Part shown: in pieces, positions 1-64,000 of the stretch | How positions within the stretch are numbered: position 1 is the first letter of the stretch | Layout: every line of letters begins with the position of its first letter | Source: an uncultured Chloroflexia bacterium | GTDB lineage: Bacteria; Chloroflexota; Limnocylindria; Limnocylindrales; CSP1-4 | Assembly: GCA_963712745.1 (NCBI GenBank) | Contig: CAVQJC010000001.1 | Span: 96,001 to 160,000 of the forward strand | Length of the DNA: 64,000 nt | Reading direction: 5' to 3' | Position numbers and translations under genes: made by a program | Notes under the pieces: model-generated | What the model saw: only the letters and a program-made list of their open reading frames with translations | The model's database searches: none | Told to the model about the DNA's origin: nothing

Positions 1-334
1 TGTGTCGAAGGGCGTCCCGTCCGCATCGCTGGGTCGCACCTCCTCGACGAGGAGGCCACCAGCGAGGTCCGCGAGCATCGCGTGGCACTTGGTGCCACCG
101 AGGTCGATGCCGATGACGCATCCGGACGTGGCGTTGAAGGAGATCGCCCTGCGTGGACGTCCACCCGTGCTGACTCCCGGCTCCTCCCGCACAAGGTCGC
201 GGTCCACGAGCCGGCGGATGACGCGGCTGACAGTCGCTGCTGACAGGCCCAGGTTCTCGAGCGATCTCGGGCCTGGTGGTCGTTCCCTGGGCGTGGACGT
301 AGTCGAGGACCAGCTGCTCATTGAGCTGGAGCAT
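1..334 (-). CDS. ROK-family (NagC/XylR-like) transcriptional repressor, N-terminal part; runs off the window edge; 1-nt frameshift near 257
   Basis: Manual minus-strand translation: MLQLNEQLVLDYVHAQGTTTRPEIARE/LGLSAATVSRVIRRLV...STGGRPRRAISFNATSGCVIGIDLGGTK. This is a wHTH followed by the ROK GIDLGGT motif. It is absent from the ORF track, and the true start may lie slightly upstream. Confidence 0.85.
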   Translation of the reverse strand, partial: MLQLNEQLVLDYVHAQGTTTRPEIAREPGPVSSDCQPRHPPARGPRPCAGGAGSQHGWTSTQGDLLQRHVRMRHRHRPRWHQVPRDARGPRWWPPRRGGATQRCGRDALRH

Positions 335-414
335 GAGCCCGTGGCGGATGGCACCGGACTCCCCTGTGGTCGGGCCTCTGACCCCGGGGTCGCGCGGGCC
401 GGTACCGTCGTACC

Positions 415-461
415 TTTCTTGCATTCAGATAGAAACTATGCTATCCCTATGCCGGTGTCAA
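415..461. promoter_or_regulatory. Divergent promoter region with a candidate ROK operator
   Basis: Minus strand TTGACA-N17-TAGTTT (from 461); plus strand TTGCAT-N17-TATCCC (419-447); inverted repeat TTTCT-N11-AGAAA (415-435). Confidence 0.5.
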
Positions 462-506
462 GCGGCAGACGGCCACTGAGCTGGGCAGAAGGAGGTGAGG
501 ACAGCG

Positions 507-1696
507 ATGTTCGTCGAACGCCTGAAGAGGCTCAACCCGTCGCTGGTGACGGACGCCGTAGAGCTTCACCAGGCGGGTGACCTGCGCGCCAACACGTACC
601 TCATCGACACCGCCACGATGACGGCCAACACCCGCCTGATCCGGGCTGAGGCCGACCGCCTGGGCCTTCGCCTGTACGCGATGGCCAAGCAGTTCGGGCG
701 CAACCGCGATGGATGTGACGCGGTGGTCGAGGGCGGCATCGAATCATGCGTCGCCGTCGACATCCAGTGCATGGAAGCCGTGCAGAGAAGCAGCATGCGG
801 ATCGGCCATGTAGGACACCTCGTTCAGCCCCACCGCGGGGTCGAGGACGCGGTCGTCGCGGCTCAGCCCGAGGTCGTCACCGTCTTCCACGAGGACATCG
901 CGGAGCGCCTCGGTGCTGCCGCCAGGCGCGCGCAGACCGAACAAGCCGTACTCCTTCGAGTGGTCGCGCCTGGTGACCAGTTCTACTTCGGCCACGGCGG
1001 AGGGCTGCCGCTCGAGCACATCGAGGACCACGCGCGTCGTATCGACAGCATCGACGGCCTGCGCGTGGCCGGCGTGGTCAGCTTTCCGGCCCTGCTCGCC
1101 GATGCGGCGAACCGCAGGCTCGCGACTACGAACGAACCTGCGCACGGTGGTCGAGGCTGCGGAGCGCCTGGGCAAGGCTGGGTTCGAGATCGAACAGATC
1201 AATGCACCAGGCACGACCTCGTCGGGGGCACTGCGTCTGCTGTCCGAGGCTGGCGCCACGCACGCCGAGCCGGGCAACGGCCTCCACGGAACCACTCCCC
1301 TGATGGTCTTCGACGACGAGTCGCCGGAGGTCCCGGCGATCGTCTACATCTCAGAGGTGTCGCACTTCGACGGTGACGACGCCTACGTCTTCGGCGCCGG
1401 CCTGTACGTCGACAAGGTCCTTGGCGAGTACGGGCTGCGCGCCTTCTGCGGACGCGACGAGGCCATCCTCGATCAGCGTATATCCAGCCGAGATGGCCCC
1501 CGATGGCGCCATCCACTACTACGCCGTGCTCCACCTTCCCGCGCGCCACGACGTGCGGGTCGGCGACACGGCGGTCTTCTGCTTCCGGCCTCTGGTCTTC
1601 GTGACACGAGCTCGGACGCGAGCCCTCTTCAGGAACCACGACGGGACCGCGCGCCTTGGTGACGACGTACGACGCCAACGATGGTCGGGCCGTTGA
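507..1696 (+). CDS. YhfX-family PLP-dependent alanine-racemase-fold enzyme, split by frameshifts near 1135 and 1480
   Basis: MFVERLKRLNP...YAMAKQFGRN, GHLVQP, QINAPGTTS, THAEPGNGLHGTTP and FCFR..FVTR are spread over ORFs 495, 913 and 1373, collinear with E. coli YhfX as recalled. Confidence 0.8.
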
Positions 1697-1737
1697 TGGC
1701 GTGGCATAGCGGATCGAACAGGAGGAAGGATCCAGAG

Positions 1738-2420
1738 ATGAACAAGCGAGCACTATCACTGGCGATCAGCAGCGTACTGGCTGCCTCGCTGGCCGTGCCG
1801 GCGGCGGCCGCGGACGTCGACCTCGACGCGCCGACGGTGGGTCCCAACGGCGAGGCCAGCACGGCCGTCGCCGATATCCCGCCTCTTAGCGACGAGGAGG
1901 TCGCGCAGATCCAGGACGCGGGCTACAAGGCCGCCCTGATGTGGGCCGGCGCGGGCACCTGGTACAACGCCCTCACCAAGGGCGCCAAGGAGCGCTTCGA
2001 GGAGCTCGGCATCGAGGTCGTAGCCGAGGCCGAGGCCGACTTCGACATGGCCCGGCAGCAGACCGACCTCGAGACCACCATGGCGCTGCAGCCGGACATC
2101 ATCCTGAGCCTGCCGGTCGACCCGGTCGCAGGCACTGCAGCTTTCCGGCCGGCTGCCGACGCAGGTGCCGTGATCGTCTTCGTCGACAACGGCGTGGATG
2201 ACTTCGTGCCGGGAGAGGACTACGCCTCCATCGTCACGGGCGACCACTTCGAGATGGGCAAGACGGCCGCGCAGTTGATGTCCGACGCCATCGGCGGCGC
2301 AGGCAAGATCGGCTTCATCTTCCACGACGCGGTCTACTACGTGACCAACAACCGCGACGCCTACGCCAAGGCGGCGTTCGAGCAGCTCTACCCGGACATC
2401 GAGATCGTGGCCGAGCAGGG
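1738..2420 (+). pseudogene. Sugar ABC transporter substrate-binding protein (RbsB-like), truncated after ...PDIEIVAEQG
   Basis: Signal peptide, DIILSLPVDP and GKIGFIFHD motifs; RBS GGAGG. After 2420 the frame reads into the antisense strand of gluQ. Confidence 0.75.
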
Positions 2421-2475
2421 CAGGGCGAGATGTTCCTGCGTTCGCGAGCGGGGTGGTGGCCGACGAGTCGAACGC

Positions 2476-3387
2476 TCAGGCCAGGTGCGGCGCGGTGACC
2501 GGATCAAGGGGGATGCCGGCGGGGTCGAAGCGGCCGATGAGCCGGTCCATGGTGACGACCTCGCCTGGTGCCGCCAGGTCCAACGAGCGGGCGATCCAGC
2601 CGACCACATCGGCGATGGGCACGCCGGCCGCCCGAAGCTGGGACAGCGTGACCGCGCCATCGCGCTTGGAGAGGCGCTCGCCGGCATCGTTGAGCACGAG
2701 CGGGACGTGCAGGTAGTCGGGCGTCGGATACCCCAGCAGCCGCTGCAGGAGGACCTGGCGTGGTGTCGAGCTGAGCAGGTCATCGCCGCGCACGACCTCC
2801 GACACTGACTGGGCGGCATCGTCGACCACGACCGCCACGTTGTAGGCGGGCGTGCCGTCGTTGCGGCGGAGCACGAAGTCATCGACACCGCCTGACACCC
2901 GCCCAGCCACGGCGTCGACGAACTCGACCCGTTGACCATCGGCACGCAGACGGAGAGCCGGAGTTCGGCCGGCCGCTCGCAGCTCCTGTCGCCGTCGTGG
3001 ATCGAGATCCCGGCAAGTGCCGGGATAGGCGTCGGGCGGCAGGTGGGGTGCACTGGGAGCGCCTTCGATCTCGTCACGGATCTGGCGCCTGGTGCAATAG
3101 CACTCGTACACCAAGCCGTCGGCCCGGAGCTGGTCGATGGCCGCCTCGTAGAGGGGGAAGCGGACGGACTGGCGGATGGGCTCGCCGTCCCAGTCAAGGC
3201 CGACCGCAGCCAGATCGGCGAGCTGGGTCTGCTCGTGCTCCACGCCGGACCGCTGGCGGTCGAGGTCCTCCACACGCACGAGGAAGGGCCTGCCGGCCGA
3301 GCGCGCTGACAGCCAGGCCACCGTCGCGGTGCGGAGATTGCCCAGGTGGAGCTCCCCTGAAGGCGATGGCGCGAACCGACCTGTCAT
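2476..3387 (-). CDS. gluQ: Glutamyl-Q tRNA(Asp) synthetase
   Basis: RFAPSPSGELHLGN (HIGH), RVEDLD, CYCTR, VVRGDDLL and LSKR motifs; ~300 aa with no anticodon-binding domain. Confidence 0.92.
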   Translation of the reverse strand: MTGRFAPSPSGELHLGNLRTATVAWLSARSAGRPFLVRVEDLDRQRSGVEHEQTQLADLAAVGLDWDGEPIRQSVRFPLYEAAIDQLRADGLVYECYCTRRQIRDEIEGAPSAPHLPPDAYPGTCRDLDPRRRQELRAAGRTPALRLRADGQRVEFVDAVAGRVSGGVDDFVLRRNDGTPAYNVAVVVDDAAQSVSEVVRGDDLLSSTPRQVLLQRLLGYPTPDYLHVPLVLNDAGERLSKRDGAVTLSQLRAAGVPIADVVGWIARSLDLAAPGEVVTMDRLIGRFDPAGIPLDPVTAPHLA

Positions 3388-3524
3388 GTGCCTATTCTGT
3401 GCGGCGCGCGAACTCGTGGCCTATGCGCGTGCCCGGACTGGCGAATCTCACCCGATCCGGCGGAAAGCGTGAGCGGACAGCGGGGCGCAGAATGGGGGCC
3501 AATCCCCACCTAGAAAGGAAGACC

Positions 3525-3983
3525 ATGACCGAAAGATCGATCGACGAGCTGGGGCCCGTCGATTACCTGATCGTCGAGTTCCCGGCCGGGCAGCAGAACT
3601 TCACCGGCGAGGGCGCCGACGAGCTGCTCAAGCTCCATGACGCCGGCATCATCCGCCTCATGGACCTGGTCATCATGATCAAGGCCGAGGACGGGTCAGT
3701 GGACGCCATGGAGCTGTCCGATGTGCCGGACCTGGGCGACTTCACCCGCATCGAGGCGGAGCTGGCTGAGACCCTGGCAGCCGACGACGTCATCGAACTC
3801 GCGAGCGTCATGGAACCCGGCAGCGTCGCCGCTGCCATCGTCTATGAGAACCTCTGGGCCGCGCCCTTCGCCTCCGCCCTGCGTCGCGCCGGTGCCCGGT
3901 TGGTCGCCGACGGACGCATCCCCACCCAGGACCTCATCGCCGCGGTCGAAGCCGACGCGGCACTCGAAGCAGAAGGAGCCTGA
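3525..3983 (+). CDS. Small acidic protein, DUF6325-like
   Basis: RBS AAAGGA; LGPVDYLIVEFP...IRLMDLV...YENLWAAPF...ADGRIP matches the family as recalled. Confidence 0.7.
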   Translation: MTERSIDELGPVDYLIVEFPAGQQNFTGEGADELLKLHDAGIIRLMDLVIMIKAEDGSVDAMELSDVPDLGDFTRIEAELAETLAADDVIELASVMEPGSVAAAIVYENLWAAPFASALRRAGARLVADGRIPTQDLIAAVEADAALEAEGA

Positions 3984-3984
3984 A

Positions 3985-4164
3985 ATGCCGCTCAGACCGT
4001 CCCGCGTCGCCAAGGCCGCGGTCGTCACCTCGGTCGCCAAGCCCGGTCCCTCGCCGGTAGCCAAGGCCGCCGTGGTCGGCGCTGCCGTCAAGCCCGGTCC
4101 CTCTCCGGTAGCCAAGGCCGCCGTGGTCGGCGCCGTGGTCACTCCGGGCCGGCGCCGCTTCTAG
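3985..4164 (+). CDS. 59-aa basic/hydrophobic peptide with three 17-aa repeats
   Basis: RBS AGAAGGAG; ATG 2 nt after the upstream stop; repeat VAKAAVVxxxxKPGPSP with codon changes mostly synonymous. Confidence 0.7.
   Translation: MPLRPSRVAKAAVVTSVAKPGPSPVAKAAVVGAAVKPGPSPVAKAAVVGAVVTPGRRRF
4006..4149 (+). repeat. 51-bp tandem repeat, about 2.8 units, coding
   Basis: Units gt(c/a)gccaaggccgc...aagcccggtccctc(g/t)ccg start at 4006, 4057 and 4108. Confidence 0.9.
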
Positions 4165-4195
4165 CCACTCCATCCGCGAGTCATCGCGACCTCGA

Positions 4196-4227
4196 CGACC
4201 CCCTCCCGCCGGTCGGGCTGGGGGTCG
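4196..4227 (+). terminator. GC-rich hairpin after the peptide gene
   Basis: CGACCCC...CCCG-CCGGT-CGGG...GGGGTCG; no U tract. Confidence 0.35.
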
Positions 4228-4426
4228 TTCCATGTACTCGACATGCCCGACGGTGGTGCCCACATCATCCGAACAGGGTGAAAGCCGAGGTACGGACATC
4301 CCCCGAAGTGAGGGAACATGGCTGCGGTCTCACCGCATGGGTGCTCGCTGAGAACGTGCGTACCCAAGGAGCCGGACCGGCAAAGGGCGTTGGGCCTCAA
4401 GCTCGGCGACCAGATAGGGAGGCACG

Positions 4427-4692
4427 ATGCCAGGACGAAGAGGACCGGGACGCGGACGAGGACCTGCCCAGTCGCACGGGGGATGCGACGTCGTCGCCGT
4501 CGTCGACGGGTGCTGGTCGGCGGCATGCTCGCTTTCGGCGCCTACAAGATGGCCAAGTCCCAGTCCGAGCAGATCCAGCAGCGCAACGGTGTGGATCCTG
4601 AGGAGATGACCGACCAGGAACTGGGGCAGGCGATGGACGAACTCGGCATCGAGAAGCAGCAAGTCACCGACGCGGACCAGGACGCCGGCTAG
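4427..4692 (+). CDS. Small Arg-rich membrane-anchored protein, probable 1-nt frameshift near 4467
   Basis: RBS GGGAGG, then MPGRRGPGRGRGP/PVARGMRRRRRRRRVLVGGMLAFGAYKM...EEMTDQELGQAMDELGIE. Confidence 0.5.
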
Positions 4693-4779
4693 GGCTAGAC
4701 ACACCTGCTCCCGACCGAAACTCGGGGTATCCGCGCCGACCTGTTGTCGGTACCATGCCTGCACAGAGGGAGGTGGTTC

Positions 4780-5109
4780 GTGATCCTACTCGGGTGTCTC
4801 GTCGCATTCGGAGCCGCGGTCGCGCCGCGAGTCATTCTCATCCTGGCCTGGATCTTCAGCGAGCGCTGGGCCCTGGTGTGGGAAGGCCAGGTGTTGGCGC
4901 CCCTGCTTGGGATCATCCTTCTTCCCTACACGACGATCATGTTCATGCTCGCCGTGACCGTCACACCGACCGGCATCACCATCGAAGGCTTCGCCTGGTT
5001 GTGGCTCGCCCTGGGCCTGTTCCTCGATCTGTGGAAGTGGAGCGCCATCGTCGCCAATCGCCAGGTCGGATACCAGTACGGGAGCTCTATCTACAAGAGC
5101 CAGCAGTAG
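4780..5109 (+). CDS. Small multi-TM membrane protein
   Basis: Hydrophobic GCLVAFGAAVAPRVILILAWIF...PLLGIILLPYTT...WLWLALGLFLD; RBS GGAGG. Confidence 0.7.
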   Translation: MILLGCLVAFGAAVAPRVILILAWIFSERWALVWEGQVLAPLLGIILLPYTTIMFMLAVTVTPTGITIEGFAWLWLALGLFLDLWKWSAIVANRQVGYQYGSSIYKSQQ

Positions 5110-5153
5110 CCCAGGGCCGCATCGGCGTTGGCGGATGGTGGCCGAGCTCGAGC

Positions 5154-5410
5154 CTGCGTCACGCCTCGGTGTGTCGCGCCCGCTGCGGACTCGGCCTGGA
5201 CATGCGCCGTCGGGACAGCCGCGCCGTCGCGCTCGCCTGGTTGGTGCAGGGGCGTGGCGTGGTGAGCGCGCGGGATGTGGCGTACCGTCTGGCCCATCCG
5301 CGCATACGCAGCGCCCGCTGGTGAACGGGAGGAGTTGGCTCCGGCAGTAGGATCCGAACCTGCGACCGATCGGTTGAAGCCGCCCGCTTCGACGGTCTTG
5401 CGAGCGACCG
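5154..5410. mobile_element. Degenerate integrase-tail plus tRNA-Asn 3'-half att-like remnant (copy A)
   Basis: ctgcgtcacgc (LRHA) at 5154; TGGCTCCGGCAGTAGGATCCGAACCTGCGACCGATCGGTTGAAGCCG at 5336 is the reverse complement of a tRNA from anticodon arm to CCA; downstream GACGGTC is shared with copy C. Confidence 0.75.
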
Positions 5411-5751
5411 GTCCGGCTACCTTGGACCCCGATACTTGCGGGGTCGTTCATCGGCGTGCGCGACGACTCATTACTGCTCCTCGGGTACCCCCGGCCGCGC
5501 CTCGAACATTGGCGACCGCAAGCACAGGGGAGGCTGGCGCCCTGGGCGCGTCGATGGTGACGGGTGGCAACACCTAGCGGGCGTCACTGGCCCCCTCGGC
5601 CACTCTCCTCGATACACTCGGACTCCCTGTTTGTGTACCCGCCTGCACCGGACTGGACCGATCGCACCTTGGCGTCCCCAGGCAGGTGGTCGGCCAGCCT
5701 GCCGCCGATGTTCGGGTGGCGCCAATCGAGGGTGCCGCAGAGTCGAGGAGG

Positions 5752-6426
5752 ATGGGCGTTGTGGGGGACCAAGCACGACCTGACGAGCTTCGCGGGAGTC
5801 GACCTGGTGACCACTTGGTGCCCGATCCAACTCGCCACCAGCGCGGCCAGGCATTGGCCGAGTTCACCCTGGTGGTCCCGATCCTGCTGCTGCTTCTGCT
5901 GACCGCCGGAGACTTCGGGCGCTTCTTCGCTGCGGGCATCACCGTCGAGTCGATCACTCGCACCGCGGCCGAGTACGCGGCTCGCGAGTACCTCCGGGAG
6001 GAAGCAGCGGCCGGAGGCGCGCCGCTGAGCGCTGCCGCCTATGCCAGAGTGCATGCCTACGCGTGGGAAACCGTGTGCGAAGAGGCGGCAGGACTGCCGG
6101 GCGTCGCGACTGGTAGCCACGGCGACGAGTGCTCGGGCATACCCACCGTGGTCTGCGTCCACGACCTCTCAGATCCCGACTGCGCCAATGGCTACAACGA
6201 TGCCGGCGGTATCCCGCCAGATTGCGCGAGCCTGCTTCCGACGAACCGCCCCACGAGCACCATCGGCGGCAGCGAAGCAAGTCGCTACGTGGAGGTCCGG
6301 GTCTGCTACCCGTTCTCGACCCTCCTCCCGGTGGACGGCATCACCTCGGTTGGCGGCCCCCTGGCTCCGCTCTCCGGATCTTTCTACATCGAGCGAGAGC
6401 GGGCATTCGTCGTGGTGGACTACTGA
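5752..6426 (+). CDS. TadE-like minor pilin/pseudopilin
   Basis: RGQALAEFTLVVPILLLLL prepilin motif, TRTAAEYAA, YVEVRVCYPF; Cys-rich. Confidence 0.85.
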   Translation: MGVVGDQARPDELRGSRPGDHLVPDPTRHQRGQALAEFTLVVPILLLLLLTAGDFGRFFAAGITVESITRTAAEYAAREYLREEAAAGGAPLSAAAYARVHAYAWETVCEEAAGLPGVATGSHGDECSGIPTVVCVHDLSDPDCANGYNDAGGIPPDCASLLPTNRPTSTIGGSEASRYVEVRVCYPFSTLLPVDGITSVGGPLAPLSGSFYIERERAFVVVDY

Positions 6427-7130
6427 TGCGCAACTCACAGACTGTTGCTCGCGCTCGGTCCCGACGCGGACAGGTGCTCGTTGAATTCGCGCTGGTCATC
6501 CCTATGGCGGCCTTGGTAATCTTCGGGATCATCAGCCTCGGACTGTGGGTCTTCTACCAGCAGCAGGCGACCAACGTCGCGCGCGAGGCCGCCCGCTATG
6601 CGGCAATCCACAGCTCAGAGGCGGTGTGCCCGACGTCCTCGTGGCGAGACCCTCAGGCGCCGCCGCAGTCGTATCGACCGTTCCCCCTGCATTGCGACGG
6701 CCCGGCCAATCCAGCCGACCCATATCCCTGGCCGCGCATGACTGACCACGCCAGGGGCTTCGTCTGGGGCACGGATCCCGAAGAGGTGTTCGTCAACGCT
6801 TGCTGGTCTGGCTACCGCCGCCCCGGCTCGGACCCGTCGGCAAACGCGGACTGGCCAGCGGCCGAGTCTGATGGGGCCGGCGGCGTGCAGTTGAACACGT
6901 ACGAGCCGTGCACGATCGCCGGCCTCGACCCCGCCACGCAGGGCGGGGCACTCGGGTGCGACTACGGTTTGACATCTCCGAGCGACGACAGCGGTAGCGA
7001 CATCCCGGGCAACCAAGTGACGGCCTATGCGTGCTTCGCGTGGTCCCCACCGATGGCCGGGTTCCTCTTGATCCCCGAGAGTGTCGTCATGAAAGCGGTA
7101 GTGACGGAGGTCATACACGATCAGCAATGA
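6426..7130 (+). CDS. TadE-like minor pilin/pseudopilin
   Basis: RGQVLVEFALVIP, NVAREAARYAAIH; start overlaps the upstream stop. Confidence 0.85.
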   Translation: MRNSQTVARARSRRGQVLVEFALVIPMAALVIFGIISLGLWVFYQQQATNVAREAARYAAIHSSEAVCPTSSWRDPQAPPQSYRPFPLHCDGPANPADPYPWPRMTDHARGFVWGTDPEEVFVNACWSGYRRPGSDPSANADWPAAESDGAGGVQLNTYEPCTIAGLDPATQGGALGCDYGLTSPSDDSGSDIPGNQVTAYACFAWSPPMAGFLLIPESVVMKAVVTEVIHDQQ

Positions 7131-8692
7131 ACGCACGACGCCGGCCCCATTCCGATCCACAGCGCGCTCGTGGGCAGACATTGCCGATCTTTGCGCTGGG
7201 GCTGGTCGCTCTCCTCGCCATCACGGCCCTCGTCGTCGACGTCGGCTTCGTCTTCATGATCCGGCGCCACGAGCAGAACGCGACCGATCCCGGGGCACTG
7301 GCTGCGGCCCGCTACATCCCGACTGGCAATCGCTCGCAGATGTGGGCCGGGGCGTGCTCCTATGCCCTTCGGAACGGGTTCCATCCCGCGCGAACCGACA
7401 ACGGTGCGCCCTGTGACCCGACCGGTGTGGTCGATGACTCCACACTGACTGTCAATTGGCCGCCCGGGCAGTCCGCGGGTGAGTACGCCGGGAGCCCTGG
7501 TTACGTCGAGGTCATCGTCACCCGTCCGCACCGAAGCTTCTTCGCTGGGATCATGGGGATGCCAACCTTCACGGTTTCAACAGGCGCTGTGGCCGCGTTC
7601 GACGAAGGGACCGGTGGCTCCAGCTCGCTCGTGTCGCTCTCACCGAAGGGTTGTCCCGGCGAAGCCGCCGCGAAAATCAACGGGGGTGGCGGCGATGGCG
7701 GGATCTACATCTTCCCAGCGGCCGGTGTCACGGACCCGGGCGGCTACATCCAGGTCAACTCGCCGTGTGGCGCTCCGGCCAATTCCGGAGACGACGCGTG
7801 CATCGGGAGCCAAGCTGGCTTCATCCTCAACGGCGGAGCGGAGGTTCATGCACCCGCGTTGTTCGTCCAGGGATCGTGCGGCCAGTCGGGCGCGGCGGGC
7901 ACGGTCGACATCGATACGATCGACGAGGGGGCCTCGTACGTGGGCGACCCACTGTCGCTAGTCAGGCCACCTGACCCAGGTGACCTCGTGACCAGGGAGT
8001 GCCCGGGGGCGCCAGCCGGTCAGTCAGGGACCGCGGGCAACCCTCAAGCCTGCAGGCTCAAAGCAGACGCGACGTTGTCGCCCGGAACGTACTACGGTGG
8101 GTGGGACATCACGAAGCCCGACACGACAATCACGCTCGAGCCCGGAATCTACGTCATGGCCGGCGGGGGAATCAAGCAGAACGGCGGTTCGCTTACGTCG
8201 GCCAGCGGTCGCGTCCTCATCTACAGCACGGACGCGCCGCTGTTCCGAACCAGCTGCCTGGCTGGCGGGGGAAGCCCCGCCCAGTGCCAGGATGACATCA
8301 TCCTCAACGGGAGCGGTGCACTGAGCCTGCGCGGGCTGGACCGCGATTCCCCGTGTCCGCCGTACAGCGGACCCGCCGGTTGCCCGTACGGGGGGATGCT
8401 CGTCTGGCAGGATGGGTCGGGCAGCGGCGCCCACACCGGGAGGGCGGACATCGACATCGGTGGTGGTGCGAGCCTCGACATCGAGGGCACGATCTACTCG
8501 GCCGGGGGTCACGTGGACATGCTCGGCAATGGCGTCGGAACGGGTTGCACGCCCGACACCGACGGGAACACGAACTGCGCGGCAGTCCAAATCATCGCCG
8601 ACACATTCCAGGTGGGTGGGGCTGCAGTCCTCGAGATGCCATACGATCCGGATGACTTCTATCACCTGACGCTGAAAGGCTTGGTGCGCTAG
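7127..8692 (+). CDS. TadG-like pilus-associated protein with a large Gly/Cys-rich beta-rich C-terminal (adhesin-like) region
   Basis: RGQTLPIFALGLVALLAITALVVDVG...EQNATDPGALAAA Tad N-domain; LSPGTYYGG and LEPGIYVM repeats. Confidence 0.8.
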   Translation: MNARRRPHSDPQRARGQTLPIFALGLVALLAITALVVDVGFVFMIRRHEQNATDPGALAAARYIPTGNRSQMWAGACSYALRNGFHPARTDNGAPCDPTGVVDDSTLTVNWPPGQSAGEYAGSPGYVEVIVTRPHRSFFAGIMGMPTFTVSTGAVAAFDEGTGGSSSLVSLSPKGCPGEAAAKINGGGGDGGIYIFPAAGVTDPGGYIQVNSPCGAPANSGDDACIGSQAGFILNGGAEVHAPALFVQGSCGQSGAAGTVDIDTIDEGASYVGDPLSLVRPPDPGDLVTRECPGAPAGQSGTAGNPQACRLKADATLSPGTYYGGWDITKPDTTITLEPGIYVMAGGGIKQNGGSLTSASGRVLIYSTDAPLFRTSCLAGGGSPAQCQDDIILNGSGALSLRGLDRDSPCPPYSGPAGCPYGGMLVWQDGSGSGAHTGRADIDIGGGASLDIEGTIYSAGGHVDMLGNGVGTGCTPDTDGNTNCAAVQIIADTFQVGGAAVLEMPYDPDDFYHLTLKGLVR

Positions 8693-8799
8693 GCACGGAG
8701 CCTGACGAACAAGCTCACACATCGGGCTCCCATGCTATGGCTCCGGGGCGGCGCCGGCAGGTCTTAGGCGCTGAAGAACAAGTCTTCCCGGCCTCGGAG

Positions 8800-9013
8800 G
8801 AGCCCACGAGGCGCTATTGCGGCATGCGCCCCGCAACCAGAGACGAGGCCCGCTCCGCCTAATCACCGCGGCGCAACCGCGCGATGCGGCCGGCCTCCTC
8901 GATCAGGCGCTGTCAGCCGAGATCTCGTCAGTCCCGGGTCCCGAAAACGGGGTCGTTGGGAGTGACACCAAGTCGCCCAAACAAGGAACCACGCGGGGAA
9001 AGTGGCTCCGGCG
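8800..9013. mobile_element. Integrase-tail plus tRNA fragment att-like remnant (copy B), cut by IS481
   Basis: ALLRHA...ITAAQPRDAAGLLDQAL aligns with copy C (ELLRHA...VTAARRREAADLLELA). DNA 8922-9013 is collinear with 31981-32074 and ends TGGCTCCGGCG. Confidence 0.8.
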
Positions 9014-9017
9014 AGAG

Positions 9018-9356
9018 TGTCTGAGTTCGCGACATAGGTGACGACTGATGGGCGACTGGTGAGTCGGGACATGCGTGGCAGTCGGGCGCGTGTCGACGCA
9101 CCGGGTGGCCGTCCTCAGGATCGTCACAACGCAGTCGTCCGTCACCGCCGCCGCAGCCGAGTACGGGCTCAGTCGGGGACACCTGCACCGTCTCTTGCGT
9201 CGGTACCGGGGCGGCGGGCTCGACGCCCTCGAGCCCCGGTCACCATTCGCCTGGCACCTCGAGCGAGAAGGACTCTCGGTCCCAACGACCTCGACCATCC
9301 GGCGCATCCTCCTCGCGGCGGCCCTGGTCGTGCCGGCGCCGCTCGGTCTCGGCTGA
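9018..9356 (+). mobile_element. IS481-family remnant: left end plus internally deleted transposase N-terminus
   Basis: TGTCTGAGTTCGCGACATAGGTGAC terminus; VTAAAAEYGLSRGHLHRLLRRYRGGGLDALEPRS HTH and WHLEREGLSVPTTSTIRRIL; no DDE domain. Confidence 0.8.
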
Positions 9357-9503
9357 TCGCCATGATCATGCCATGGTGTGTACGCCGTCGCTGATTCGTG
9401 CCATCCCACCCGAGACCGCACCTTTGGGCTGCGCGGGAGTCTGTCGGGTCCGGGGCCCTTCCGTCGGAGCGTAGAATCGAGGCGCAACTGAAGGTACGCC
9501 ACC

Positions 9504-10247
9504 ATGGAAGATCGCCGCCGCCGCCTTGACCCAAACCAACGGGGGGCTCGGTCGTCCATGCGGGACCGCTCGCGATCGCGGACCATGGATGCATCGCCTG
9601 GGATGAGCGACCTTCCACCCCGCCCCTGGCAACGACCCCCGCAGCTTCAGCACGGGCACCACGACAATGCCTTCGGGGATGCCGAGTCCACGGGAGCCCT
9701 GCTCGCCCGCTTGGCGGCTGCCCGTGACTGGGCGGACCGACCGGCCACCCCCACGCGGCGCCCGTGGTCAGGCACACCTGTCGGCATCGCGTTCGACTGG
9801 GCCCACGATGCCGCGGTGGCGTACCTGGACCTGCTGGACCATGTGGTGGCGGACCGCGTCATCACCGCTGCCGAGGTGTGCAGGCTCAGGCAGTGCGCGA
9901 CTGACTGGGGCCTCAGCGCCCTGGAGGCCGCCTGCCTGCATCGCGGCTATGTCGCGAGGGCGTGGGCACGCGCCTGTGCCGACGCGACCGTCACACCCGC
10001 CGAGCTTCGAGACATCGAGATGCTGGCGGAACTGCTGGGCGTCCCGATCGAGGTCCGGCGACAGGTCGCCCGAGGTGGCACAGGTGCGCGCTGGGTCGCC
10101 GTGCCGATCGAGGTAGAGACGGTCGCGTCCGGCCCGGCACCATGGTCTGCCCCGGCACCATCCCGCGACGAAGTCAGTCACGGCGTGACCGCCGGCCAAG
10201 GCGACGATGTGGCTGCCCGACCGATTCGCGTGCACGAAGGGCGGTGA
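9504..10247 (+). pseudogene. Remnant of a DEDDh exonuclease-TerB-like protein
   Basis: HxAxxDAxxT (ExoIII-like) followed by AYLDLLDHVVADRVITAAE and ADATVTPAELRDIEMLAELLG (TerB-like pairs); ExoI and ExoII motifs absent. Confidence 0.5.
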
Positions 10248-10309
10248 CGCCACCGGCCCGATCTGCCCGAGCCAGTCGACGCGATGCCGCACTGCCATGA
10301 GCACCTGCC

Positions 10310-12988
10310 TCAGGCGTCGACAGAGGCGTCGGGGTCTCCATCCGTTGCCACTGGGGGCGCGGCCACGGGCACGACCGTGACCGTGCTCATGGCCTGACCC
10401 ACGCTGCCATCGTCATCGGTCACGGTGAGCATCAACACGTACGTGCCCGCGGCGCGGTACGTGTGGCTGTCGACCACCGTCCCATCCTCGTGCACGACCG
10501 CCGGGCTGCTGTGGCCGTCGCCCCAGGCGACCTGGGCCTCGTGGGTATCGCGAGGACCTGGGTCGGTGACGGGGACCGGGCCGAGGGCGAGACGCTCGCC
10601 GACGGGGAGCTCGTACGGCCCGAACGGGCCGAGCGAGGGCGCGACGTTGGTGACCTTGACCGTCGTCTTGTCGGTGGCCGTGGCGCCGTCCTCGTCGGTG
10701 ACCGTGAGCTCGATGCTGATGCGGCCGTCGTCGGCGCCGGTGAACCACGGACGCTTCCGGCTGGCGTCGTCGAGCCGGCCCGGCTTCGACCACTCATGGG
10801 CCACGATGCCGCCGTCGGGGTCGTGTGAGCCGCGGCCGTCGAGCCGGACCTTGCTCCCCTCCTCGACCTCGTACGGCCCGCCAGCGTCGGCGACCGGCGG
10901 CTGGTTAGGCTCGAGCGCGAGGGTCGGTTGCTCGACCTTCGGCTCGGGTGTCGGTTGCTCGGCCTCGAGCCCTGACGTGGGCGCGGGCTCCGCGCTCGGC
11001 TGCTCGCCGTCCGGCTCGGGCGCGGGCGTCGGTTGCTCGAGCTCGACCTCGGAGGTCGGTGCAGGCTCGGGCGACTCGGTGACCGCGAGCGGATCGGGTG
11101 CGACCGGCGGCTCGGCAGCGGGGTCGGCGTCCGGCGGCGGGGTCGGCGCCGGTGCCAGTGACGGCAGGGCCTGCGCCGTCAGCGTCCTGACCGTCCGACC
11201 CGTGGTCCTCGCCGGCGGCGCCGAGCGTGGCACGGTCGCCACCGACGCGACATCCACTGCGTGGAGCTGGCCGACCGCATAGTCGAGGCGGACACGCTTG
11301 AGGTCGAAGACCGACTTGCCGGTGCCGCCCAGCCCCTTCCAGACCATGACCGCAGCGCGGACCTTGCCGTTCCTCTGGCGACCTTGACCGGAGGTACCGG
11401 TCTTCCACCACTGCTGCTTGGGGCCGACCTTCTTCGCGACATCGTAGTTGCCGAGGTCCTTCTTGCCCCCGAGCGCCGGGTTCCAGATGGCCACGACGGC
11501 CTTGTGCCTGTTCACCGACCGGCCATAGACCTTGAACTTCATCCCGCCATAGATCGGCTTCTGGACGACCGGGAACGCGTAGATGACCGCGGCGAAGCCC
11601 TTGTTCGAGATCAGCCGGACGCCTCGTGGATACGAGGAACCGGCGAAGCTGATGCGCGCGTTCCTCGACCGGCCCCACAGCGAGATCCGGTTGGCATCCA
11701 GGGTCACGCTCTTCTGCTTCCAGGTCACGTAGTCATGGGAGAGCTTGATGGTCTTCTTGACGACCTTCCGGTTGCCGACGGCATCGCTCAGCGTGACCGC
11801 GACGTCGTAGTCGCCGGACGGCACCAGGCCCCCGCCGTGGGATCGTCCATCCCATTCAGTCCGGTAGTCGCTCGCAGCGGCAGGAAGCGTGGTCTCCTCG
11901 ACGAGATCCCCGCTCGGCATCGCGCGGACGGCGACATGGACTTCGACGGCCTCTGCACGCGTGCCCTCGATCAGGAGCGTGTCCCGGTAGCGGTCCACGA
12001 CGGGGTAGAACTTGGACGGCGTGATGGCGGCCGTCGCGTCAGCCTCACCCAAGCCCTCGACCTCCAACCGGACGTTGCGCTCACCGCGGACGGTGTCGTC
12101 GGGGACCACGAGGGCTGCCTCGATGTTGCCGTTCGTCTCTGGGCGAGCAGACAAGCTCAGGATGCAGCCGTGCCCCGGCGGGAGTGACGCGCCACTACAC
12201 GTGTCCGCCTCGACCGCGAATGAACCGGCGTCAGGGCCCGTGATGGTCGCCGTCCCAAGTTGGATCGGCTCTGTCCCTTCGGATGTGATGGTCACATCCT
12301 GGCGGGCGGTCTCACTGCCCGTATCGGTCTGGCCAAGGTCGAGAACCGGAGGGCTTGTGACAGCGGCCTTGAAGCCGCTCGACGCGTTGTAGCGGACCTC
12401 GCCCCACAGAGGACCCCAGACCTCCTGCGTACCCGCGCAGATCTGTCTGAAGCTGGCGGAGAACGAATCCAAGTCACTGCCGGACCACGAGATCTCGTGA
12501 ATCGTGAACCGACCGATCGGCGCCAGACAGTAGCCGCCAGAGTAGAGGCCAACGTTGATGCCTGGTTGGTCGCCGCTCCGATCAGCGGGATAGACAGCCC
12601 CCGTATACGTCCCGACCGCGAGCTTCTCGCCTATCGGGGCGGCGAAACCAGCCGACCAGGTCTTATCGGGATCGTCAAGACGCCGGACCCCGCTGTAGAC
12701 CGCCTCCATCCACCCGTCGCAGAACGGCGGGGGCGATACTCCCGCCGGTGGGGCGCACGGGCGGCGCCCGTACTCCTCACCGCGTGCCCAGTTCAGCTCG
12801 TCGCCCTGGAGGACGAGTGCTTGGCCGGCCGTGTAGCCGGCCACGTGCCCATCGGTGATGTTGTCGAGATACAGGGCGGTCACGTCGCCGGCAGCCCGGA
12901 CTCCACTGTGGTGCGGCATGCCCACGTAGGCCCCTCCGACCGTGCTGGCGACGAAGACCAAGCCGATCAGGCTCGCAGCCGAACCCAT
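10310..12988 (-). CDS. Large secreted/surface protein with Ig-like domains, a Pro/Glu-rich linker and C-terminal PKD domains
   Basis: N-terminal TM/signal; WDGRSHGGGLVPSGDY (FlgD-Ig-like); EQPTP repeats; NQPPVADAGGPY, WGDG and HTYRAAGTY. Confidence 0.8.
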   Translation of the reverse strand: MGSAASLIGLVFVASTVGGAYVGMPHHSGVRAAGDVTALYLDNITDGHVAGYTAGQALVLQGDELNWARGEEYGRRPCAPPAGVSPPPFCDGWMEAVYSGVRRLDDPDKTWSAGFAAPIGEKLAVGTYTGAVYPADRSGDQPGINVGLYSGGYCLAPIGRFTIHEISWSGSDLDSFSASFRQICAGTQEVWGPLWGEVRYNASSGFKAAVTSPPVLDLGQTDTGSETARQDVTITSEGTEPIQLGTATITGPDAGSFAVEADTCSGASLPPGHGCILSLSARPETNGNIEAALVVPDDTVRGERNVRLEVEGLGEADATAAITPSKFYPVVDRYRDTLLIEGTRAEAVEVHVAVRAMPSGDLVEETTLPAAASDYRTEWDGRSHGGGLVPSGDYDVAVTLSDAVGNRKVVKKTIKLSHDYVTWKQKSVTLDANRISLWGRSRNARISFAGSSYPRGVRLISNKGFAAVIYAFPVVQKPIYGGMKFKVYGRSVNRHKAVVAIWNPALGGKKDLGNYDVAKKVGPKQQWWKTGTSGQGRQRNGKVRAAVMVWKGLGGTGKSVFDLKRVRLDYAVGQLHAVDVASVATVPRSAPPARTTGRTVRTLTAQALPSLAPAPTPPPDADPAAEPPVAPDPLAVTESPEPAPTSEVELEQPTPAPEPDGEQPSAEPAPTSGLEAEQPTPEPKVEQPTLALEPNQPPVADAGGPYEVEEGSKVRLDGRGSHDPDGGIVAHEWSKPGRLDDASRKRPWFTGADDGRISIELTVTDEDGATATDKTTVKVTNVAPSLGPFGPYELPVGERLALGPVPVTDPGPRDTHEAQVAWGDGHSSPAVVHEDGTVVDSHTYRAAGTYVLMLTVTDDDGSVGQAMSTVTVVPVAAPPVATDGDPDASVDA

Positions 12989-13257
12989 GGTGCGTCCCGG
13001 ACCCAATGCACTACCCCCAGCCAGTCTCGTGACTCGATCTGCATTCTTGGGCGACGCTACTTGCGGGGCCAAGGGTCGATCGGCCTGATTGGGGGGACGC
13101 AGACGCGAGTCCGATATCGGGGATGTGCCGCAAGACGGATCTTGAACTGCGGCCACGACACTGGTGTCTGCACCCACACGATGGAATGCCATGAAAAGGG
13201 CCCCGCTGGTGAGAAAGTGGGTTCTCGAAGGAACCAACACCAGGAGGCCCAGGAGAG

Positions 13258-14095
13258 ATGTCATACGCCGGCTTGGACCTATCGCGACAGCGGCTCGATG
13301 TGCACGTCCTCGATGAGGAGGGTCGGACCGTCGAGGTGACGGCCGTCCGCCCCGATGCGGACGCCTTGGGCACGCTCGCTACCCAGATCTTCCGCCACGG
13401 CGGGGAGGTGACCGCGACCATCGAGTCGATGACCGGAGCGCGCTTCGTCCACGACCAGCTCGAGCTGCGTGGCTGGGACGTCGCCATCGGCGACGCGGTG
13501 AAGGTGAAGGGCCTGGCGCCGCTGGCGGCCAAGACCGACAAGATCGACGCCCGGGTCCTCGCCGAGCTGGCGCGGCGCGACCTCGTCCCCGAGATCTGGC
13601 TACCCACGCCGGGGGTGCGCGCGGAGCGCGCGCGCGCTCGCTTCCGTCTCCACCTCGTCCGCCACCGCACCGCCCTGAAGAACCGCATCCACTCGACGCT
13701 CATGAGCTTCGGCCACCCCGTGCCTGTCGCGGACCTCTTCGGGGTGGCCGGCCGCGAGCTGCTCGCGAGCATGGACGTGCCCGAACCCTGGAACTCGACA
13801 CACGGGCCTCTGCCCACTCGTCAGCCAGTCAGGTGGCAGGGATCGCCGCGGGCCGCTCGCGAAGAACGGCCCCGAGTACCTGCGCTGGGCGCTCATCGAG
13901 GCCGCCGTCCACGCGGCCCGACACCCCTACTACAAGGAGCGCTACGAGCGGACGAAGCGCCGGCTCGGTCGCCAGCGTGGCGCCAAGGTCGCTCGCGTCG
14001 ACCTGGCCAGGCAGTTGGCCGCCGCGATCTGGCATGTGTTGATGAAGAACAAGCCCTTCGCTCCGGCAGGCCCCGCGATCTCGCTGGTCGCTTGA
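13258..14095 (+). pseudogene. IS110 DEDD transposase/recombinase, internal deletion plus frameshift near 13800
   Basis: YAGLDLS, IES, KTDKIDA; then jumps from PEPWNST to TGLCPLVSQSGG...KNGPEYLRWALIEAA...LARQLAAAIWHVL, stop at 14095. Confidence 0.88.
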
Positions 14096-14225
14096 CGACC
14101 CACTTATGGAATCGGGCCGCCGGCAGCCTCCTACCCGACCTTGTCCTTCCATCAGAGAAGGCCATAGAGGTGGAGGTGTACTCGGACCGACCAACGACCC
14201 CGAGGCCCATGACCTGACGGCTTGA
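14096..14225 (+). ncRNA. Predicted seekRNA/bridge-RNA-encoding non-coding end of the IS1111-type element
   Basis: About 130-bp non-coding segment between the transposase stop and the right IR, the known position in IS1111 elements; structure not computed. Confidence 0.5.
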
Positions 14226-14356
14226 CAGCGGGGCCCCTTTCATAGAGCGAGATGGTGTGGGTATCTTCGACCCCGCGACGGGTCGGTCAACGCCCACCAG
14301 AGAGCCAGCGTACGAGGGCCGACCAGTCCGTAGGTCTGCAGCAACGACGGGTCGCC

Positions 14357-15520
14357 TCATCCATCGGCGACCACATGCTCGATGCTGGATACGATGGCGT
14401 CCCACCCTGTCGCTACTCCCTCCGGTCCTCGGCAGACCAGCAAATGGAGCCATCTTCTGCTGGGCAGCAGATACGTCGACTCCCTGACGCCGTCTTGGTG
14501 GACATCCGCGCGCGCCACCCGCCCGACCGGCAGGTCGAGATAGGTCACCAGCGGCGCGTCGGCTTCCTCGAGGCTCCGTCCTAGCATCAGAGCCACGACC
14601 TGCTCGAGCGGCTCGTCGTAGAACCAACCCGGGACGGCACCGACCGTGCATGACTCCAACGGTTCGCCCCCATCGTCCTGCGCATAGCGGACCGCGGACA
14701 TGGTTGGTGATGGCATCCAGGGAGCGACCAACGGTTCGAGTCTGCGCGCCAGCAGATCACTCAGACTCGGGATCACTGTCTCCTCGTCGGCGGTGTCCGG
14801 CGCGTTGATCGTCCAGCCCTGGGGGAATGTGAGGATCAGACCGCTCGGTGTCTCGACACGTCGACCTTGACCGAGCGCCGTATCCGTCGCCGGCGGAGAT
14901 GGTGCCGCCAGCGGCTCGATCGACCGGACGATGGGCAGCATGCCCCACATGACCAACCCGGATAGCTCGACGTCGGCATCAGGGCATGCCTCGTTCAGGA
15001 GGACGCAGGTGAACAGGACGGCGTCGTCTGTCAGCGGCACGTACCAGTCGGCCCTCCAGGAACCCGCCATATCGCAGAACGCGGTGCCCACGACACCCTC
15101 CGGCACATCCTGCCCGCGGTACGTGCCGTAGTCAGCCTGCCGAGCGTCCGCGGGTGCCCAGGCCCGGAGGACGTCCTCGGCTGTTCCCGCTTCCTCGGCC
15201 AGCACCACGTTGACGGTGCAGCGCGGTACCTCGCCGGCAGACCTGGCGGTCAGTACCTCGCGCATGCCCACCCGCTTGGCCTCCGCCGAGTCGCCTGCCT
15301 GCTCTTCGACGACCCAGTCGTCCGCGAACGCGATGGCGAACCCATGCTCGGCAAGCTCGGTGCGCTGCCGCCGCTCGGGCGGGCCGAGGTATCCGTAGTC
15401 GAAGAAATCACCGACGTTGGGGAGTGACGCGAAGAACCAACCGACCCCGATGGCCGAGACCAGCACGACCGGCGCCAGTACAAGTGCAATCGTGACCCCG
15501 AGTTTGCGCGGCCTGGACAT
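14357..15520 (-). CDS. Membrane-anchored exported protein with two similar domains
   Basis: N-terminal TM; repeated R.E....G..(I/L).F...W motif; RBS GGAGG. Confidence 0.65.
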   Translation of the reverse strand: MSRPRKLGVTIALVLAPVVLVSAIGVGWFFASLPNVGDFFDYGYLGPPERRQRTELAEHGFAIAFADDWVVEEQAGDSAEAKRVGMREVLTARSAGEVPRCTVNVVLAEEAGTAEDVLRAWAPADARQADYGTYRGQDVPEGVVGTAFCDMAGSWRADWYVPLTDDAVLFTCVLLNEACPDADVELSGLVMWGMLPIVRSIEPLAAPSPPATDTALGQGRRVETPSGLILTFPQGWTINAPDTADEETVIPSLSDLLARRLEPLVAPWMPSPTMSAVRYAQDDGGEPLESCTVGAVPGWFYDEPLEQVVALMLGRSLEEADAPLVTYLDLPVGRVARADVHQDGVRESTYLLPSRRWLHLLVCRGPEGVATGWDAIVSSIEHVVADG

Positions 15521-15786
15521 GGTCGTTCACCTCCAGGACGGCACGCTCGCGCTAAGTCCCCACGACCGCATCGGGTAGGCACGTAGTAGCGGCCTTATCC
15601 GCACCCAGGCGTGCGTGTCCGGCCCGGTCGAGCACAGGCGATGCAAGGAGGCGGGTCAGCCTTGATTTACATCCGGCGCACACCATTGCGCGCGAGTGGA
15701 CTGTGCACGTGACACAGCCGCGAGATACTCGCACTGCTCCGTTTGACAAGTCCGCTCGATCCACGGTCCTGACCGGCCAAAGGTTG

Positions 15787-15810
15787 GAGCGGCTGCCGGT
15801 GTAGCCGCTC
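15787..15810. terminator. Hairpin GAGCGGCT-N8-AGCCGCTC
   Basis: 8-bp perfect stem in a long intergenic region. Confidence 0.3.
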
Positions 15811-16218
15811 ATCACGGTTCAGACTCGACGCGCTTCGCCTACGGGTCCCTCGCCTGCGGCAGAGCGCACGGGCCAGACACTCGGGAACTGGACGCTGGAG
15901 CGACCGTACCGCTCGAGCGACGCCCGTGGCCAGTGCATCTTCGGTCGGCCTCATGTCCATCCGGGTGCTCTCGGCCGGTGTCCCCTGCATAGACGCAGCG
16001 GTCAGACGACGTCCGCGTGTCGGGCCTAGACCAGCTTCACGATAGTCCCACCTATCGCGACGGCCTGACACTCAGCCGCCAGCACCACGTCGCGTAGCAC
16101 GCCGTCGGGCTTTCCGCACCGCTCTCGGGCGGGACCATCAAGCGGGGGTGGACCCTGTAGGCCACCGATGAGGGCCAGCCGGCAAGGATCGCTCTACCTC
16201 TTCCGCTCGTGTCCGATC

Positions 16219-16651
16219 CTATTCGATGAGCGTCCCCTGGGCCACCGCCTCCTCAGTCTCCTCGATCGACACGTCCACGGGTACAGCCACCCAATCGGAG
16301 CCCTCGGCCTGTGCTGCACGTCCCTTGCGGCGGCGACGGATCATGGCCACGATGGTCACCGCAGCGACCGCGGTCACCGCGACCACGGCGCCCGCGATGA
16401 GCACCGTGCGCGGCATGCCCCTGCCGGCCAGCTGATCAGGGGTCTCTGGGGGCGATGGCTGCAGGTCCGCGGTCGGCAATGCCAACTCCTCGATCAGGGC
16501 CATCTCGAGGAGCTCTTGCACCGGGATGCCGATCGTCGTCGCGGCCGACTCCCGTGCCCGCCTCCGCCACCTCGCCACCATCCGGCGCACCATCGGCTTC
16601 ACCAACGTCGCCATCAGCACGGCATTGACGATCCCTCGCATCCACCTCATC
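16219..16651 (-). CDS. Small hypothetical membrane protein
   Basis: RBS AAGGAGG before MRWMRGIV; TM segment VLIAGAVVAVTAVAAVTIVAMI followed by RRRRK. Confidence 0.6.
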
Positions 16652-17286
16652 ACCGCACCTCCTTGAGCCAACAGCCTGATGGACCCGGTGTGCACCGGCT
16701 AGAGCCGGAGGTCATCGAGGATGACGGATGCGAGCGAAGCGCGGGCTGCAGCACACCATCGGCGCATGGTGCCCACCGCCCAACGCCTCCGCGGCGCGCT
16801 GAGGGTCACACCATCCCGGACGCGGCTCACGAGCTGATGGGTGAACAGGTCGTCCCGAACCGGGCACTGGAGGTCTTGGGCTGGAGGTTCTGGAGACACG
16901 AAGCCAGACGGCATGGGACGCTCGAGTCTCTCAGGCAACGGCCCTATGTGTAGGCCGTCACAAGCCACCCTCCAACGACTCGCGGCTAGACACCCGGCCG
17001 GCAATCTTCAGCCGGTTGGCTGTGCCGCCGACCGCCAGGCAACAAGGGCGCCGACCAGACCAAGCCGTCTGTGCATGGCGGTTCGGCCGGGTGGGGCGTC
17101 ACCCGTCGCGATGATTCGCGGGTACGTGAGCGGCGGTGGTCGAGCGACAGCCCGATGGCCCCCATCGAACCCACCGAGTAACACCATCGCGCCGCCCCGG
17201 CTGCCTGCCGCCCTGCCCCCATCCTCCCTGGCCCGTTCAGCGGGTCAAGGGCCGGACAGCCCCGCGGCGTGCGTGGCCATGGCGGC

Positions 17287-17360
17287 GGCGACCAGACGTC
17301 GTACGCGTGGCGACCAGACGTCGTACGCGTGGCGACCAGACGTCGTACGCGTGGCGACCA
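17287..17360. repeat. Perfect 22-bp tandem repeat, 3.4 units (GGCGACCAGACGTCGTACGCGT)
   Basis: Units at 17287, 17309 and 17331, partial unit at 17353. Confidence 0.95.
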
Positions 17361-17495
17361 TCGCATCGGCCGCACGGCCGACGCCACACCATCACACCGT
17401 CGTGGCGAACGAGGTGCCGATGCCGTGCGCGACGCCCATCTGACGAGCGGCCGTCGCCACGGATTGGCACACAAGACCACCGGTTTCGGGACCGC

Positions 17496-18188
17496 CTAGG
17501 GTTCTGGCACTCCGCCGCTCGCCACCCAGGCCCCGCGGCCAAGGGCCGTCACCGCAGCCGCTGCCGCCGATGCCATACCCAGCCAGAACAGCGGCCATGC
17601 GGACCAGGGGGACGTGTCCCCGGCGAGGACGCGGTCAGCGTCGACGAGGAAGCTCAGGATGACGAGGCCGCCGCCCGCGAGCGCCACGAGCATGCTCCGT
17701 CGGCCGATCGCGATGGAGCGTCCGGCCCGCAGCCGCCTCGCGGCGGCCAGTCCGAAGCCCACGAGCGCGGCGCTCACGGCCATCGGTGCCCAGACCGGTC
17801 CGACCCAGACCATGGGCACGAGGAAGAGGATGTCCCACGTATCGATCGCCGGGGGCCAAGCGATGGTCAACCAGAGCCCCACGTAGTAGAAGATGTCCCA
17901 GGTCCCGAACACGACGGCCGCCCAGGCGAGACGTTCGAGCCAGTTGCGGCCTGCGAGCCAGCCGACGACGGCGATCATCAGGAGTGTGGCCAGCTCCCGC
18001 GCGATCTCGATGCCGGCGAACGCGTCGAAGTCCCCAGGCACGGCGACCGTCAGGACGACCAAGGGTCCCAGGCCGAGCGCGGCTCGTAGGTAGACGACGA
18101 CGGTCGCCTCGAGGTAACCCATCGCGATGCCGAAGGCGAGGACCGCGATGGCGGTCGCGAGGAACGAGCCTGGCCACTGGCTACCCAT
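17496..18188 (-). CDS. Conserved hypothetical polytopic membrane protein
   Basis: AMGYLEATVVVYLR, EIARELATLLM, WDIFYY and WDILFLVP..WVGPVWAP; start uncertain. Confidence 0.7.
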   Translation of the reverse strand: MGSQWPGSFLATAIAVLAFGIAMGYLEATVVVYLRAALGLGPLVVLTVAVPGDFDAFAGIEIARELATLLMIAVVGWLAGRNWLERLAWAAVVFGTWDIFYYVGLWLTIAWPPAIDTWDILFLVPMVWVGPVWAPMAVSAALVGFGLAAARRLRAGRSIAIGRRSMLVALAGGGLVILSFLVDADRVLAGDTSPWSAWPLFWLGMASAAAAAVTALGRGAWVASGGVPEP

Positions 18189-18600
18189 TCTTGCTGATCG
18201 GCTCGAGCCCGGCTTCATGATCGGTCGGTCACTCGTCTTGTGGCAGAGGACCTGAGGCCACCGAGGCCACAGTTGCGACGGAGGGGCTCGCGGGACATCG
18301 CTGAGCGCCAGGTCCGTGCCCATCGTGCGTATCACGTTGCAGGTCTCATCCTAGCGGTCCACGCTCGGGCACAGACCGGGACGTCAGTGGACCCACACTA
18401 TGCGTCTATCGTGACGCTGGGCGCGCGATGGCCTCCCGCTGTTGCCTGGCGTAGGCTCGTCGCGACATGACGGACCGTTCCACGCGCCCAGCGCCCACTG
18501 ATATCGGATCCGGAGGCCTGGCTGAGACCCTCGCGAACGGATGCCCAGCCTCGGTGGCCCCGTTCGGGCAGATGCCGATCGATCCGTGTTTCGCCCCGGC

Positions 18601-19536
18601 ATGACAGACGTCGCCGTGGTGGACCAGACGCCGCTCGACTGGTTGCTCGCCGGGGATCCGTCGGTCGCCTGGCAAGCCCAGCGTGACCTGGCCCACGATG
18701 CCCGGTGGCAGGAAACGAGGGCCCGCGTCGCCCACGAGGGCTGGGGGAAACGTCTCCTCGAGCTGCAGAACCCGGATGGGAGATGGGCCGACGGGCTGTA
18801 TACACCCAAATGGACCTCGACGACGTACACCCTCCTCCAATTGCGTCGTCTCGGGCTCGAGCCGGGAAACGCCCAGGCGATCGCGGGGGTGCGGCGCTTG
18901 CTGGATGACGCCAGATGGGTCGAGGGCGGTGTTTCGTATTGGACCACCCACCACTTCGCCGAGCGCTGCGTCAACGGCATGGTCCTCTCCCTTGCTGCCT
19001 ACTTCGACGTTGAGGACGAGAGGCTGGACGGGCTGGCCGCCATGCTGATCGACAGCCGGATCGGGGACGGTGGCTGGAACTGCGATGACTACCGGGGCCA
19101 CACGCGCCATTCCTCTTTCAACACCACGATCTCGGTCCTCGAGGCCCTCCACCTGTGGAGACGACGGACCGGCTCGAGCGAGGCGGATGAAGCGATCGCG
19201 ACAGGACAAGAGGTTCTCCTGGAACACCGTCTCTTCCGGTCGCACAGGACCGGTGAAGTCATCGATGGATCGTGGACGCACTTCGCATTCCCTCCGCGTT
19301 GGCACTACGACATCCTCCGGGGCCTCGAGCACTTCAGGGAGACGGCAGCGTCGCCGGACCCGAGGGCGGAAGAGGCGATCGGGGTTGTCCGAAAAAGGAG
19401 GCGGTCAGACGGCCTCTGGCCGATCGGCCCTCGCTACACCGGTGTCGAGCACTTCAGGATGGAGGAGGGTCGCAACCCCGGCCGATGGAACACGTTACGA
19501 GCGCTCCGCGTCCTGGATTGGTGGGGTGCCGGGTAG
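18601..19536 (+). CDS. Prenyltransferase/squalene-cyclase-repeat (alpha/alpha barrel) hypothetical protein
   Basis: DWLLAGDPSV, LQNPDGRW, YTPKWTST, DGGWNC, FPPRWHYDILRGL and GRWNTLRALRVL. Confidence 0.7.
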   Translation: MTDVAVVDQTPLDWLLAGDPSVAWQAQRDLAHDARWQETRARVAHEGWGKRLLELQNPDGRWADGLYTPKWTSTTYTLLQLRRLGLEPGNAQAIAGVRRLLDDARWVEGGVSYWTTHHFAERCVNGMVLSLAAYFDVEDERLDGLAAMLIDSRIGDGGWNCDDYRGHTRHSSFNTTISVLEALHLWRRRTGSSEADEAIATGQEVLLEHRLFRSHRTGEVIDGSWTHFAFPPRWHYDILRGLEHFRETAASPDPRAEEAIGVVRKRRRSDGLWPIGPRYTGVEHFRMEEGRNPGRWNTLRALRVLDWWGAG

Positions 19537-19745
19537 GGGTCGGCGGCGATCACGATGGCAGAGCCACCAGCGCGGACTCACGACCCGCCGCTGTCGCGGT
19601 GCAGGGGGCTGAAGCGCTTGTCTCGGGTGGGGAGTGGACCAACGGCTCGCTCCGCGGCCTGTTCTGCGTCTCGATGTATCGTCCGCTTGAGAGCATCCCC
19701 ACGAAGTGACGTCGCACCGCCGATGAGGTGGCATATCCCCAGGCG

Positions 19746-22217
19746 ATGAACGAGCAGACCGGCGCTGGCCCCGGCCCCACCAGGACCGCACGTGGCCCTG
19801 TGCCCCGGGCGCGACCGCGCCCTCCGCAGCCGTCTGTCCCGGTGCAGCAGTCGCCACCACCGCCAGCGTTCTCGTCGGCACTGGCACCACGGCATCCCCC
19901 GCCGGGCTCGTACGCCTGGCCGGCCCCGCTCTCGACCCGGCCCATCCCGCCGCCGACGACGAGCGTTCCGCCGAGCCGGACGACAGCCACCGGTGGACCC
20001 TCGCGCGCCGAGCATTTCCGGCCCGACATCGAGGGCTTGCGCGGGCTGGCCATCCTGCTGGTGGTCCTCTTCCACGCGGCGCCGGGGCTCGCCGCGGGTG
20101 GCTACATCGGCGTCGATGTCTTCTTCGTCATCAGTGGCTTCCTCATCACCGGCCTGCTGATGCGGGAGTTGGACAGCCGGGGCCGTGTCGATGTGAGGCG
20201 CTTCTACGTTCGACGCATCCGCCGCCTGCTGCCGGCAGCCTCGCTCGCCATCGGTGTCACGTTCCTGCTGAGCGCGATGGTCATCCCGCCGCTGGACCTG
20301 CCCCGCGTTGCCGGGGACGGCATCGCCTCCGCGCTATCGGTCGCGAACATCCGCTTCGCCGTCGCTGCCGGCGACTACTTCAGCGCCGAGGCCGCCGCCT
20401 CCCCGTTCCTGCATTACTGGTCGCTGAGCGTGGAGGAGCAGTTCTACCTCGTCTGGCCGGCGCTGCTCATCGTGGCGCTCGCGTTGTTCCGGGGGCCACG
20501 CGGCGTAGCCCTGGCGGTGGCGGCCGTGGCCGTCATCTCGTTCGGCCTCGCGGTGGTGCTGACCGACGTCGCGGTGAACTGGGCCTTCTTCTCACTGCCC
20601 ACCCGAGCCTGGCAGTTGGCGCTCGGTGGGCTGCTCGCCATCGCCGCGCTCCGCGGGCTGCGGGCCGGGCGCTTCTTGGGGGTGCTCGTCGTCGTCGGAT
20701 GGCTGGGCCTGGTGGCCGTACTGGTCGCCGGCGTCGCCTTCGACGCACAGCTGGCGTACCCCGGCCTGTGGGCGCTGGCGCCGACTGTGGGCGCCGTGGC
20801 CATCATCCTCGCCGGCGACCACCGGTTCGGTCCTGGCCTCGTCCTGCGGACGGCACCGATGCGGTTCTTCGGGCGCATCAGCTACTCGCTCTACCTATGG
20901 CACTGGCCGCTGCTGGTGCTGCCGGCCATCGCCGTCGGCTCCGAGCTGCCCCTGGAGGTCCGTGCCGGCCTCGTCCTGCTGGCGGTGCTCATCGCGACCG
21001 CAAGCACGCTCATCGTCGAGGAACCGATCCGCCGGTCGCCCGCTCCGGCGAGCGGGCGACGCCAGCTGGCCGTGCCTTCGATGCTGGTACTGGCCCTGGC
21101 GGTCGTCGTCGCATCCGGTGTGGGTGCCACGACGTGGGTGACCGACACGGCCATCGCGGAGTCGCGCCAGCCGCCGGTAGCACGGGCAGACCCGAACGAG
21201 ACGACCGGTGGAGCCGAGCCGGGCAGCAGGGCCAGGGGCGCTGCTGCCGAGACGCCTCGTCCTGCGGCGCCTCAGAACGAAGAGCGAGACCCCGAGCCGA
21301 ACGCTCGCACCAAGGCGGCCCGGAAGACCCCTCGCTCGGTTCCCGATCCGCCGCCCGCACGGCGCTCGTCGAAGAAGCCCCGATCCACGCCACGCCCGAC
21401 GCCACGCCCGCTGCCTGTCATCGGGCTACCTGCCGACGTGCGACCGTCCGTCTGGGACGCGTCCGAGGACGAGGAGCAGCTCCGTCGTAACTACTGTCTG
21501 GAGTCGGAGGAAGCGACGCGTCCGAAGCGATGCGTGTTCGGCAACACGCGAAGCAAGTTCGTCGTTGCGCTCGTGGGCGACTCGCACGCCTCGCACTGGT
21601 TCCCGGCGATCCAGCGGGTCGCCAAGAAGCGAGACTGGCGAGTCGTCACCTTCGTCAAGGTCTCCTGCCCGTTCGCGGACATGCCGGTCAAGAACCTCAG
21701 GTTGAAGCGGACCTACACCGAATGCGCGCGCTTCAACGAGAACACCGTGGCGGCGCTCATGAAGCTCAAGCCCGACCTCGTCATCACCGCGCTGTTCCGC
21801 TTCCAGTACCCCGTCCGCTCGAGCGACGAGTCCGCCACCGAGCAGGGCCTCTCCGTCGCGCGCATGCTCGACCAGGTGCCGGGGAAGAAGGTGATCCTCG
21901 CGGACGTACCCTTCGCCAGCCACGACGTACCGGCCTGTCTCTCGAAGAACCTCAAAGACGTCCGACGCTGCGCCGTGGCCAGCTTCCGGCGGTCATCCGG
22001 CGGCTCCCCCGAGCGTGAACGCATCGCGGCGAAGCGCAGCGGTGGCTCCATCATCAACCTTGGCCGTGCCATCTGCGGCGGTCCGGGCGACTGCCCGGTC
22101 GTCCGCGACGGCATGATCATCTACCGCGACACCCACCATCTCACGGCCACGTTCGCCCGCTCGCTCGCGCCCGCCCTGGACCGGGCGCTGAACCGGGTCC
22201 TCGGCCGACGGCCCTGA
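19746..22217 (+). CDS. Acyltransferase-3/SGNH fusion O-acyltransferase (OafA/OatA-like)
   Basis: FRPDIEGLRG, GVDVFFVISGFLIT, HYWSLSVEEQFY, SYSLYLWHWP; C-terminal GDSHA and DTHH; start uncertain. Confidence 0.92.
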   Translation: MNEQTGAGPGPTRTARGPVPRARPRPPQPSVPVQQSPPPPAFSSALAPRHPPPGSYAWPAPLSTRPIPPPTTSVPPSRTTATGGPSRAEHFRPDIEGLRGLAILLVVLFHAAPGLAAGGYIGVDVFFVISGFLITGLLMRELDSRGRVDVRRFYVRRIRRLLPAASLAIGVTFLLSAMVIPPLDLPRVAGDGIASALSVANIRFAVAAGDYFSAEAAASPFLHYWSLSVEEQFYLVWPALLIVALALFRGPRGVALAVAAVAVISFGLAVVLTDVAVNWAFFSLPTRAWQLALGGLLAIAALRGLRAGRFLGVLVVVGWLGLVAVLVAGVAFDAQLAYPGLWALAPTVGAVAIILAGDHRFGPGLVLRTAPMRFFGRISYSLYLWHWPLLVLPAIAVGSELPLEVRAGLVLLAVLIATASTLIVEEPIRRSPAPASGRRQLAVPSMLVLALAVVVASGVGATTWVTDTAIAESRQPPVARADPNETTGGAEPGSRARGAAAETPRPAAPQNEERDPEPNARTKAARKTPRSVPDPPPARRSSKKPRSTPRPTPRPLPVIGLPADVRPSVWDASEDEEQLRRNYCLESEEATRPKRCVFGNTRSKFVVALVGDSHASHWFPAIQRVAKKRDWRVVTFVKVSCPFADMPVKNLRLKRTYTECARFNENTVAALMKLKPDLVITALFRFQYPVRSSDESATEQGLSVARMLDQVPGKKVILADVPFASHDVPACLSKNLKDVRRCAVASFRRSSGGSPERERIAAKRSGGSIINLGRAICGGPGDCPVVRDGMIIYRDTHHLTATFARSLAPALDRALNRVLGRRP

Positions 22218-22494
22218 GGCCATGGCTGCCCGGGCGCGATGACTCAGGAGTGACCCGTGGAGCGGAGAGCGGCCTTCGCGGCCCTGTCCGGAGCCGCCAC
22301 CGCGGGGAGCGAGACCAGGAAGCTGACCGCAAGAGCCATCGCAACCCGCGCAGGAGCATCGGCCGATGCGTGGCGCAGCCATCGTGCCAGCGGACGTCCA
22401 GCCCTACCCCATCCAAGTCGCAGGTACAACGTCACTTGCCAGCCGGACGAGCCGGGCATACGTTCGAGTTGAGTGGTCGCGAAGGAGAGGGATC

Positions 22495-23100
22495 ATGTCC
22501 AGGATCGCAACCATGCCGGCGATCGCACTCGCACTCGCGCTCGCCGCTGGGGGTGTCGCCAGCGCGACTGAACCAGACGAGGGTCAGCACGTCGACGACC
22601 CCCTCGGTGATGCCACGGGCACGGCCCCCGACATCGTCGCCTGCTCGATCAGCGAGCCGGACGGGCCTACGGTCAGTATCAGCGTCGAGTTCGCCTCGGA
22701 GCCACCGATCACCACCGACATGGAGACATACACCGACGTCATCTTCGTCGATCTAGCGGTGGATCCGGAGGGGGCGATGGCGACCACGGAGCAAGCCCGG
22801 GAGGAGACCGACTTCATCATCGGCACACACGCCGTCACGCTCCCCGAAGCACTCGAGCGCGGCGGCCACATGTATCCGACCGCGGAGGGCAGCGAGCTGT
22901 TCTGGCACGTGGTCGATGTGGCGGTCGAGGGCCCGACGATCACGTTCGCGGTCGACCGCGAGCTGCTCGGCGACCCGGACGTGATCTCCTGGCACGTGCT
23001 TGCGGGCATCGAACGCGGAGAAGGCGAAGAAGAACCCGAGGAGTCGTTCGACGACTGCCCCAACGACTCGCGCGGCACCTACGAGCTGACGAAGTCGTGA
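22495..23100 (+). CDS. Secreted acidic protein, paralog 1
   Basis: Signal peptide; DPLGD...PDIVACSISEP...EFASEPP...VVDVAVEG...VDRELLGDP...DDCP. Confidence 0.7.
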   Translation: MSRIATMPAIALALALAAGGVASATEPDEGQHVDDPLGDATGTAPDIVACSISEPDGPTVSISVEFASEPPITTDMETYTDVIFVDLAVDPEGAMATTEQAREETDFIIGTHAVTLPEALERGGHMYPTAEGSELFWHVVDVAVEGPTITFAVDRELLGDPDVISWHVLAGIERGEGEEEPEESFDDCPNDSRGTYELTKS

Positions 23101-23152
23101 CGCTGATCGTGGGCCCGCCACAGCGGCCCGATGGGCAGGGATACCCCATGAG

Positions 23153-23773
23153 GTGATGATGATGACCCTGGTATCGAAGATCCTGGCGGCCGCCGCTGCG
23201 CTCGTGCTGGCGAGCGCGACCGGGGTGGCTGCCGCCGAGGTCGAGCCGGAGCCGACCGACCCGCCGACCGTCCCGCTGGCCATCTACGAGGACCCCGTGG
23301 GCGACGTGCCGGGTGGCGAAGGGCCCGACTTCGTGTCCTGCAGCATCGCTGAACCCTGGCAATCCCTCGTCAGCTTCAGCTTCGAGTTCGCCGCGGAACC
23401 GCCGCTTTCCTATGACCTCGAGACGATGTCAACAGACGAGCTCTGGGTCGGCCTGTCGACCGATCCGGCGGCGATCTTCCCCGATGACATCACCCACCTC
23501 CTCGGTGTCCATGGAGCCACGCTCGAGCAGGAGGCCGTGTCCGGTGCCACGCTGTTCGACGCGACGCTGACCGAGGGCGACCCGGTGTTCTGGGGCGTCG
23601 TCGACGTCGAGGTCGAGGGGACGATCCTGACACTGACCGTCGATCGCAAGCTGGTGGGCGACCCCGAGGATCTGTACTTCGTGGGCATCGCCTCCACCGA
23701 AGGGCAGGAGGTCGGCGACTTCTGCCCCGATGTCCACGAGCTGGAGCCGGGCAGGTACCAGCTGGGCGGATAG
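23153..23773 (+). CDS. Secreted acidic protein, paralog 2
   Basis: Signal peptide; DPVGD...PDFVSCSIAEP...EFAAEPP...VVDVEVEG...VDRKLVGDP...DFCP. Confidence 0.7.
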   Translation: MMMMTLVSKILAAAAALVLASATGVAAAEVEPEPTDPPTVPLAIYEDPVGDVPGGEGPDFVSCSIAEPWQSLVSFSFEFAAEPPLSYDLETMSTDELWVGLSTDPAAIFPDDITHLLGVHGATLEQEAVSGATLFDATLTEGDPVFWGVVDVEVEGTILTLTVDRKLVGDPEDLYFVGIASTEGQEVGDFCPDVHELEPGRYQLGG

Positions 23774-23836
23774 ACCGCCTGGGTGGCTGCGATCTGAGGC
23801 GGCACGATGGCGCCTCCGCGGGCGCGACCCCGAAGA

Positions 23837-24616
23837 TCAGGACCTGTTCCAGGAGCCGACCTGAGGGGGCGCCGAGTCGCGGATCTCGTCATCGTCCGGA
23901 TCGACCACGATGCGGCCGCTGGACCCAAGGACAAGGACCACGGCATCGGGCGCCACATGGAGGACGCCGGGCCCCAGGTCGAGCACGAGCGGCAGCTCCA
24001 GGGCCCTGGCGATGATGGCCGCGTGCCCGACGACTGTCCCGCCGGCGAGGGCGATCCCGGCAACGAGCTCCGGTCGCAGGCTCGCCGTCTCGGATGGCCC
24101 GAGGTCGTCGGCGATGAGCACGGCCGGCGCACCGTCGGCGTGCCATGGATCGGTGACCTGTCGACCGCTGATCCGACGGGTGATCCGATGGGCGACATCC
24201 AGGACGTCAGCCGCCCGTGCCTGGAAGAACGGATCGTCCAGCGCCGCGAGCTTCTCCGACTGCCTGGTCGCGGCTGCGAGCAGCGCCTGGTCGGCAGCAG
24301 CGCCGGAGCATACCGATTCCAGGGCGGGCGCGACGATCGCTGGGTCGCGCGCGATGACGGCCTGGGCTTCGAGGATCGCCGCGACATCCATCCCGGCGCT
24401 CGATGCGGTCTGTGCGGCGAGCGCCGTCAGCTCAGCGGCCGTCGCCTCGATCGCATCCTGCAGTCGCGCCACCTCAAGTGACGTATCACCGCTGGCGGCG
24501 AGACCCATCTCAGAGTCAGCGACCGATCCGTCACTCGGCACGCGAGCCAGGCGGAGGGCCCGGCCGATGCCCACACCTGGTGAGGCGGCAACGCCGGTGA
24601 ACACCGCACGGGTCAA
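23837..24616 (-). CDS. PTS enzyme I N-terminal half (HPr-binding and phospho-His domains; no PEP-binding domain)
   Basis: GVAASPGVGIG, ARAADVLDV, ADDLGPSET, GHAAIIARALELP. Confidence 0.85.
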   Translation of the reverse strand: MTRAVFTGVAASPGVGIGRALRLARVPSDGSVADSEMGLAASGDTSLEVARLQDAIEATAAELTALAAQTASSAGMDVAAILEAQAVIARDPAIVAPALESVCSGAAADQALLAAATRQSEKLAALDDPFFQARAADVLDVAHRITRRISGRQVTDPWHADGAPAVLIADDLGPSETASLRPELVAGIALAGGTVVGHAAIIARALELPLVLDLGPGVLHVAPDAVVLVLGSSGRIVVDPDDDEIRDSAPPQVGSWNRS

Positions 24617-24631
24617 GGTTCGGGCCTCGCT

Positions 24632-25276
24632 TCAGCCTGAGATCGAGTCGGCGAGCGCGCGGACCAGCAGGGCGGCCGATGTGGCACCGGGATCCTGATG
24701 ACCGATGCTCCGTTCGCCAAGGTACGACGCCCGGCCCTTCGTTGCCAGCATCGGGATCGTGCGTTCGGCCCCCAGCTCCGCCGCCTCGGCCGCGGCCCGG
24801 ACGACGCCGATTGTGTCCCGGCCGTTCTGGAGCGCGACTCGCGCGGCTTCCGCTGCGGGAGCCAGCGCGTCCAGCATCGTCTTCTCACCCGTGCTCGATC
24901 GGCCGAGCGTGCCGATGCCCTCGACCACGGCCTCCAGTCCGGACACGAGCAGTCGGCCATCCGACGTCCCGGACTCAGCGGAGCCGATCGCGGCCGCCGC
25001 TCGCAGCAGACCCGTCCCGTAGAGTGGCCCGGATGCGCCGCCAACGCTGGAAATCAGCGTCCGCCCGGCCTGGCGCAGGCGTTCCGACGCGGCCCCGACA
25101 CCATGGTCGGCGGGCGGTCCTGCCTCGATCATGGCGGCGATCGCGCTGAACCCCCGGTCGAGGTTGACGCCGTGATCGCCGTCGCCGATGGCCTGGTCCA
25201 GCAGGGTCAGCCGATCGACCGCCGCATGGACCCGTTCTGCCGCGAGGCGGAGCCAGGCGTCGATGGTAGGAGACAT
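24632..25276 (-). CDS. dhaL: Dihydroxyacetone kinase ADP-binding subunit
   Basis: LDQAIGDGDHG, VGGASGPLYG, GEKTMLDAL, KGRASYLGERSIGHQDPGA. Confidence 0.95.
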   Translation of the reverse strand: MSPTIDAWLRLAAERVHAAVDRLTLLDQAIGDGDHGVNLDRGFSAIAAMIEAGPPADHGVGAASERLRQAGRTLISSVGGASGPLYGTGLLRAAAAIGSAESGTSDGRLLVSGLEAVVEGIGTLGRSSTGEKTMLDALAPAAEAARVALQNGRDTIGVVRAAAEAAELGAERTIPMLATKGRASYLGERSIGHQDPGATSAALLVRALADSISG

Positions 25277-25294
25277 CAGAGCGGGCGCCGGAGC

Positions 25295-26293
25295 TCAGGC
25301 GCCCCAGCGCAGTCCTGGCGTATGGACCGGCGCATCCCAAAGACGCACAAGCTCATCGTCGAGTCGCAGGAGTGTGACGGCGAACCCGGCCATCTCCAAG
25401 CTCGTGATGTAGTTGCCGACAAGGCATCGACCGATGCTGATGCCCAGGCCGGAGAGGATCCTGGCCACGCTGTCGAACGCGACGTACAGCTCGATGAGTG
25501 GCGTCCCGCCCATGCCGTTCACGAGGGTGAGGACGGTCTGCCCGCGAGTCAGCCCCAGGTCCGCCACGATCGGCGAGACCAACCACTCGGCCATGTCGTC
25601 GACCGCGGCCAGTCGCTCTCGTCGCCGCCCGGGCTCGCCATGGATGCCGATGCCGACCTCGACCTCGTCGTCGGGCAGATCGAAGGTCGGCGTGCCCGCC
25701 GCTGGCACCACGCAGGACGTCAGCGCCAGGCCCATCGAGCGGCCCTGCTCGTTGACGCGCCGCGCCACCGTGGCCACATCGCCCAGCGAGGCACCGGCCT
25801 CAGCGGCGGCACCGGCGATCTTCTCCACCAGCACCGTGACCCCGACCCCGCGCCGGCCGGCCGTATAGAGCGAATCCTCGACCGACACGTCGTCGTTGGT
25901 AAGCACCGAAGCGACCTCGACCTCGCCCGCCACGAGCTCAGCGGCCATCTGGAAATTCAGCACATCGCCGGTGTAGTTCTTGACGATGTGGAGGACGCCG
26001 GCTCCACGTTCTACGGCCCGCGTAGCAGCCTCGATCTGGTCCGGGACCGGTGATGTGAAGATCTCGCCGGGACAGGCGGCATCGAGCATGCCGTAGCCCA
26101 CGAAGCCACTATGGAGTGGCTCATGTCCCGAGCCGCCCCCGGAGACGAGCCCGACCTTGCCCTCGGTCGGCCCGCCGGCTCGAAGAACGATGCGGTTCGC
26201 GGTGTCTACTCGCACGAGCTCGCCGTGAGCGGCTGCGAGGCCGGCCAGGCTGTCGGAGACGACACCCTCCGCGGTATTGAGGAGCTTCTTCAT
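25295..26293 (-). CDS. dhaK: Dihydroxyacetone kinase DHA-binding subunit
   Basis: [37 protein letters not shown]. Confidence 0.95.
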
Positions 26294-26310
26294 GCGAGCG
26301 GCTTCCGGCG

Positions 26311-26640
26311 TCATGGGTGCCTCCTCCCGGTGCCAGGCTGGTCGATCGATGATGGCCCATGCGCCGGGCCTGCGCCAGTGGCCGACGTATCGGGGACAAA
26401 CCCGAGCGCGACCACGCGCAGGGCCTCATCGGCATCGGCTCCGTCGGCGACCAGGGTGATCTCGGTCGACGGCCCGATCGCCAAGCCCAGGATCTCGATG
26501 AGGCTCTTGGCATCTGCCTCCCGTCCCTCGTGCCGGATGCTGATGCGGCTGCTGAAGGGACCGGCCAGCCGGACGATGCGAGCCGCCTGACGAGCGTGGA
26601 GCCCAGCGGGGTCGGTGACGACCACCCGGAGCTCGCTCAT
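26311..26640 (-). CDS. HPr-family phosphocarrier
   Basis: GLHARQAA (His15) and [12 protein letters not shown] (Ser46). Confidence 0.9.
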
Positions 26641-27053
26641 GGGCCCACCTTGCGGCTCTTGGTGAGGCCGGCAGCTTGCTCGGCGGCCAGGACGATCTCG
26701 TCGATCGAGGCACCGACACTCGCCTGCACAGCCGCCACGATCGTGCCCTCTACGAGGGGTGCATCCGCGACCCGCACCCGGTCGCGCTCCGCCGGCTCCA
26801 GCGCGTCGAGGGCGACCTCGAGGCTGAGCACCGCGCTCCCAAGGTCGAGCAGGACGAGCACGTCATCGGCAGCCTCGAGCGCGCGCCGCAGCGCGGACAC
26901 GATCAGCGGCGCGCTCGTCCCGAGCTGCCCCTCGACCGTGCCGCCGGCGGTGGCGATGAGGACGTCAGGCCCGGCGACCTGACCAGCCATGTCCGCCAGA
27001 CCCTCGAGCAGCCTGTGGCTGTGGGAAACGAGCACCAGGCCAACCACGTTCAA
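26637..27053 (-). CDS. dhaM: DHA kinase phosphotransfer subunit (EIIA-mannose-like)
   Basis: GLVLVSHS, AGG...LGTS, DLGSA, DAPLVEG. Confidence 0.92.
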   Translation of the reverse strand: MNVVGLVLVSHSHRLLEGLADMAGQVAGPDVLIATAGGTVEGQLGTSAPLIVSALRRALEAADDVLVLLDLGSAVLSLEVALDALEPAERDRVRVADAPLVEGTIVAAVQASVGASIDEIVLAAEQAAGLTKSRKVGP

Positions 27054-27404
27054 CGGCCTCCTGCAGCGACCTCTGTCAGCTCGGGACGCCCACCGATGAG
27101 GGGAGCGCTCGGGAGATCATGAGGATACTCGCCAGAAGAGGCACGGCAGCCGCGGACCTGACTGCAGCTCCACACCGACGATCCACCGGCGATCGGGTAG
27201 GGAGCGACGTCGACCCGCTCCCTCCCACACCACCTCTCGCCGCCACCGACGGCGGCCGAGGTGTCGCTGCGCTCTGGCGCCGGGCCTGGGCGGATCTACC
27301 GGCTCACCACGGCGTCAGGCCCGCCACGAGAGCGGGGTGGTTGCGGTCGATACACCGTCCAGGCACCTGCCGTTCGGCACTTGTGGGGAACGCTACCGGC
27401 CTGT

Positions 27405-27420
27405 ATATGCTTTTGGCATA
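27405..27420. promoter_or_regulatory. Candidate PadR operator upstream of the radical SAM gene
   Basis: ATATGCTTTTGGCATA; 14/16 identical to 29540-29555; palindromic TATGC-N5-GCATA. Confidence 0.6.
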
Positions 27421-27453
27421 CGGATGCACTAAGCATCCCCAGCTTGGATTGGC

Positions 27454-28428
27454 ATGGCATCGCTTCCGATCGCCTTCGGCCCGGTACTCAGTCGCCGCCT
27501 CGGCTGGAGTCTTGGGGTCAACCACCTGCGTCCCAAGACCTGCAGCTATTCCTGCATCTACTGCCAGGCGGGGCCCACGACACGTGCTCGCACTCGGCCG
27601 GAACTCCACTACGACCCCGACGATGTGGTTGCCGCGACCCTGGCTCGCGTCGCGGACTGTCGCGAGTCGAACCAGCGCCTGGACGTGGTGACCTTCATCC
27701 CCGACGGCGAGCCGACCCTCGACGCCAGCCTGGGCGATTGCATCGAGGTGCTGCGAGCCCAGGGCTTGCGAGTCGCGGTGATCAGCAACGGTTCGCTGCT
27801 CCACCGCCCGGAGGTGGAGGAAACGCTCCGCCTCGCCGACATCGTGTCGCTGAAGGTCGACACCGTTGACACGCCGACCTGGCGCAAGCTCAATCGTCCC
27901 GTCGGCACGCTCGACCTTGGCGTCATCCTGCGTTCGTTGCGCGCATTCGCCCACAGCTACGACGGAGCGCTCATCAGCGAAACGATGCTCGTGGGCGGCG
28001 TCAACGACGATGTCGGCTCGGCCGAGCGAGTGGCTGACTTCCTTACCACCATCAACCCCGACCACGCGTACATCACGGTGCCGACGCGGCCGGGAGCCGA
28101 ATCGTGGGCGCGGCGACCGTCCGCAACCCTCGCGCTGCGAGCCGCGGAAGCGTTCGCCAGCCGGCGACTACGCACCACGCTGCTGACCGCAGGCGACGAC
28201 GTGGGCACCTTCGCCCGGGCCGACGACACGGTGGAGAGCCTGATCGGCATCCTCGCGGTCCATCCCATGAGCGAACACATCGCTCGCCGCTATGCCGATG
28301 CGGCGTCAGCCGACTGGGGAGCCATCGAGCGACTCATCGAGAAAGGCCGCCTCGTCCGCGTCGTCCAGGACGGCACCGCCTATCTCCGTATCGACCACAC
28401 GCACGCCAACGAAGGGAGCCGACCATGA
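27454..28428 (+). CDS. Radical SAM protein (COG0731-like Fe-S oxidoreductase)
   Basis: FGPVLSRRLG.SLGVN, CSYSCIYCQ, GEPTL. Confidence 0.88.
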   Translation: MASLPIAFGPVLSRRLGWSLGVNHLRPKTCSYSCIYCQAGPTTRARTRPELHYDPDDVVAATLARVADCRESNQRLDVVTFIPDGEPTLDASLGDCIEVLRAQGLRVAVISNGSLLHRPEVEETLRLADIVSLKVDTVDTPTWRKLNRPVGTLDLGVILRSLRAFAHSYDGALISETMLVGGVNDDVGSAERVADFLTTINPDHAYITVPTRPGAESWARRPSATLALRAAEAFASRRLRTTLLTAGDDVGTFARADDTVESLIGILAVHPMSEHIARRYADAASADWGAIERLIEKGRLVRVVQDGTAYLRIDHTHANEGSRP

Positions 28429-29522
28429 CATCGACACTCGACCCGCGAGTCACGGCTCGTGCGCTCGTGGTACCTGGCAAGGGCATCCTCGCCGCTGACG
28501 AGTCGTTCCCGACCATCGAGAAGCGCTTCGGTTCGATGGGCGTCGAATCGACCGAGTCGAATCGGCGCGCGTACCGCGAGATGCTGTTCTCGACCGCGGA
28601 ACTGGAACGCTCTATCAGCGGGGTCATCCTGTTCGACGAGACGATCCGTCAGGCCGACCGCGACGGCGTCCCCTTCCCCACCCTCCTCGACGCGAGGGGC
28701 ATCATCCCGGGCATCAAGGTCGACAAGGGTGCCAAGGCGCTCGCGGCCGCGCCCGGCGAGAAGGTCACCGAAGGTCTCGACGGGTTGCGTGATCGGCTCA
28801 GCGAGTACCGCGAGCTGGGGGCACGCTTCACCAAGTGGCGCGCCGTCTACGCCATCGGCGACGGGACGCCCAGCGAGCGCTGCATCCGTACCAACGCCGA
28901 CGCACTGGCGCGCTTCGCCACGCTCTCGCAGGAGGCCGAACTCGTGCCCATCCTCGAGCCAGAGGTGCTGATGGACGGCGCGCACAGCATCGAGCGCAGC
29001 GAGGCGGTCAGCCGTCACGTGTGGCAGTCGGTCTTCGAGGCGGCTCACGCACACCGAGTCGACCTGGAGTCGATGCTGCTCAAGACCAACATGGTGCTGC
29101 CGGGTTACGACAGCGCAGAGCAGGCGACGCCCGAAGAGATCGCACAGCGGACCGTGGCAAGCCTTGCCTGCCACGTGCCGCCGGCGGTGCCCGGCGTCGT
29201 GTTCCTCTCCGGTGGCCAGTCGGAGGAGACCGCCACCATCAACCTCGACGCCATCAACCGCAGCGGCACGTACGCGTGGGAGCTGTCGTTCTCCTTCGGC
29301 CGGGCGCTCCAGAGCAGCGCACTGCACGCCTGGGCCGACGACCCCGATGACATCGCCGTCGCCCAGGCCAAGCTACTCGCGCGGGCCGATGCGACGGCCG
29401 CCGCACGCGCCGGTGCCTACGGGGTTTCGGCACCGGCCGTGGCTGGCTCCACCGGCGGAGGCCGGGCCGCCTCGGCGGGCGGCGACGAAGTACTCGCAGG
29501 CTCGCGGCCTGCATCGGCTTGA
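28425..29522 (+). CDS. Class I fructose-bisphosphate aldolase
   Basis: GKGILAADES, GIKVDKG, KWRAV, LEPEVLMDG, LLKTNM, FLSGGQS, SFSFGRALQ. Confidence 0.95.
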   Translation: MTSTLDPRVTARALVVPGKGILAADESFPTIEKRFGSMGVESTESNRRAYREMLFSTAELERSISGVILFDETIRQADRDGVPFPTLLDARGIIPGIKVDKGAKALAAAPGEKVTEGLDGLRDRLSEYRELGARFTKWRAVYAIGDGTPSERCIRTNADALARFATLSQEAELVPILEPEVLMDGAHSIERSEAVSRHVWQSVFEAAHAHRVDLESMLLKTNMVLPGYDSAEQATPEEIAQRTVASLACHVPPAVPGVVFLSGGQSEETATINLDAINRSGTYAWELSFSFGRALQSSALHAWADDPDDIAVAQAKLLARADATAAARAGAYGVSAPAVAGSTGGGRAASAGGDEVLAGSRPASA

Positions 29523-29555
29523 CATCGCTACAGGCATGCATATGCTATTGACATA
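29519..29555 (+). promoter_or_regulatory. Promoter TTGACA-N16-TATGCT overlapped by a candidate PadR operator
   Basis: ATATGCTATTGACATA at 29540-29555, directly before the padR ATG. Confidence 0.6.
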
Positions 29556-29556
29556 T

Positions 29557-29979
29557 ATGGACACAGACGGCTCACCGGCCGTGGTCGGACGCGGCTGGAG
29601 CACCAAGGGCCATCACCACGGCACGCACCATGGAGCTCGACGAGGTCGCTGGGTCGAACCGTTCGTGCTGCTGCTCGTGGCCCAGGGCCCGACGTACGGC
29701 TACAAGCTCATCGGTGAGCTCAATGAGCTGGGCGTCGCACCCGCCGGCATCGACGTCGGCATGGTCTACCGCACGCTCCGAAACATGGATGACGAGGGCC
29801 TCGTCACGACCGAATGGGGCCTGGAGGGCGACCAGCCCCGACGCGAGTACCGGCTCACCGAGGACGGAGCCTGTGCTCTGGCTGACTGGATGGACGTGAT
29901 GGCCGAGCGCAAACGCCTGATCGAGCACTTCCTCGATCGTGGCAAGACCATCGCACGACGAGATGGGAGACCAAGATGA
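29557..29979 (+). CDS. PadR-family transcriptional regulator with a His-rich N-terminus
   Basis: GPTYGYKL, VYRTLRNMDDEGLV, PRREYRLTEDG; GHHHGTHHG. Confidence 0.9.
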   Translation: MDTDGSPAVVGRGWSTKGHHHGTHHGARRGRWVEPFVLLLVAQGPTYGYKLIGELNELGVAPAGIDVGMVYRTLRNMDDEGLVTTEWGLEGDQPRREYRLTEDGACALADWMDVMAERKRLIEHFLDRGKTIARRDGRPR

Positions 29980-30305
29980 GCTGCAATCACCGCTACTGGC
30001 ACGGCTGCGACTGGCCACCACCCCCGGATCGGTACGACCCGTACGCCTACGGCTACCCGCCCCGCCGCTATCCCGCCGAGACGGTCGTGATCCGTGACGG
30101 AGACGAGGTGCTCGGGGAGGAGGGGCCGCGACGTCCACGCGGGGCAGGCCGGGGCCGCCGTCGTGGAGCCCCTCGGGCAGCATACGAGGAGGTCACGGCC
30201 GACTCGCTGCAGGCCCGAGCCGAGGCGCTGCGAGAGGAGCTCGAGCGCATCGAGGAGGACCTGAGCCGGCTCTCGGTGGTGCCGACGACGGAGAACGACA
30301 CGTAA
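29976..30305 (+). CDS. Small protein with Cys/His N-terminus, RG-rich middle and C-terminal coiled coil (DUF5320-like)
   Basis: MSCNHRYWHGC...GRGRRRG...LQARAEALREELERIEEDLSRL; ATGA overlap with padR. Confidence 0.6.
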   Translation: MSCNHRYWHGCDWPPPPDRYDPYAYGYPPRRYPAETVVIRDGDEVLGEEGPRRPRGAGRGRRRGAPRAAYEEVTADSLQARAEALREELERIEEDLSRLSVVPTTENDT

Positions 30306-30324
30306 CCACGGTCACTGCCTCACC

Positions 30325-30354
30325 ACGGCCCCGGGCCTCGTCCCCCGGGGCCGT
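30325..30354. terminator. 11-bp stem hairpin between convergent genes
   Basis: ACGGCCCCGGG-N8-CCCGGGGCCGT. Confidence 0.65.
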
Positions 30355-30420
30355 ACGCTGTGTTTCGCGCTGGCGCGCATGGGCCGGCGGCGCGGGAGCG
30401 GGTGACTCCGCTGGCGGGCG

Positions 30421-31710
30421 TCATGCTGCTGGGTCAGCCGACTCCTCTGTCGGCTGGGATCGCTCGGTCATGATCGTCCGAACGCCCGAGACGATCAGGG
30501 CGGCCGTGCCGACAGCGATCAGGATGGGGGCGGTCTGGAGCGTCCCGACCTGGGTGAGGAGGGCGGCCAACAGGACCAGCGAGAACGGCGCCGAGACGAT
30601 CGCACCTGGCACCGCCGCGAGCAGGCAGGCGAAGGCCAGCCCCAGCGGGACTTCCGGGAGGACCTGGTTGACGATGACGCCGGACGTGCCCCCGATGAAG
30701 AGGATCGGGAAGATCGGGCCGCCGATGAAGCCACTGCCCGCGCTAACCGCGAACGCCAGCATCTTGCCGACCAGGATGGCGAAGAGGAGCGCCAGCCCCA
30801 GGGTCTGCGCCTCCGTCAGCACCACCTCGAGCTGGTCGCTGCCGGTGAACGCGGTCAGTGGGAGGACCACCGCGATGAGCCCGAAGGCCACCCCGCCGAT
30901 GACGGGCTTGGCGATGTCGCTGACAGGCAGGAGTGCGAAGGCCTTCACGGCCACCGTCCGAATGATCACGGTCGTGATGGCCACGAGCGCCGCGAGCGCG
31001 CCCAGCCCCACGCCGGCCAGGAGATGCCAATCCTCGAAGTCGTAGGCGGGGATCGAGTAGATCCCGAGGAACACGCTGCCGATGATGGCGAAGTAGATGG
31101 CGAACGCGACGCTCGAAGCCACGAGGCTCCCGAAGAACGTGCGCTCGACCCGTCCGCGACCCGGCCGCGCGACCTCGATGACGAGGGCCATCGAGACGAG
31201 CGGGCTCGAGAAGAGCCCGCCGAACGCACCAGCCATGCCGCTGAGCGTCAGCGCCTTGGCGTCGTCTTCCCCGAGACCGCGGAGCTTGGCGATCCAGCCG
31301 GCCGTGCCGCCGCCGATCTGCCCCAGGGCGACCTCTGGTCCCAGACTGGCGCCGCCGATCAGGGAGACTGCTGAGACGGCGACGATCGACGGCACTGACC
31401 GCTCGTCGACGTGCTCATCCTGCAGGTCCTCGATCAGGCCGGGCGTCTTCTGCGGTATCTTCAGCGCTCGGCGGAGGAAGCCCACGATGAGGCCGGCCAC
31501 TGCCGCTACCGCTACCCACCACACGGGTCCCTCGAACCAATCCGTGCCCGGCTCGCCGTACCAGTCAGCCCCGACACCGGTCACGCCCAGGAAGACGATG
31601 CCTGAGGCGGCGCCGACGACGCCCAGCAAGGCGGCGTAACCGAGCAGACGCCAGAAGCTCCGTCTCCGCGTCTCGGCCGGTGACTCGCTCATGCTCGTTA
31701 CGTCGCCCAT
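30421..31710 (-). CDS. CLC-family chloride channel/ion transporter
   Basis: GGASLGPE, GAFGGLFSSP, GFIGGPIFP. Confidence 0.88.
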   Translation of the reverse strand: MGDVTSMSESPAETRRRSFWRLLGYAALLGVVGAASGIVFLGVTGVGADWYGEPGTDWFEGPVWWVAVAAVAGLIVGFLRRALKIPQKTPGLIEDLQDEHVDERSVPSIVAVSAVSLIGGASLGPEVALGQIGGGTAGWIAKLRGLGEDDAKALTLSGMAGAFGGLFSSPLVSMALVIEVARPGRGRVERTFFGSLVASSVAFAIYFAIIGSVFLGIYSIPAYDFEDWHLLAGVGLGALAALVAITTVIIRTVAVKAFALLPVSDIAKPVIGGVAFGLIAVVLPLTAFTGSDQLEVVLTEAQTLGLALLFAILVGKMLAFAVSAGSGFIGGPIFPILFIGGTSGVIVNQVLPEVPLGLAFACLLAAVPGAIVSAPFSLVLLAALLTQVGTLQTAPILIAVGTAALIVSGVRTIMTERSQPTEESADPAA

Positions 31711-31818
31711 TCGACTCACTCCTGCGGCTGCGGACCCTGGGCCGGTCCCGTGGCTCCACCAACTGGGATCCTGAGACTATCGGCTCATGCTGCTCAGCGG
31801 CTTGCTAGTCTCGCACCC

Positions 31819-31990
31819 GCAGCGTCATTGCTGGTCGGCGCAGGCGCGCATCCACGGGTCGCACAGGAGCTGCTGCGTCACGCTTCCGAAAGCTAGATGA
31901 CGATGCAGGTCCATGCACACGTCACGGCGGCTCGACGACGCGAGGCGGCGGACCTGCTGGAGCTGGCCCCGACCGACCGCATCCAGTCGG
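31819..31990 (+). pseudogene. Tyrosine integrase C-terminal fragment (part of copy C)
   Basis: AASLLVGAGAHPRVAQELLRHASES*MTMQVHAHVTAARRREAADLL matches the box II pattern LL..GVHPRVVQELLGH.....T...Y.H; in-frame TAG; catalytic Tyr position is His. Confidence 0.8.
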
Positions 31991-32060
31991 TCACGGATGC
32001 TGAAGACGGGGTTGCCCAGAGTGGCCTGGAGTCGCCCACAGAGGGCATCCCACGAGGGGA

Positions 32061-32140
32061 TGGTGGCTCCGGCGGTAGGCTTCGAACCCACCGCCAATCG
32101 GTTGACAGCCGTCGTGCTGGACGGTCGTCTTGAGCACGGA
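32061..32140 (-). mobile_element. tRNA-Asn-like 3' half, att-like (copy C, best preserved)
   Basis: Reverse complement CGGCTGTCAACCGATTGGCGGTGGGTTCGAAGCCTACCGCCGGAGCCA has a GTTCGA T-loop, Asn-type GGA-G-CCA end and loop CT-GTC-AA (GTT mutated); no proper D arm. Confidence 0.8.
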
Positions 32141-32326
32141 TCTTGCCTCGGGGGTGGCGCCGGTCAGTCAGGAGAACCAGCGTGGCCGGGCCGTTCGAGT
32201 GTCCACCTTGGGGCCACACGACACGGGCGGCCGGAACCGCTGGTCTCCGACGCGTTCAAACGATGAGGCCAGGCCCTCAGTGGCCTGGCCTCATCACTCA
32301 GCGTTCCGGCGATGGCCGAGGGTCGC

Positions 32327-33349
32327 TCATTCGGGCGGATACAGGATGGTGCGGTCGAACGAATCGAGGTTGTCGTTCGTTACCTCGAACGGCTTGAGGT
32401 ATCCCTCCTGGGGCACGTCGATGCCGTTGAGCTTCTCTACGATGGTGTCCACGACGACGCGCCCAAGCAGCACGGAGCCGGCCACGTTCGTCTCCTGGAC
32501 CCAGCCGTCCCGAATCATCTGCTCGAGATCTGGGTCCATGTCCACGGTCGCGACCACGACTTCTCCCGGCTGCTTGCCAGCAGATTTGAGCGCGGAGACG
32601 ATCGCTTGCGCCACAACGCTGTTGAAGGCATAGAACCCGCCGACGTCCGGATGGGCCTGCAGGATGTCCTCGGCGGCCTTGGTGGAGGAGACGAGGTCGC
32701 TGAGGTTGTTCAAGCCCTGAGCGATGGTGACATTCGGGTACTCTTCGAGCCCCTTCTTGACTCCAACCTCACGGAGACGGATGAGGTCGATCCCTGGTGG
32801 CCCCAGGAGTAGACCGACCGACCCGCCGTCCTGGAGCGCGTTGCCGAGATACTTGCCAGCGTTGTAGCCGGCCATCTCCGAGTCCTCACCGCGCTTCAGG
32901 ACCTTATCGGACTCGGGGAACACGCCGTCGCCGACCACCAGGATCCCCTGGTCGACAGCAGCCTCCAGCGCCGGCACCGTCGCTGTGCTGCTGGTGACTG
33001 CGATCGCGATGGCGTCGAACCCCTGCTGCGTCGCGTCCTCGATCTGGGCGATCTGCTTGTCGATGTTGGCATAGCCGCCTGCGTCGAAGAAGGTCAGCTC
33101 GACTCCGGTCTTCGCTGCCTCGTCCTCGTAGCCGTACCGCTTCTGCTGGAAGTAGGGATCACCGGCGTTCGGGAACAGGACAGCGACCCGATAGGGCTCA
33201 TCGGCCATGAGGTCCGGGACCGTGGTCGCACCGGGGACCTCGGTCGACTCGTCCTGTGCCATTGCTCCGCTAGAAACTACGGACAACAAGAGCGAGGCCG
33301 CCCCGAAGACTGCCACCGCTCGTGTCCATGATCTGATACCACGTCTCAT
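32327..33349 (-). CDS. Sugar ABC transporter substrate-binding protein (RbsB-like)
   Basis: Signal peptide; DAGGYANIDKQIAQIED, LLGPPG, AEDILQAHPDV. Confidence 0.9.
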   Translation of the reverse strand: MRRGIRSWTRAVAVFGAASLLLSVVSSGAMAQDESTEVPGATTVPDLMADEPYRVAVLFPNAGDPYFQQKRYGYEDEAAKTGVELTFFDAGGYANIDKQIAQIEDATQQGFDAIAIAVTSSTATVPALEAAVDQGILVVGDGVFPESDKVLKRGEDSEMAGYNAGKYLGNALQDGGSVGLLLGPPGIDLIRLREVGVKKGLEEYPNVTIAQGLNNLSDLVSSTKAAEDILQAHPDVGGFYAFNSVVAQAIVSALKSAGKQPGEVVVATVDMDPDLEQMIRDGWVQETNVAGSVLLGRVVVDTIVEKLNGIDVPQEGYLKPFEVTNDNLDSFDRTILYPPE

Positions 33350-33506
33350 GATTGCTCCTCTCCTAGTGCCTGCCGCCCTGATGCATGTCCCGAGCTCCTC
33401 CTACGGGCTGCTTCTAGCTGGCCGGGCGAAGGGCGGCGGCTGATCGCCATTCGACCGGTGACTGCAAACGGCGGACCACTGCGATGTGCGGCGCCCGCCG
33501 ACGTTC

Positions 33507-34475
33507 TCACGACCGTTCCCGCCACACGGTAAGCAGAACGGCCACGATGATGCTTGCCCCGATCACGACTTGCTGGATGAACGTCGAGATTCCGAGCAGA
33601 TTGAGTCCGTTCTGGAGGATTCCGACGAACATCACACCGAACAGCGTCCCCACCAACCTGCCCCGACCTCCGAAGAGGTACGTGCCACCGATGACGACGG
33701 TCGCGACGGACAGGAGCTCCAGGCCCTCGCCCAGAAGCGGCTGGCCGGAGTTGACCCGCCCCGTCAGGATGACTCCCCCGAGCGCAGCCGTGAATCCGGA
33801 CAGCATGTAGATCAGGATCTTCGTCCGCGGTGTCGGGATCCCAGCCAGGATGGCCGCCTGCTCGTTGCCGCCGATCGCGTAGACGGCTGGACCGAAGCGA
33901 GTTCGAGTCAGCAGCACCTGCATGACGATGAACGTGGCGGCCATGAAGAGGACGGGCACGGGGATCGGGCCCACATAGCCCTGTCCGATCCAACTGAAGC
34001 CGGTGTCGGGCAGCCCGAAGATCGGCACGCCGTCGGTGATCGTCAGTGCCAGGCCCCGGGCGATCGAGAGCATGCCCAGGGTGACGATGAAGGGCGGCAG
34101 GCGGGTCAGGCCGATGAGGCTCCCATTGATGAGGCCGAGGACGACGCCGGAGCCGAGCGCCATCACCAGTCCAAGCGGGATACTTCCCTGCTCCAGCCCC
34201 ATCGCCATCAGCACATTGGCCACGGCGAGCACCGAGCCGACCGAGAGGTCGATCCCGCCCGAGATGATGACGACCGTCTGGGCCGCGCCCACCATGCCCA
34301 GGACCGCCACTTGTCGGGCCACATTTCCCGCGTTGGAGACGGCGAAGAAGTTCTGAGCAAGCACCGCGAAGCCGATGATCAGCGCCAGAACGACGATCGG
34401 CAGTCCGAGCGTCTCCCATGACACGTGGAGGCCGCGATCACGCAGGGTGCGCGACATCGACCTGTCGTTCGTCAT
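33507..34475 (-). CDS. Sugar ABC transporter permease (RbsC-like)
   Basis: IISGGIDLSVGS, PPFIVTLG, YAIGGNEQAA, VVIGGT.LFGG.G. Confidence 0.93.
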   Translation of the reverse strand: MTNDRSMSRTLRDRGLHVSWETLGLPIVVLALIIGFAVLAQNFFAVSNAGNVARQVAVLGMVGAAQTVVIISGGIDLSVGSVLAVANVLMAMGLEQGSIPLGLVMALGSGVVLGLINGSLIGLTRLPPFIVTLGMLSIARGLALTITDGVPIFGLPDTGFSWIGQGYVGPIPVPVLFMAATFIVMQVLLTRTRFGPAVYAIGGNEQAAILAGIPTPRTKILIYMLSGFTAALGGVILTGRVNSGQPLLGEGLELLSVATVVIGGTYLFGGRGRLVGTLFGVMFVGILQNGLNLLGISTFIQQVVIGASIIVAVLLTVWRERS

Positions 34476-35971
34476 GCCGCGTCCTCGATCGGCAGCGCTG
34501 CCGCCATGATCGCCTCCTGCGTGGCGTGGGCGCGGTCGAACTCCCGCGACACTCGACCCTCGCGCATGACGACGACGCGGTCGGCAAGGCCGAGGATCTC
34601 GGGCAGCTCGGACGAGACCAGGACCACGGCCTTCCCATCGGTCGCAAGCTCGGCGACCAGGTCATAGATCTCAGCTTTCGCCCCGACGTCGATCCCGCGG
34701 GTGGGTTCGTCGAGCAGGACGACGTCCGAGCCCGCCGCCAGCGCGCGTGCGATGACGACCTTCTGCTGGTTCCCGCCAGACAGCGTCCCGACGGTGACTG
34801 AGGGGCCTGTGACCTTGATCCGTAGCAGCTCGATGTAACGCACTGCGATCTCACGCATCACGCCGAACAGGAGGAAGCCGCGGCGCACGCACGCCCCGAG
34901 CGATGCGAGTGTGATGTTCTGCTGGACGCTCATCGGAAGCACCAGCCCCTGACCGTGGCGGTCCTCGGGTACGAGCCCGATCCGGACCGCGAGCGCGTCA
35001 CGAGGCGTGCTGATCTTGACCGCCTGCCCCCGCACAAGGATGCGTCCGCTGGACCTCGCGTCGAGGCCGATGACCGCCCTGAGCGTCTCAGTGCGGCCCG
35101 CCCCCACGAGACCAGCGATGCCGAGCACCTCGCCGGCCCGGACGGCAAACGTGACGTCGTGCACGGTCCCTGGCACGCTGAGGCCTTCCACCCGGAGCAA
35201 CTCATCGCCCGGCCGCGCTTCGCGCGTGGGAAATGTCTCGGCGAGCTGCCGGCCGACCATCAAGCGGATGAGTTCTCTCTGGTTGGTGGCACCACGGTCG
35301 AGCGTGGCAATCACCTTGCCGTCACGCATCACGGTCACGCGATCAGCGATCCGCTCGATCTCCTCCAGCCGGTGCGAGATGTAGACCACACCGACGCCCT
35401 CAGCCGTTAGACGGGCGATCCTAGTGAACAGCTCCTCGGTCTCGTGGGCGGAGAGTGACGAGGTAGGCTCGTCCATGATGAGCGCGCGCGACTTCCATGC
35501 CAGGGCCCGGACGATCTCGATGCCCTGGCGTTTCGCGATGCTAAGCCGTCGCACAGGCTCATCGGGGTCGACGTCCAGGTCCAACAGGTGGAGGAGCTCT
35601 CGCGTCTGGGTCCGCATGGTGCCGCTGTCGAGCAACCTTGCCCGACCGTGCACCACTTCTCGTCCCAGGAAGATGTTCTGGGCGACCGTCATGTCGGGAG
35701 CGAGGGCGAGCTCCTGGTAGACGGTACTGATCCCGGCGTGTCTGGCAGCGCTCGGGCTGTGGACCCGCACCGGCTTGCCGTCGATCCTGATCTCGCCATC
35801 GTCCGGCCGGTACGCGCCGGAGAGGATCTTGACGAGCGTCGACTTGCCCGCCCCGTTCTCGCCCAGGAGAACGTGCACCTCCGACGCGCGTAGATCGAAG
35901 TCGACGTCGTCCAGGGCGAGGACGCCAGGGAATCGCTTCGAGACGTGCTCCACGACAAGGAACGGGTCCAC
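34472..35971 (-). CDS. Sugar ABC transporter ATP-binding protein (RbsA-like, two domains)
   Basis: GENGAGKST, MDEPT, LSGGNQQKV, LDEPTRGIDVGAK; GTG start next to the upstream stop. Confidence 0.93.
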   Translation of the reverse strand: MDPFLVVEHVSKRFPGVLALDDVDFDLRASEVHVLLGENGAGKSTLVKILSGAYRPDDGEIRIDGKPVRVHSPSAARHAGISTVYQELALAPDMTVAQNIFLGREVVHGRARLLDSGTMRTQTRELLHLLDLDVDPDEPVRRLSIAKRQGIEIVRALAWKSRALIMDEPTSSLSAHETEELFTRIARLTAEGVGVVYISHRLEEIERIADRVTVMRDGKVIATLDRGATNQRELIRLMVGRQLAETFPTREARPGDELLRVEGLSVPGTVHDVTFAVRAGEVLGIAGLVGAGRTETLRAVIGLDARSSGRILVRGQAVKISTPRDALAVRIGLVPEDRHGQGLVLPMSVQQNITLASLGACVRRGFLLFGVMREIAVRYIELLRIKVTGPSVTVGTLSGGNQQKVVIARALAAGSDVVLLDEPTRGIDVGAKAEIYDLVAELATDGKAVVLVSSELPEILGLADRVVVMREGRVSREFDRAHATQEAIMAAALPIEDAA

Positions 35972-35972
35972 G

Positions 35973-37208
35973 TCAGGCCGCGGCCTCGAGGATCGAGACG
36001 ACCTGAGTGGCCGACTCGATACGGATCGGACTTCCCGCCACCACGAGATCCTGCAGGACGCCTTCAGCGATCTCCTCGAACTGCCCGCTGCCGACGCCGA
36101 CCTGCGACAGTCGAGTCGGCTGGCCGAGCTCAGCCACGAGCGACTCGACGGCGCGGGCGGCAGCCTCGGCCGCAGCCGCGTCACTCATCGCAGACGTGTC
36201 GACTCCCAAGGCCTCGGCGATCAGCCGCTGGCGATCCGCGGTCGCGGTGGCCAGGAAGCGCATCACCTGGGGCAGGATGATGCACGACGTCACCCCGTGC
36301 GGGACCCCGCCTTTCGGCCCCAGCTGGTGCCCGATGGCGTGCGAAAGGCCGAGGCTGAGATTCATCTCGCCGAAGTACGACAGCCATGCCCCCATGTAGC
36401 CGGCGGCACGGGCGCGAATGTCGGACGGATCGCGCCGTGCCGCGGGGAGGGCTGACGAGAGGCGCCGGATCGCCTCGAGGCTAAGCACATCGGTGACCGG
36501 CTGGTGTCGCGGCGAATACACGGTCTCGATGGCGTGATCCAGTGACCGCATTCCCGTCGAGACCCAGAGGTCGACCGGCGTCGTAAGTCCGACCTCGGGG
36601 TCGTGGAAGACGACGTGGGGCGTGAGCTCGTTGGCGATGAGCAGATCCTTGACACGCCGAGTGAGACTCGTGACGGCGCCGGCATTGGCGAACTCGGCGG
36701 CCGCGAGCGTGGTCGGGATCGTCACATGCGGCAGGGAACGTCCGTGGGTCGCGGGAAGTGTTGTGCCTGCCACCGGGTCATACCGGGCACGGAACGCTTC
36801 GAGTGCCTCGACAGTGTCGGCGCCCTCCCCGACCGCAAGGGCCACCGCTCGCGACAGGTCGATCGCGCTGCCTCCGCCGAGGCTGACGAGGAGGTCGGCA
36901 TCGGCGGCCCGCACCGCCGCAACCGCATCCATGACGGCCGGGTATGGAACGTGGGCCTGGACGCCGTCAAACATCCCGACGAAGCGGTCACCGAGCAACT
37001 CGCGTATGCGAGTCGTGACCGCTCCCCCCGACAGCTCTGGCACCGTGATGAGGAACACTCGTGTGCCGCCGATCCGCTCGCACTCGGCGGGAAGCTGCTC
37101 GAGGCAACCTCGGCCGAACCGGACAACGTCCATCGGCAGGTACCAGAACTCACCCAGATCCGGTTCGTGGAGCCCCATCACCGCATCGTCAGCGCGCCGC
37201 CCACTCAT
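35973..37208 (-). CDS. Iron-containing alcohol dehydrogenase family (maleylacetate-reductase-like)
   Basis: LGGGSAID, IPTTL, DHAIE, HAIGHQLG...VPHG. Confidence 0.88.
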   Translation of the reverse strand: MSGRRADDAVMGLHEPDLGEFWYLPMDVVRFGRGCLEQLPAECERIGGTRVFLITVPELSGGAVTTRIRELLGDRFVGMFDGVQAHVPYPAVMDAVAAVRAADADLLVSLGGGSAIDLSRAVALAVGEGADTVEALEAFRARYDPVAGTTLPATHGRSLPHVTIPTTLAAAEFANAGAVTSLTRRVKDLLIANELTPHVVFHDPEVGLTTPVDLWVSTGMRSLDHAIETVYSPRHQPVTDVLSLEAIRRLSSALPAARRDPSDIRARAAGYMGAWLSYFGEMNLSLGLSHAIGHQLGPKGGVPHGVTSCIILPQVMRFLATATADRQRLIAEALGVDTSAMSDAAAAEAAARAVESLVAELGQPTRLSQVGVGSGQFEEIAEGVLQDLVVAGSPIRIESATQVVSILEAAA

Positions 37209-38656
37209 CCTGGCCTTCCCTTCAGCACCACGAGGTGCTCTTCGGTCATCTCCTCGATCGCGTATCGGGGTCCCTCTTTGCCGCCGGATCCCGAAGCCTT
37301 CACGCCGCCGTATGGCATCCGGTCGACCCGGTAGCGCGAGGTGTCGTTGACGATCACACCACCGAACTCGAGGCGTCGTGATGCCTCGAGGGCAACGTCG
37401 AGGCTGGCGGTGAAGATGGCCGCCTGCAACCCGTAGTCGGTGGAGTTCGCAAACTCGATCGCTTGGTCGAGATCATGGTAGGAGAAGATGCTGACGACGG
37501 GCGCGAAGACCTCCTGGCACACCACGGGCAATGAAGGCTCCGGGTCCGCGAGCACTACCGGCCAGAGGAGCGCGCCCTCACGACGAAGCTCAGTGAGCGC
37601 TCGGGACCCGGTCTCGATGGCCGCGCGGACGGCTGTCTCCGCGTCGATGGCCTTCTGCTCGTTGAGCATAGGACCGAGATCCGACGCGTCATCGAGTGGA
37701 TCGCCGACCTTCAGCGACTCGACCAGTGGGATGAACGCCTGCTCGAAGCGCTCTCGCACGGCCTCGTGGACGAGGATCCGCTGGACCGAGATGCAGACCT
37801 GACCGGCGTATCCGAATGAACCGGCGAGGGCGCCGCGGGCCGCCGCCTCGATGTCCGCGTCTTCATGCACGATGACAGGAGCATTGCCGCCCAGTTCCAG
37901 GGTCGCGTGTCGTAGACCAAGCAGCGAACGGATGCGCATGCCGACCGCAGTGCTGCCTGTGAACGAGACCATGCCGACCCGCGAATCACTGACGAGCGCA
38001 TCACCGACCTCGTCGCCGCGGCCGATGACCACCTGCAGACGATCCGGGGGTAGTCCCGCCTCCAGCAGGTCGCTCGCGAACTCCAGCGCCGACAGCGGCG
38101 TCGCGGTGGCTGGCTTGAGGACGACCACATTGCCGGCTGCGATCGCAGAACCGACCTTGTGTGCCGGCGAGAGCAACGGCCCGTTGAACGGCGTGATGGC
38201 GGCCACGACGCCGATGGGCACCCTGATGGTGAACGCGATGCGGTCCTCGGAGCCTTCAACGGCGTCGACAGGCACGAGATGGCCTGTGATGCGTCGGGCC
38301 TCTTCCGCAGCCTCCTCGAGAACGAGGGCCGACCGCGCGACCTCGCCCCGGGCTTCACGCATCGGCTTGCCCGATTCGAGCGCCACCAGGCGCGCGAGCT
38401 CGTCCGCTCTCCCGCGGATGCGCACGGCCGTAGCTCGCAGGATCGTGGATCGCTGCGTCGGCGTAAGGGCTCCGTTGCGAGATGCCTTGGCGGCGCTTTC
38501 GACGGCCTCCGCCACCTCTGTCACCGTCGCGAGCGGGACGCGTCCGAGCGGGCGTCCGTCGTACGGCGCATGGATCACTTCCTCACCACCCGCAGCGCTG
38601 GAGCGCCAGGTTCCATCGATCAGCAAGCCACGGGTATCCCGCATGTCGTCGGTCAT
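37205..38656 (-). CDS. NAD(P)-dependent aldehyde dehydrogenase
   Basis: ITPFN, FTGST, LELGGN, GQVCIS, EVFAP, PYGGVKASG. Confidence 0.93.
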   Translation of the reverse strand: MTDDMRDTRGLLIDGTWRSSAAGGEEVIHAPYDGRPLGRVPLATVTEVAEAVESAAKASRNGALTPTQRSTILRATAVRIRGRADELARLVALESGKPMREARGEVARSALVLEEAAEEARRITGHLVPVDAVEGSEDRIAFTIRVPIGVVAAITPFNGPLLSPAHKVGSAIAAGNVVVLKPATATPLSALEFASDLLEAGLPPDRLQVVIGRGDEVGDALVSDSRVGMVSFTGSTAVGMRIRSLLGLRHATLELGGNAPVIVHEDADIEAAARGALAGSFGYAGQVCISVQRILVHEAVRERFEQAFIPLVESLKVGDPLDDASDLGPMLNEQKAIDAETAVRAAIETGSRALTELRREGALLWPVVLADPEPSLPVVCQEVFAPVVSIFSYHDLDQAIEFANSTDYGLQAAIFTASLDVALEASRRLEFGGVIVNDTSRYRVDRMPYGGVKASGSGGKEGPRYAIEEMTEEHLVVLKGRPG

Positions 38657-39858
38657 GTCTGTGCCACCTCATCATCATCGGCGAGCAGGTGCTCCGCGAG
38701 AGCCACCATGGCACTCACGCCGACATCGATCGACGTCTCGTCCACGTCGAAGCGACCATCATGCAGCGAGGGCCAGTCCGTCGCGCCGGGCGATGCCACC
38801 CCAAGCTTCAGGTAGAGGCCCGGCATGCGCTCGGCGAACAGGGCGAAGTCGTCGGTCGTCATGGGCGGACCGTCCAACTCGCGCAACCCGCCGGGTTCGA
38901 GCACACCGGGCAGCAACTGGCGTGCGAGTGCAACGAGGCGCGGGTCGTTGATGACAGGCGGCATCTCGTTGGCCCACTCGACCTCGGCCGTCGCACCGAC
39001 CATCTCGGCCGCGGCAGTCGCCACCCGCTCGACCGAAGCGCGGATACGTTGGCGGATCGCGGGGTCGACGCTTCGGATGGTCCCCGTGACTTCGGCCTGC
39101 GCCGGAACGATGCTCTGGGTCGCGCCGCCATGGATCGTCCCGACATTCAGAGCGAAGCGGTCCCCCGGATCCACTTCTCGGGCGGCGAGGTGGTGGAGGC
39201 CGACGACGAGATGACTGATCGCCAGGATGGCGTCCCTACCGCTGCTCGGGGTGGCCGCGTGCGCAGCGGACCCCTCGACCCGGATCTGGAAGGCATCCTT
39301 GGCCGCCATGGCTACGTGCTCATCAAGGCCGATGGCACCCGCGGGCAGGCCGGGCCAGCAGTGCAGCCCCAGGATCGCGTCCACGTGTTCGCCCAGAGCG
39401 CCGGCTTCGATCATGACCCGAGCCCCGCTCATCTCCCCGAACGGGATCTCCTCAGCGGGCTGCAGCAGGACGGTCAGCTGGCCACGGAGCTCATCTCTGG
39501 CCGCCAAGCGCTCGGCTGCCCCGACCGCGACTGCCATGTGGACGTCGTGACCGCACGCGTGCGCCACACCGGGGACAGTCGAGGCGTAGTCGGTCGAGAG
39601 GAGATCGCTCGTGGGCACAGCGTCCATGTCGGCCCGCAGTACGACGTGTGGCCTACCCTCGACGCCCCCGATGCTCGCGGTCAGGCCCGTTCCGCCGATA
39701 CCGCTCTTGATTCGGAATCCCGAGGCGGACAGGCGCTCAGCGAGAAGCCGAGCCGTGCCGTGCTCCTGGAAGCGCAGCTCGGGCATGCGACGGAGCTCTC
39801 GTCGAAGCGCCACAGTCGACAGGGGGACGGCGCGGTCCGTAACCGTCATGATGTCCAA
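38653..39858 (-). CDS. M20D amidohydrolase
   Basis: LRADMDA, HACGHD, QPAEE, HAATP, TTDDFA, LHDGRF. Confidence 0.92.
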   Translation of the reverse strand: MDIMTVTDRAVPLSTVALRRELRRMPELRFQEHGTARLLAERLSASGFRIKSGIGGTGLTASIGGVEGRPHVVLRADMDAVPTSDLLSTDYASTVPGVAHACGHDVHMAVAVGAAERLAARDELRGQLTVLLQPAEEIPFGEMSGARVMIEAGALGEHVDAILGLHCWPGLPAGAIGLDEHVAMAAKDAFQIRVEGSAAHAATPSSGRDAILAISHLVVGLHHLAAREVDPGDRFALNVGTIHGGATQSIVPAQAEVTGTIRSVDPAIRQRIRASVERVATAAAEMVGATAEVEWANEMPPVINDPRLVALARQLLPGVLEPGGLRELDGPPMTTDDFALFAERMPGLYLKLGVASPGATDWPSLHDGRFDVDETSIDVGVSAMVALAEHLLADDDEVAQT

Positions 39859-39908
39859 AATACGACCGAAATGGGCTCGCCGAGGCTAGACCGGCCGGCC
39901 GGCCGCTG

Positions 39909-41253
39909 TCAAGGCGTTGTGCTCGACCTGCTATCCACGGCTCGTGGCAGCAGGCGATCCAAGTCGACGCGATAGACGGACTGCGGCCGTCCCGCTCGTG
40001 GTGCGGACCGGGTACCGACAGCCATGGCGATACCCGAGCGCTCGAGTGACGCGAGCATCCGGAGCGCTGACCGGGGCGCGACGCCATAGGCGGAGGCGAG
40101 GTCCCGTGCCGTGACGGCGGACGGGTCGAGCGTGGCGAGCGCGGTGATGAGACGAGCCAGCGTGAACGGCCCCATGCCGACGGCCTTCGCATGGGCGAGT
40201 AGTCGAGGGTCCGTCTCACGCAATCGGGTTCCTGCGAGCGCGTCGCGGTCGCCGAGTCGAAGCATCGCCCCATCGTCCAGGACCACCTGCTTCCCGCCAG
40301 ACCGTCGACCGATGGCGGCGGATCGGCGCGCGTTCGCCTCCGCTCGGGCGACCGTCGCCCCCACGCCATAGCCGATCAGCAGCCCATCCCTCCCCTCGTG
40401 GACATCCTCGTCTCGGGCGTCGGACCCGGCGAGCTCCGCGGTGACCACACCCCGAGTCGTGTGGATGAGGAAGCTGCCGTCGCTCGCTCGGCTCAGCGTG
40501 CCTTGGAGCCGCTCCGCAAGGTCGACCACCTGCTGTCGGCGCCGCAACTCGTCACGCTGCGCCTGATAGGGGCCCGACCTGGCATCCTGGCGCTTCTGCT
40601 CACGAGGCTCGACCAGCGCCACGGCGATCTGGCTGGCTTCCGTACGGGCCAGGCGATCTGTCAGTGACGCGCGTCGCAGGGCCTCGCGCAGCGCCGCGTG
40701 TGTGTGCTCGATACGGGCCACCGGAACACCGAGTTGCCGAAGCTCGTTTCGAACCGATCCCATGCAGGTAAGGCACAGCTCGACCTCGCCACGCCGGTAG
40801 TGTTCCTCATGGAAGGCGGTCACATCCATCGACCGCCACTGGCCGAGCGCGAAGCTCACGGTCGTCGAAGGACAGAAGAGCGGCAGGTGGCTCCAGGTCG
40901 AGATCGTGGTAGATCTCGTCAACCGCGAATCGCTCGATCGTGTCGATGCTGATGACCGGTAGCCGACCCCGATGTTCGCGCAGGACGCCTACCAGCGCAC
41001 GGTACAGGTCTGCGCCTTCGTGAGGGATGAAATCAAGGGTCGCTCGCAATCCCAGAGTCTCCCGGGCGATCGTGTATGGCACACGACCCGTGAAAAGCAG
41101 GACCGTGCAAGCCGCGTCCAGTTCGATCGCCAGCTCAGGAGCAGCGTCCCAGGTCACGTAGGTGCGCGCGAGCACGGTTTCGGCGAGTCCGAGCTCGGCT
41201 GCCACGTTCCTGGCTCTGGCGACGGAATCCTCCGGCCCGATGATGCCGATCAC
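39909..41253 (-). CDS. Putative transcriptional regulator with C-terminal HTH, frameshift near 40880
   Basis: IGIIGPEDSV...LFTGRVPY...ISIDT (ORF 40807) continues into FHEEHYRRG...IGYGVG.T...AEANA...TARDLASAYGVAPRSALRML...GRPQSVY (ORF 39909). Confidence 0.7.
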
Positions 41254-41324
41254 AGGACGATTATGACCGAAATCACATTCGTAGCCGCTGCTCATGCCCG
41301 TCGGCGTGACCAGCGAAGAGACGA

Positions 41325-41372
41325 TGGCTCCGGCCGTAGGATCCGAACCTGCGACCGATCGGCTGCAGCCGA
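41325..41372 (-). mobile_element. tRNA-Asn-like 3' half, att-like (copy D)
   Basis: TGGCTCCGGCCGTAGGATCCGAACCTGCGACCGATCGGCTGCAGCCG differs from copy A at only 3 of 47 positions. Confidence 0.8.
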
Positions 41373-41484
41373 CGGGCTGCGCGGCGGCGGCGGCGATGAC
41401 GACGGGCTCGATGTCGTCGAGGCCGATGAGGCCAAGCCCTGCGAGCAGGCGCGGCTTCGAACGCCGCGTGAGAGAAGTCGACAT
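41373..41484 (-). pseudogene. 5' stub of a gene, possibly a MoxR-like AAA ATPase, cut at copy D
   Basis: RBS GGGAG, then MSTSLTRRSKPRLLAGLGLIGLDDIEPVVIAAAAAQ running into the tRNA fragment; the resemblance to pre-Walker-A MoxR N-termini is from memory. Confidence 0.35.
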
Positions 41485-41783
41485 GACACGTACTCCCATC
41501 CGGCCTGGGAGTCGCACCGTAAGCCCGGCGTGTCACCGAGCCCGGTTGCGGTGCCTTCGTCGGGCCAGGCCCCTCCGGCGCTCTCGATGCGTGTCGCCAA
41601 ACGGTTGGACAGCGCAAGCGTCGGATCAGTACGGTCGTGCCACCTGGGCGGCACGACCTCGGAGAGAGGACTGACTGGTGACAGGTCGCGCCGAAGTGCC
41701 GACCACGAGGTCGGCACTCCAGAGTGAGTGGCCCTTTGAACCTGGCGATGCTCCAGGGGCGAGGCTCGGCGTCCAGGCTGCTC

Positions 41784-42065
41784 CTACGCCTGGAGCGATC
41801 GCAGGCCGTCCTCTAGCGGATGCTGCTCGGTCTGAGGTGAGGTTGCCGTCGAACGAAGCTTGATCCAGACGGTAGCGGCGGTCAGGCTGGCCACCAGCAC
41901 GGCGATACCCATGGCCAGGCCGGCGCGGAGGGTCCCGCTCGCGTCGATGAGGAGGGCGGAGGCATCGATGAGCGCGATCACGGCCAACGACGTCGCGACC
42001 ATGACCACGTACCAGAGCGCCACCACGAAGTACATCTTGGCGATCTTCCTTAGGGTGTGCTTCAC
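41784..42065 (-). CDS. Small two-TM membrane protein
   Basis: RBS GAGGAG; two hydrophobic helices. Confidence 0.6.
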   Translation of the reverse strand: MKHTLRKIAKMYFVVALWYVVMVATSLAVIALIDASALLIDASGTLRAGLAMGIAVLVASLTAATVWIKLRSTATSPQTEQHPLEDGLRSLQA

Positions 42066-42199
42066 GTCGTACTCCTCGTCAGCTGTCGTCTGGTTTGGTG
42101 TCGAAGGCCCTGGGGCAGTCGTCCCCCGACCGGATGACTAACGTACCAGCCGACCAGCGCACCCAAACCCACCGCACCGACGAATCTTCGGCATCCCGC

Positions 42200-42317
42200 C
42201 GGCGGATCACCCGGGGTCCTCCGGGGTTGCCCAGAGGCGCCTGACGAGAGCACCCCCCGAGGAACAGGGTTGGTCTGGCGGACGGGCTCCGAACCGACGA
42301 CTTATGCGCTAGCAGCC
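42200..42317. mobile_element. Degenerate att-like remnant (copy E)
   Basis: CGGGGTTGCCCAGAG (42222-42236) is identical to 32007-32021; followed by TGGTCTGGCGGACGGGCTCCGAACCGACGACTTATGCGCTAGCAGCC (42271-42317), collinear with the tRNA half. Confidence 0.7.
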
Positions 42318-42334
42318 TGTGGGCCGGCATCAGC

Positions 42335-42670
42335 ACATCGAGCTCCTGTCGGGCGGCAACCAGCACAAGGTCGTCGCGGGCCGGTCCCTGGCACGGGGTC
42401 CGAACGTGCTTCTGCTCGACGAGCCTACCGCCGGCATCGACATCCGCTCACTTCGCGACCTACTACTCGGTCACGTCCCTCGCTTCGCTGATGATGGCGG
42501 AGCTGTACTCGTGGTCTCGTTTGAGCTGGGGATCTGGGTCGCAGCGCGGGCGCGCGGTCGTTCTCGCACATGGCGCCATCGTCGGGGTGCTCGATCGGGA
42601 CGCGAGCGACGCGCTGGCGGAGGCCGACGTCTTGAGGGCGATCCATCAGGAGGCGGTCGTCGCAGCCTGA
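42335..42670 (+). pseudogene. C-terminal fragment of a sugar ABC ATPase
   Basis: IELLSGGNQHKVV...LLLDEPTAGIDI...AVLVVSFEL; no Walker A; frameshifted tail. Confidence 0.8.
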
Positions 42671-42691
42671 GCCGGGTGCTCGTTGCGGGAC

Positions 42692-43300
42692 TCAAGGCGC
42701 TTGGACGTGCGCCCTGATCCCACCCACAAGGACGGATGCAGCGACCTCACCGAGGCGGTCGATGCTGCTGGCATCCGATCCCGCCATGATCTCGGCTTCT
42801 CCGACCAGCGAGGTGATCCCGTGAGCGACAGCCCAGACCGTGTTCTCGAGCGCGATAGAGTCGGTGCACTCTGGGCCGACACATGCGGCGACGGTCTCTT
42901 CGAGGATGAGGCGCGTCGGCCGACCGGCGGCCGCGACATCGGGATAGGCGGCGAGTTCGATCATGTGCTCACCGAACATGAGGCGGTATCTGCCCCGGCT
43001 TTCCAGGCCGTAGCGGATATAGGCGCGGACGAGCGCGCGGAGGCGCTCCAAGGGCTCTGGCCCGACGGCGGCGATGGCTGCGGCCAGATGCTGCCCGAAC
43101 GCGCCGTATGCGTCGGCCGCGAGGACGGCGAGCAGTTCCTGTTTGCCGGTGAAGTGGTGGTAGGGAGCCGCCTCGGAGACCCCCAACTCTCGCGCGACCG
43201 CGCGGAGCGAGACCGCATCGAGCCCATCGCTGTCGATGATGTCCAGCGTGGCGGCGAGGATGGCCCGGCGCAGGTCGCCGTGGTGATAGGTGCGTTCCAT
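42692..43300 (-). CDS. TetR/AcrR-family regulator (WHG-type C-domain)
   Basis: YHHGDLRRAIL, SLRAVARELGVSEAAPYHHF, WAVAHG. Confidence 0.93.
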   Translation of the reverse strand: MERTYHHGDLRRAILAATLDIIDSDGLDAVSLRAVARELGVSEAAPYHHFTGKQELLAVLAADAYGAFGQHLAAAIAAVGPEPLERLRALVRAYIRYGLESRGRYRLMFGEHMIELAAYPDVAAAGRPTRLILEETVAACVGPECTDSIALENTVWAVAHGITSLVGEAEIMAGSDASSIDRLGEVAASVLVGGIRAHVQAP

Positions 43301-43322
43301 CTGCCCTCGTGGCGTCGGGAGC

Positions 43323-43356
43323 TTGACTTGCGCTCGTAACTTAACAGTGCTTAGAT
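43323..43356. promoter_or_regulatory. Candidate TetR operator and promoter
   Basis: TTGACT at 43323; imperfect palindrome AACTTAACAGTGCTTAGAT (43338-43356) between divergent genes. Confidence 0.55.
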
Positions 43357-43388
43357 ATGTCGGTCAAGTCGCCCCCACGGAGGATGTG

Positions 43389-44321
43389 ATGAGCCGGATG
43401 GATCGCACTGCGTACCGCGAGACGGAAGGCAGGCTGTACTCCGAGTACGGGGTCGAGGTCATAGAGCATCTCGTGGAGGTGGAGTCCCCGGCCACGTCGG
43501 TGCGAGTGCTCGAGGTGGGCACCGGCGCACCGGTCATCTTCATCCACGGCTCGCCGAACGGTGCCGCGACATGGATCCCACTGGCCGCCCACCTTCGGCA
43601 TCGACGCTGCTTGCTGTTGGAGCGCCCAGGAGCTGGACTGAGCTCGCCGGTCGCGAAGTGGACAGATGATCGGACCGAGTCCGTGGCCATCGTCGATGCC
43701 GTCGTCAGTCGGTTCGGGCTCGACCGGGTCGACCTGGTGGGCAGCTCCTTCGGTGGTCTCTATGCGTACAACTTCGCCAAGGCCCGTCCAGCGCATGTCA
43801 GAGCCTTGATCCAGCTGGGATCGCCCGGCGGACCCGCCGTCCTGGGGATGCCGGCCATCTTCAGGTTCCTGTCATTACCGCTGCCCCGCGTCATGGTCCA
43901 CAAGGCGCTCCGTCCCGATGTGGCCGAGGCCCGGAAGATGTTCACCCAGATCGGTCACGGAGCAGCGGTCGCCAGCGGAGCCATCCCCGACGTCGTCTTC
44001 GAGTGGTACGCCTCGCTGCTGAACCACACCGATACCGTCGAGCAGCTGAATCGCGAGGTCCGGGCCATCGCGACGCCCCTCGGCTATCGCCCCAGCGGGA
44101 AGCTCGATGACGGCGCCATCGCGACGATCGACCAGCCCGTGATGTACCTGTGGGGAGACCGCGACACCTTCGCCACACCAGCATCGGCCGATCGCCTCGC
44201 GGCGCTGACACCAGGGGCAAGGATCGAGCACTTCGCAGACTTCGGTCACGTCCTCTGGTTCGACGACCCGGCGTTGATCGCCGCGCGTATCGACGACTTC
44301 GTGACGGACCTCGCGAGCTGA
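43389..44321 (+). CDS. Alpha/beta-fold hydrolase
   Basis: FIHGS, GSSFGG nucleophile elbow, WGDRD, GHVLW. Confidence 0.9.
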   Translation: MSRMDRTAYRETEGRLYSEYGVEVIEHLVEVESPATSVRVLEVGTGAPVIFIHGSPNGAATWIPLAAHLRHRRCLLLERPGAGLSSPVAKWTDDRTESVAIVDAVVSRFGLDRVDLVGSSFGGLYAYNFAKARPAHVRALIQLGSPGGPAVLGMPAIFRFLSLPLPRVMVHKALRPDVAEARKMFTQIGHGAAVASGAIPDVVFEWYASLLNHTDTVEQLNREVRAIATPLGYRPSGKLDDGAIATIDQPVMYLWGDRDTFATPASADRLAALTPGARIEHFADFGHVLWFDDPALIAARIDDFVTDLAS

Positions 44322-44466
44322 GGACGGCCCGAGAAGCACCGTTCAGGTTCGCCGGCAGACATCGACGGGGTGCACCAAGCCACGGTCCCGCAGGCCCGTG
44401 GCGCTTCCCTTCGATGGCCGAGCAGGCGACCAACGAGCCCGAGGTCGGTGCCATGAGGCTCGGGCC

Positions 44467-45718
44467 TCACCGTCCGCCGGGTCGTTCGCGCTGGACCGTC
44501 CTCATGGCTATGTCGGCCCACTCCCAGAGTCGCTGAGGTCTGTGCCGCACGGTGCTGATGTCCTTCATCGTGATCTCCAGGGGACAGCCGACCTCTGCGC
44601 ATACGTCCACCACGTGGCCGATCTGGCGCTCGATGGCGTCAGCGATCCCAACCGTCCACGGCGAAGACGTTGGGATTCGGCTTCCAGCTGAAGACGTAGT
44701 CGGGTCCGATCTTCGCGGCGCCGACATCGACGTCGGCCCACGGGCTCATGGAGATCTTGCGCACGTTGGGCAGGCGCCGTACGAGATGGATCCTGTCGTG
44801 CAGCGGCTCGCAGCAGCCGTAGTAAGCCAGGCCGAAGCGCTCGTACCAGCGCGACGCATAGGGGATCTCGAACTCCTCGAGCATGGCCGGCGACGCGGAG
44901 AGCAGGATCTGGGCCATGCCGTAGGTCCAGCTGTCGATGGCCCGGGGCCGCTCCACGTCGTAGCCCGGGGCCGGCAGCTCATCGGTCCACGCGCCGGTGC
45001 AGTGGACGAGCTGCTGTTCACGGCCGAGCAGACCCTTGGCCTCGAGCTGATCGAGCATCGCCAGGCGCGCGTCGGTGTAGCGCGAGGCGATGGCATGCAT
45101 GTGCTCAGGGCGGGCCGCAAGATCGAACAGGACCGTCTGCGCGCCTCGCCAGTAGACGATGTCATCCCACAACTCGAACGAGGGCGACCAGCCCTGCATG
45201 CGCACCTCGAGGATGCCGTCGAATGCGTTGTGCGCGCGGGCCTCGATCTCCGCGGTCGCGTCCACGTCAAGCTCGACCTCCGGGGCATGGATACGGTCCA
45301 CAGCCTGCTCGGTTGGGAGCTGGTCGTGGTACTCGTGGCTGACGATCTCGCTGTGCTGGTCCAAAGCCAGCGTCGATTCGTCGCGCTCGATCCCGAAGCC
45401 CGAGCTGCGGATGACCTTGGGCACGTCGATGGCGGCCTCGACCACCATGTCCACCGGCAGATGACGCCAGCGGTAGAGCGTCTCCCGGAGTGCCCTCTCG
45501 AAGACGCGCGCGGTCTCGTCCTCCGTACGCAGCGCAAGCTCACCGTCGATATCCATCTCATGCCACGGGATCTCGTCGATGAGCACGAGGGGGCGCACGG
45601 GCCGAAGACCGTTGAGAGCCTTCCAGCGCGCGATCGCATCCGACTGGGCCGGCAGAGCGGCGATGTCCGCGACTTCGCGCGCCAAGCCGCGAAGCACTTC
45701 GAGGTCGGCCCGGCTCAA
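44467..45718 (-). CDS. Uroporphyrinogen-decarboxylase/MtaA-fold protein, frameshift near 44640
   Basis: IPWHE, SPAMLEEFEIPY, YYGCCEPLH, KISMSPWAD, WKPNP; tail CPLEITMKDISTV...WADIAM in ORF 44467. Confidence 0.75.
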
Positions 45719-45800
45719 CGATGCGGCCGTCGGTCACCCTCCGTCATGCTGTCCGGGGTTCCGGGCCAGCTGACGTCCATGCGTGATCGTCCCGGAACCA

Positions 45801-46883
45801 TCAGGCCGAGTACCGTCCGTACTCGCGCACGGTCTCGTACAAGGCGACGATGTTCTCGAGTGGCGTCTCGGGTAGCACGGAATCGTGGCTGGGCGAAGCG
45901 ACATAGCCGCCGCCAGGCATCATGATCTCCAGGACCTCACGCGTCTTGCTCCTCACCAGGTCGGGCGTGCCCTGGATCAGGACGAACTGGGAGTCGATGC
46001 AGCCGTTCATCAGGATCCGGTCACCGAAGGCCGCCTTGAGCTCAGCCGGGTCCATGCCTCTGGCTGATGGCTGGAGTGCCTCCAGGCCATCAAGTCCGAT
46101 CTCGATCATGGACGGGATGAGCGGCGCGAAGCCACCGCAGCAGTGCAGCATCACCTTCAACCCGTAGTCGTGACCGAGGTCGGCCAATCGCTTCAGATGA
46201 GGCAGGCAGAACCTCCGGAACATGGCTTCGCTCATCAAGGGACCATTCATACCGCCGAAGTCATTGCCGATGAAGAACACGTCGATGAGGTCCGCTGCGG
46301 CGTCGAAGATGCGCTGATTGACCCCGACGTAGTAGTCAACGATGTGCTCGTGCAGGGCATCGACCAGGTCCGGCTCCTCGTACATCAGGATCATGAGGTT
46401 CTCCATGTCGACGAGGTCGTGTGCGTCGTGCCAGAACTGGGAGAACTCACCTCCGAGGATGGCGTACTCGCCGTGCCAACCTTCGACCTCGGCCCTGATG
46501 CCGTCCACGCCCATCCAGCCCGGGTCGGGCCAGGGGTAGTCATGGATCTCCTTGAGCGTGGCCCCGGCGAGGGGGTGCTCACGGGGCGTGCCCCAGCCGT
46601 AGCCATGTCGCTCTACGCCGAACGGCGATCGCATCGTCGAGCCAGGAGCAAGGTCGCCGTATGGACTGCGCTCGAGGGGGCCCGCATAGGTCGCGCGCAC
46701 CCGTCGGAAGTCATCACCCAGGAACACCGACAACGCTTCGTCGTCCTCCAGACCCAGGTGCTCCGCCAACAACTGCCGGGTTTCGTCGAGAGCGCCCAGC
46801 CATGCCGGTACTCGGTCGGGCTCCTCGAAGGCGAAGGCTGCCAGCACCCGATCTCGGGAGGTCATCGAACCATCCACGGACAT
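45801..46883 (-). CDS. Uroporphyrinogen-decarboxylase/MtaA-CmuA family protein
   Basis: MTSRDRVLAA..FEEPDRVP, GNDFG, HCCG, GCIDSQ, GGGYVASPSH, TPLENI. Confidence 0.85.
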   Translation of the reverse strand: MSVDGSMTSRDRVLAAFAFEEPDRVPAWLGALDETRQLLAEHLGLEDDEALSVFLGDDFRRVRATYAGPLERSPYGDLAPGSTMRSPFGVERHGYGWGTPREHPLAGATLKEIHDYPWPDPGWMGVDGIRAEVEGWHGEYAILGGEFSQFWHDAHDLVDMENLMILMYEEPDLVDALHEHIVDYYVGVNQRIFDAAADLIDVFFIGNDFGGMNGPLMSEAMFRRFCLPHLKRLADLGHDYGLKVMLHCCGGFAPLIPSMIEIGLDGLEALQPSARGMDPAELKAAFGDRILMNGCIDSQFVLIQGTPDLVRSKTREVLEIMMPGGGYVASPSHDSVLPETPLENIVALYETVREYGRYSA

Positions 46884-47137
46884 CCAGTTCTCCCTGTCGT
46901 TGGCGGATGCGGCCAGCGGGCACCGAGCGATCGCTTGGATGTCGAGGCACTCGAGTGCCGTTGCGCGGCATGATACGTTCTGGGGGCACGACATGACCAG
47001 CTGATCCGCAACGTTCGCGGATGGGTCCGAGAGGATACCGTCGACCTGGTCCAGGTGGTTCCGTGCCCGTGGTGCGGCGGTATCGAACAGCGCCAGCGAC
47101 CCCTCACCCGGGTGGCTCCGACGATCAGGACTTGCCG

Positions 47138-48223
47138 ATGTACTACAAGGACGACTGGCCAAGGGCCAGGGAGCGCTTCCTGGCCTTCTGGGAGGGCGAG
47201 GTGGTGGACCGCTGCTGCATCGCCGTCCAAGCCCCGCGCGACGGCAGTCGCTACGTTCGACCTGAGCCGCCCGGGTCTCCAGGCGAGCTCACCAGGTGGT
47301 GGCTGGACGCCGAAGACAACCTCGAGCGCATGCTCGCGGAGTTCGAGGGCACCTACTACGGCGGTGAGGCCTACCCGGCGACGACGATGTGCCTGGGCGC
47401 ATCGGTCATGGCCGCCTACTTCGGCAGCCGGGCAGAGCTCCGTCCTGAGACCGTCTGGTACCACCCGGTCATCGAGGACTGGGGTTCCGCGAACCTGAGC
47501 TTCGACCGGGCGGCTGATCCGCTATACCGGGCCACCATCGAGGCCACGCGCTACTACGCCCGGGAGAGCCGTGATCGATACCTCGTCAGCCTGCCGGAGC
47601 TTGGCTCTGCCAGCGATGACCTGTCGCTGCTGCGCGGCATGCAGCCACTGGTCCTGGACATGATGCAGCAGCCTTCCCCGGTCAAGGCCGCACTGAGCCT
47701 GCTGGCCGACACCTGGGTCGAGCTCAACGAGGAGCTGTACGCCATCGCTGCCGACGCCAATGACGGCGGTTGCCCCATCGCCTGGATGCAGACCTGGGCT
47801 CCGGGGCCGCACTACCAGATGTCCTGCGACTTCTCCGCGGTCCTCTCACCGGCTCTCTTCGATGAGTTCATCGTGCCCGAGCTGCGGACGTACCTGCAGG
47901 TGAACGAGTTCGCCGTGTACCACTGGGATGGGCCCGATGCGGTCAAGTACCTCGACAGCCTGCTGGCCATCGATGGTATCGACGCCATCCAGTGGACGCA
48001 GGGCGCCGGTAGCCCGCCGGCATCGGATCCGCGCTGGATCCCCCTGTACCGCAAGATCCAGGCAGCAGGCAAGAAGCTGATCCTGCCATTCGTGGAGACC
48101 AGCGAGGTCGAGGCCCTGCTGGCTCAGATCTCGTCGCGCGGCTTGCTCATCGGGACGACCGCTCAGAGCGAGGAGGAGGCTCGAGACCTGCTGCGCCGGG
48201 TGGAAGGCTGGACGCGGGACTGA
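47138..48223 (+). CDS. UROD-fold protein ('trimethylamine corrinoid protein 2'-like annotation class)
   Basis: WPRARERFLAFWEGEVVDR, LLRG, SCDFSAVLSP..FDEF..PEL, YHWDGP, IQWTQGAG, IQAAGK. Confidence 0.75.
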   Translation: MYYKDDWPRARERFLAFWEGEVVDRCCIAVQAPRDGSRYVRPEPPGSPGELTRWWLDAEDNLERMLAEFEGTYYGGEAYPATTMCLGASVMAAYFGSRAELRPETVWYHPVIEDWGSANLSFDRAADPLYRATIEATRYYARESRDRYLVSLPELGSASDDLSLLRGMQPLVLDMMQQPSPVKAALSLLADTWVELNEELYAIAADANDGGCPIAWMQTWAPGPHYQMSCDFSAVLSPALFDEFIVPELRTYLQVNEFAVYHWDGPDAVKYLDSLLAIDGIDAIQWTQGAGSPPASDPRWIPLYRKIQAAGKKLILPFVETSEVEALLAQISSRGLLIGTTAQSEEEARDLLRRVEGWTRD

Positions 48224-48259
48224 CGACCGAGTCTGCCCTGAGCCTGGTTCAGACCGGCC

Positions 48260-49417
48260 TCACCGCGCACTCGCTCCAGTAGCCCACAGGAGGTCACCAA
48301 GTCTTTCCACGTCCACCTCGATCCCCAGGCCGGAACCGGCTGGCGTGGGTCCCCATCCTCCCTCGCTCCGGGGCTCGTATCCGGCAACATGCTCGAGCGT
48401 CCAGTCATTCATGAACGAGACGGCGAACAGTTGGTCGGCCGGGACCCCGGCCGCGAGGTGACTGACTGCCGCGGTGACGATGTCGCCCCCCCAGCTATCT
48501 TCGATGGTCAGGCGCAGCCCGAGGTCGACGGCCGCGTCCCTGATGACCCGCGCGCGGCCCAGCCCACCCACGCGACTGATCTTGAGGTTGACGTGCTCCA
48601 TGGCGTTCAGCTCCATGGCCCGGATCAGCGATGGGAGGTCGACGATGACCTCGTCGAGCACCATCGGCATCGCCGTCGAGCGTCGGACCGACAACGACTC
48701 CTCCAGGGTGGCGCAGGGCTGCTCCAGGCGGAGTCGATGGCTGGAGTCCAGGCGCTCCACCTGTCGCGCAACGATCACCGCGTCCTGGCGCTGCCAGCCT
48801 CCATTGGCATCGGCGATCAGCGCGTCTTCCGGCCCGGTCGCGGCCAGCACGGCAGCGATACGCTCGACGTCTTCTTGTGGTCGCCCACCGACCTTCAGCT
48901 GGAAGCGATGGATGCCCAGAGCTCGCTGGTGCTCGACGAACGCCTGCATCTCGGCGGGACGGCCCAGGGGCACCGCGACATACAAGGGCAGCCTGTCCTG
49001 GAGGCGACCGCCCAGCAGATGTGCCACGGACAGACCGGTGGCCTTGCCCATGGCATCCCAGCAGGCGGTGTCCAACGCGCTCTTTGCGTATCCGGAGCCC
49101 CGCAGCGCTGCCTCCATCCGCGCCTGCACCTCGGCAGCATTGGTGACGTCGGCACCGATGACCGCCGATGCCAGGAGGGGCAGGGCCGAACGGGCGCCTT
49201 CGGAATGGGCCGGCAGGTAGGTCGGCCCCAGAGGGCAGGTCTCCCCGAAGCCCGAGGTGCCGTCCTCGGTGACGACCCTCACGACGGTGCTGTCGAGCTG
49301 GTTGACGACTCGTCCCCCGGACATGACGTAGTCCCCGTGGGCGTAGGTCAGCCGGTAGCCATAGACCTCCACCCGGGCTATCGAGGTCGACGTCGTAGTC
49401 GCGCCATCAGGATTCAT
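48260..49417 (-). CDS. Enolase-superfamily enzyme, cis-3-hydroxy-L-proline dehydratase / hydroxyproline-betaine epimerase subgroup
   Basis: GETCPLGPTYLP, FQLKVGG, DAN, EQP, LDE, NLKISRVGGL, TIEDSWGGDIVTAA. Confidence 0.8.
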   Translation of the reverse strand: MNPDGATTTSTSIARVEVYGYRLTYAHGDYVMSGGRVVNQLDSTVVRVVTEDGTSGFGETCPLGPTYLPAHSEGARSALPLLASAVIGADVTNAAEVQARMEAALRGSGYAKSALDTACWDAMGKATGLSVAHLLGGRLQDRLPLYVAVPLGRPAEMQAFVEHQRALGIHRFQLKVGGRPQEDVERIAAVLAATGPEDALIADANGGWQRQDAVIVARQVERLDSSHRLRLEQPCATLEESLSVRRSTAMPMVLDEVIVDLPSLIRAMELNAMEHVNLKISRVGGLGRARVIRDAAVDLGLRLTIEDSWGGDIVTAAVSHLAAGVPADQLFAVSFMNDWTLEHVAGYEPRSEGGWGPTPAGSGLGIEVDVERLGDLLWATGASAR

Positions 49418-49462
49418 GGTCGCTCCTCATCTCCACCTTCACCCTGGACGAAGCCGTCTCCA

Positions 49463-51814
49463 TCAGGCCGCCTGGTGCTCGGTACGCTCGATGATCTCGT
49501 CCTGGAGCGCGCGAGAGATGTCGCAGAAGTAGTCGCTGTAGCCGGCCACGCGGACGATGAGGTCGCGGTGTGAGTCCGGATCGGCCTGCGCCTCGCGAAG
49601 CGTCTCTGCGCTGACCACGTTGAACTGGATGTGGTGACCACCGAGACCGAAGTAGGTGCGAACCAGGTGGCGGATGGTGACGATGCCGGCGTCGCCGTCG
49701 GCTAGTCCTGGGCTGAGCTTCATGTTCAGGAGCGTGCCGCAGGTCCGGCCGTGGTCCATCTTGGCAGCCGATCGGAGCACCGCGGTCGGACCCAGTCGGT
49801 CCATGCCGTGGGACGGCGAGATGCCCTCCGAGAGAGGCGCGCCGGCGGCACGGCCATCGGGCGTGGCACCGGTGACCTGGCCGAAGTAGACGTGGCACGT
49901 GGTCGGCAGCATGTCCACGCCGTAGCGGCCTCCACGCCCGTTGGGACGTCCGTCGACCGCATCCACGAAGGCCTCGAAGGCCCGGCGCATCAGGTCATCG
50001 GCAGCATCGTCATCGTTGCCCCACTTGGGCGAACGGTTGCGCAGGGTCAGGCGTAGCCGCTCCTGGCCCGCGAAGTCGTCGCGGAGCGCGACCAGCAGAT
50101 CCGGCATCGACACGTCAGCGTCGTCGTAGACGTGGGACTTGAGCGCCGCCAGGCTGTCGGTGAGCGTCCCGATGCCCACGCCCTGCACGAACGAGGTGTT
50201 GTACCGCGCCCCGCCGGCGTTGTAATCGAGGGCCTTCTCGATGCAGTCGTCGGTGATGAGCGAGAGGAACGGCGCCGGCATCTCCGCCGCGTAGATGGCC
50301 TCGATGTGGTCGTTGCCGCGCAGCTTGATGTCAAGCGTGTGCCGGAGCTGTGCTCGCCAGGCGTCGAAGACGTCGTCGAACGACTCGAGGCTCGCACCGT
50401 TCGAGGGTCCGAGTCGCGTGCCCGTGGCCGGGTCGATCCCGTCGTTGAGGGCGACCTCCAGCATCTTGGGCAGGTTGATGTAGCCGGTCAGGATGTAGGC
50501 CTCCTTGCCGAAGGCACCGGCCTCGACGCAACCGCTGGTACCACCCTCGCGCGCGTCCTCGACGCTCTTGCCCATGCGCGTCAGCTCGGCTACGACCGCG
50601 TCGGCATTGAATACGGAGGGGTAGCCGTAGCCCTGCCGGATGACCCGCGCCGTGGCCTCGATGAAGGCGTCGGGCGTCACGCTCGAGACCTGGATGTTGG
50701 GGCTCGGCTGGACGAGATGGAGATCGTCGACGACCTCGAGGAGCAGGTAGGACACGTCGCCCACGCCATCGCTCCCGTCCGGCAGCACGCCGGCCATGTC
50801 GATGGCCGCGAAATCGGTGTAGGTGCCGCTCTCCGCGGCCGTCACCCCCACCTTGGGCGGCGCGGGATGGTCGTTGAACTTGATGAAGAAGCACTCCAGG
50901 AGCTCGCGGGCGCGCTCGCGTGTCAGGCTCCCGTCGGCGAGGCCCTGCTGGTAGAACGGCTCCAGGTGCTGGTCGAGGTGGCCCGGCGAGAAGGCATCCC
51001 AGCCGTTGAGCTCGGTGATGACCCCGAGATGACAGAACCAGTACATCTGGAGCGCCTCGTGGAAATCGCGAGGCGCGTTGCGGGGCACCCGGTCACAGAC
51101 GTCGGCGATGCGCTCGAGCTCGGCCCGGCGCACGGGATCGGCCGTGACCGCGAGGCGCCTGGCTTCTGCGGCGTGACGCTCGGCGAGGATGGTGATGGCC
51201 TCGGCGGCGATGTCCATGGCCGCCAGCTCATCGAGCCGCTCGGGAGCGGCGGGATCGTCGCTGGCCTCCCAGCGAGCACGTGAGCGGGCCACATCGGCAC
51301 CGAGATCGAGCATGCCCTTGCGGTAGAGCTTGCCGTCACCCACGGTGTGACCCGGAGCGCGCTGCTCCATGAACTCGGTGAAGAGGCCGGCGGCGTAGGC
51401 CTCGTGCCAGGCAGGCTCCAGGCCTTCGAAGATACGATCGCGCAGGCTGCGGCCCTGCCAGAAGGGGATGACCTCGGTGCGGTATGACTCGAAGACCTCG
51501 TGGTCGACCGCATAGGCGGTCAGCTCACGGCTGTCGAGGATGCGCAGGTCCTGGAGGCTGTGGCAGGTCAGTTCCGGGAAGGTCGAGACCGCGCGAGGGC
51601 GTGGGCCGCGGTCGCCCACGATGAGTTCGTCCGCACCGATGGAGATGGTCTTGCGCTCGCAGATGTAACGGAAGGCCATGGCTCGACGCAGCGGCGGCGA
51701 GAGCCCTTCGACGCCGGCCGCGTAGAAACGCGTCACCAGCTGGGCACGTTCGGCCGAGATCGATGGCGGCGTGGTCAGGCTCCGCTCGCGCAATCGCGTC
51801 GTCCGATCGTTCAT
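49463..51814 (-). CDS. hypD: Glycyl radical enzyme, trans-4-hydroxy-L-proline dehydratase
   Basis: FTEFMEQRAPGHTV, ELNGWDAFSPG, PAPPKVG, TYTDFA, TSGCVE, LTGY, MLPTTCHVYFG and RVAGYS are the active-site segments of C. difficile HypD as recalled. Confidence 0.88.
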   Translation of the reverse strand: MNDRTTRLRERSLTTPPSISAERAQLVTRFYAAGVEGLSPPLRRAMAFRYICERKTISIGADELIVGDRGPRPRAVSTFPELTCHSLQDLRILDSRELTAYAVDHEVFESYRTEVIPFWQGRSLRDRIFEGLEPAWHEAYAAGLFTEFMEQRAPGHTVGDGKLYRKGMLDLGADVARSRARWEASDDPAAPERLDELAAMDIAAEAITILAERHAAEARRLAVTADPVRRAELERIADVCDRVPRNAPRDFHEALQMYWFCHLGVITELNGWDAFSPGHLDQHLEPFYQQGLADGSLTRERARELLECFFIKFNDHPAPPKVGVTAAESGTYTDFAAIDMAGVLPDGSDGVGDVSYLLLEVVDDLHLVQPSPNIQVSSVTPDAFIEATARVIRQGYGYPSVFNADAVVAELTRMGKSVEDAREGGTSGCVEAGAFGKEAYILTGYINLPKMLEVALNDGIDPATGTRLGPSNGASLESFDDVFDAWRAQLRHTLDIKLRGNDHIEAIYAAEMPAPFLSLITDDCIEKALDYNAGGARYNTSFVQGVGIGTLTDSLAALKSHVYDDADVSMPDLLVALRDDFAGQERLRLTLRNRSPKWGNDDDAADDLMRRAFEAFVDAVDGRPNGRGGRYGVDMLPTTCHVYFGQVTGATPDGRAAGAPLSEGISPSHGMDRLGPTAVLRSAAKMDHGRTCGTLLNMKLSPGLADGDAGIVTIRHLVRTYFGLGGHHIQFNVVSAETLREAQADPDSHRDLIVRVAGYSDYFCDISRALQDEIIERTEHQAA

Positions 51815-51817
51815 CCC

Positions 51818-52822
51818 TCAGCCTCCAACGTGGATCTCAAGCCGATAGCCCCGGAGCAGTTCAGCCGCGGCGGCGATTTCCGCGGGGCCCGGTGGCTGTA
51901 CCTCTGCCATCCTGTCAGCTCCTCCAAGTCGAGCCAGCTTGGATGCCCCGAGTTGGTGGTATGGCAGCAGGTGCAGGCGCCGCGAGCGCAGCCCCGATGT
52001 CAGCGACCCGATGGCATGCAACGTCGCGGGATCGTCCGTCCAGCCCGGCACGAGCGGCAGCCGCAGCCAGATCTCGGCACCGCCGGCATCGAGCCTGCGC
52101 AGATTCTCGAGGATGGGCTCGAGCGGCACGCCCGTCGACTCTCGATGGCGCTGCTCGTCGGCGCCCTTGAGGTCGAAGAGCCAGAGGTCGGTCAGCGGGA
52201 CCACGCGATCGAGCGTGGCCGGTGTGGCGAAGCCGCTGGTATCGACGCAGGTGTGGATGCCGCGGCGCCTGGCCTCCTCGAGACAGGCGGTGAGGAAGGC
52301 CGGCTGTGCCAGCGGCTCGCCACCCGAGAAGGTCACGCCGCCGCCCGACTGCTCGAAGAACGGGCGGTCACGCTCCACCACGGCGAAGACCTCATCCACC
52401 GTCGTTCGCTGGCCCACTAGCTCGCGCGCGCCTGAGACGCACGCGTCCGCGCAAGCTCCGCACCGCAGGCACAGGAGCGGGTCGGGCCGCGTCGGGCCCT
52501 CAGCGAGGCCCACGGGGCAGACCGCGTGGCAGGCGCCGCAGTCGATGCAGCGCTCCCCGATGATGCGGATCTCCGCCTCACGCGCCCGGCTCTCGGGGTT
52601 GTGGCACCAGGGGCAATCGAGCGGGCAGCCCTTCAGGAACACCGTGGTGCGGATGCCCGGCCCGTCATGGATCGAGAAGCGCTGGATATCGAAGCTGACA
52701 CCGGTGGGAAGACTCGCCGCACGCCGGGACGCTTCGAGGTCAGGCTCCCGCGTCGCGCCCGACACGGCGACCGCCGCCACTCCCGCTGTCGCAGCCCTGG
52801 GCAGCTCGTTCCGACCCGTCAT
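51818..52822 (-). CDS. Glycyl-radical-enzyme activating enzyme (radical SAM with ferredoxin insert)
   Basis: HDGPGIRTTVFLKGCPLDCPWCHNPE, two CxxCxxCxxxC, GGVTFSGGEP; ATG overlaps the GH127 stop. Confidence 0.93.
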   Translation of the reverse strand: MTGRNELPRAATAGVAAVAVSGATREPDLEASRRAASLPTGVSFDIQRFSIHDGPGIRTTVFLKGCPLDCPWCHNPESRAREAEIRIIGERCIDCGACHAVCPVGLAEGPTRPDPLLCLRCGACADACVSGARELVGQRTTVDEVFAVVERDRPFFEQSGGGVTFSGGEPLAQPAFLTACLEEARRRGIHTCVDTSGFATPATLDRVVPLTDLWLFDLKGADEQRHRESTGVPLEPILENLRRLDAGGAEIWLRLPLVPGWTDDPATLHAIGSLTSGLRSRRLHLLPYHQLGASKLARLGGADRMAEVQPPGPAEIAAAAELLRGYRLEIHVGG

Positions 52823-54765
52823 GGCGCTTGCCGGCCGGGGACTCGCGGTTGCCATACGCGCATCGTGCCACGCTGCCTGTTCGCCCACAGGAAGTAGGGC
52901 ACGGCCACGAGCTCGACCTCCCGCTCTGCCGGCGCTGTGCCGGTACCCGCGGGCTGGTACAGCCTTCCGCCTCGCGCTCGGCGCCGGACACGGCCGGACG
53001 CCCGAAGGGTATACGTGCCACCGAGCAGGCGTGGTCGCCATGCGGCCGTCACCGGAGCATCGACATCCACGGCTGCCGCAGCCAGATCGACACCGGGATC
53101 CTGGTCACAGGCCTCGAAGCAGTACACCAGTGGGCCGCGCTCCAGGGCGACCTGGCCACGGGTGGCGTCGACGTGCGGGTGCGCCTCCATGAACCGGGCC
53201 GCCATGGGCAGTGAGAGCGTGACGCAGTCTCCGGGCCCCCAGCGACGCCGCAGACGCACATAGCTGCCGGGCCGGACCGTTCGCGCCACATCGTCGCGGA
53301 AGGCCACGGTGGCGTCGCCAGCCCAGGCGGGGATGCGCAGGGACAGTGTCCAGACTTGCGGCGGAGTCTCGAGCAGCGTGAGCGTGACGCCGCCCTCCCA
53401 GGGCAGCCCGCTTCTCAACTCGAGCCGGACAAGGCCCCCGGGCAGGTTCGTTTCGAGCACGCTATCGAGGTACTGGTGGACCTGGATGCCGGCGTCATCG
53501 GCCGTCGCGGCGTAGTGGCCGACGCTGGCCACGAGGCGCATCAGGTTGGGAGGACAGCAGGCCACGTAGTACCACTCGGCGCGACGGTGCGAACCGTTGC
53601 TCAGCAGCGGATTGCCGTAGAAGAAGGTGCGCCCGTCGCTGGAGACCGCGGGGAGCACGCCGTTGTAGAGCGTGCGCTCCATGAGCTCCGCATAGCGAGC
53701 CTTGCCCGTCGCGAGCAGCAACCGCCAATTCCATTGGATGCTGGCCACCGCTGCGCACGTCTCGCAGTATCCGCTGCCTGGGGGCAGCTCGTAGGGATCG
53801 CCCAGACCCTCCGTCTCGGGGCGCTGGCCGATGCCGCCGGTGATGTACAACTTGCCCCCGACCAGGTCGCGCCACTGTCGCTCCGAGGCCGCGAGCAGCG
53901 CCTGGTCCCCTTCTTCGAGATAGTCGTCGACGGCGCCGATCGCCAGGTACAGGGCCCGTACGGCATGACCCTCCAGGAGCGACGCCTCACGCACGGGCAC
54001 GTGGTCCTGGAAGTAGGCCGGGCCTCCGGAATACCAGCGCCCGGCGTTGCCCCCGAGCCGGCCGTGACCACGCGCGTCAAGGAAGAAGCGAGCCAGTTCC
54101 ATGTAGCGTCGCTCGGCCGTCTCGCGGTAGAGCTCGATGAGGGCCGACTCGACGAGCGGATGCCCATCGGGTTCGGGTCGTCGCCCAGGTCCGAAGACGC
54201 TGTCGATATGGTCGGCGAAGCGGATGGCGACCTCGAGCAGCCGACGATCGCCGAGGGCTCGACTCCAGGCCACCGCAGCCTGGATGAGATGTCCGGCGGC
54301 ATAGATCTCGTGGCTGTAGGCCACGTCGGTCCAGCGCAGCTCCGGGAAGCCCACCTGGTAGAACGAGTTGAGATACCCGTCGGGTGACTGGGCACGCACG
54401 ACCAGGTCTATCGTCTGCTCGGCAGCGGCAGACACACGCAAGGGCAGTCCCTGGGGCGTCGCCCAGGCGACCGCTTCAAGCCACTTGTAGACGTCGGTGT
54501 CGAGGTACGGCGGGAAGCGCACCAGGTCCAGCTCGCGATGCTCGCGGGCGGCTGCAGCCTTCAGCATCGAGAGGTTCCCGGCCCGATCGAGCATGGCGTA
54601 GCCACGCGCCAGGCTGGCCTCGCGGTTGAGCCGCTGCTGGTGGGCCCAGAAGCCACCCGCAGCCGGGACCGCCGCGCGCCACAGCGGGCGGAGCCGTGCG
54701 AAGGGGCCGGGGTCGACCGCGACCGGGCCGCCCGCGTGCTCCTCGCGCTCGATGTGCGTAGGCAT
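52819..54765 (-). CDS. GH127 beta-L-arabinofuranosidase (HypBA1-like)
   Basis: DTDVYKWLEA, HEIYAAGHL, GHAVRALY, KLYITGG, ETEG, YCETCA and ACCPPN (Zn/Cys catalytic set). Confidence 0.92.
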   Translation of the reverse strand: MPTHIEREEHAGGPVAVDPGPFARLRPLWRAAVPAAGGFWAHQQRLNREASLARGYAMLDRAGNLSMLKAAAAREHRELDLVRFPPYLDTDVYKWLEAVAWATPQGLPLRVSAAAEQTIDLVVRAQSPDGYLNSFYQVGFPELRWTDVAYSHEIYAAGHLIQAAVAWSRALGDRRLLEVAIRFADHIDSVFGPGRRPEPDGHPLVESALIELYRETAERRYMELARFFLDARGHGRLGGNAGRWYSGGPAYFQDHVPVREASLLEGHAVRALYLAIGAVDDYLEEGDQALLAASERQWRDLVGGKLYITGGIGQRPETEGLGDPYELPPGSGYCETCAAVASIQWNWRLLLATGKARYAELMERTLYNGVLPAVSSDGRTFFYGNPLLSNGSHRRAEWYYVACCPPNLMRLVASVGHYAATADDAGIQVHQYLDSVLETNLPGGLVRLELRSGLPWEGGVTLTLLETPPQVWTLSLRIPAWAGDATVAFRDDVARTVRPGSYVRLRRRWGPGDCVTLSLPMAARFMEAHPHVDATRGQVALERGPLVYCFEACDQDPGVDLAAAAVDVDAPVTAAWRPRLLGGTYTLRASGRVRRRARGGRLYQPAGTGTAPAEREVELVAVPYFLWANRQRGTMRVWQPRVPGRQAP

Positions 54766-54859
54766 GCATCACCTCACGGCGCGTCTCGCCAGGTGAAGAC
54801 CGGGGTAGACGAAAGGGCGCAGGCCTCGGCGGCCCACGCCCTTGCTCTTCAGTGCCGGT

Positions 54860-56117
54860 CTAGGACTCGGGACTGAACGAGATCGTCTCCTCGATCACGT
54901 TGGTACCGTCGGCCTGGGTGACCCAGATGTCGTACATGTTGGCGGTGATATCGCCATTCTCGTCGAAGTCGATGGGGCTGCTGGCACCCTCGAAATCGAT
55001 GTCCTCGCCCGCGAGGACGGCGTTGATGGCGTCGGGCAGCTGCTCGAAGGTGTACTTCTCGCCCGGCGCCGCAGAGATCGACCTGGATCTCCGGGCCGAA
55101 GACCGTGGGGTCGTCCGAACCGGCCTTGAGAGCCGCCAGGAAGGCCAGGAAGACGCTGTCGAAGGCCTGGCCTGTGAAGCCGTAGAAGGGCACGCCCTCA
55201 GGTGCAGTCGACTCGAAGAGTTCCTGGTACCCGGCGAACGACGAGCCGGCACTGCTGTTGCCGATCGTCCCGCGCATGCCCTCGACCGTGGACTCTACCT
55301 CCGTGCAGGCCTGGAGCGTGTCAGAGCCCAGGGTCCTGGTGGGATCCCAGGCACCTGTGCGCGTCAACGGACCCTTGAGCTTGGCCCAGTCACCACAGAA
55401 GGTAATGAACAGCCACGCGTCCGGGTCGCCCTGGACGGCCTGCTGCGCTTCGGTATCGAGCGTGGCGCCTTCGGGATTGAAGATGACTTCCTCACCGATG
55501 GTTCCTCCGGCACCCGTCCAGGCCTCCTTGAAGACGTCGTTGAGGCCTACGCCATAGGCGTCGTTACGGGTGAGGAGGTTGACAGTAGCGTCCTGGCCGA
55601 ACTGGTCGGCCATGACCGACGCCAGCACCCTGCCCTGGAGAGCATCCGAGGAGACCGGGCGCCAGAGCAGGCCGTTCTTCTCCATCTCGGTGATGGCGGG
55701 ACTCGTGCCACCGGTGAACTGCGCGATGCCACCGGGGCCGAAGACGGATTCGAAGATGGCGATCGAGACACTGCTGTAGAAGTCGCCGACGACGACGTCC
55801 ACGTCATCGACCTCGGCCAGCTTCTTGGCCGCCTCGGTGCCGGCGGTCTGGTTGCCCTGGCTGTCCTCGGAAGCCACGAGCGAGACGTTGATGGAGTCCA
55901 GACCCATGTCCTCGACGGTCGCCGCGACATAATCGACCGCGCTGGAAGTCGCGTGGTCCCAGGCCTGGCCGGCGGGACCGGCATCGCCGGTCAGGGCCAC
56001 GAGAACCCCATACCGAAGGTCCAGCTCCGGCGCCTCCTGGGCCGCGACTGGCGCCGCCGTGGCCGCGAGCAGCAGAGCGGTGATACCTGCCGCTGACAGT
56101 CTCATTCGTTCCGACAT
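54860..56117 (-). CDS. Branched-chain-amino-acid-type (LivJ-like) ABC substrate-binding protein, frameshift near 55080
   Basis: Signal peptide; LVALTGD, NDAYGVG; true tail DIDFEGASSPIDFDENGD lies in ORF 54860. Confidence 0.85.
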
Positions 56118-56217
56118 ATGCGGTCCTCCCTATCTCCGTATCCCAAGCCCTCAGGGGTGCCTGAGCACAAGCTGGCAGCCAGACTGTGGTACTGCTCGCG
56201 GCCGAGGATAGCACCCC

Positions 56218-56245
56218 GGCACTCGATTGCTAACACTCGTGTGCC
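56218..56245. promoter_or_regulatory. Tandem LacI-type operators upstream of the SBP-GH127-hypD operon
   Basis: GGCACTCGATTGCT plus AACACTCGTGTGCC; overlaps minus-strand TTAGCA-N17-TATCCT. Confidence 0.6.
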
Positions 56246-56289
56246 GTCCGTTGCAGGCGCAGATTCCGAGGTGGACGCCTGGCGGCCGG

Positions 56290-57393
56290 TCAGGACCTGG
56301 TGCGCGAGCCTGGCGCCGGACCAGTCGAGCCACGGACGACCAGGGAAGGTTCGATTACCGGGTGCTGCTGATCAGCGGGAACCTCTGCCCCCTGCAGCTT
56401 CTGGAACAGGATGCCCACCGCAGTCCTGATCATCTCGTCGACCGGCTGCTTCACCGTGGTCAAGGCCGGCACGCTGATCGTCGCCAGCAAGGTGTCATCG
56501 AAGCCGACGACCGAGATGTCCTCCGGGACGCGCAGACCCCGCCGTTGGGCAGCCTGCAACACGCTGATGGCGACGGCATCGGTCGAACACACGATCGCTG
56601 TCGGCGGGTCGTCCAAGCCCAACAGCCGACCGAGCGCATCACCGGCACCGGTGGCGTCTTGCGACGTGTCCTGGATGTAATCGGGGCGCAGGCCAGTCCC
56701 GGGTCCAGCGACATAGGCTCGGTAGGCATCCTCGCGCTGTCCGGCCTCGCCGATGCGACCATCGACCACGAGCGCGATGCGTTGGTGCCGAAGCGCCGTC
56801 AGGTGATCGAGGGCCGCTGTGATACCTACGCGGTTATCGACGTTGACGGTCGGAATCGTCTCGGACCGAGTCCAATGCCAGACGGCGACGACCGGGACGT
56901 TCGTGTCCCTCAGCTCAGCAGCGAAGTCGGGCCGCTCCAGCAGGTCCCCCAGGAAGATGATGGCGTCGCAGTGGCGTGACTCGAGGATGCGCCACAGCTC
57001 GACACCCTCGTCAGCTCGCCCGTGGACGTGACCCAGCACCACGTTGTAGTCATGGTTGCCGGCCTCGACCGACGCCGCCTGGATGGCGGCCGCGTCCAGT
57101 GGGTCGATGATCTCGCGCACGATGAGGCCCAGCAACATGGTCGGCGCGCCGCGAAGTCCGCGCGCCAGCGGATTGGGTCGATAGCCCATCTGGCGCGCAG
57201 CCTTGAAGATGCGCTCGCGTGTCCGCTCGGCGACCGGAAACCCGGTAGGTACGCCCGAGAGCACGCGGGACACCGTCGACCGCGAGACGTCCGCCTCACG
57301 GGCGATGTCCCGCATCGTAGGAGCTGTTCGGCGAGGACGCTCATACGAACGCTGTGCGGGTGTGAGCGACCGTCCATCGCTAGGGTCTGACAT
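56290..57393 (-). CDS. LacI-family transcriptional regulator
   Basis: TMRDIAREADVSRSTVSRVL, YRPNPLARGL, VPEDISVVGFDD, LTTVKQP, LVVRGST. Confidence 0.95.
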   Translation of the reverse strand: MSDPSDGRSLTPAQRSYERPRRTAPTMRDIAREADVSRSTVSRVLSGVPTGFPVAERTRERIFKAARQMGYRPNPLARGLRGAPTMLLGLIVREIIDPLDAAAIQAASVEAGNHDYNVVLGHVHGRADEGVELWRILESRHCDAIIFLGDLLERPDFAAELRDTNVPVVAVWHWTRSETIPTVNVDNRVGITAALDHLTALRHQRIALVVDGRIGEAGQREDAYRAYVAGPGTGLRPDYIQDTSQDATGAGDALGRLLGLDDPPTAIVCSTDAVAISVLQAAQRRGLRVPEDISVVGFDDTLLATISVPALTTVKQPVDEMIRTAVGILFQKLQGAEVPADQQHPVIEPSLVVRGSTGPAPGSRTRS

Positions 57394-57443
57394 CAGTCAC
57401 TGCGCACAATAGTAAGGCGTCGATCGCCTGTGTGGCACCCACC

Positions 57444-57480
57444 TTGACCGACGGCAATCGCGTGCCTACACTCGATTGCC
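57444..57480 (+). promoter_or_regulatory. Promoter TTGACC-N17-TACACT with tandem LacI-type operators
   Basis: GGCAATCGCGTGCC (57453-57466) plus TACACTCGATTGCC (57467-57480); CACTCGATTGC is also at 56220. Confidence 0.65.
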
Positions 57481-57568
57481 GTTGAGACCCGTGCGGTAGG
57501 GAGCTGGGACATGGGCGAAGTGAGGGCGCGGCGCTGCGTTCACCGTCGCCCCGTGCGCTAACCGCGCC

Positions 57569-58453
57569 ATGGATAATCTCGCCCAGCTCATCGTCAACGG
57601 CCTGGTGACCGGCGGGATCATCGCCATGGGCGCGGTCGGCGCATCACTCATCTTTGGTGTCCTGCGGGTCGGCAACTTCGCTCACGGTGACTACCTGACG
57701 CTGGGCGCCTACGCCGCGCTGTTCGCGAACGTGGCCATGGCCCAGAACCTCCTGGTCGCCGCGGTGGTGGCCGTCGTGGGCACAGCTCTCTTCGCGATCG
57801 CGATGGAGTTCATCCTCTTCCGACCGATGCGCGGGAAAGGGTCCGCAAGCCTGTTCATCATCACCATCGGGCTGGCCATGGCCATGCGCCACGTGATCTA
57901 CCTGCAATACGGCGCCGCGACCCAGCAGTACGACATCGATCAGTTCGCAGTCGTCGTGGTCGGATCGGTGCGTTTCTCGCCGGGTGCGATGGTCGCCACG
58001 GTGGCAGCCCTCATCGCCATCCCGGCCGTGGGGCTGTTCCTCTCGCGATCGCGCATCGGCAAGTCGATGCGGGCCCTCGCCAATGAGCCCGAGCTGGCCG
58101 CCGTCTCAGGCATCGACACTGATCGCATCGCCGTCTACACGTGGGCGCTGGCGGGCGGGTTGGCCGGACTCGCGGGCATCCTGCTGGGACTCCTGCAGGG
58201 CACCTTCAACCCCGAGCTGGGCTGGGCCTTCCTGTTCCTCATCTTCACGGCCGTCATCCTCGGCGGCATCGGCAGCGCCTACGGTGCCCTGATCGGCGGA
58301 CTGGCCCTGGGCCTGCTCATGGAGGTTTCGACCTGGTCCGGCCTGATGGGCGGGCTTGACCCACGCTTCAAGCCGGTCGTCGCGTTCGCGGCGCTCATCC
58401 TCCTGCTGCTGTACCGGCCGCAGGGCCTCTTCGGCAAGGCGCGACTGCTGTGA
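57569..58453 (+). CDS. HAAT ABC permease (LivH-like)
   Basis: NFAHGD, GKSMRAL, VILGGIGS.YGA, RPQGLFG. Confidence 0.92.
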   Translation: MDNLAQLIVNGLVTGGIIAMGAVGASLIFGVLRVGNFAHGDYLTLGAYAALFANVAMAQNLLVAAVVAVVGTALFAIAMEFILFRPMRGKGSASLFIITIGLAMAMRHVIYLQYGAATQQYDIDQFAVVVVGSVRFSPGAMVATVAALIAIPAVGLFLSRSRIGKSMRALANEPELAAVSGIDTDRIAVYTWALAGGLAGLAGILLGLLQGTFNPELGWAFLFLIFTAVILGGIGSAYGALIGGLALGLLMEVSTWSGLMGGLDPRFKPVVAFAALILLLLYRPQGLFGKARLL

Positions 58454-59433
58454 GCGGCATCCTCGCTCCGGACTTCTGGATCTACGTCGGCGTCATCGCC
58501 GGCATCTACACCATCTTCGCGCTGGGCCTCCAGGTGCAGTACGGCGTGGCCGGCCTGGTCAACCTGGGCCAGGTGGCGTTCATGGCCATCGGCGCCTACA
58601 CCATGGCCATCCTCGTGGCCCGCTACGAGTGGTCGATGATCCCGGCGTCCATCGCCGCCATCGGCGCGGCCATGGCCTTCGCGGTCGTGCTGGGCGTGCC
58701 CACGCTGCGCCTGCGCGCGGACTACTTGGCCATGGTCACCATCGCGGCGAGCGAGATCGTGCGCTACATGGCCTTGAACCTCAATGACATCACCGGGGGT
58801 CCGGCCGGCACGATCGCCCTCCTCGGCCCGGCCAAGCTGGCCAGCTACAACGGCGAGTGGCAAGAGTTCCAGGGCTGGGTGCAGTCGACGCTGAGCAGCA
58901 TCACCGGGGGTGGGGTAAGCCCCGACTCGGCCATGCTCATCATCGTTTGGATCGTCGCCCTGATCCTCCTGACCGCCACCTGGCTCATGGTCCGCTCTCC
59001 CTGGGGCCGCATCCTGCGTGCCATCCGCGAGGACGAGGATGCTGCCCAGGCCATGGGCAAGGACACCTTCAGCCGCAAGCTCCAGGCGCTCGTGCTGGGC
59101 GCTGCCTTCGGCGGGCTCGCGGGCCTCTTCATCGCCTGGCAGGTCTCGGTCTTCACGCCCAACGACTTCAGGCCCATCTTCACCTTCTACGCCTACATCA
59201 TCATCATCCTCGGCGGGCCCACTCGCGTCTGGGCGGTCCCGGTCGGCGCCATCCTCTTCGGCATCCTCTTCGCAGGCACGCGTTTCCTCGACTTCTACCC
59301 ACTGAACGAGCTGGCTTCTGGCGACCGCGCCTACTTGCGCCTGCTCCTCGTCGGCCTGCTGCTCGTGGTGCTGATGGCGCTCCGTCCTCAGGGCCTCTTC
59401 GGCAAGAAGGAGGAGCTGATCCTTGAGAAGTGA
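58450..59433 (+). CDS. HAAT ABC permease (LivM-like)
   Basis: NLGQVAFMAIGAY, LRLRADYLAMVT, LRAIREDE. Confidence 0.92.
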   Translation: MSGILAPDFWIYVGVIAGIYTIFALGLQVQYGVAGLVNLGQVAFMAIGAYTMAILVARYEWSMIPASIAAIGAAMAFAVVLGVPTLRLRADYLAMVTIAASEIVRYMALNLNDITGGPAGTIALLGPAKLASYNGEWQEFQGWVQSTLSSITGGGVSPDSAMLIIVWIVALILLTATWLMVRSPWGRILRAIREDEDAAQAMGKDTFSRKLQALVLGAAFGGLAGLFIAWQVSVFTPNDFRPIFTFYAYIIIILGGPTRVWAVPVGAILFGILFAGTRFLDFYPLNELASGDRAYLRLLLVGLLLVVLMALRPQGLFGKKEELILEK

Positions 59434-60220
59434 GCAGCCGCTCCTCGTCGTCGATGGGGTGAGCAAGCGTTTCGGAGGATTGCAGGCCGTGGACGCTGCG
59501 TCGTTCAGCGTGGGACCCGCGAGCATCACGGCGCTGATCGGCCCCAACGGTGCCGGCAAGACGACGGTCTTCAACCTGCTGAGCGGCTACCTCCCCTCCG
59601 ATAGTGGCACGGTCCGGTTCGATGGCGGGTCGGTCAGCGGCCTGAAGGCGCATGCCATCGCTCGGCGCGGCCTGGTGCGCACCTTCCAGATCCCGCGTGT
59701 GCTGACGCGCATGAGCGTTCTGGAGAACGTCATGCTTGCCGCCCAGCACCAGCCGGGCGAGCGGATGGGCGCGGCGCTGGTGATCCCCCGTCGCATCAGG
59801 CGTCGAGAGGACGAGGTGCGCCAGCAGGCCGACGAGATCCTGCGCCTGGTGAATCTCGAGCGGCTGGCAGGGGACTACGCAGGGACGCTGTCAGGCGGCC
59901 AGCGCAAACTCCTCGAGTTCGGGCGAGTGCTCATGACCGACCCCAAGCTGATCCTGCTCGACGAGCCCATGGCCGGCGTGAACCCGACGCTCGGCGAACA
60001 GCTCCTGGAGCACGTCGTGGAACTGCGCGCCTCGCGCGGCATCGGCTTCGTGTTCATCGAGCACGACATGGACGTGGTCATGTCGTACGCCGAGCGCGTC
60101 GTGGTCATGGACGAGGGCCGCGTCGTGGCCGATGCCTCGCCCGACGAGGTACGCGCCGACCCGCGCGTGATCGAGGCGTACCTGGGACGCCACGCCGCCG
60201 ATATCGAGGACGAAGCATGA
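59423..60220 (+). CDS. HAAT ABC ATPase (LivG-like)
   Basis: GPNGAGKTT, RTFQ, LSGGQRK, LDEPMAG, VIEAYLG. Confidence 0.93.
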   Translation: MRSEQPLLVVDGVSKRFGGLQAVDAASFSVGPASITALIGPNGAGKTTVFNLLSGYLPSDSGTVRFDGGSVSGLKAHAIARRGLVRTFQIPRVLTRMSVLENVMLAAQHQPGERMGAALVIPRRIRRREDEVRQQADEILRLVNLERLAGDYAGTLSGGQRKLLEFGRVLMTDPKLILLDEPMAGVNPTLGEQLLEHVVELRASRGIGFVFIEHDMDVVMSYAERVVVMDEGRVVADASPDEVRADPRVIEAYLGRHAADIEDEA

Positions 60221-61089
60221 GCATCGCCCCCCGGTCCGTCGAGACGCTGCCCGAGGATGCGTCCGCGAGCAAGGAGCATGCGCTCACGGTGACCGACGTC
60301 GTCAGCGGCTATGTCGACGAGCCGGTCCTTCGGGGCGTCTCCATCGACGTGCCGCGACAGACGGTCGTCACCGTCATCGGGCCCAACGGCTCGGGCAAGT
60401 CGACGCTGCTCAAGACCATCGTCGGACTGCTGCGTGGCCGTGAGGGCTCGGTCCTGATGCTCGATCGCGACGGTGCCCGACAGGAGCTCATCGGCAAGCG
60501 ACCGCACCAAGTCGTGGAGCTGGGTCTAGCCTTCGTGCCCCAGCTCTCGAACGTCTTCACCGACCTGTCCATCCGGGAGAACCTCGAGATCGGCGGCTTC
60601 CCGATCCGTGGCAATGAAGGCGAGCGCATGGACCGTGTGCTGGAGCACTTCCCGATCCTGCGAGAGCGGCTGAGCCAGCGCGCCGGAACCCTGTCCGGTG
60701 GCCAGCGGCAGATGCTCGCGCTGGGACGCGCCCTGATGAGCGATCCCCACCTGCTGGTGCTCGACGAACCCTCGGCCGGCCTGGCTCCGACCGTCGTCGA
60801 CGAGGTCTTCGAGCGCATCCAGTCCATCAACGCCAGTGGCATCACCGTGCTCATCGTCGAGCAGAAGGCGCGCCAGTGCCTGGCCATCTCGGACTACGGC
60901 TACGTCCTGGACATGGGCAAGAATCGCTACGAGGGGCCGGGCAAGCAGCTGCTGCACGACCCCGAGGTGGTGGACCTGTACCTGGGCTCACGCGGTCGGT
61001 TGGGCCGGTCTCGGCAAGCCGCGGCCAGGGCCGCGAAGTCCGTGGCAAACGAAGCCCGTGATGCCCAGCCAGGTACATCGGACGCATGA
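60217..61089 (+). CDS. HAAT ABC ATPase (LivF-like)
   Basis: GPNGSGKST, LSGGQRQML, LDEPSAGLAP, LYLG. Confidence 0.93.
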   Translation: MSIAPRSVETLPEDASASKEHALTVTDVVSGYVDEPVLRGVSIDVPRQTVVTVIGPNGSGKSTLLKTIVGLLRGREGSVLMLDRDGARQELIGKRPHQVVELGLAFVPQLSNVFTDLSIRENLEIGGFPIRGNEGERMDRVLEHFPILRERLSQRAGTLSGGQRQMLALGRALMSDPHLLVLDEPSAGLAPTVVDEVFERIQSINASGITVLIVEQKARQCLAISDYGYVLDMGKNRYEGPGKQLLHDPEVVDLYLGSRGRLGRSRQAAARAAKSVANEARDAQPGTSDA

Positions 61090-63515
61090 CGCACCTGGCC
61101 TCCAAACCGCGCCGGTTCCTGGGCTCGTCCATGCCGGTCCGGCTGGCCTGGCAGGCGCTCGGTGCGGAGTGGCTCGATGACCGCTCGATGCGAGTCGATG
61201 TCCGCGCAGAACGCTTCGAACCGTCACTCGAGGTGCTCACCGGCGTACCCAGTGAGATCGCGGCAGGCCCCGTCGGGGAGCACAAGGACGCCACGGTGCA
61301 GGTCGACGCCTGGAGCGACAACGTCATCCGCGTACGCTGGAGCCCAGGCGGGGTGCTCCCCGATGGCGCGACGCCGATGCTGGTGGGCGCACCCGAGGCG
61401 CTGGGTCAGTTCGAGCGTCTCGACGGTGACGAGGATGGAGCATTCGGCCTGCGTACAGGGGCCTGGACGGTATGGGTCGAACCCGATCCGATCCGGCTCG
61501 TCGTACGTGACCGGGATGGCGCCGTCGTCGCAGTGACCCGTGCCCCCGACCACGAGGCTATCCGGCGCTCGGATGGCATGTGGGACCGGACCGCGCAGCG
61601 ATGGCTGTACCTCAACCGCCACGCCTATCCGCTCGGCTCGACCGAAGAAGGGGTCGACCGGTGCGCCTTCGTCACCTTCGAGCTGCGGCCCGACGAGCGC
61701 GTCTATGGCCTCGGCGAGAGCTTCGGACGGGTCGAGAAGACCGGCCTCGAGCAGCGACTGTGGGTGGCGGAGGCCTTCACCAACAACTCGCCGGTGGTGT
61801 ACAAGCCCGTGCCCTTCTGCCTGTCCACACGCGGCTACGGCATCTACGTCAACAGCTCACACGCGATGCAGACACACATCGGCGACCTGGACCCTACGGC
61901 GCTATCGTGGATCGTCGAAGACACCGACGTGCTCGACTTCTTCATCGTCCTGGGGCCCGGGCTGCCCGACGTCCTGCGTCGCTACACCGACCTCACCGGC
62001 ACGCCCGCGGTGCCTCCACGCTGGTCGTTCGGGCTGTGGCTCAGCCGCTGCACGTACACCTCCCAGGACGAGGTGCTGGAGGTGGCGCGGGAGGCGCGGG
62101 AGCGCGACATCCCCGCAGACGTGATGCACATCGACACCGGCTGGTTCGAGAACGACTGGGTCTGTGACTGGCGCTTCGGTTCACGCTTCCCGGACCCCGC
62201 CGCGATGGTCGCGGAGCTGCGCGACATGGGTTTCGCGGTGACTCTCTGGCAGTGGCCCTACGTCGGCGTCGACTCGCCGGCCTTCGCCGAGGCGCGTGAC
62301 GCTGGTGTGCTGGTCCGCCGTCGCGGCGGTGGGGTGCTCGTGCTGCCCGGCCGCAACGGACCCGACGTGGGGGTCATCGACTACTCCGACCCGGCCGCAG
62401 CGCGCTGGCTCCAGGATCGCCTGCGGCCGCTACTTGAGATGGGTGTCGCCGCGATCAAGGCGGATTTCGGCGAAGCTGCTCCGGCCGATGGTGTCTACGC
62501 CGGCATCGCCTCGGAGGCAGCCCACAACGCCTATCCCCTCCTCTACAACCGAGCCGTCTGGGAGGCATCCGAGGGTGTACGGGGATCGGAGGACACGGTC
62601 ATCTGGGCGCGCTCCGCATGGGCCGGCTCGCAGCGCTATCCGCTGCACTGGTCCGGCGATGGCCTCGCTCGCCATGAGGATCTTGCGTGCGTGCTGCGCG
62701 CGGCGCTCTCGATGGGGCTCTCAGGCTTCCCCTTCTACAGCCATGACATCGGCGGTTTCCTGGGGGAACCCAGCCCGGAGCTCTACGTCCGCTGGGCGCA
62801 GTTGGGGCTGTTCTCGTCGCACGCCCGCACGCACGGCCTGGGTCCACGCGAACCGTGGGCCTTCGGCGCAGAGGCCGAAACCATCGTGCGCCGCTATGCC
62901 CAGCTCAGATACGAACTGATGCCGTACTTGTGGAGCGAGGCGCTCGAGTGCGGACATACCAGTCTGCCCATGCTGCGGCACCTGGTTCTCGCCTACCCTG
63001 ACGACCCGACGGTCAGGGCTATCGAGGACGAATTCCTCCTCGGAGGTTCCCTGCTGGTGGCGCCCGTCCTTGACGAACGGGATGCCAGGGACGTGTACCT
63101 GCCACACGGCGAGTGGGTCGAGTGGCACACCGGTGAGGTGCTCCAGGGCGGATGCTGGAGACACGTGTCAGCACCTCTCGAGGTCCTGCCCATCTACCTG
63201 CGCGGAGGCTCCATCATCCCGCTCGGGCCGCGCGCGAGGTATTCGGGCGAGCAGCGGCTCGATCCGTTGCGGCTGCTCATCCCAGAGCCTGGACGGGCTG
63301 GTGGATACACCGTGCGTGACCCGGAAGGCGACATCCATGTGGCCTACGTCAAAGACGGCGACCGGCTCGAGGTCGACGTGACCGGAGCACGTGGCGAAGT
63401 CTCAGTGGAGGTCCCAGGCCGCTCGGCGTGGGAGGAGGAGAGGTCCTCGTCGAACGGGCACGACGGCGGGCGGCGGCGCCTCCTGGTACGGGTGCAGCCG
63501 GAGCGTTCGTCTTGA
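61086..63515 (+). CDS. GH31 alpha-glycosidase (YicI alpha-xylosidase-like)
   Basis: YGLGESF, WSFGLW, IKADFGE (nucleophile), HNAY, HWSGD (acid/base), SHDIGGF, EPW. Confidence 0.92.
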   Translation: MTHLASKPRRFLGSSMPVRLAWQALGAEWLDDRSMRVDVRAERFEPSLEVLTGVPSEIAAGPVGEHKDATVQVDAWSDNVIRVRWSPGGVLPDGATPMLVGAPEALGQFERLDGDEDGAFGLRTGAWTVWVEPDPIRLVVRDRDGAVVAVTRAPDHEAIRRSDGMWDRTAQRWLYLNRHAYPLGSTEEGVDRCAFVTFELRPDERVYGLGESFGRVEKTGLEQRLWVAEAFTNNSPVVYKPVPFCLSTRGYGIYVNSSHAMQTHIGDLDPTALSWIVEDTDVLDFFIVLGPGLPDVLRRYTDLTGTPAVPPRWSFGLWLSRCTYTSQDEVLEVAREARERDIPADVMHIDTGWFENDWVCDWRFGSRFPDPAAMVAELRDMGFAVTLWQWPYVGVDSPAFAEARDAGVLVRRRGGGVLVLPGRNGPDVGVIDYSDPAAARWLQDRLRPLLEMGVAAIKADFGEAAPADGVYAGIASEAAHNAYPLLYNRAVWEASEGVRGSEDTVIWARSAWAGSQRYPLHWSGDGLARHEDLACVLRAALSMGLSGFPFYSHDIGGFLGEPSPELYVRWAQLGLFSSHARTHGLGPREPWAFGAEAETIVRRYAQLRYELMPYLWSEALECGHTSLPMLRHLVLAYPDDPTVRAIEDEFLLGGSLLVAPVLDERDARDVYLPHGEWVEWHTGEVLQGGCWRHVSAPLEVLPIYLRGGSIIPLGPRARYSGEQRLDPLRLLIPEPGRAGGYTVRDPEGDIHVAYVKDGDRLEVDVTGARGEVSVEVPGRSAWEEERSSSNGHDGGRRRLLVRVQPERSS

Positions 63516-63555
63516 CCATCCAGGCCCGCTCGAGGACAGTGCTGAGAGGGTCCGC

Positions 63556-63960
63556 ATGACCGATAGGCTCCAGGCCCACATCGACGAGTTCCGGACGCAC
63601 GACGGGAAGTTGGGCGGTGATTTCGAGGGTTCCTCGACGCTGCTGCTGCACCACCTGGGCGCGAAGACCGGCATCGAGCGCGTGTGCCCCCTGGGGTACC
63701 AGCTTGTCGATGGTGACTACGCCGTCTTCGGTACCAACTGGGGCAGGCCCGAGCATCCGGCCTGGTACTACAACGTCCAGGCCCACCCGGAGACGACGAT
63801 CGAAGTCGGCAGCGAGGCGTTCCCCGTCAGGGCTCGCGTGGTGCAAGGTGAGGAACGGGACCGGATCTGGGCTCGCCAGGCCCAGCTCGTGCCTGCCATG
63901 GGCGAATACGGGCGACGAGCCGGTCGCAAGATCCCCGTGGTGATCCTGGAGCCGATCTGA
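63556..63960 (+). CDS. Deazaflavin (F420)-dependent nitroreductase-family oxidoreductase
   Basis: IDEFR...G.LGG, LLLHHLGAKTG..R, HPAWYYNVQAHP, RKIPVVILEP. Confidence 0.88.
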   Translation: MTDRLQAHIDEFRTHDGKLGGDFEGSSTLLLHHLGAKTGIERVCPLGYQLVDGDYAVFGTNWGRPEHPAWYYNVQAHPETTIEVGSEAFPVRARVVQGEERDRIWARQAQLVPAMGEYGRRAGRKIPVVILEPI

Positions 63961-64000
63961 CCGAGAAGGGCGATAGGCGTGGTCGTCGACTGCAGCGGGT

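Follow-up and report, generated by a model that had tools for sequence, protein, structure and literature searches.

Probable serial integration of islands at a single tRNA-Asn(GTT) gene, with later integrase decay, in an uncultured high-GC lineage

The window, a stretch of 64,000 nucleotides of contig C1, carries five copies (A to E) of one module on its minus strand, with blocks of cargo genes between them. A full module comprises three parts: a tRNA 3' half that has been displaced, a non-coding arm of ~110 nt containing paired 11-mers (the P' arm, or spacer), and the convergent 3' end of a tyrosine-integrase gene. The most distal block (1-5327) starts outside the window at C1:95,044, its far border being taken from homologues in the related genome G024, and encodes an Ala_racemase_N-like protein, a sugar-binding protein and small membrane proteins (Pfam). 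It is followed by copy A (5328-5376, minus strand), the 3' part of tRNA-Asn (positions ~36-75), and by block A-B (5377-8762), which encodes TadE-like and Tad/TadG-like pilus proteins (PF07811, PF13400). In module B, a decayed integrase 3' remnant on the plus strand (8763-8987, translation ...LLRHAPRNQRRGPLRLITAAQPRDAAGLLDQAL) overlaps the P' arm and the last 11-15 nt of the tRNA on the minus strand (8894-9037; nhmmer E=1e-16, profile positions 14-171). The tRNA part is cut by a truncated IS481-family element (9014-9356, plus strand) consisting of the left inverted repeat and the HTH part of the transposase (Pfam HTH_28/HTH_29/HTH_23).

Block B-C (9357-31815, 23 kb) was assigned by Pfam a PKD-domain surface protein, an IS110 transposase, an AT3+SGNH acyltransferase, dihydroxyacetone kinase/PTS genes, a class I aldolase and a ClC channel. 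In module C, an integrase pseudogene remnant (31816-32112, plus strand; residues ~319-421 in the frame of the integrase of the relative G007, by tblastn and translation) faces tRNA-Asn positions 28-75 (32064-32111) and the ~110-nt P' arm, which together occupy 31953-32111 of the minus strand (BLAST, nhmmer). A candidate P-arm motif that may bind integrase, CTGACTGAC (32163-32171, minus strand), lies 60 nt 5' of this tRNA fragment. Block C-D (32112-41313) contains genes for a ribose-type sugar ABC transporter, an aldehyde dehydrogenase, an M20 peptidase and two proteins of no known family (Pfam). Copy D (41314-41368, minus strand) is again a tRNA-Asn 3' part (positions ~38-75); a co-directional ORF starts 33 nt downstream of it. 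Block D-E (41369-42211, 0.95 kb) holds the gene for a 93-aa membrane protein and a SAM riboswitch aptamer (41493-41593, minus strand; Rfam RF00162, 47.8 bits vs a gathering score of 44.4). Module E (42212-42317, minus strand; profile positions 2-105) combines a diverged tRNA 3' part (42271-42317) with a partial P' arm. Block E-K (42318-64000, Pfam) encodes a TetR regulator, a hydrolase, an MR/MLE enzyme, a glycyl-radical enzyme and a branched-chain-type ABC transporter, and runs on to module K (C1:160,046-160,209, nhmmer E=1e-24) just beyond the window.

The tRNA parts were compared by BLAST with the bin's own tRNAs. tRNA-Asn(GTT) was the top match for copies A (40 nt, 90%, E=1.3e-9), C (48 nt, 89.6%, E=5e-12) and D (38 nt, 89.5%, E=2e-8); for copy B only 11 nt were matched (E=0.07), and copy E gave no match in this search. 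An nhmmer profile built only from modules of relatives scored all five copies (A 2e-8, B 1e-16, C 3e-31, D 6e-8, E 8e-8). Copy E has the tRNA part and spacer without an integrase remnant. Copies A and D consist of the tRNA part alone and are 93.6% alike over 47 nt, with three derived substitutions in common; lacking the P' arm, they may come from another type of element or may have lost the arm. An exact 15-mer is common to C (32007-32021) and E (42222-42236), and in 0/100 shuffles were two matches found. Modules C and K are 89% alike over 195 nt, and module B is 79% alike over 317 nt to module J (beyond the window) plus its IS. Overall the modules are 80-93% alike over 90-200 nt, the best pair reaching 93% over 107 nt, with no long exact repeat. 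A preliminary description made from the letters alone had placed five minus-strand copies at these positions, called the tRNA parts of A, C, D and E Asn-type, noted that B keeps just 11 nt and pointed out the 15-mer. The copies were borne out, BLAST naming tRNA-Asn(GTT) for A, C and D and the profile scoring all five.

The P' arm contains paired repeats 85-110 nt 3' of the tRNA end, that is, two tandem repeats of 11-12 nt. The candidate P-arm motif is the same motif as these repeats, and G008 has its own variant on both sides. It was found at -58 to -64 in 5/16 fragments examined (~0.03 expected from background density) and is kept in two of the eight fragments of this bin (G000). This placement suggests that the motifs may be arm sites bound by the integrase. 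The element at B and the IS between module J and the intact tRNA share one insertion point in the tRNA sequence. Their IS481-family assignment is based on Pfam rve (4e-14), HTH_32 (1e-13) and a weak LZ_Tnp_IS481 match (0.014), together with ~26-nt inverted ends, a 15-nt duplication of the tRNA 3' end and a split reading frame.

The integrase remnants were identified by comparison with G007, in which an uninterrupted 425-aa integrase ORF (PF00589, E=2e-15) is convergent on its tRNA-Asn, in the same place as the remnants here. The G007 element also carries DUF3631 and type III restriction enzyme genes. A second MAG has an integrase 73% identical to that of G007 and likewise convergent on tRNA-Asn. 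In tblastn with the G007 integrase, modules C (E=6e-25), F (4e-12), K (2e-5) and B (0.005) matched its C-terminus. The C remnant aligns at 59% over residues 320-421 (61% in a second alignment), with one in-frame TAG at 31894-31896 and His at the position of the catalytic Tyr; the B remnant aligns at 41% over 85 aa (residues 316-399). The earlier reading of B and C as the C-terminus of a tyrosine integrase thus holds. The LRHA codons that it reported upstream of A, B and C are present in all three, but the stretch at A gave no integrase tblastn match at E<=10 and no Pfam match at E<=1. The location of attP inside the integrase gene, as in the SSV1 and Mx8 types, was considered and rejected: in the 73%-identical homologue the frame ends 89 nt short of the tRNA, and the 3-periodicity of spacer variability is weak (0.74, 0.57, 0.68). 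The G007 frame is open through the spacer into the antisense tRNA.

As had been stated, the window contains no intact tRNA gene and no full integrase, and none of the four PF00589 matches in the bin lies on C1. In the bin (84.55% complete), no integrase of the G007 family, excisionase (HTH_17) or DUF3631 gene was found. The retained codons of the catalytic domain number about 45 in B, 41 in C, 14 in F, 6 in K and 0 in G, J and E, so the uniform retention of the last ~60 integrase codons claimed at first is not upheld. The tRNA-adjacent integrase of ten relatives is intact in one, in pieces in one, deleted for residues ~130-370 in one, reduced to tails in six and missing from one. Among 48 congeners it is intact in one (1/49 genomes searched), broken in four (G017, G004, G008, G010) and represented by spacer and tail only in 15. 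The relatives therefore form a full decay series, from intact through frameshifted and internally deleted genes to tails of many lengths.

Only one asparagine tRNA gene, tRNA-Asn(GTT) at C1 c[218348,218422], is among the 47 tRNAs found in the bin. It lies on the minus strand, 58 kb beyond the right edge of the window, and the array, with the window inside it, extends downstream of it over C1:95,044-218,347 (123 kb, as contiguous in the metagenome assembly). An intact minus-strand tRNA-Asn with a convergent integrase had been predicted to the right of the window. The tRNA is present as predicted, but no convergent integrase is: what accompanies the tRNA gene at the head of the array is an IS481-family element together with a gene for a corrinoid protein. 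The profile gave 12 matches at E<=0.05 in 4.2 Mb. Eleven are on the minus strand of C1 between 101,328 and 218,395, namely A-E in the window and K, F, G, I, J and the tRNA itself beyond it; the twelfth is a real tRNA-Leu gene on C4. Hence all partial tRNA-Asn copies at this threshold are on the strand of the tRNA and at most 117 kb downstream of it, and the proposed tie of the copies to the tRNA-Asn locus stands, none being scattered elsewhere. The arrays of relatives are smaller and equally co-oriented, with 20/20 profile matches (E<=0.01) on the tRNA strand and 1-5 per genome in the stretches fetched. If the copies were a SINE- or MITE-like repeat dispersed from a tRNA, with no connection to integration, the tRNA similarity itself would be accounted for and nothing more. 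With all 11 copies on one strand of one 117-kb interval at the parent tRNA, adjoining integrase remnants and synteny breaks, this origin is practically negligible.

In G024, which has no island, sequence colinear with C1:95,021->53,086 begins no more than ~150 nt after tRNA-Asn, and the same flank is preceded by ~31 kb of other DNA in G010 and by ~34 kb in G022. The comparison argues that the whole 123-kb region is an insertion. A tRNA scar was sought at the distal array end, and no tRNA fragment was found adjoining the flank there. No conjugation or replication family was detected by Pfam in array and flanks (58 proteins scanned, part of all genes). The array does not differ in GC or GC3 from the remainder of its contig (0.675 vs 0.679; p=0.76 by Mann-Whitney test), so there is no compositional mark of foreign origin.

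It is very improbable that the array is an assembly artefact in which island variants of co-existing strains were chained via their shared repeat. Contamination of the bin is 5.03%, and colinearity of contig C2 with C1:337-514 kb, at an identity of 74-80%, indicates either a second, related genome or an old duplication; both points would suit such chaining. Even in the best pair, however, the modules differ too much for an assembler to confuse them, and arrays of the same design occur in independently assembled relatives. Contigs of one public run also bridge modules C and E, a weak argument as the run may be the source sample.

The window is most probably (roughly 0.8) the distal half of a tandem island array, formed by serial integration into tRNA-Asn with later decay of the integrases. 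Serial integration of islands at tRNA sites is a well-known route of bacterial genome growth. One element family would target the single tRNA-Asn(GTT) in its 3' part (positions ~26/28-75), every element having a tyrosine integrase gene convergent on the att site. Each newcomer would rebuild the tRNA with its own 3'-half copy and push away the earlier 3' half and all behind it, so that a module would be the junction of two neighbours. A junction would begin with the newer element's P arm, if this survives, followed by the tRNA 3' half that was pushed away and then by the older element's ~110-nt P' arm and integrase gene 3' end. Positions, orientation, homology, synteny breaks and the decay series are observed; the crossover region, the order of arrival and the function of the arm sites are putative parts of this scheme. 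Module C, with candidate P-arm motif, core and P' arm, agrees with the attP-like junctions expected in the preliminary description, and the copies are well explained, as it held, as att scars of integrative elements targeting tRNA-Asn. Stop codons, inserted IS elements and deletions of differing extent would then have ruined the integrase genes. Given the varied tails, the full decay series and the lack of an integrase at the tRNA, the graveyard of decayed islands that the same description named as its alternative fits most of the data. The array here looks immobile, with catalytic-domain remnants of 0-45 codons only.

Block sharing between species breaks at modules, in agreement with the earlier expectation that differences in gene content would break at the copies. 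The match of G021 starts at G (95.2%), that of G014 just past the integrase tail of K (94.2% over 4.3 kb, block E-K), and those of G005 at J and at I (87-92%). Several of them fall precisely where the att core begins, at tRNA position ~28 or at the motif CGGCTGCTAGCCG. Blocks are 91-97% identical between species, whereas the core flanks are 65-85% identical: the HipBA block is 97.3% identical to G022, 95.2% to G021 and 92.1% to G009, and the I and H blocks are 92% and 91% identical to G005. The same junction of a truncated spacer to HipA is found in G000, G021 and a metagenome contig, which indicates that the integrase was lost before the HipBA block spread. The Fic block lies before HipBA in G009 and after HipBA in G022, and a remnant of it lies after HipBA in G000. 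The permuted order of G009 and G022 is not obtainable by strict proximal addition alone and so speaks against the preferred scheme, as do the different modules in front of the K-block cargo in G000 and G014. In G009, an integrase-less 3.07-kb segment (DUF2293, Fic) has the intact tRNA on one side and a perfect 50-nt repeat on the other.

The similarity of these integrase-less blocks, far higher than that of the core flanks, the common HipA junction, the order conflict and the G009 segment could also be produced by living non-autonomous cassettes, cis-mobilizable and integron-like, which keep att and arms and are moved by a rare integrase in trans or by accretion with a neighbour; tail plus att would then be a selected minimal end. 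Lineage-matched P-arm and P'-arm motifs have been kept, and intact or near-intact helper integrases are present in the genus. We regard this reading as possible but well short of even odds. Remnant lengths form a continuum, the arm repeats are gone from several modules, and the P-arm motif is missing from most fragments of this bin, in which no integrase was found. The G009 cassette stops on either side at a distance of 62-70 nt from the tRNA part, short of the paired repeats. No credible excision or circle joint, and no deletion junction, was found at a module in the short assembled contigs of four public runs. The order conflict derives from one of two informative genome pairs, and homologous recombination between strains, with the tRNA or modules as anchors, could together with deletions give the same patterns.

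Exchange of blocks mainly by homologous recombination, as in a flexible genomic island, with modules as old scars and short homology patches, is in turn unlikely. The composition of the array is that of the genome, as expected among close kin; cargo of the K block stands behind different modules in G000 and G014; the modules offer the similarity described above, and the integrase is missing from almost all genomes. The core flanks, however, are too diverged to be other than a poor substrate, several breaks coincide with the start of the att core, and the perfect repeat of G009 is a classic product of site-specific integration.

Among known systems, integrons share with this locus a one-sided array of promoter-distal cargo units with recombination sites between them and the possibility of reshuffling. 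Unlike integrons, the array has no IntI-type integrase beside it; its units are multi-gene, in both orientations and 1-23 kb long, and in place of attI and attC its sites appear to derive from tRNA and attP arms. With no PF00589 on C1 and the array head described above, an integron was rejected. The CIMEs of ICESt1/ICESt3 in Streptococcus thermophilus are att-flanked blocks without integrase or transfer genes, in tandem with related elements at one site, and this accretion is the established form of the trans-mobilisation that had been suggested for the window. The blocks here likewise have modules on both sides, in a bin where integrase, HTH_17 excisionase and DUF3631 homologues were not found. 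The ICESt1/ICESt3 target is not a tRNA gene, and mobilisation there was reportedly demonstrated experimentally, whereas for the present blocks it is hinted at indirectly, by block identity above that of the core, the order conflict, the perfect 50-nt repeat and the retained arm motifs.

The locus is best read as matching the ssrA islands of Dehalococcoides and the tycheposon islands. The former are described as tandem downstream of one small-RNA gene and bounded by the gene or by direct repeats of its 3' end; the repeats are 20 bp, all within ~100 kb and variable in number per strain, and 15 islands without an integration module were proposed to be cis-mobilizable (McMurdie et al. 2011, PMC3146451). 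Tandem islands behind one small-RNA gene, 3'-end direct repeats and integrase-less blocks are common to both, and the relatives here bear the same phylum label, Chloroflexota, in their records. In contrast to that account, tRNA-Asn is targeted here, a repeat of 48-50 nt is joined to a conserved arm of ~110 nt, and the cargo is general metabolism, pili and toxin-antitoxin instead of reductive dehalogenases. Prochlorococcus tycheposons are described as elements that stack at one tRNA with partial tRNA copies between them, newcomers pushing older elements inward and leaving fragmented integrases and extra partial tRNAs (10.1101/2020.12.28.424599). Stacking at one tRNA, partial tRNA copies and integrase fragments are all seen here, and displacement of older elements belongs to the preferred scheme. 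Differences from that description are host genomes of 2-4 Mb at 68% GC, a far longer array, with 11 scars over 123 kb, and the DUF3631 and type III restriction enzyme genes of the G007 element.

One tRNA gene in an uncultured high-GC lineage has thus gathered genes for metabolism, pili, surface proteins and toxin-antitoxin systems, in all more than 120 kb or about 3% of the bin. The identity of the blocks, set against that of the surrounding core, suggests that this locus is a main channel of gene flow in the genus. More doubtful is the proposal that it is a tRNA-anchored cassette platform, where a rare integrase in trans would act on attP-like junctions (P-arm motif, 48-nt core, paired P'-arm repeats), so that multi-gene cassettes without an integrase could be cut out, rearranged and passed from species to species, giving arrays of >120 kb; if true, this would be a functional convergence with integrons, built from tRNA and phage-type att parts. 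For annotation, odd pseudo-tRNA and pseudo-integrase fragments find an explanation, and such fragments mark island borders. The att-site anatomy of one integrase family, with core tRNA positions ~28-75, paired repeats 85-110 nt downstream and a motif ~60 nt upstream, may offer an integration tool in organisms without genetics.

A repeat finder returned three 54-nt direct copies in the window, at 5329, 32057 and 41318, and no tRNA gene was found there. The bin as a whole (G000; a metagenome bin of 4.2 Mb in 20 contigs, 68% GC, 84.55% complete and 5.03% contaminated) has 47 tRNA genes, with a single tRNA-Asn(GTT). This gene is intact and lies on C1, the contig of the window, at c[218348,218422] on the minus strand, 58 kb right of the window, on the side and strand predicted in the preliminary description. 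Copies A, C and D were ~90% identical to its 3' part over 38-48 nt (BLAST, E=1e-9 to 5e-12). BLAST of the whole bin gave eight partial tRNA-Asn copies at E<=0.2, all on the minus strand of C1 between 101,336 and 217,015. A DNA profile was also built from nine modules of relatives, with no G000 sequence included; a module consists of a displaced tRNA-Asn 3' part, a ~110-nt spacer (the P' arm) and the 3' end of a convergent tyrosine-integrase gene. The profile matched the bin 12 times at E<=0.05, 11 times on the C1 minus strand and once within a tRNA-Leu gene on contig C4. The E-values were 2e-38 (G), 8e-38 (J), 3e-31 (C), 1e-24 (K), 3e-24 (F), 1e-16 (B), 1e-14 (intact tRNA), 2e-8 (A), 6e-8 (D), 8e-8 (E) and 0.02 (I), where A to E lie in the window and the other copies between it and the tRNA. 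The copies described from the window are real, including B and E, which are scored by the relatives' profile although they had no BLAST support; the exact 15-mer common to C and E was confirmed. A further candidate, H (C1:195,927-195,950), is weak, with 24 nt matched by BLAST at E=0.05 and no score from the profile. Another weak, possible tRNA-like scar is located at C1:178,523-178,555 (L001:18523-18555), minus strand, covering profile positions 1-33 (E=1.9). Island-block homology with the congener G010 (72-77%) starts at this scar, from C1:178,265 downward. Block F-G may be two blocks.

The sequence adjoining the tRNA part was common to B, C, F, G, J and K and partly to E, while A and D were alike in the tRNA part alone (93.6% identity across 47 nt, three derived changes being shared). 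In congener G007 a 425-aa frame without interruption converges on the tRNA-Asn; it matched PF00589 (E=2e-15), and the domain extends to about residue 356. As shown by tblastn against the bin, this protein matched C at residues 320-421 (59%, E=6e-25), F at 347-419 (49%, E=4e-12), G at 378-421 (55%, E=3e-6), K at 355-424 (41%, E=2e-5), B at 316-399 (41%, E=0.005) and J at 376-401 (62%, E=0.12). No tblastn match to A, D or E was obtained at E<=10. The tails of A, B, C, F and K alone gave no Pfam family at E<=1; they are too short for Pfam, so their assignment to an integrase rests on tblastn to the Pfam-positive G007 protein. Residues past ~360 of the G007 frame are translated spacer and antisense tRNA. 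The catalytic-domain remnant is therefore longest in B (~45 codons) and C (~41), shorter in F (~14) and K (~6), and missing from G, J and E. Copy C contains an in-frame TAG at 31894-31896 and a His at the catalytic tyrosine position.

Integrases of tRNA genes fall into sublocation classes, and attP lies inside int in the cases of Mx8 and SSV1. A frame running through the att site was rejected as a family trait, because a 73%-identical integrase in another MAG, convergent on tRNA-Asn, ends 89 nt short of the tRNA and spacer variability follows codon positions with only weak periodicity. The spacer is apparently non-coding. RNAalifold gave no support for a conserved structure of its RNA either (-10.7 kcal/mol, covariation term +0.39), and the single stable hairpin was invariant.

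Two tandem 11-12-nt repeats of the GTGACTGACTG type were found in the spacer, 85-110 nt from the tRNA end, in 7 of 11 aligned sequences. The G007 spacer has its own variant twice and that of congener G008 a different variant twice. Of 16 fragments examined, five also had a GTGACTGACTG-type motif 58-64 nt away on their opposite side, where background density predicts ~0.03 such cases, and the G008 variant stands on that side of both G008 fragments. Near most G000 fragments no such opposite-side (P-arm) motif was found, as it was present at two of eight. The repeats and the opposite-side motif are candidate arm-type integrase-binding sites. Copy C is one of the fragments with the opposite-side motif (window 32163-32171), and the proposal that module C is an attP-like junction holds in this form, with the motifs as putative binding sites.

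An IS481-family element of 1.33 kb lies between J and the intact tRNA (C1:217,016-218,347; L003:17016-18347). It matched Pfam rve (4e-14) and HTH_32 (1e-13) in a split reading frame and has inverted ends of ~26 nt. It was inserted after tRNA position 60, and 15 nt of the tRNA 3' end are duplicated at its borders, which is why the tRNA-Asn is whole despite the insertion. The 11 nt reported for copy B are the same 15-nt piece with two mismatches, and a truncated element of this type comes directly after it (window 9014-9356); B and J with their elements were 79% identical over 317 nt. In congener G014 (L023/L024) this arrangement occurs twice with identical flanks. It is possible that the element is site-specific and targets the tRNA or the att core.

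Comparison with relatives defined the extent of the array. In congener G024, DNA colinear with C1 from 95,021 down to 53,086 begins no more than ~150 nt past the tRNA-Asn, and the same flank is reached after ~31 kb of other DNA in G010 and ~34 kb in G022. The 123 kb of C1:95,044-218,347 are therefore an insertion array, made up of the IS and blocks of 6.3, 3.7, 23.1, 9.3, 0.9, 21.9, 8.3, 21.2, 6.3, 2.6 and 18.5 kb; a scar was sought at its distal end and not found. Block sharing between congeners ends at modules, and differences in block content break at the copies as the preliminary description had expected: in G021 at G, in G014 at K and in G005 at J and I. The G021 tRNA, spacer and HipBA block correspond to G000 beginning at G (95.2% over 2.0 kb), and the match of G014 runs from C1:159,994 downward, just past module K (94.2% over 4.3 kb). 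Identity to G005 was 87% from J, 92% from I and 91% across H. Where the HipBA block ends, G000 and G022 diverge within a core-like CGGCTGCTAGCCG motif. Relatives had one to five modules in the 6-40 kb fetched, with 20 of 20 profile matches at E<=0.01 on the tRNA strand; the F module as query gave seven matches in G000 and zero to three in each of 24 congeners searched. Blocks common to G000 and congeners were 91-97% identical, whereas the core flanks of G000 were 65-85% identical to those of G021, G022, G009, G014 and G005, which indicates that shared blocks crossed species after species divergence. No compositional sign of foreign origin was seen, GC and GC3 of the array being equal to those of the rest of the contig.

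Among ten relatives compared at the locus next to the tRNA, only G007 had an intact integrase. The gene was in pieces in G008, where it neighbours an HTH_17 excisionase-type gene, and reduced to residues 3-129 fused to 371-425 in G010. It was present as tails from residues 352-396 in G001, G005, G009, G014, G021 and G022, and absent in G024. A separate search of 48 congeners gave one uninterrupted frame, four broken ones (G017 with one TGA, G004 frameshifted, G008 and G010) and 15 genomes with the spacer alone, with or without a tail; the remaining matches were other kinds of integrase (26-40% identity). Truncation points form a continuum, similarity stopping ~28, 35, 62, 70, 107-115, 176 and 245 nt from the tRNA end. 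No integrase homologue, excisionase or DUF3631 protein was found in the bin; the integrase may be unbinned. The G007 element (L029:2827-9642), the one intact member of the family, encodes a DUF3631 protein besides the integrase, and also a helicase-like protein of 1030 aa that was judged by eye to be a type III restriction subunit. Its contig stops before the far border; it looks like a defence-carrying mobilizable island. A second integrase tail in the bin, limited to PF00589 positions 122-171 (E=8e-9), was found on contig C17 (376,381-376,530, minus strand), at 2 kb from tRNA-Lys(TTT) (C17:374,074-374,149), and may mark another decayed tRNA-linked island.

In the simplest account of the array, elements of one family integrated serially at the tRNA and each integrase then eroded, as is shown by the orientation, location and homology of the modules, the empty site in G024 and the decay series. 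GTC at the anticodon of fragments C, F and G, against GTT in the tRNA, fits a crossover on the 3' side of the anticodon, in which the incoming element would supply the 5' part of each scar. Deletions would begin within the integrase gene and extend into the next block, which would explain the varying tail lengths and the presence of K cargo behind different modules in G000 and G014. The preliminary description was right in reading an array of islands, and its minimal cis end was not demonstrated.

Alternatively, integrase-less blocks may have been mobilised in trans or by accretion, an explanation that we consider possible but rather doubtful. It is favoured by the Fic block, which stands before HipBA in G009 and after it in G022, with a Fic 3' remnant after HipBA in G000; by an integrase-less 3.07-kb DUF2293-Fic segment in G009 (L025:619-3735) between the intact tRNA-Asn and a perfect 50-nt repeat; and by a truncated-spacer-to-HipA junction common to G000, G021 and one metagenome contig (95-96% identity). 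The decay model does not cover these three observations, and homologous exchange between strains fits them too; block order was permuted in one of two informative genome pairs, which is too few. The G009 segment contains a decayed tRNA-like scar directly past the Fic gene, and a 94.7% identical Fic protein occurs at a different array position in G022. A metagenome scan with HipA returned two loci, one a 1.8-kb contig with the G000 junction and nothing further. Parts of window 32001-42000 occurred in 21 public runs. Four runs compared with window 26001-46000 gave short assembled contigs at low depth and 15 listed joints, none at C, D or E; the shorter side of the joints was 20-32 letters at 90% likeness, and we draw no inference from joints or uncovered parts. 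Contig C2 (234 kb) is colinear with C1:337,000-514,600 at 74-80% identity, with one 3.5-kb stretch at 94.6% and the same tRNA order, which suggests that two related genomes are partly represented in the bin, or that a large duplication took place long ago.

Cargo was assigned by Pfam for 58 array and flank proteins, with genes called by a GC3-based caller. It includes TadE/Tad pilus proteins, a PKD surface protein, an AT3-SGNH acyltransferase, HipA, an IS110 transposase, dihydroxyacetone kinase and PTS genes, class I and class II aldolases, an aldehyde dehydrogenase, several sugar and amino-acid ABC transporters, a ClC channel, an M20 peptidase, MR/MLE enzymes, a glycyl-radical enzyme, and URO-D and corrinoid methyltransferase genes. 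In block B-C the IS110-family transposase (window 13258-14217, plus strand; DEDD_Tnp_IS110 E=6e-17) lies beside the PKD gene, which has imperfect 33-72-nt repeats at 10908-11068, and an intergenic perfect 22-nt tandem repeat (GGCGACCAGACGTCGTACGCGT) occupies 17287-17360 with at least three overlapping 30-nt copies at 100%. A SAM riboswitch aptamer (window 41493-41593, minus strand; RF00162, 47.8 bits against a gathering score of 44.4) is located at the very end of the ~0.95-kb D-E block, with scar D (41314-41368) ~120 nt downstream and, 33 nt past the scar, an ORF without a Pfam family (40810-41295). The island border may have separated this riboswitch from its original gene; alternatively, its transcript may now run on into a foreign one.

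Literature searches aimed elsewhere met no description of the tRNA-Asn array of this lineage, and no absence is claimed. PMC3146451 describes tandem islands in Dehalococcoides that lie no more than 100 kb from ssrA and have its 20-bp repeat at their borders; 15 of them have no integration module and were proposed to be cis-mobilizable. The design of the tRNA-Asn array matches theirs. The concept of accretion is attributed there to Pavlovic et al. 2004. The design also matches that of tycheposon islands, for which sections of a preprint (10.1101/2020.12.28.424599) report partial tRNAs between stacked elements and fragmented integrases as remnants. The tRNA-Asn locus is a large, well-preserved new example of a known process.

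Follow-up and report, generated by a model that had tools for sequence, protein, structure and literature searches.

A candidate LacI-controlled gene cluster for anaerobic catabolism of hydroxyproline-O-arabinosides in a sediment bacterium

Eleven genes at 48260-63515 of the window (the whole 64,000-nucleotide stretch of DNA analyzed) form what we judge, with a probability of roughly 55%, to be a LacI-controlled divergent operon pair for the anaerobic catabolism of hydroxyproline-O-arabinosides from plant or algal hydroxyproline-rich glycoproteins. By sequence, the cluster reads as a mosaic of an arabinose module (GH127, LacI) and a hydroxyproline module (importer, HypD, enolase-family enzyme). 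We infer that LivHMGF, working with a secreted binding protein of the HAAT type, would import beta-L-arabinofuranosyl-hydroxyproline, with free hydroxyproline as the alternative cargo, and that the cytoplasmic cysteine glycosidase GH127 would strip the arabinose while GH31, in a putative role, removed an alpha-linked sugar. The L-arabinose would pass to AraA, AraB and AraD, encoded elsewhere in the genome, and arabinose or the arabinoside would probably free an AraR-type LacI from operators common to both operons and the ara genes. HypD, after its activase had installed the glycyl radical, would dehydrate trans-4-hydroxy-L-proline to pyrroline-5-carboxylate, and the LhpJ-like enolase enzyme would take a hydroxyproline isomer. 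Glycosylated hydroxyproline from plant and algal cell walls would then apparently serve this sediment bacterium as food, a route that we did not find in print; no paper in the literature searched had HypD and GH127 together, and the earlier note likewise knew of no description of an operon coupling them.

Gene content and enzyme assignments

Profile searches (Pfam, NCBIfam) placed all eleven genes in the families first described (Table 1). The minus strand carries LacI, the binding protein, GH127, the radical-SAM activase, HypD and, last in the run, the enolase gene; the plus strand carries livHMGF and then GH31. The earlier note had read the genes from binding protein to enolase as one minus-strand run and livHMGF-GH31 as a divergent arm with LacI between. 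The run and the order of the arm both stand, but LacI is divergent only from livH and lies on the strand of the binding-protein run. The overlap of the GH127 stop with the activase start, also described there, is an ATGA (GH127 TGA 52821-52819, activase ATG 52822-52820), although the activase may instead start at a GTG further downstream. The livF/GH31 junction has an ATGA overlap too (61086-61089), one absent from that note. With the two overlaps, each glycosidase is tied to a hydroxyproline-side gene. The genome contains one HypD above cut-off and one PF07944 (GH127) match with the activase alone between them, which argues that the adjacency is not due to chance. Within the two operons, Pfam revealed no transporter besides the HAAT system and no sugar-oligosaccharide or peptide importer.

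Table 1. Predicted features of the cluster and its borders (positions in the window)
Feature	Position	Strand	Remarks
Adjacent URO-D/MtaA-like gene	45801..46943	-	Kept beside cluster in G006; membership uncertain
Adjacent conserved hypothetical gene	47138..48223	+	Convergent with enolase gene; cluster membership uncertain
Enolase-superfamily enzyme, muconate-lactonizing subgroup, LhpJ-like	48260..49417	-	Pfam MR_MLE_N/C
HypD, predicted trans-4-hydroxy-L-proline dehydratase, glycyl radical enzyme	49463..51814	-	NF043068, 6vxc
HypD-activating radical SAM enzyme	51818..52822	-	TIGR02494; two ferredoxin-type Cys motifs
GH127 cysteine glycosidase	52819..54765	-	Pfam GH127 catalytic, middle, C-terminal domains
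HAAT-family periplasmic/extracellular binding protein, signal-like N-terminus	54849..56117	-	Peripla_BP_6
Operator-like 11-mer GCAATCGAGTG	56220..56230	-	LacI/binding-protein intergenic region
LacI-family repressor	56290..57393	-	Pfam LacI + Peripla_BP_3
Inverted 11-mer pair with a spacer of 4 nt; one of the copies has 1 mismatch	57454..57479	.	LacI/livH divergent region
livH permease	57569-58453	+	HAAT-type ABC importer
livM permease	58450-59433	+	HAAT-type ABC importer
livG ATPase	59423-60220	+	HAAT-type ABC importer
livF ATPase	60217-61089	+	HAAT-type ABC importer
GH31 alpha-glycosidase	61086..63515	+	Pfam GH31 N-terminal, TIM-barrel, C-terminal domains

On its score and active site, the radical enzyme is predicted to be a true trans-4-hydroxy-L-proline dehydratase. 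It reaches 1143.5 bits against the NCBIfam equivalog NF043068 (cut-off 1100) and 913.7 bits against 6vxc, the next structure being a glycerol dehydratase (480.7 bits); 8id1, 8iof and 7vua, described in PMC13450708 as N-methyl-Hyp and D-Hyp enzymes, give only 363-408 bits. Gly758 is the radical site and the loop carries Cys429/Glu431. All 14 active-site residues, with roles as assigned in PMC7077986, are kept in the alignment (F152, R156, H160, W277, D278, K326, S334, D339, F340, C434, E436, Y450, T645 and G765). Placement inside the HypD clade, which the earlier note had left to be checked, is borne out, the cut-off being passed and every substrate-binding and catalytic residue kept. The activase scores above cut-off for TIGR02494 (322.7 bits) and below it for the HypD activase model NF043069 (292.9 bits, cut-off 425). 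The enolase enzyme is a candidate cis-3-hydroxy-L-proline dehydratase/2-epimerase: its top PDB match is 4mgg (299.5 bits) and in both L012 and G099 a 67% homolog lies after or beside HypD, but its top NCBIfam model, NF043002 (cis-3-hydroxy-L-proline dehydratase), is matched at 368.6 bits, below the cut-off of 500, which counts against our reading. For the downstream steps, the genome encodes AraA twice and P5C reductase once.

GH127 is probably a cytoplasmic beta-L-arabinofuranosidase. Its structural matches are 4qjy (413 bits) and HypBA1 3wkw (317 bits), and its Cys/Glu/Zn set is intact, with Glu319, Glu335, Cys337, Cys403 and Cys404 aligning with HypBA1 E322, E338, C340, C417 and C418; characterized GH127 enzymes are reported in PMC6085000 to free L-arabinose from Ara-Hyp. 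GH31, coupled translationally to livF, is assigned by its sequence to the cytoplasm and to the alpha-glucosidase/alpha-xylosidase clade, with 5f7c (450 bits) and YicI (395 bits) as structural matches; the YicI residues D416 and D482 correspond to Asp460 and Asp525, and Thr351-Gly352 occupies the position of YicI Cys307-Phe308. We know of no hydroxyproline-linked substrate for GH31, a point against our reading. The N-terminal hydrophobicity maximum (Kyte-Doolittle, 12 residues) is 2.08 for the binding protein, 0.85 for GH127 and 1.07 for GH31, so that both glycosidases lack a hydrophobic segment, as expected from the earlier statement that neither has an obvious signal peptide.

Contigs from RNA libraries of two estuary metatranscriptome studies match the enolase, HypD, GH127, binding-protein, LacI, livH, livM, livG and GH31 genes with 0-1 differences, one spanning the HypD/enolase junction; such contigs may contain DNA and give neither strand nor level, which we count against our reading, as we do the state of the source genome, a MAG of 84.55% completeness and 5.03% contamination. 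At the border of the cluster, the conserved hypothetical gene gave no match in Pfam or NCBIfam and shares 89% amino-acid identity with G006 in frame versus 69% antisense (tblastx). Its neighbor matches URO-D (109 bits) in the C-terminal half and has an 84% identical counterpart in L004, the match starting at query residue 74.

Importer, regulator and operator

The binding protein matches Peripla_BP_6 (60 bits) in its N-terminal half only and all its PDB matches are weak, suggesting a divergent HAAT subfamily. LivHMGF match Pfam BPD_transp_2 (twice), ABC_tran (twice) and BCA_ABC_TP_C, and the top NCBIfam models are LivH/UrtB, LivM, LivG and LivF/UrtE, every one below cut-off. To our knowledge there is no precedent for a HAAT system carrying a glycoside, which also weighs against our reading. 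A paralogous importer, with 45% identity in its binding protein and 49-62% in the remaining subunits, is found in G013, a member of the genus; its neighbors there are DAO, two DHDPS, GntR-FCD and AcnX, which make the locus an aerobic L-hydroxyproline cluster (cf. PMC5144071). Because the nearest informative binding-protein paralog lies in a free-hydroxyproline cluster, import of free Hyp is a live alternative.

Two other LacI genes of this genome are paralogs of the cluster LacI, with identities of 56% and 53%; that the genome holds three AraR-like LacI paralogs counts against our reading. The exact 11-mer has four copies in the 4.2-Mb genome (1.3 expected), two of them at the cluster promoters and one in the araA/araD divergent promoter. 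In the sister species G006, the binding-protein promoter has the 11-mer (L096 1337-1347) plus a one-mismatch copy (1351-1361), and the inverted pair is also kept (L096 2727-2752). Within the cluster's genome this pair, with its 15-nt offset, is restricted to the livH promoter and the region upstream of a CUT2 sugar ABC locus with an AraR-like LacI; it recurs at the LacI/GH127 locus of G024. A weak -35/-10 promoter-like match (57444-57472) overlaps it; the total of such matches is no higher than in shuffles.

Thirteen genus loci hold GH127 paralogs (40-48% identity), nine with an adjoining LacI homolog (44-54%). The operator is not general among them, the 11-mer with at most one mismatch lying at or beside GH127/LacI in only two of the 13 (L120, L122), which again counts against our reading. 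The three annotated ones are arabinose loci: one has LacI and GH127-AraD-AraB-AraA, another GH127, GH51, CUT1/CUT2 ABC and AraD-AraB, and the third GH127, LacI, a CUT1 ABC and an FGGY kinase. These comparisons support descent of the LacI/GH127 pair, with its operator type, from the genus L-arabinose regulon.

Conservation and alternative readings

The full gene set is found in one sister species and a partial set in another: in G006 all 11 genes keep their order, spread over two contig ends that abut, and in G014 the end of a contig carries livG-livF-GH31 (94% nucleotide identity). Metagenome contig L085 carries GH127 (79%) followed by the activase (89%). Of 61 relatives, 2 have a HypD above cut-off, as do 2 of the 401 genomes examined in the class; this narrow distribution counts against our reading. 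A GH127-family ORF lies beside HypD in 3 of 80 loci from other phyla (L007, L055, L076); at L076 chance adjacency is plausible, given 21 GH127 candidates in that genome. At E 1e-30, GH127 had no match in the genome of L012, the closest outside genome with HypD (68%) and enolase (67%). Beyond this genus-level lineage, then, the association is seen only as rare adjacencies, which also counts against our reading; the conservation put forward as a check in the earlier note holds in the sister species and not widely. Overall, the observation in that note is confirmed and its interpretation is partly supported.

It is possible, although we think it less likely, that the operons form an extensin regulon without glycoside import, in which free hydroxyproline is the cargo of the HAAT system, the two glycosidases work on arabino-oligosaccharides or glycopeptide fragments brought in by other transporters (CUT1, Opp), and co-regulation reflects the same source glycoproteins. 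The G013 paralog fits this, as do HypD and HAAT without glycosidases in G099, oligopeptide-type ABC ATPases near HypD in 13 of the 80 loci, and the import of beta-Ara2 by a sugar ABC in Bifidobacterium longum, followed by cleavage with cytoplasmic HypBA1, as described in PMC8106489. However, the two operons hold no such transporter, the annotated AraR-type loci of the genome have only CUT2 monosaccharide-type systems, translational coupling ties both glycosidases to hydroxyproline-side genes, and the regulator is of the sugar type, a change from the GntR regulators that G099, G013 and 13 of the 80 loci have.

We give little credence to a fortuitous mosaic, in which HAAT, HypD, activase and enolase were inserted as a hydroxyproline module in an arabinose-regulon locus and the halves act on unrelated substrates. 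Each module does occur separately in relatives and the combination is limited to one genus-level lineage, but genes of the two halves alternate instead of lying side by side as blocks (binding protein-GH127-activase-HypD; livF-GH31) and two ATGA overlaps join them, gene order and operators persist across species whose GH127, LacI and GH31 proteins differ by 18-22%, and GH127-family genes flank HypD in Gemmatimonadota and Planctomycetota loci too. Least probable to us is another glycosylated amino acid, either alpha-glycosyl-serine or, along with the hydroxyproline of collagen, collagen-type glucosyl-galactosyl-hydroxylysine; GH31 would then be the key enzyme, and GH127 would act on a sugar other than arabinose. 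The clade of GH31 would suit it, collagen is described as rich in hydroxyproline (PMC6219649), and GH127 is a polyspecific family whose sole NCBIfam match here is an aceric-acid hydrolase model (374 bits versus a cut-off of 950). Against it stand the genus GH127 paralogs in araDBA operons, the operator that the cluster has in common with araA/araD, and beta-L-arabinofuranosidases as the best structural relatives of GH127.

Comparison with known systems

The cluster shares with Clostridioides difficile HypD/HypD-AE (PDB 6VXC/6VXE) the enzyme family, the activase and the catalytic and Hyp-binding residues. There, hypD is described as paired with P5C reductase (ProC) for Stickland-type use of free Hyp (PMC6219649), whereas here it follows GH127, in company with a LacI-type repressor, HAAT importer, GH31 and LhpJ-like enzyme, and ProC lies elsewhere in the genome. 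The cytoplasmic GH127 with its Cys/Glu/Zn site recalls HypBA1 (GH127) of the Bifidobacterium longum HypBA1/HypBA2 (GH121)/HypAA (GH43) system and Xanthomonas XeHypBA1, enzymes of a type that releases L-arabinose from Hyp-linked arabinofuranosides (PMC8106489, PMC6085000). As described in those papers, these systems only harvest sugar, using a sugar-type ABC for beta-Ara2, and have no hydroxyproline-degrading enzyme; here the transporter is of the amino-acid type, the imino acid would be degraded too, and the cluster has no GH121 or GH43. Aerobic Lhp clusters, including that of Labrenzia aggregata LhpJ (4MGG), are described in PMC5144071 as grouping the 4-Hyp pathway with an ABC importer, a regulatory gene and an enzyme of the cis-3-Hyp dehydratase type. 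In the present cluster, the glycyl radical HypD would replace the O2-dependent epimerase/oxidase/deaminase route, LacI stands in place of GntR, and two glycosidases are added.

The two halves occur apart from each other in closer relatives. The GntR-FCD module of G099 (same family, other genus) clusters HypD (71%), activase (66%), enolase (67%) and a HAAT system without LacI, GH127 or GH31; the binding protein there, a canonical Peripla_BP_6 member (224 bits), is not an ortholog of that in the cluster (no tblastn match at 1e-8). The genus AraR-type LacI/GH127/araDBA loci combine arabinose catabolic genes with ABC transporters for sugars and have no hydroxyproline genes; they resemble the cluster in their LacI and GH127 paralogs, and the 11-mer is common to the cluster, the G024 locus and the genome's own araA/araD promoter.

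Gene content and predicted activities

Pfam and NCBIfam scans recovered every gene that the earlier note had named in window 48260-63515, among them trans-4-hydroxy-L-proline dehydratase (HypD), a glycyl radical enzyme, with its radical-SAM activase, and a hydrophobic amino acid uptake (HAAT) ABC importer made up of a binding protein and livHMGF. The GH127 stop does overlap an activase start, as ATGA, and the same overlap joins the end of livF to the beginning of GH31. A signal-like hydrophobic N-terminus is present in the binding protein only, with none in GH127 or GH31, in keeping with the cytoplasmic location proposed earlier for both glycosidases. The two operons contain no transporter besides the HAAT system, and the G+C content of the region (0.66-0.72) equals that of its surroundings. 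At 8-11 kb from the cluster are genes for an aldehyde dehydrogenase and an M20 peptidase (37205-39858, minus strand), and GH31 is closely followed by one for an F420H2-dependent quinone reductase (63391-63960, plus strand).

Genes of the cluster, in window coordinates
Feature	Position	Strand	Remark
Enolase-superfamily enzyme	48260-49417	-	Pfam/NCBIfam
Glycyl radical enzyme (HypD)	49463-51814	-	Pfam/NCBIfam
Glycyl-radical activase	51818-52822	-	Pfam/NCBIfam
GH127	52819-54765	-	Pfam/NCBIfam
Peripla_BP_6 binding protein	54849-56117	-	Pfam/NCBIfam
LacI repressor	56290-57393	-	Pfam/NCBIfam
livH, livM, livG, livF	57569-61089	+	divergent from LacI
GH31	61086-63515	+	divergent from LacI

The radical enzyme is HypD, predicted to dehydrate trans-4-hydroxyproline to P5C. 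It scored 1143.5 bits against the NF043068 equivalog (cut-off 1100; 1143.2 bits in the genome search) and 913.7 bits against 6vxc, the structure of C. difficile HypD; glycerol dehydratase, second among the structures, reached 480.7 bits. Far under 6vxc were 8id1, 8iof and 7vua (407.7, 386.5 and 363.1 bits), which excerpts of PMC13450708 describe as enzymes for N-methyl-hydroxyprolines and D-hydroxyproline (HpyG, HpzG and HplG). The RVxGY glycyl radical motif is present as RVAGYS (Gly758) and the Cys-x-Glu thiyl loop as GCVE (Cys429 and Glu431). By hand count along the printed 6vxc alignment, anchored on C434, E436 and G765 (chain numbering being native +20), His156, Asp273 and Asp334 align with C. 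difficile His160, Asp278 and Asp339, and Ser329, Phe335, Tyr445 and Thr638 with Ser334, Phe340, Tyr450 and Thr645. Identical in both enzymes, besides the glycyl site and the thiyl loop, are F152, R156, H160, W277, D278, K326, S334, D339, F340, Y450 and T645 (C. difficile numbering), the complete set tied to hydroxyproline binding or proton transfer in sections of Backman et al. (PMC7077986). With the NF043068 cut-off exceeded, 6vxc as best structure and the specific residues kept, the enzyme falls within the HypD clade, as the note had supposed, and not with HpyG, HpzG or HplG.

GH127 carries the catalytic PF07944 (284.6 bits), middle PF20736 (64.1 bits) and C-terminal PF20737 (82.6 bits) domains, and its top PDB matches are the beta-L-arabinofuranosidases 4qjy (413 bits) and HypBA1 3wkw (317 bits). 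His142, His194, His270 and Tyr386, which we take to be sugar-binding residues, are kept in the 3wkw alignment. The same alignment pairs Cys403 with the HypBA1 nucleophile C417 and Glu319 with the acid/base E322, and the Cys3-Glu zinc site is also retained (Cys337, Cys403, Cys404 and Glu335 for HypBA1 C340, C417, C418 and E338), the roles of the HypBA1 residues being those described in parts of PMC8106489. According to passages of PMC6085000, HypBA1 frees arabinose from beta-Ara2 and Ara1-3-Hyp, and a Xanthomonas GH127 enzyme favours Ara-Hyp. The enzyme encoded here is a candidate for the hydrolysis of Araf-beta-Hyp or beta-Ara2, on the indirect evidence of its arabinofuranosidase PDB matches and of paralogs found in araDBA operons.

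The three GH31 Pfam domains are present in GH31, and both catalytic aspartates are kept, Asp460 and Asp525 occupying the places of the YicI nucleophile D416 and acid/base D482. The protein scored 506.6 bits against the alpha-xylosidase equivalog NF007940, below the cut-off of 606. Thr351-Gly352 replace YicI Cys307-Phe308, a pair with a role in xylose preference, and the best match, 5f7c, is alike in this respect. The enzyme belongs to the alpha-glucosidase/xylosidase clade; a literature search on PDB 5F7C/BT_0339 for GH31 specificity returned nothing relevant.

NF043002 (LhpJ, cis-3-hydroxy-L-proline dehydratase) is by far the best family of the enolase-superfamily enzyme, with 368.6 bits against 119.6 for the next. 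Because this lies under the cut-off of 500, as do the scores of the HypD-linked homologs in G099, a genome of the same family but another genus, and in the fetched locus L012 (391 and 398 bits, respectively), we call the enzyme LhpJ-like rather than LhpJ. These homologs, which adjoin HypD in both loci, are 67% identical to it. The FQLKVGG, ADANGGW, LEQPC, LDEVI and NLKISR motifs can all be recognised and agree with the best structure, 4mgg; we assume that they hold the general-base lysines and metal ligands of the MLE subgroup. Excerpts of PMC5144071 list LhpJ as a component of "L-hydroxyproline gene clusters."

The importer has the HAAT composition of one Peripla_BP_6 binding protein, two BPD_transp_2 permeases and separate LivG- and LivF-type ATPases, with a BCA_ABC_TP_C tail on LivG. 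All subunits scored under the cut-offs of their NCBIfam equivalogs, which thus assign no substrate. Homologs of the binding protein at 31-39% identity occur in 11 of 401 genomes of the phylum (its own included). In six such loci tblastn found no hydroxyproline or arabinose reference genes, and Pfam searches of four gave luciferase-like oxygenases, DAO, AMP-ligase and BCKDH E1 as neighbours, which are uninformative on the ligand.

Conservation and distribution

The earlier note had asked for a survey of hypD neighbourhoods, and the association with GH127 proved to be conserved in the sister species G006 but rare beyond it. Contig C54 of G006 reads GH127 (82% identity), activase (82%), HypD (93%), enolase-superfamily enzyme (84%), a hypothetical gene and a URO-D-like gene. 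Its contig C56 holds the binding protein (96%, cut by the contig start), LacI (78%), livH-livM-livG-livF (90-96%) and GH31 (82%, running past the contig end), and the ends of the two contigs abut in the arrangement of the window. The G006 enolase gene is split into two ORFs (fetched locus L004, 5423-6561), as a frameshifted pseudogene or by assembly error. In the congener G014 the last genes of one contig are livG-livF-GH31, 94% identical in nucleotides; a search of this 78%-complete assembly gave neither HypD nor the binding protein. GH31 of G014 is broken into three, with a TGA in frame (L138, 9893-12327), again a frameshifted pseudogene or an assembly error. In a metagenome contig (L085) an activase gene (89%) comes after GH127 (79%), and the next GH127 relatives (34-49%) have neither HypD nor activase alongside.

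HypD exceeded its cut-off in two of the 61 relatives searched, G006 and the present genome (a 4.2-Mb MAG, 84.55% complete), and in two of 401 genomes of the class, the present one and G099. In a wider survey with one genome per species we examined the best 80 of 585 HypD relatives, which come from many phyla at 56-69% identity; at least 3 kb was available upstream in 53 of these loci and downstream in 55. The activase is present in 66 of the 80. A GH127-family ORF, sought with a profile from ten GH127 sequences, lies near HypD in three of the best 80, and the pairing is therefore no general property of HypD. The commonest other neighbours in the 80 loci are GntR-FCD regulators (13), oligopeptide-type ABC ATPases (13) and epimerase/dehydratase proteins (7), with sulfatase and M24 peptidase at three loci each. 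In two Gemmatimonadota loci (L007 and L055) the order is GH127-like, GntR, activase, HypD. In a Planctomycetota MAG (L076, 6521-18142), HypD and its activase stand between two GH127 proteins, each of 860 aa and ending in DUF6805, with sulfatase and MFS transporter genes nearby. The arrangement suggests that hydroxyproline bound to glycoproteins is used there in a separate way, by means of secreted enzymes; the genome has 21 GH127 candidates, so that chance adjacency weighs more there.

In seven DNA runs, each from a different study and labelled as estuary, sediment or marine sediment, 0.23-0.52 of the sampled words were found, and the best-matching run may be the source sample; runs with small word shares were left out of the habitat evidence. 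Two DNA and two RNA runs were compared with the cluster, neither depth nor gaps in the RNA coverage being able to rank or exclude genes. RNA-library contigs with 0-1 differences cover parts of the enolase-superfamily (48810-48971), HypD (51491-51706), GH127 (54129-54279), binding-protein (55719-55869) and LacI (56782-56948) genes and of livH, livM, livG and GH31, and one (49303-49515) spans the HypD/enolase junction. As RNA libraries may include DNA, and the contigs tell nothing of strand or level, we read this as no more than a hint of expression.

Paralog contexts and putative operators

The strongest new evidence, drawn from gene neighbourhoods, is the paralog contexts of the two halves of the cluster. 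PF07944 is found in 19 of 49 genomes of the genus, with a single match in the present one. We fetched 13 GH127 loci of the genus, in which GH127 is 40-48% identical and a LacI homolog (44-54%) stands alongside in nine. All three annotated loci are arabinose loci: LacI then GH127-AraD-AraB-AraA (L117); CUT2 ABC, LacI, GH127, GH51, CUT1 ABC and AraD-AraB (L119), CUT1 and CUT2 being sugar ABC types; and GH127, LacI, CUT1 ABC and FGGY kinase (L122). The sole genus paralog of the binding protein (45%; three of 49 genomes matched) belongs to a HAAT system in the congener G013, next to DAO, Pyr_redox/BFD, two DHDPS-family genes, GntR-FCD and AcnX (L097, G013:C6:40000-58000). This is a complete-looking aerobic hydroxyproline cluster of the type set out in excerpts of PMC5144071, served by a HAAT importer where such clusters usually have one of the polar amino-acid ABC type. 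G099 offers a plain anaerobic module of GntR-FCD, activase, HypD, HAAT and LhpJ-like enzyme. Given these contexts, the cluster seems to be a hydroxyproline module that gained GH127 and GH31 by insertion and had its GntR swapped for an arabinose-type LacI.

The 11-mer GCAATCGAGTG occurs upstream of the binding-protein gene (56220-56230), and an inverted pair of it, one copy with one mismatch and with a 4-nt spacer, upstream of livH (57454-57479); both operator-like sites are kept in G006. The exact 11-mer has four copies genome-wide against 1.3 expected: two at the cluster, one within an ORF on contig C11 and one in the divergent araA/araD promoter on contig C2. The inverted pair with its 15-nt offset occurs twice genome-wide, at livH and upstream of a 56% LacI paralog on contig C13 that faces a CUT2 sugar ABC system. 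Elsewhere in the genus, G024 has the same inverted pair upstream of its LacI, which adjoins GH127, and G018 has a one-mismatch copy just upstream of GH127; at or beside GH127 and LacI in the other 11 of the 13 loci, no copy with up to one mismatch was found. Copies with up to one mismatch number six in the window against 1.58 expected, a count reached by one of 100 shuffles and judged not enriched, and seven in 260 kb of genus loci; we gave weight only to exact copies, the paired arrangement and positions. Sharing with an ara promoter and with loci of AraR-like LacI proteins (the arabinose-type repressors of the genus) therefore indicates that the cluster carries a putative operator of the arabinose-regulon type. 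Its LacI has the HTH and sugar-binding domains and the apparent palindromic operators in common with ara genes that mark an AraR-type regulator; three AraR-like paralogs are encoded in the genome, and any of them could bind the site. A consensus scan gave promoter-like and terminator-like sites not above chance (2 against 1.4 and 2 against 3.1 in shuffles), one promoter-like site overlapping the operator pair.

A divergent gene pair adjoins the cluster (47138-48223, plus; 45801-46943, minus) and is kept in G006. One member is a hypothetical protein with 89% amino-acid identity between the species and no Pfam or NCBIfam match, the other is URO-D/MtaA-like, and BLASTP shows a faint resemblance between them (E 6e-5). 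The palindrome GCACTCGAGTGC between them (46947-46958) was considered as a third operator and rejected, as it was not found in G006. On contig C11 of the present genome (~307.2-318 kb; L159:1257-11779) there is a second glycyl radical enzyme of 842 aa with an activase, directly adjoining a CUT2 sugar ABC system, AraA and an AraR-like LacI. It has no close characterised match (best PDB PflD, 230 bits; HypD, 198 bits) and may be an orphan sugar-linked radical enzyme.

A proposed route for glycosylated hydroxyproline

The tight interleaving of the genes, the single-copy status of HypD and GH127, the exchanged regulator and the settings in which the paralogs occur make it likely that hydrolysis of beta-L-arabinofuranosides and anaerobic dehydration of hydroxyproline are functionally linked, and hydroxyproline-O-arabinosides are the obvious common substrate. 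The HAAT system would import these compounds, of extensin or algal cell-wall origin, intact; GH127 would deglycosylate them in the cytoplasm, with GH31 acting on an alpha-linked cap; AraABD would receive the arabinose and HypD the hydroxyproline, a single repressor of the arabinose type governing the whole. The genome encodes two AraA proteins, AraB, AraD and one P5C reductase.

What the importer carries is the point on which readings diverge. The HAAT system might take up free hydroxyproline while sugars or glycopeptides enter elsewhere, as the service of its G013 paralog to a free-hydroxyproline pathway would suggest; the lack of a further transporter in the operons and the cytoplasmic prediction for both glycosidases favour import of the glycosylated imino acid, and we consider the free-hydroxyproline alternative less likely. 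Demethylation of hydroxyproline betaine or N-methyl-hydroxyproline, to which the URO-D/MtaA-like neighbour and the HpbD-related enolase-superfamily enzyme had drawn attention, was rejected as the main reading because the radical enzyme is far nearer HypD than HpyG or HpzG; no MttB or corrinoid protein was seen among the ORFs scanned at window 37-48 kb. GH31 is accounted for by none of the readings. Anaerobic use of hydroxyproline-O-arabinosides, with the HAAT system importing the glycosylated imino acid, is accordingly our preferred reading, at a probability of about 0.55. That the binding protein is the first HAAT receptor for a glycosylated imino acid, and the cluster a complete, self-contained anaerobic pathway, we propose more tentatively.

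Hydroxyproline-rich glycoproteins form a large carbon and nitrogen pool of plant and algal cell walls, and nearly all their hydroxyproline is O-glycosylated. In excerpts of Huang et al. (PMC6219649), who described HypD, they are named as a possible hydroxyproline source, the releasing enzymes being an open challenge. The cluster is a concrete candidate for enzymes that free hydroxyproline from plant glycoproteins and, if the preferred reading is true, would supply the missing enzymatic link from plant and algal glycoproteins to anaerobic hydroxyproline fermentation, indicating anaerobic sediment bacteria as consumers of the glycosylated form. It may also include an ABC receptor of the amino-acid type that binds a glycoside, and it would be a natural example of pathway invention, in which arabinose-regulon and hydroxyproline modules recombined and the regulator was swapped. 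The literature searched (subscription journals, for example that of the 2017 HypD paper, lying outside it) contained no paper naming both HypD and GH127, and none of those listed in two wider searches linked the radical enzyme with an arabinofuranosidase; within that scope the operon coupling is undescribed, as the earlier note had believed. The GH127 systems known to us take the sugar only; all parts of the present cluster come from known families, and what is new is their combination and its regulation and, perhaps, the ligand of the transporter.
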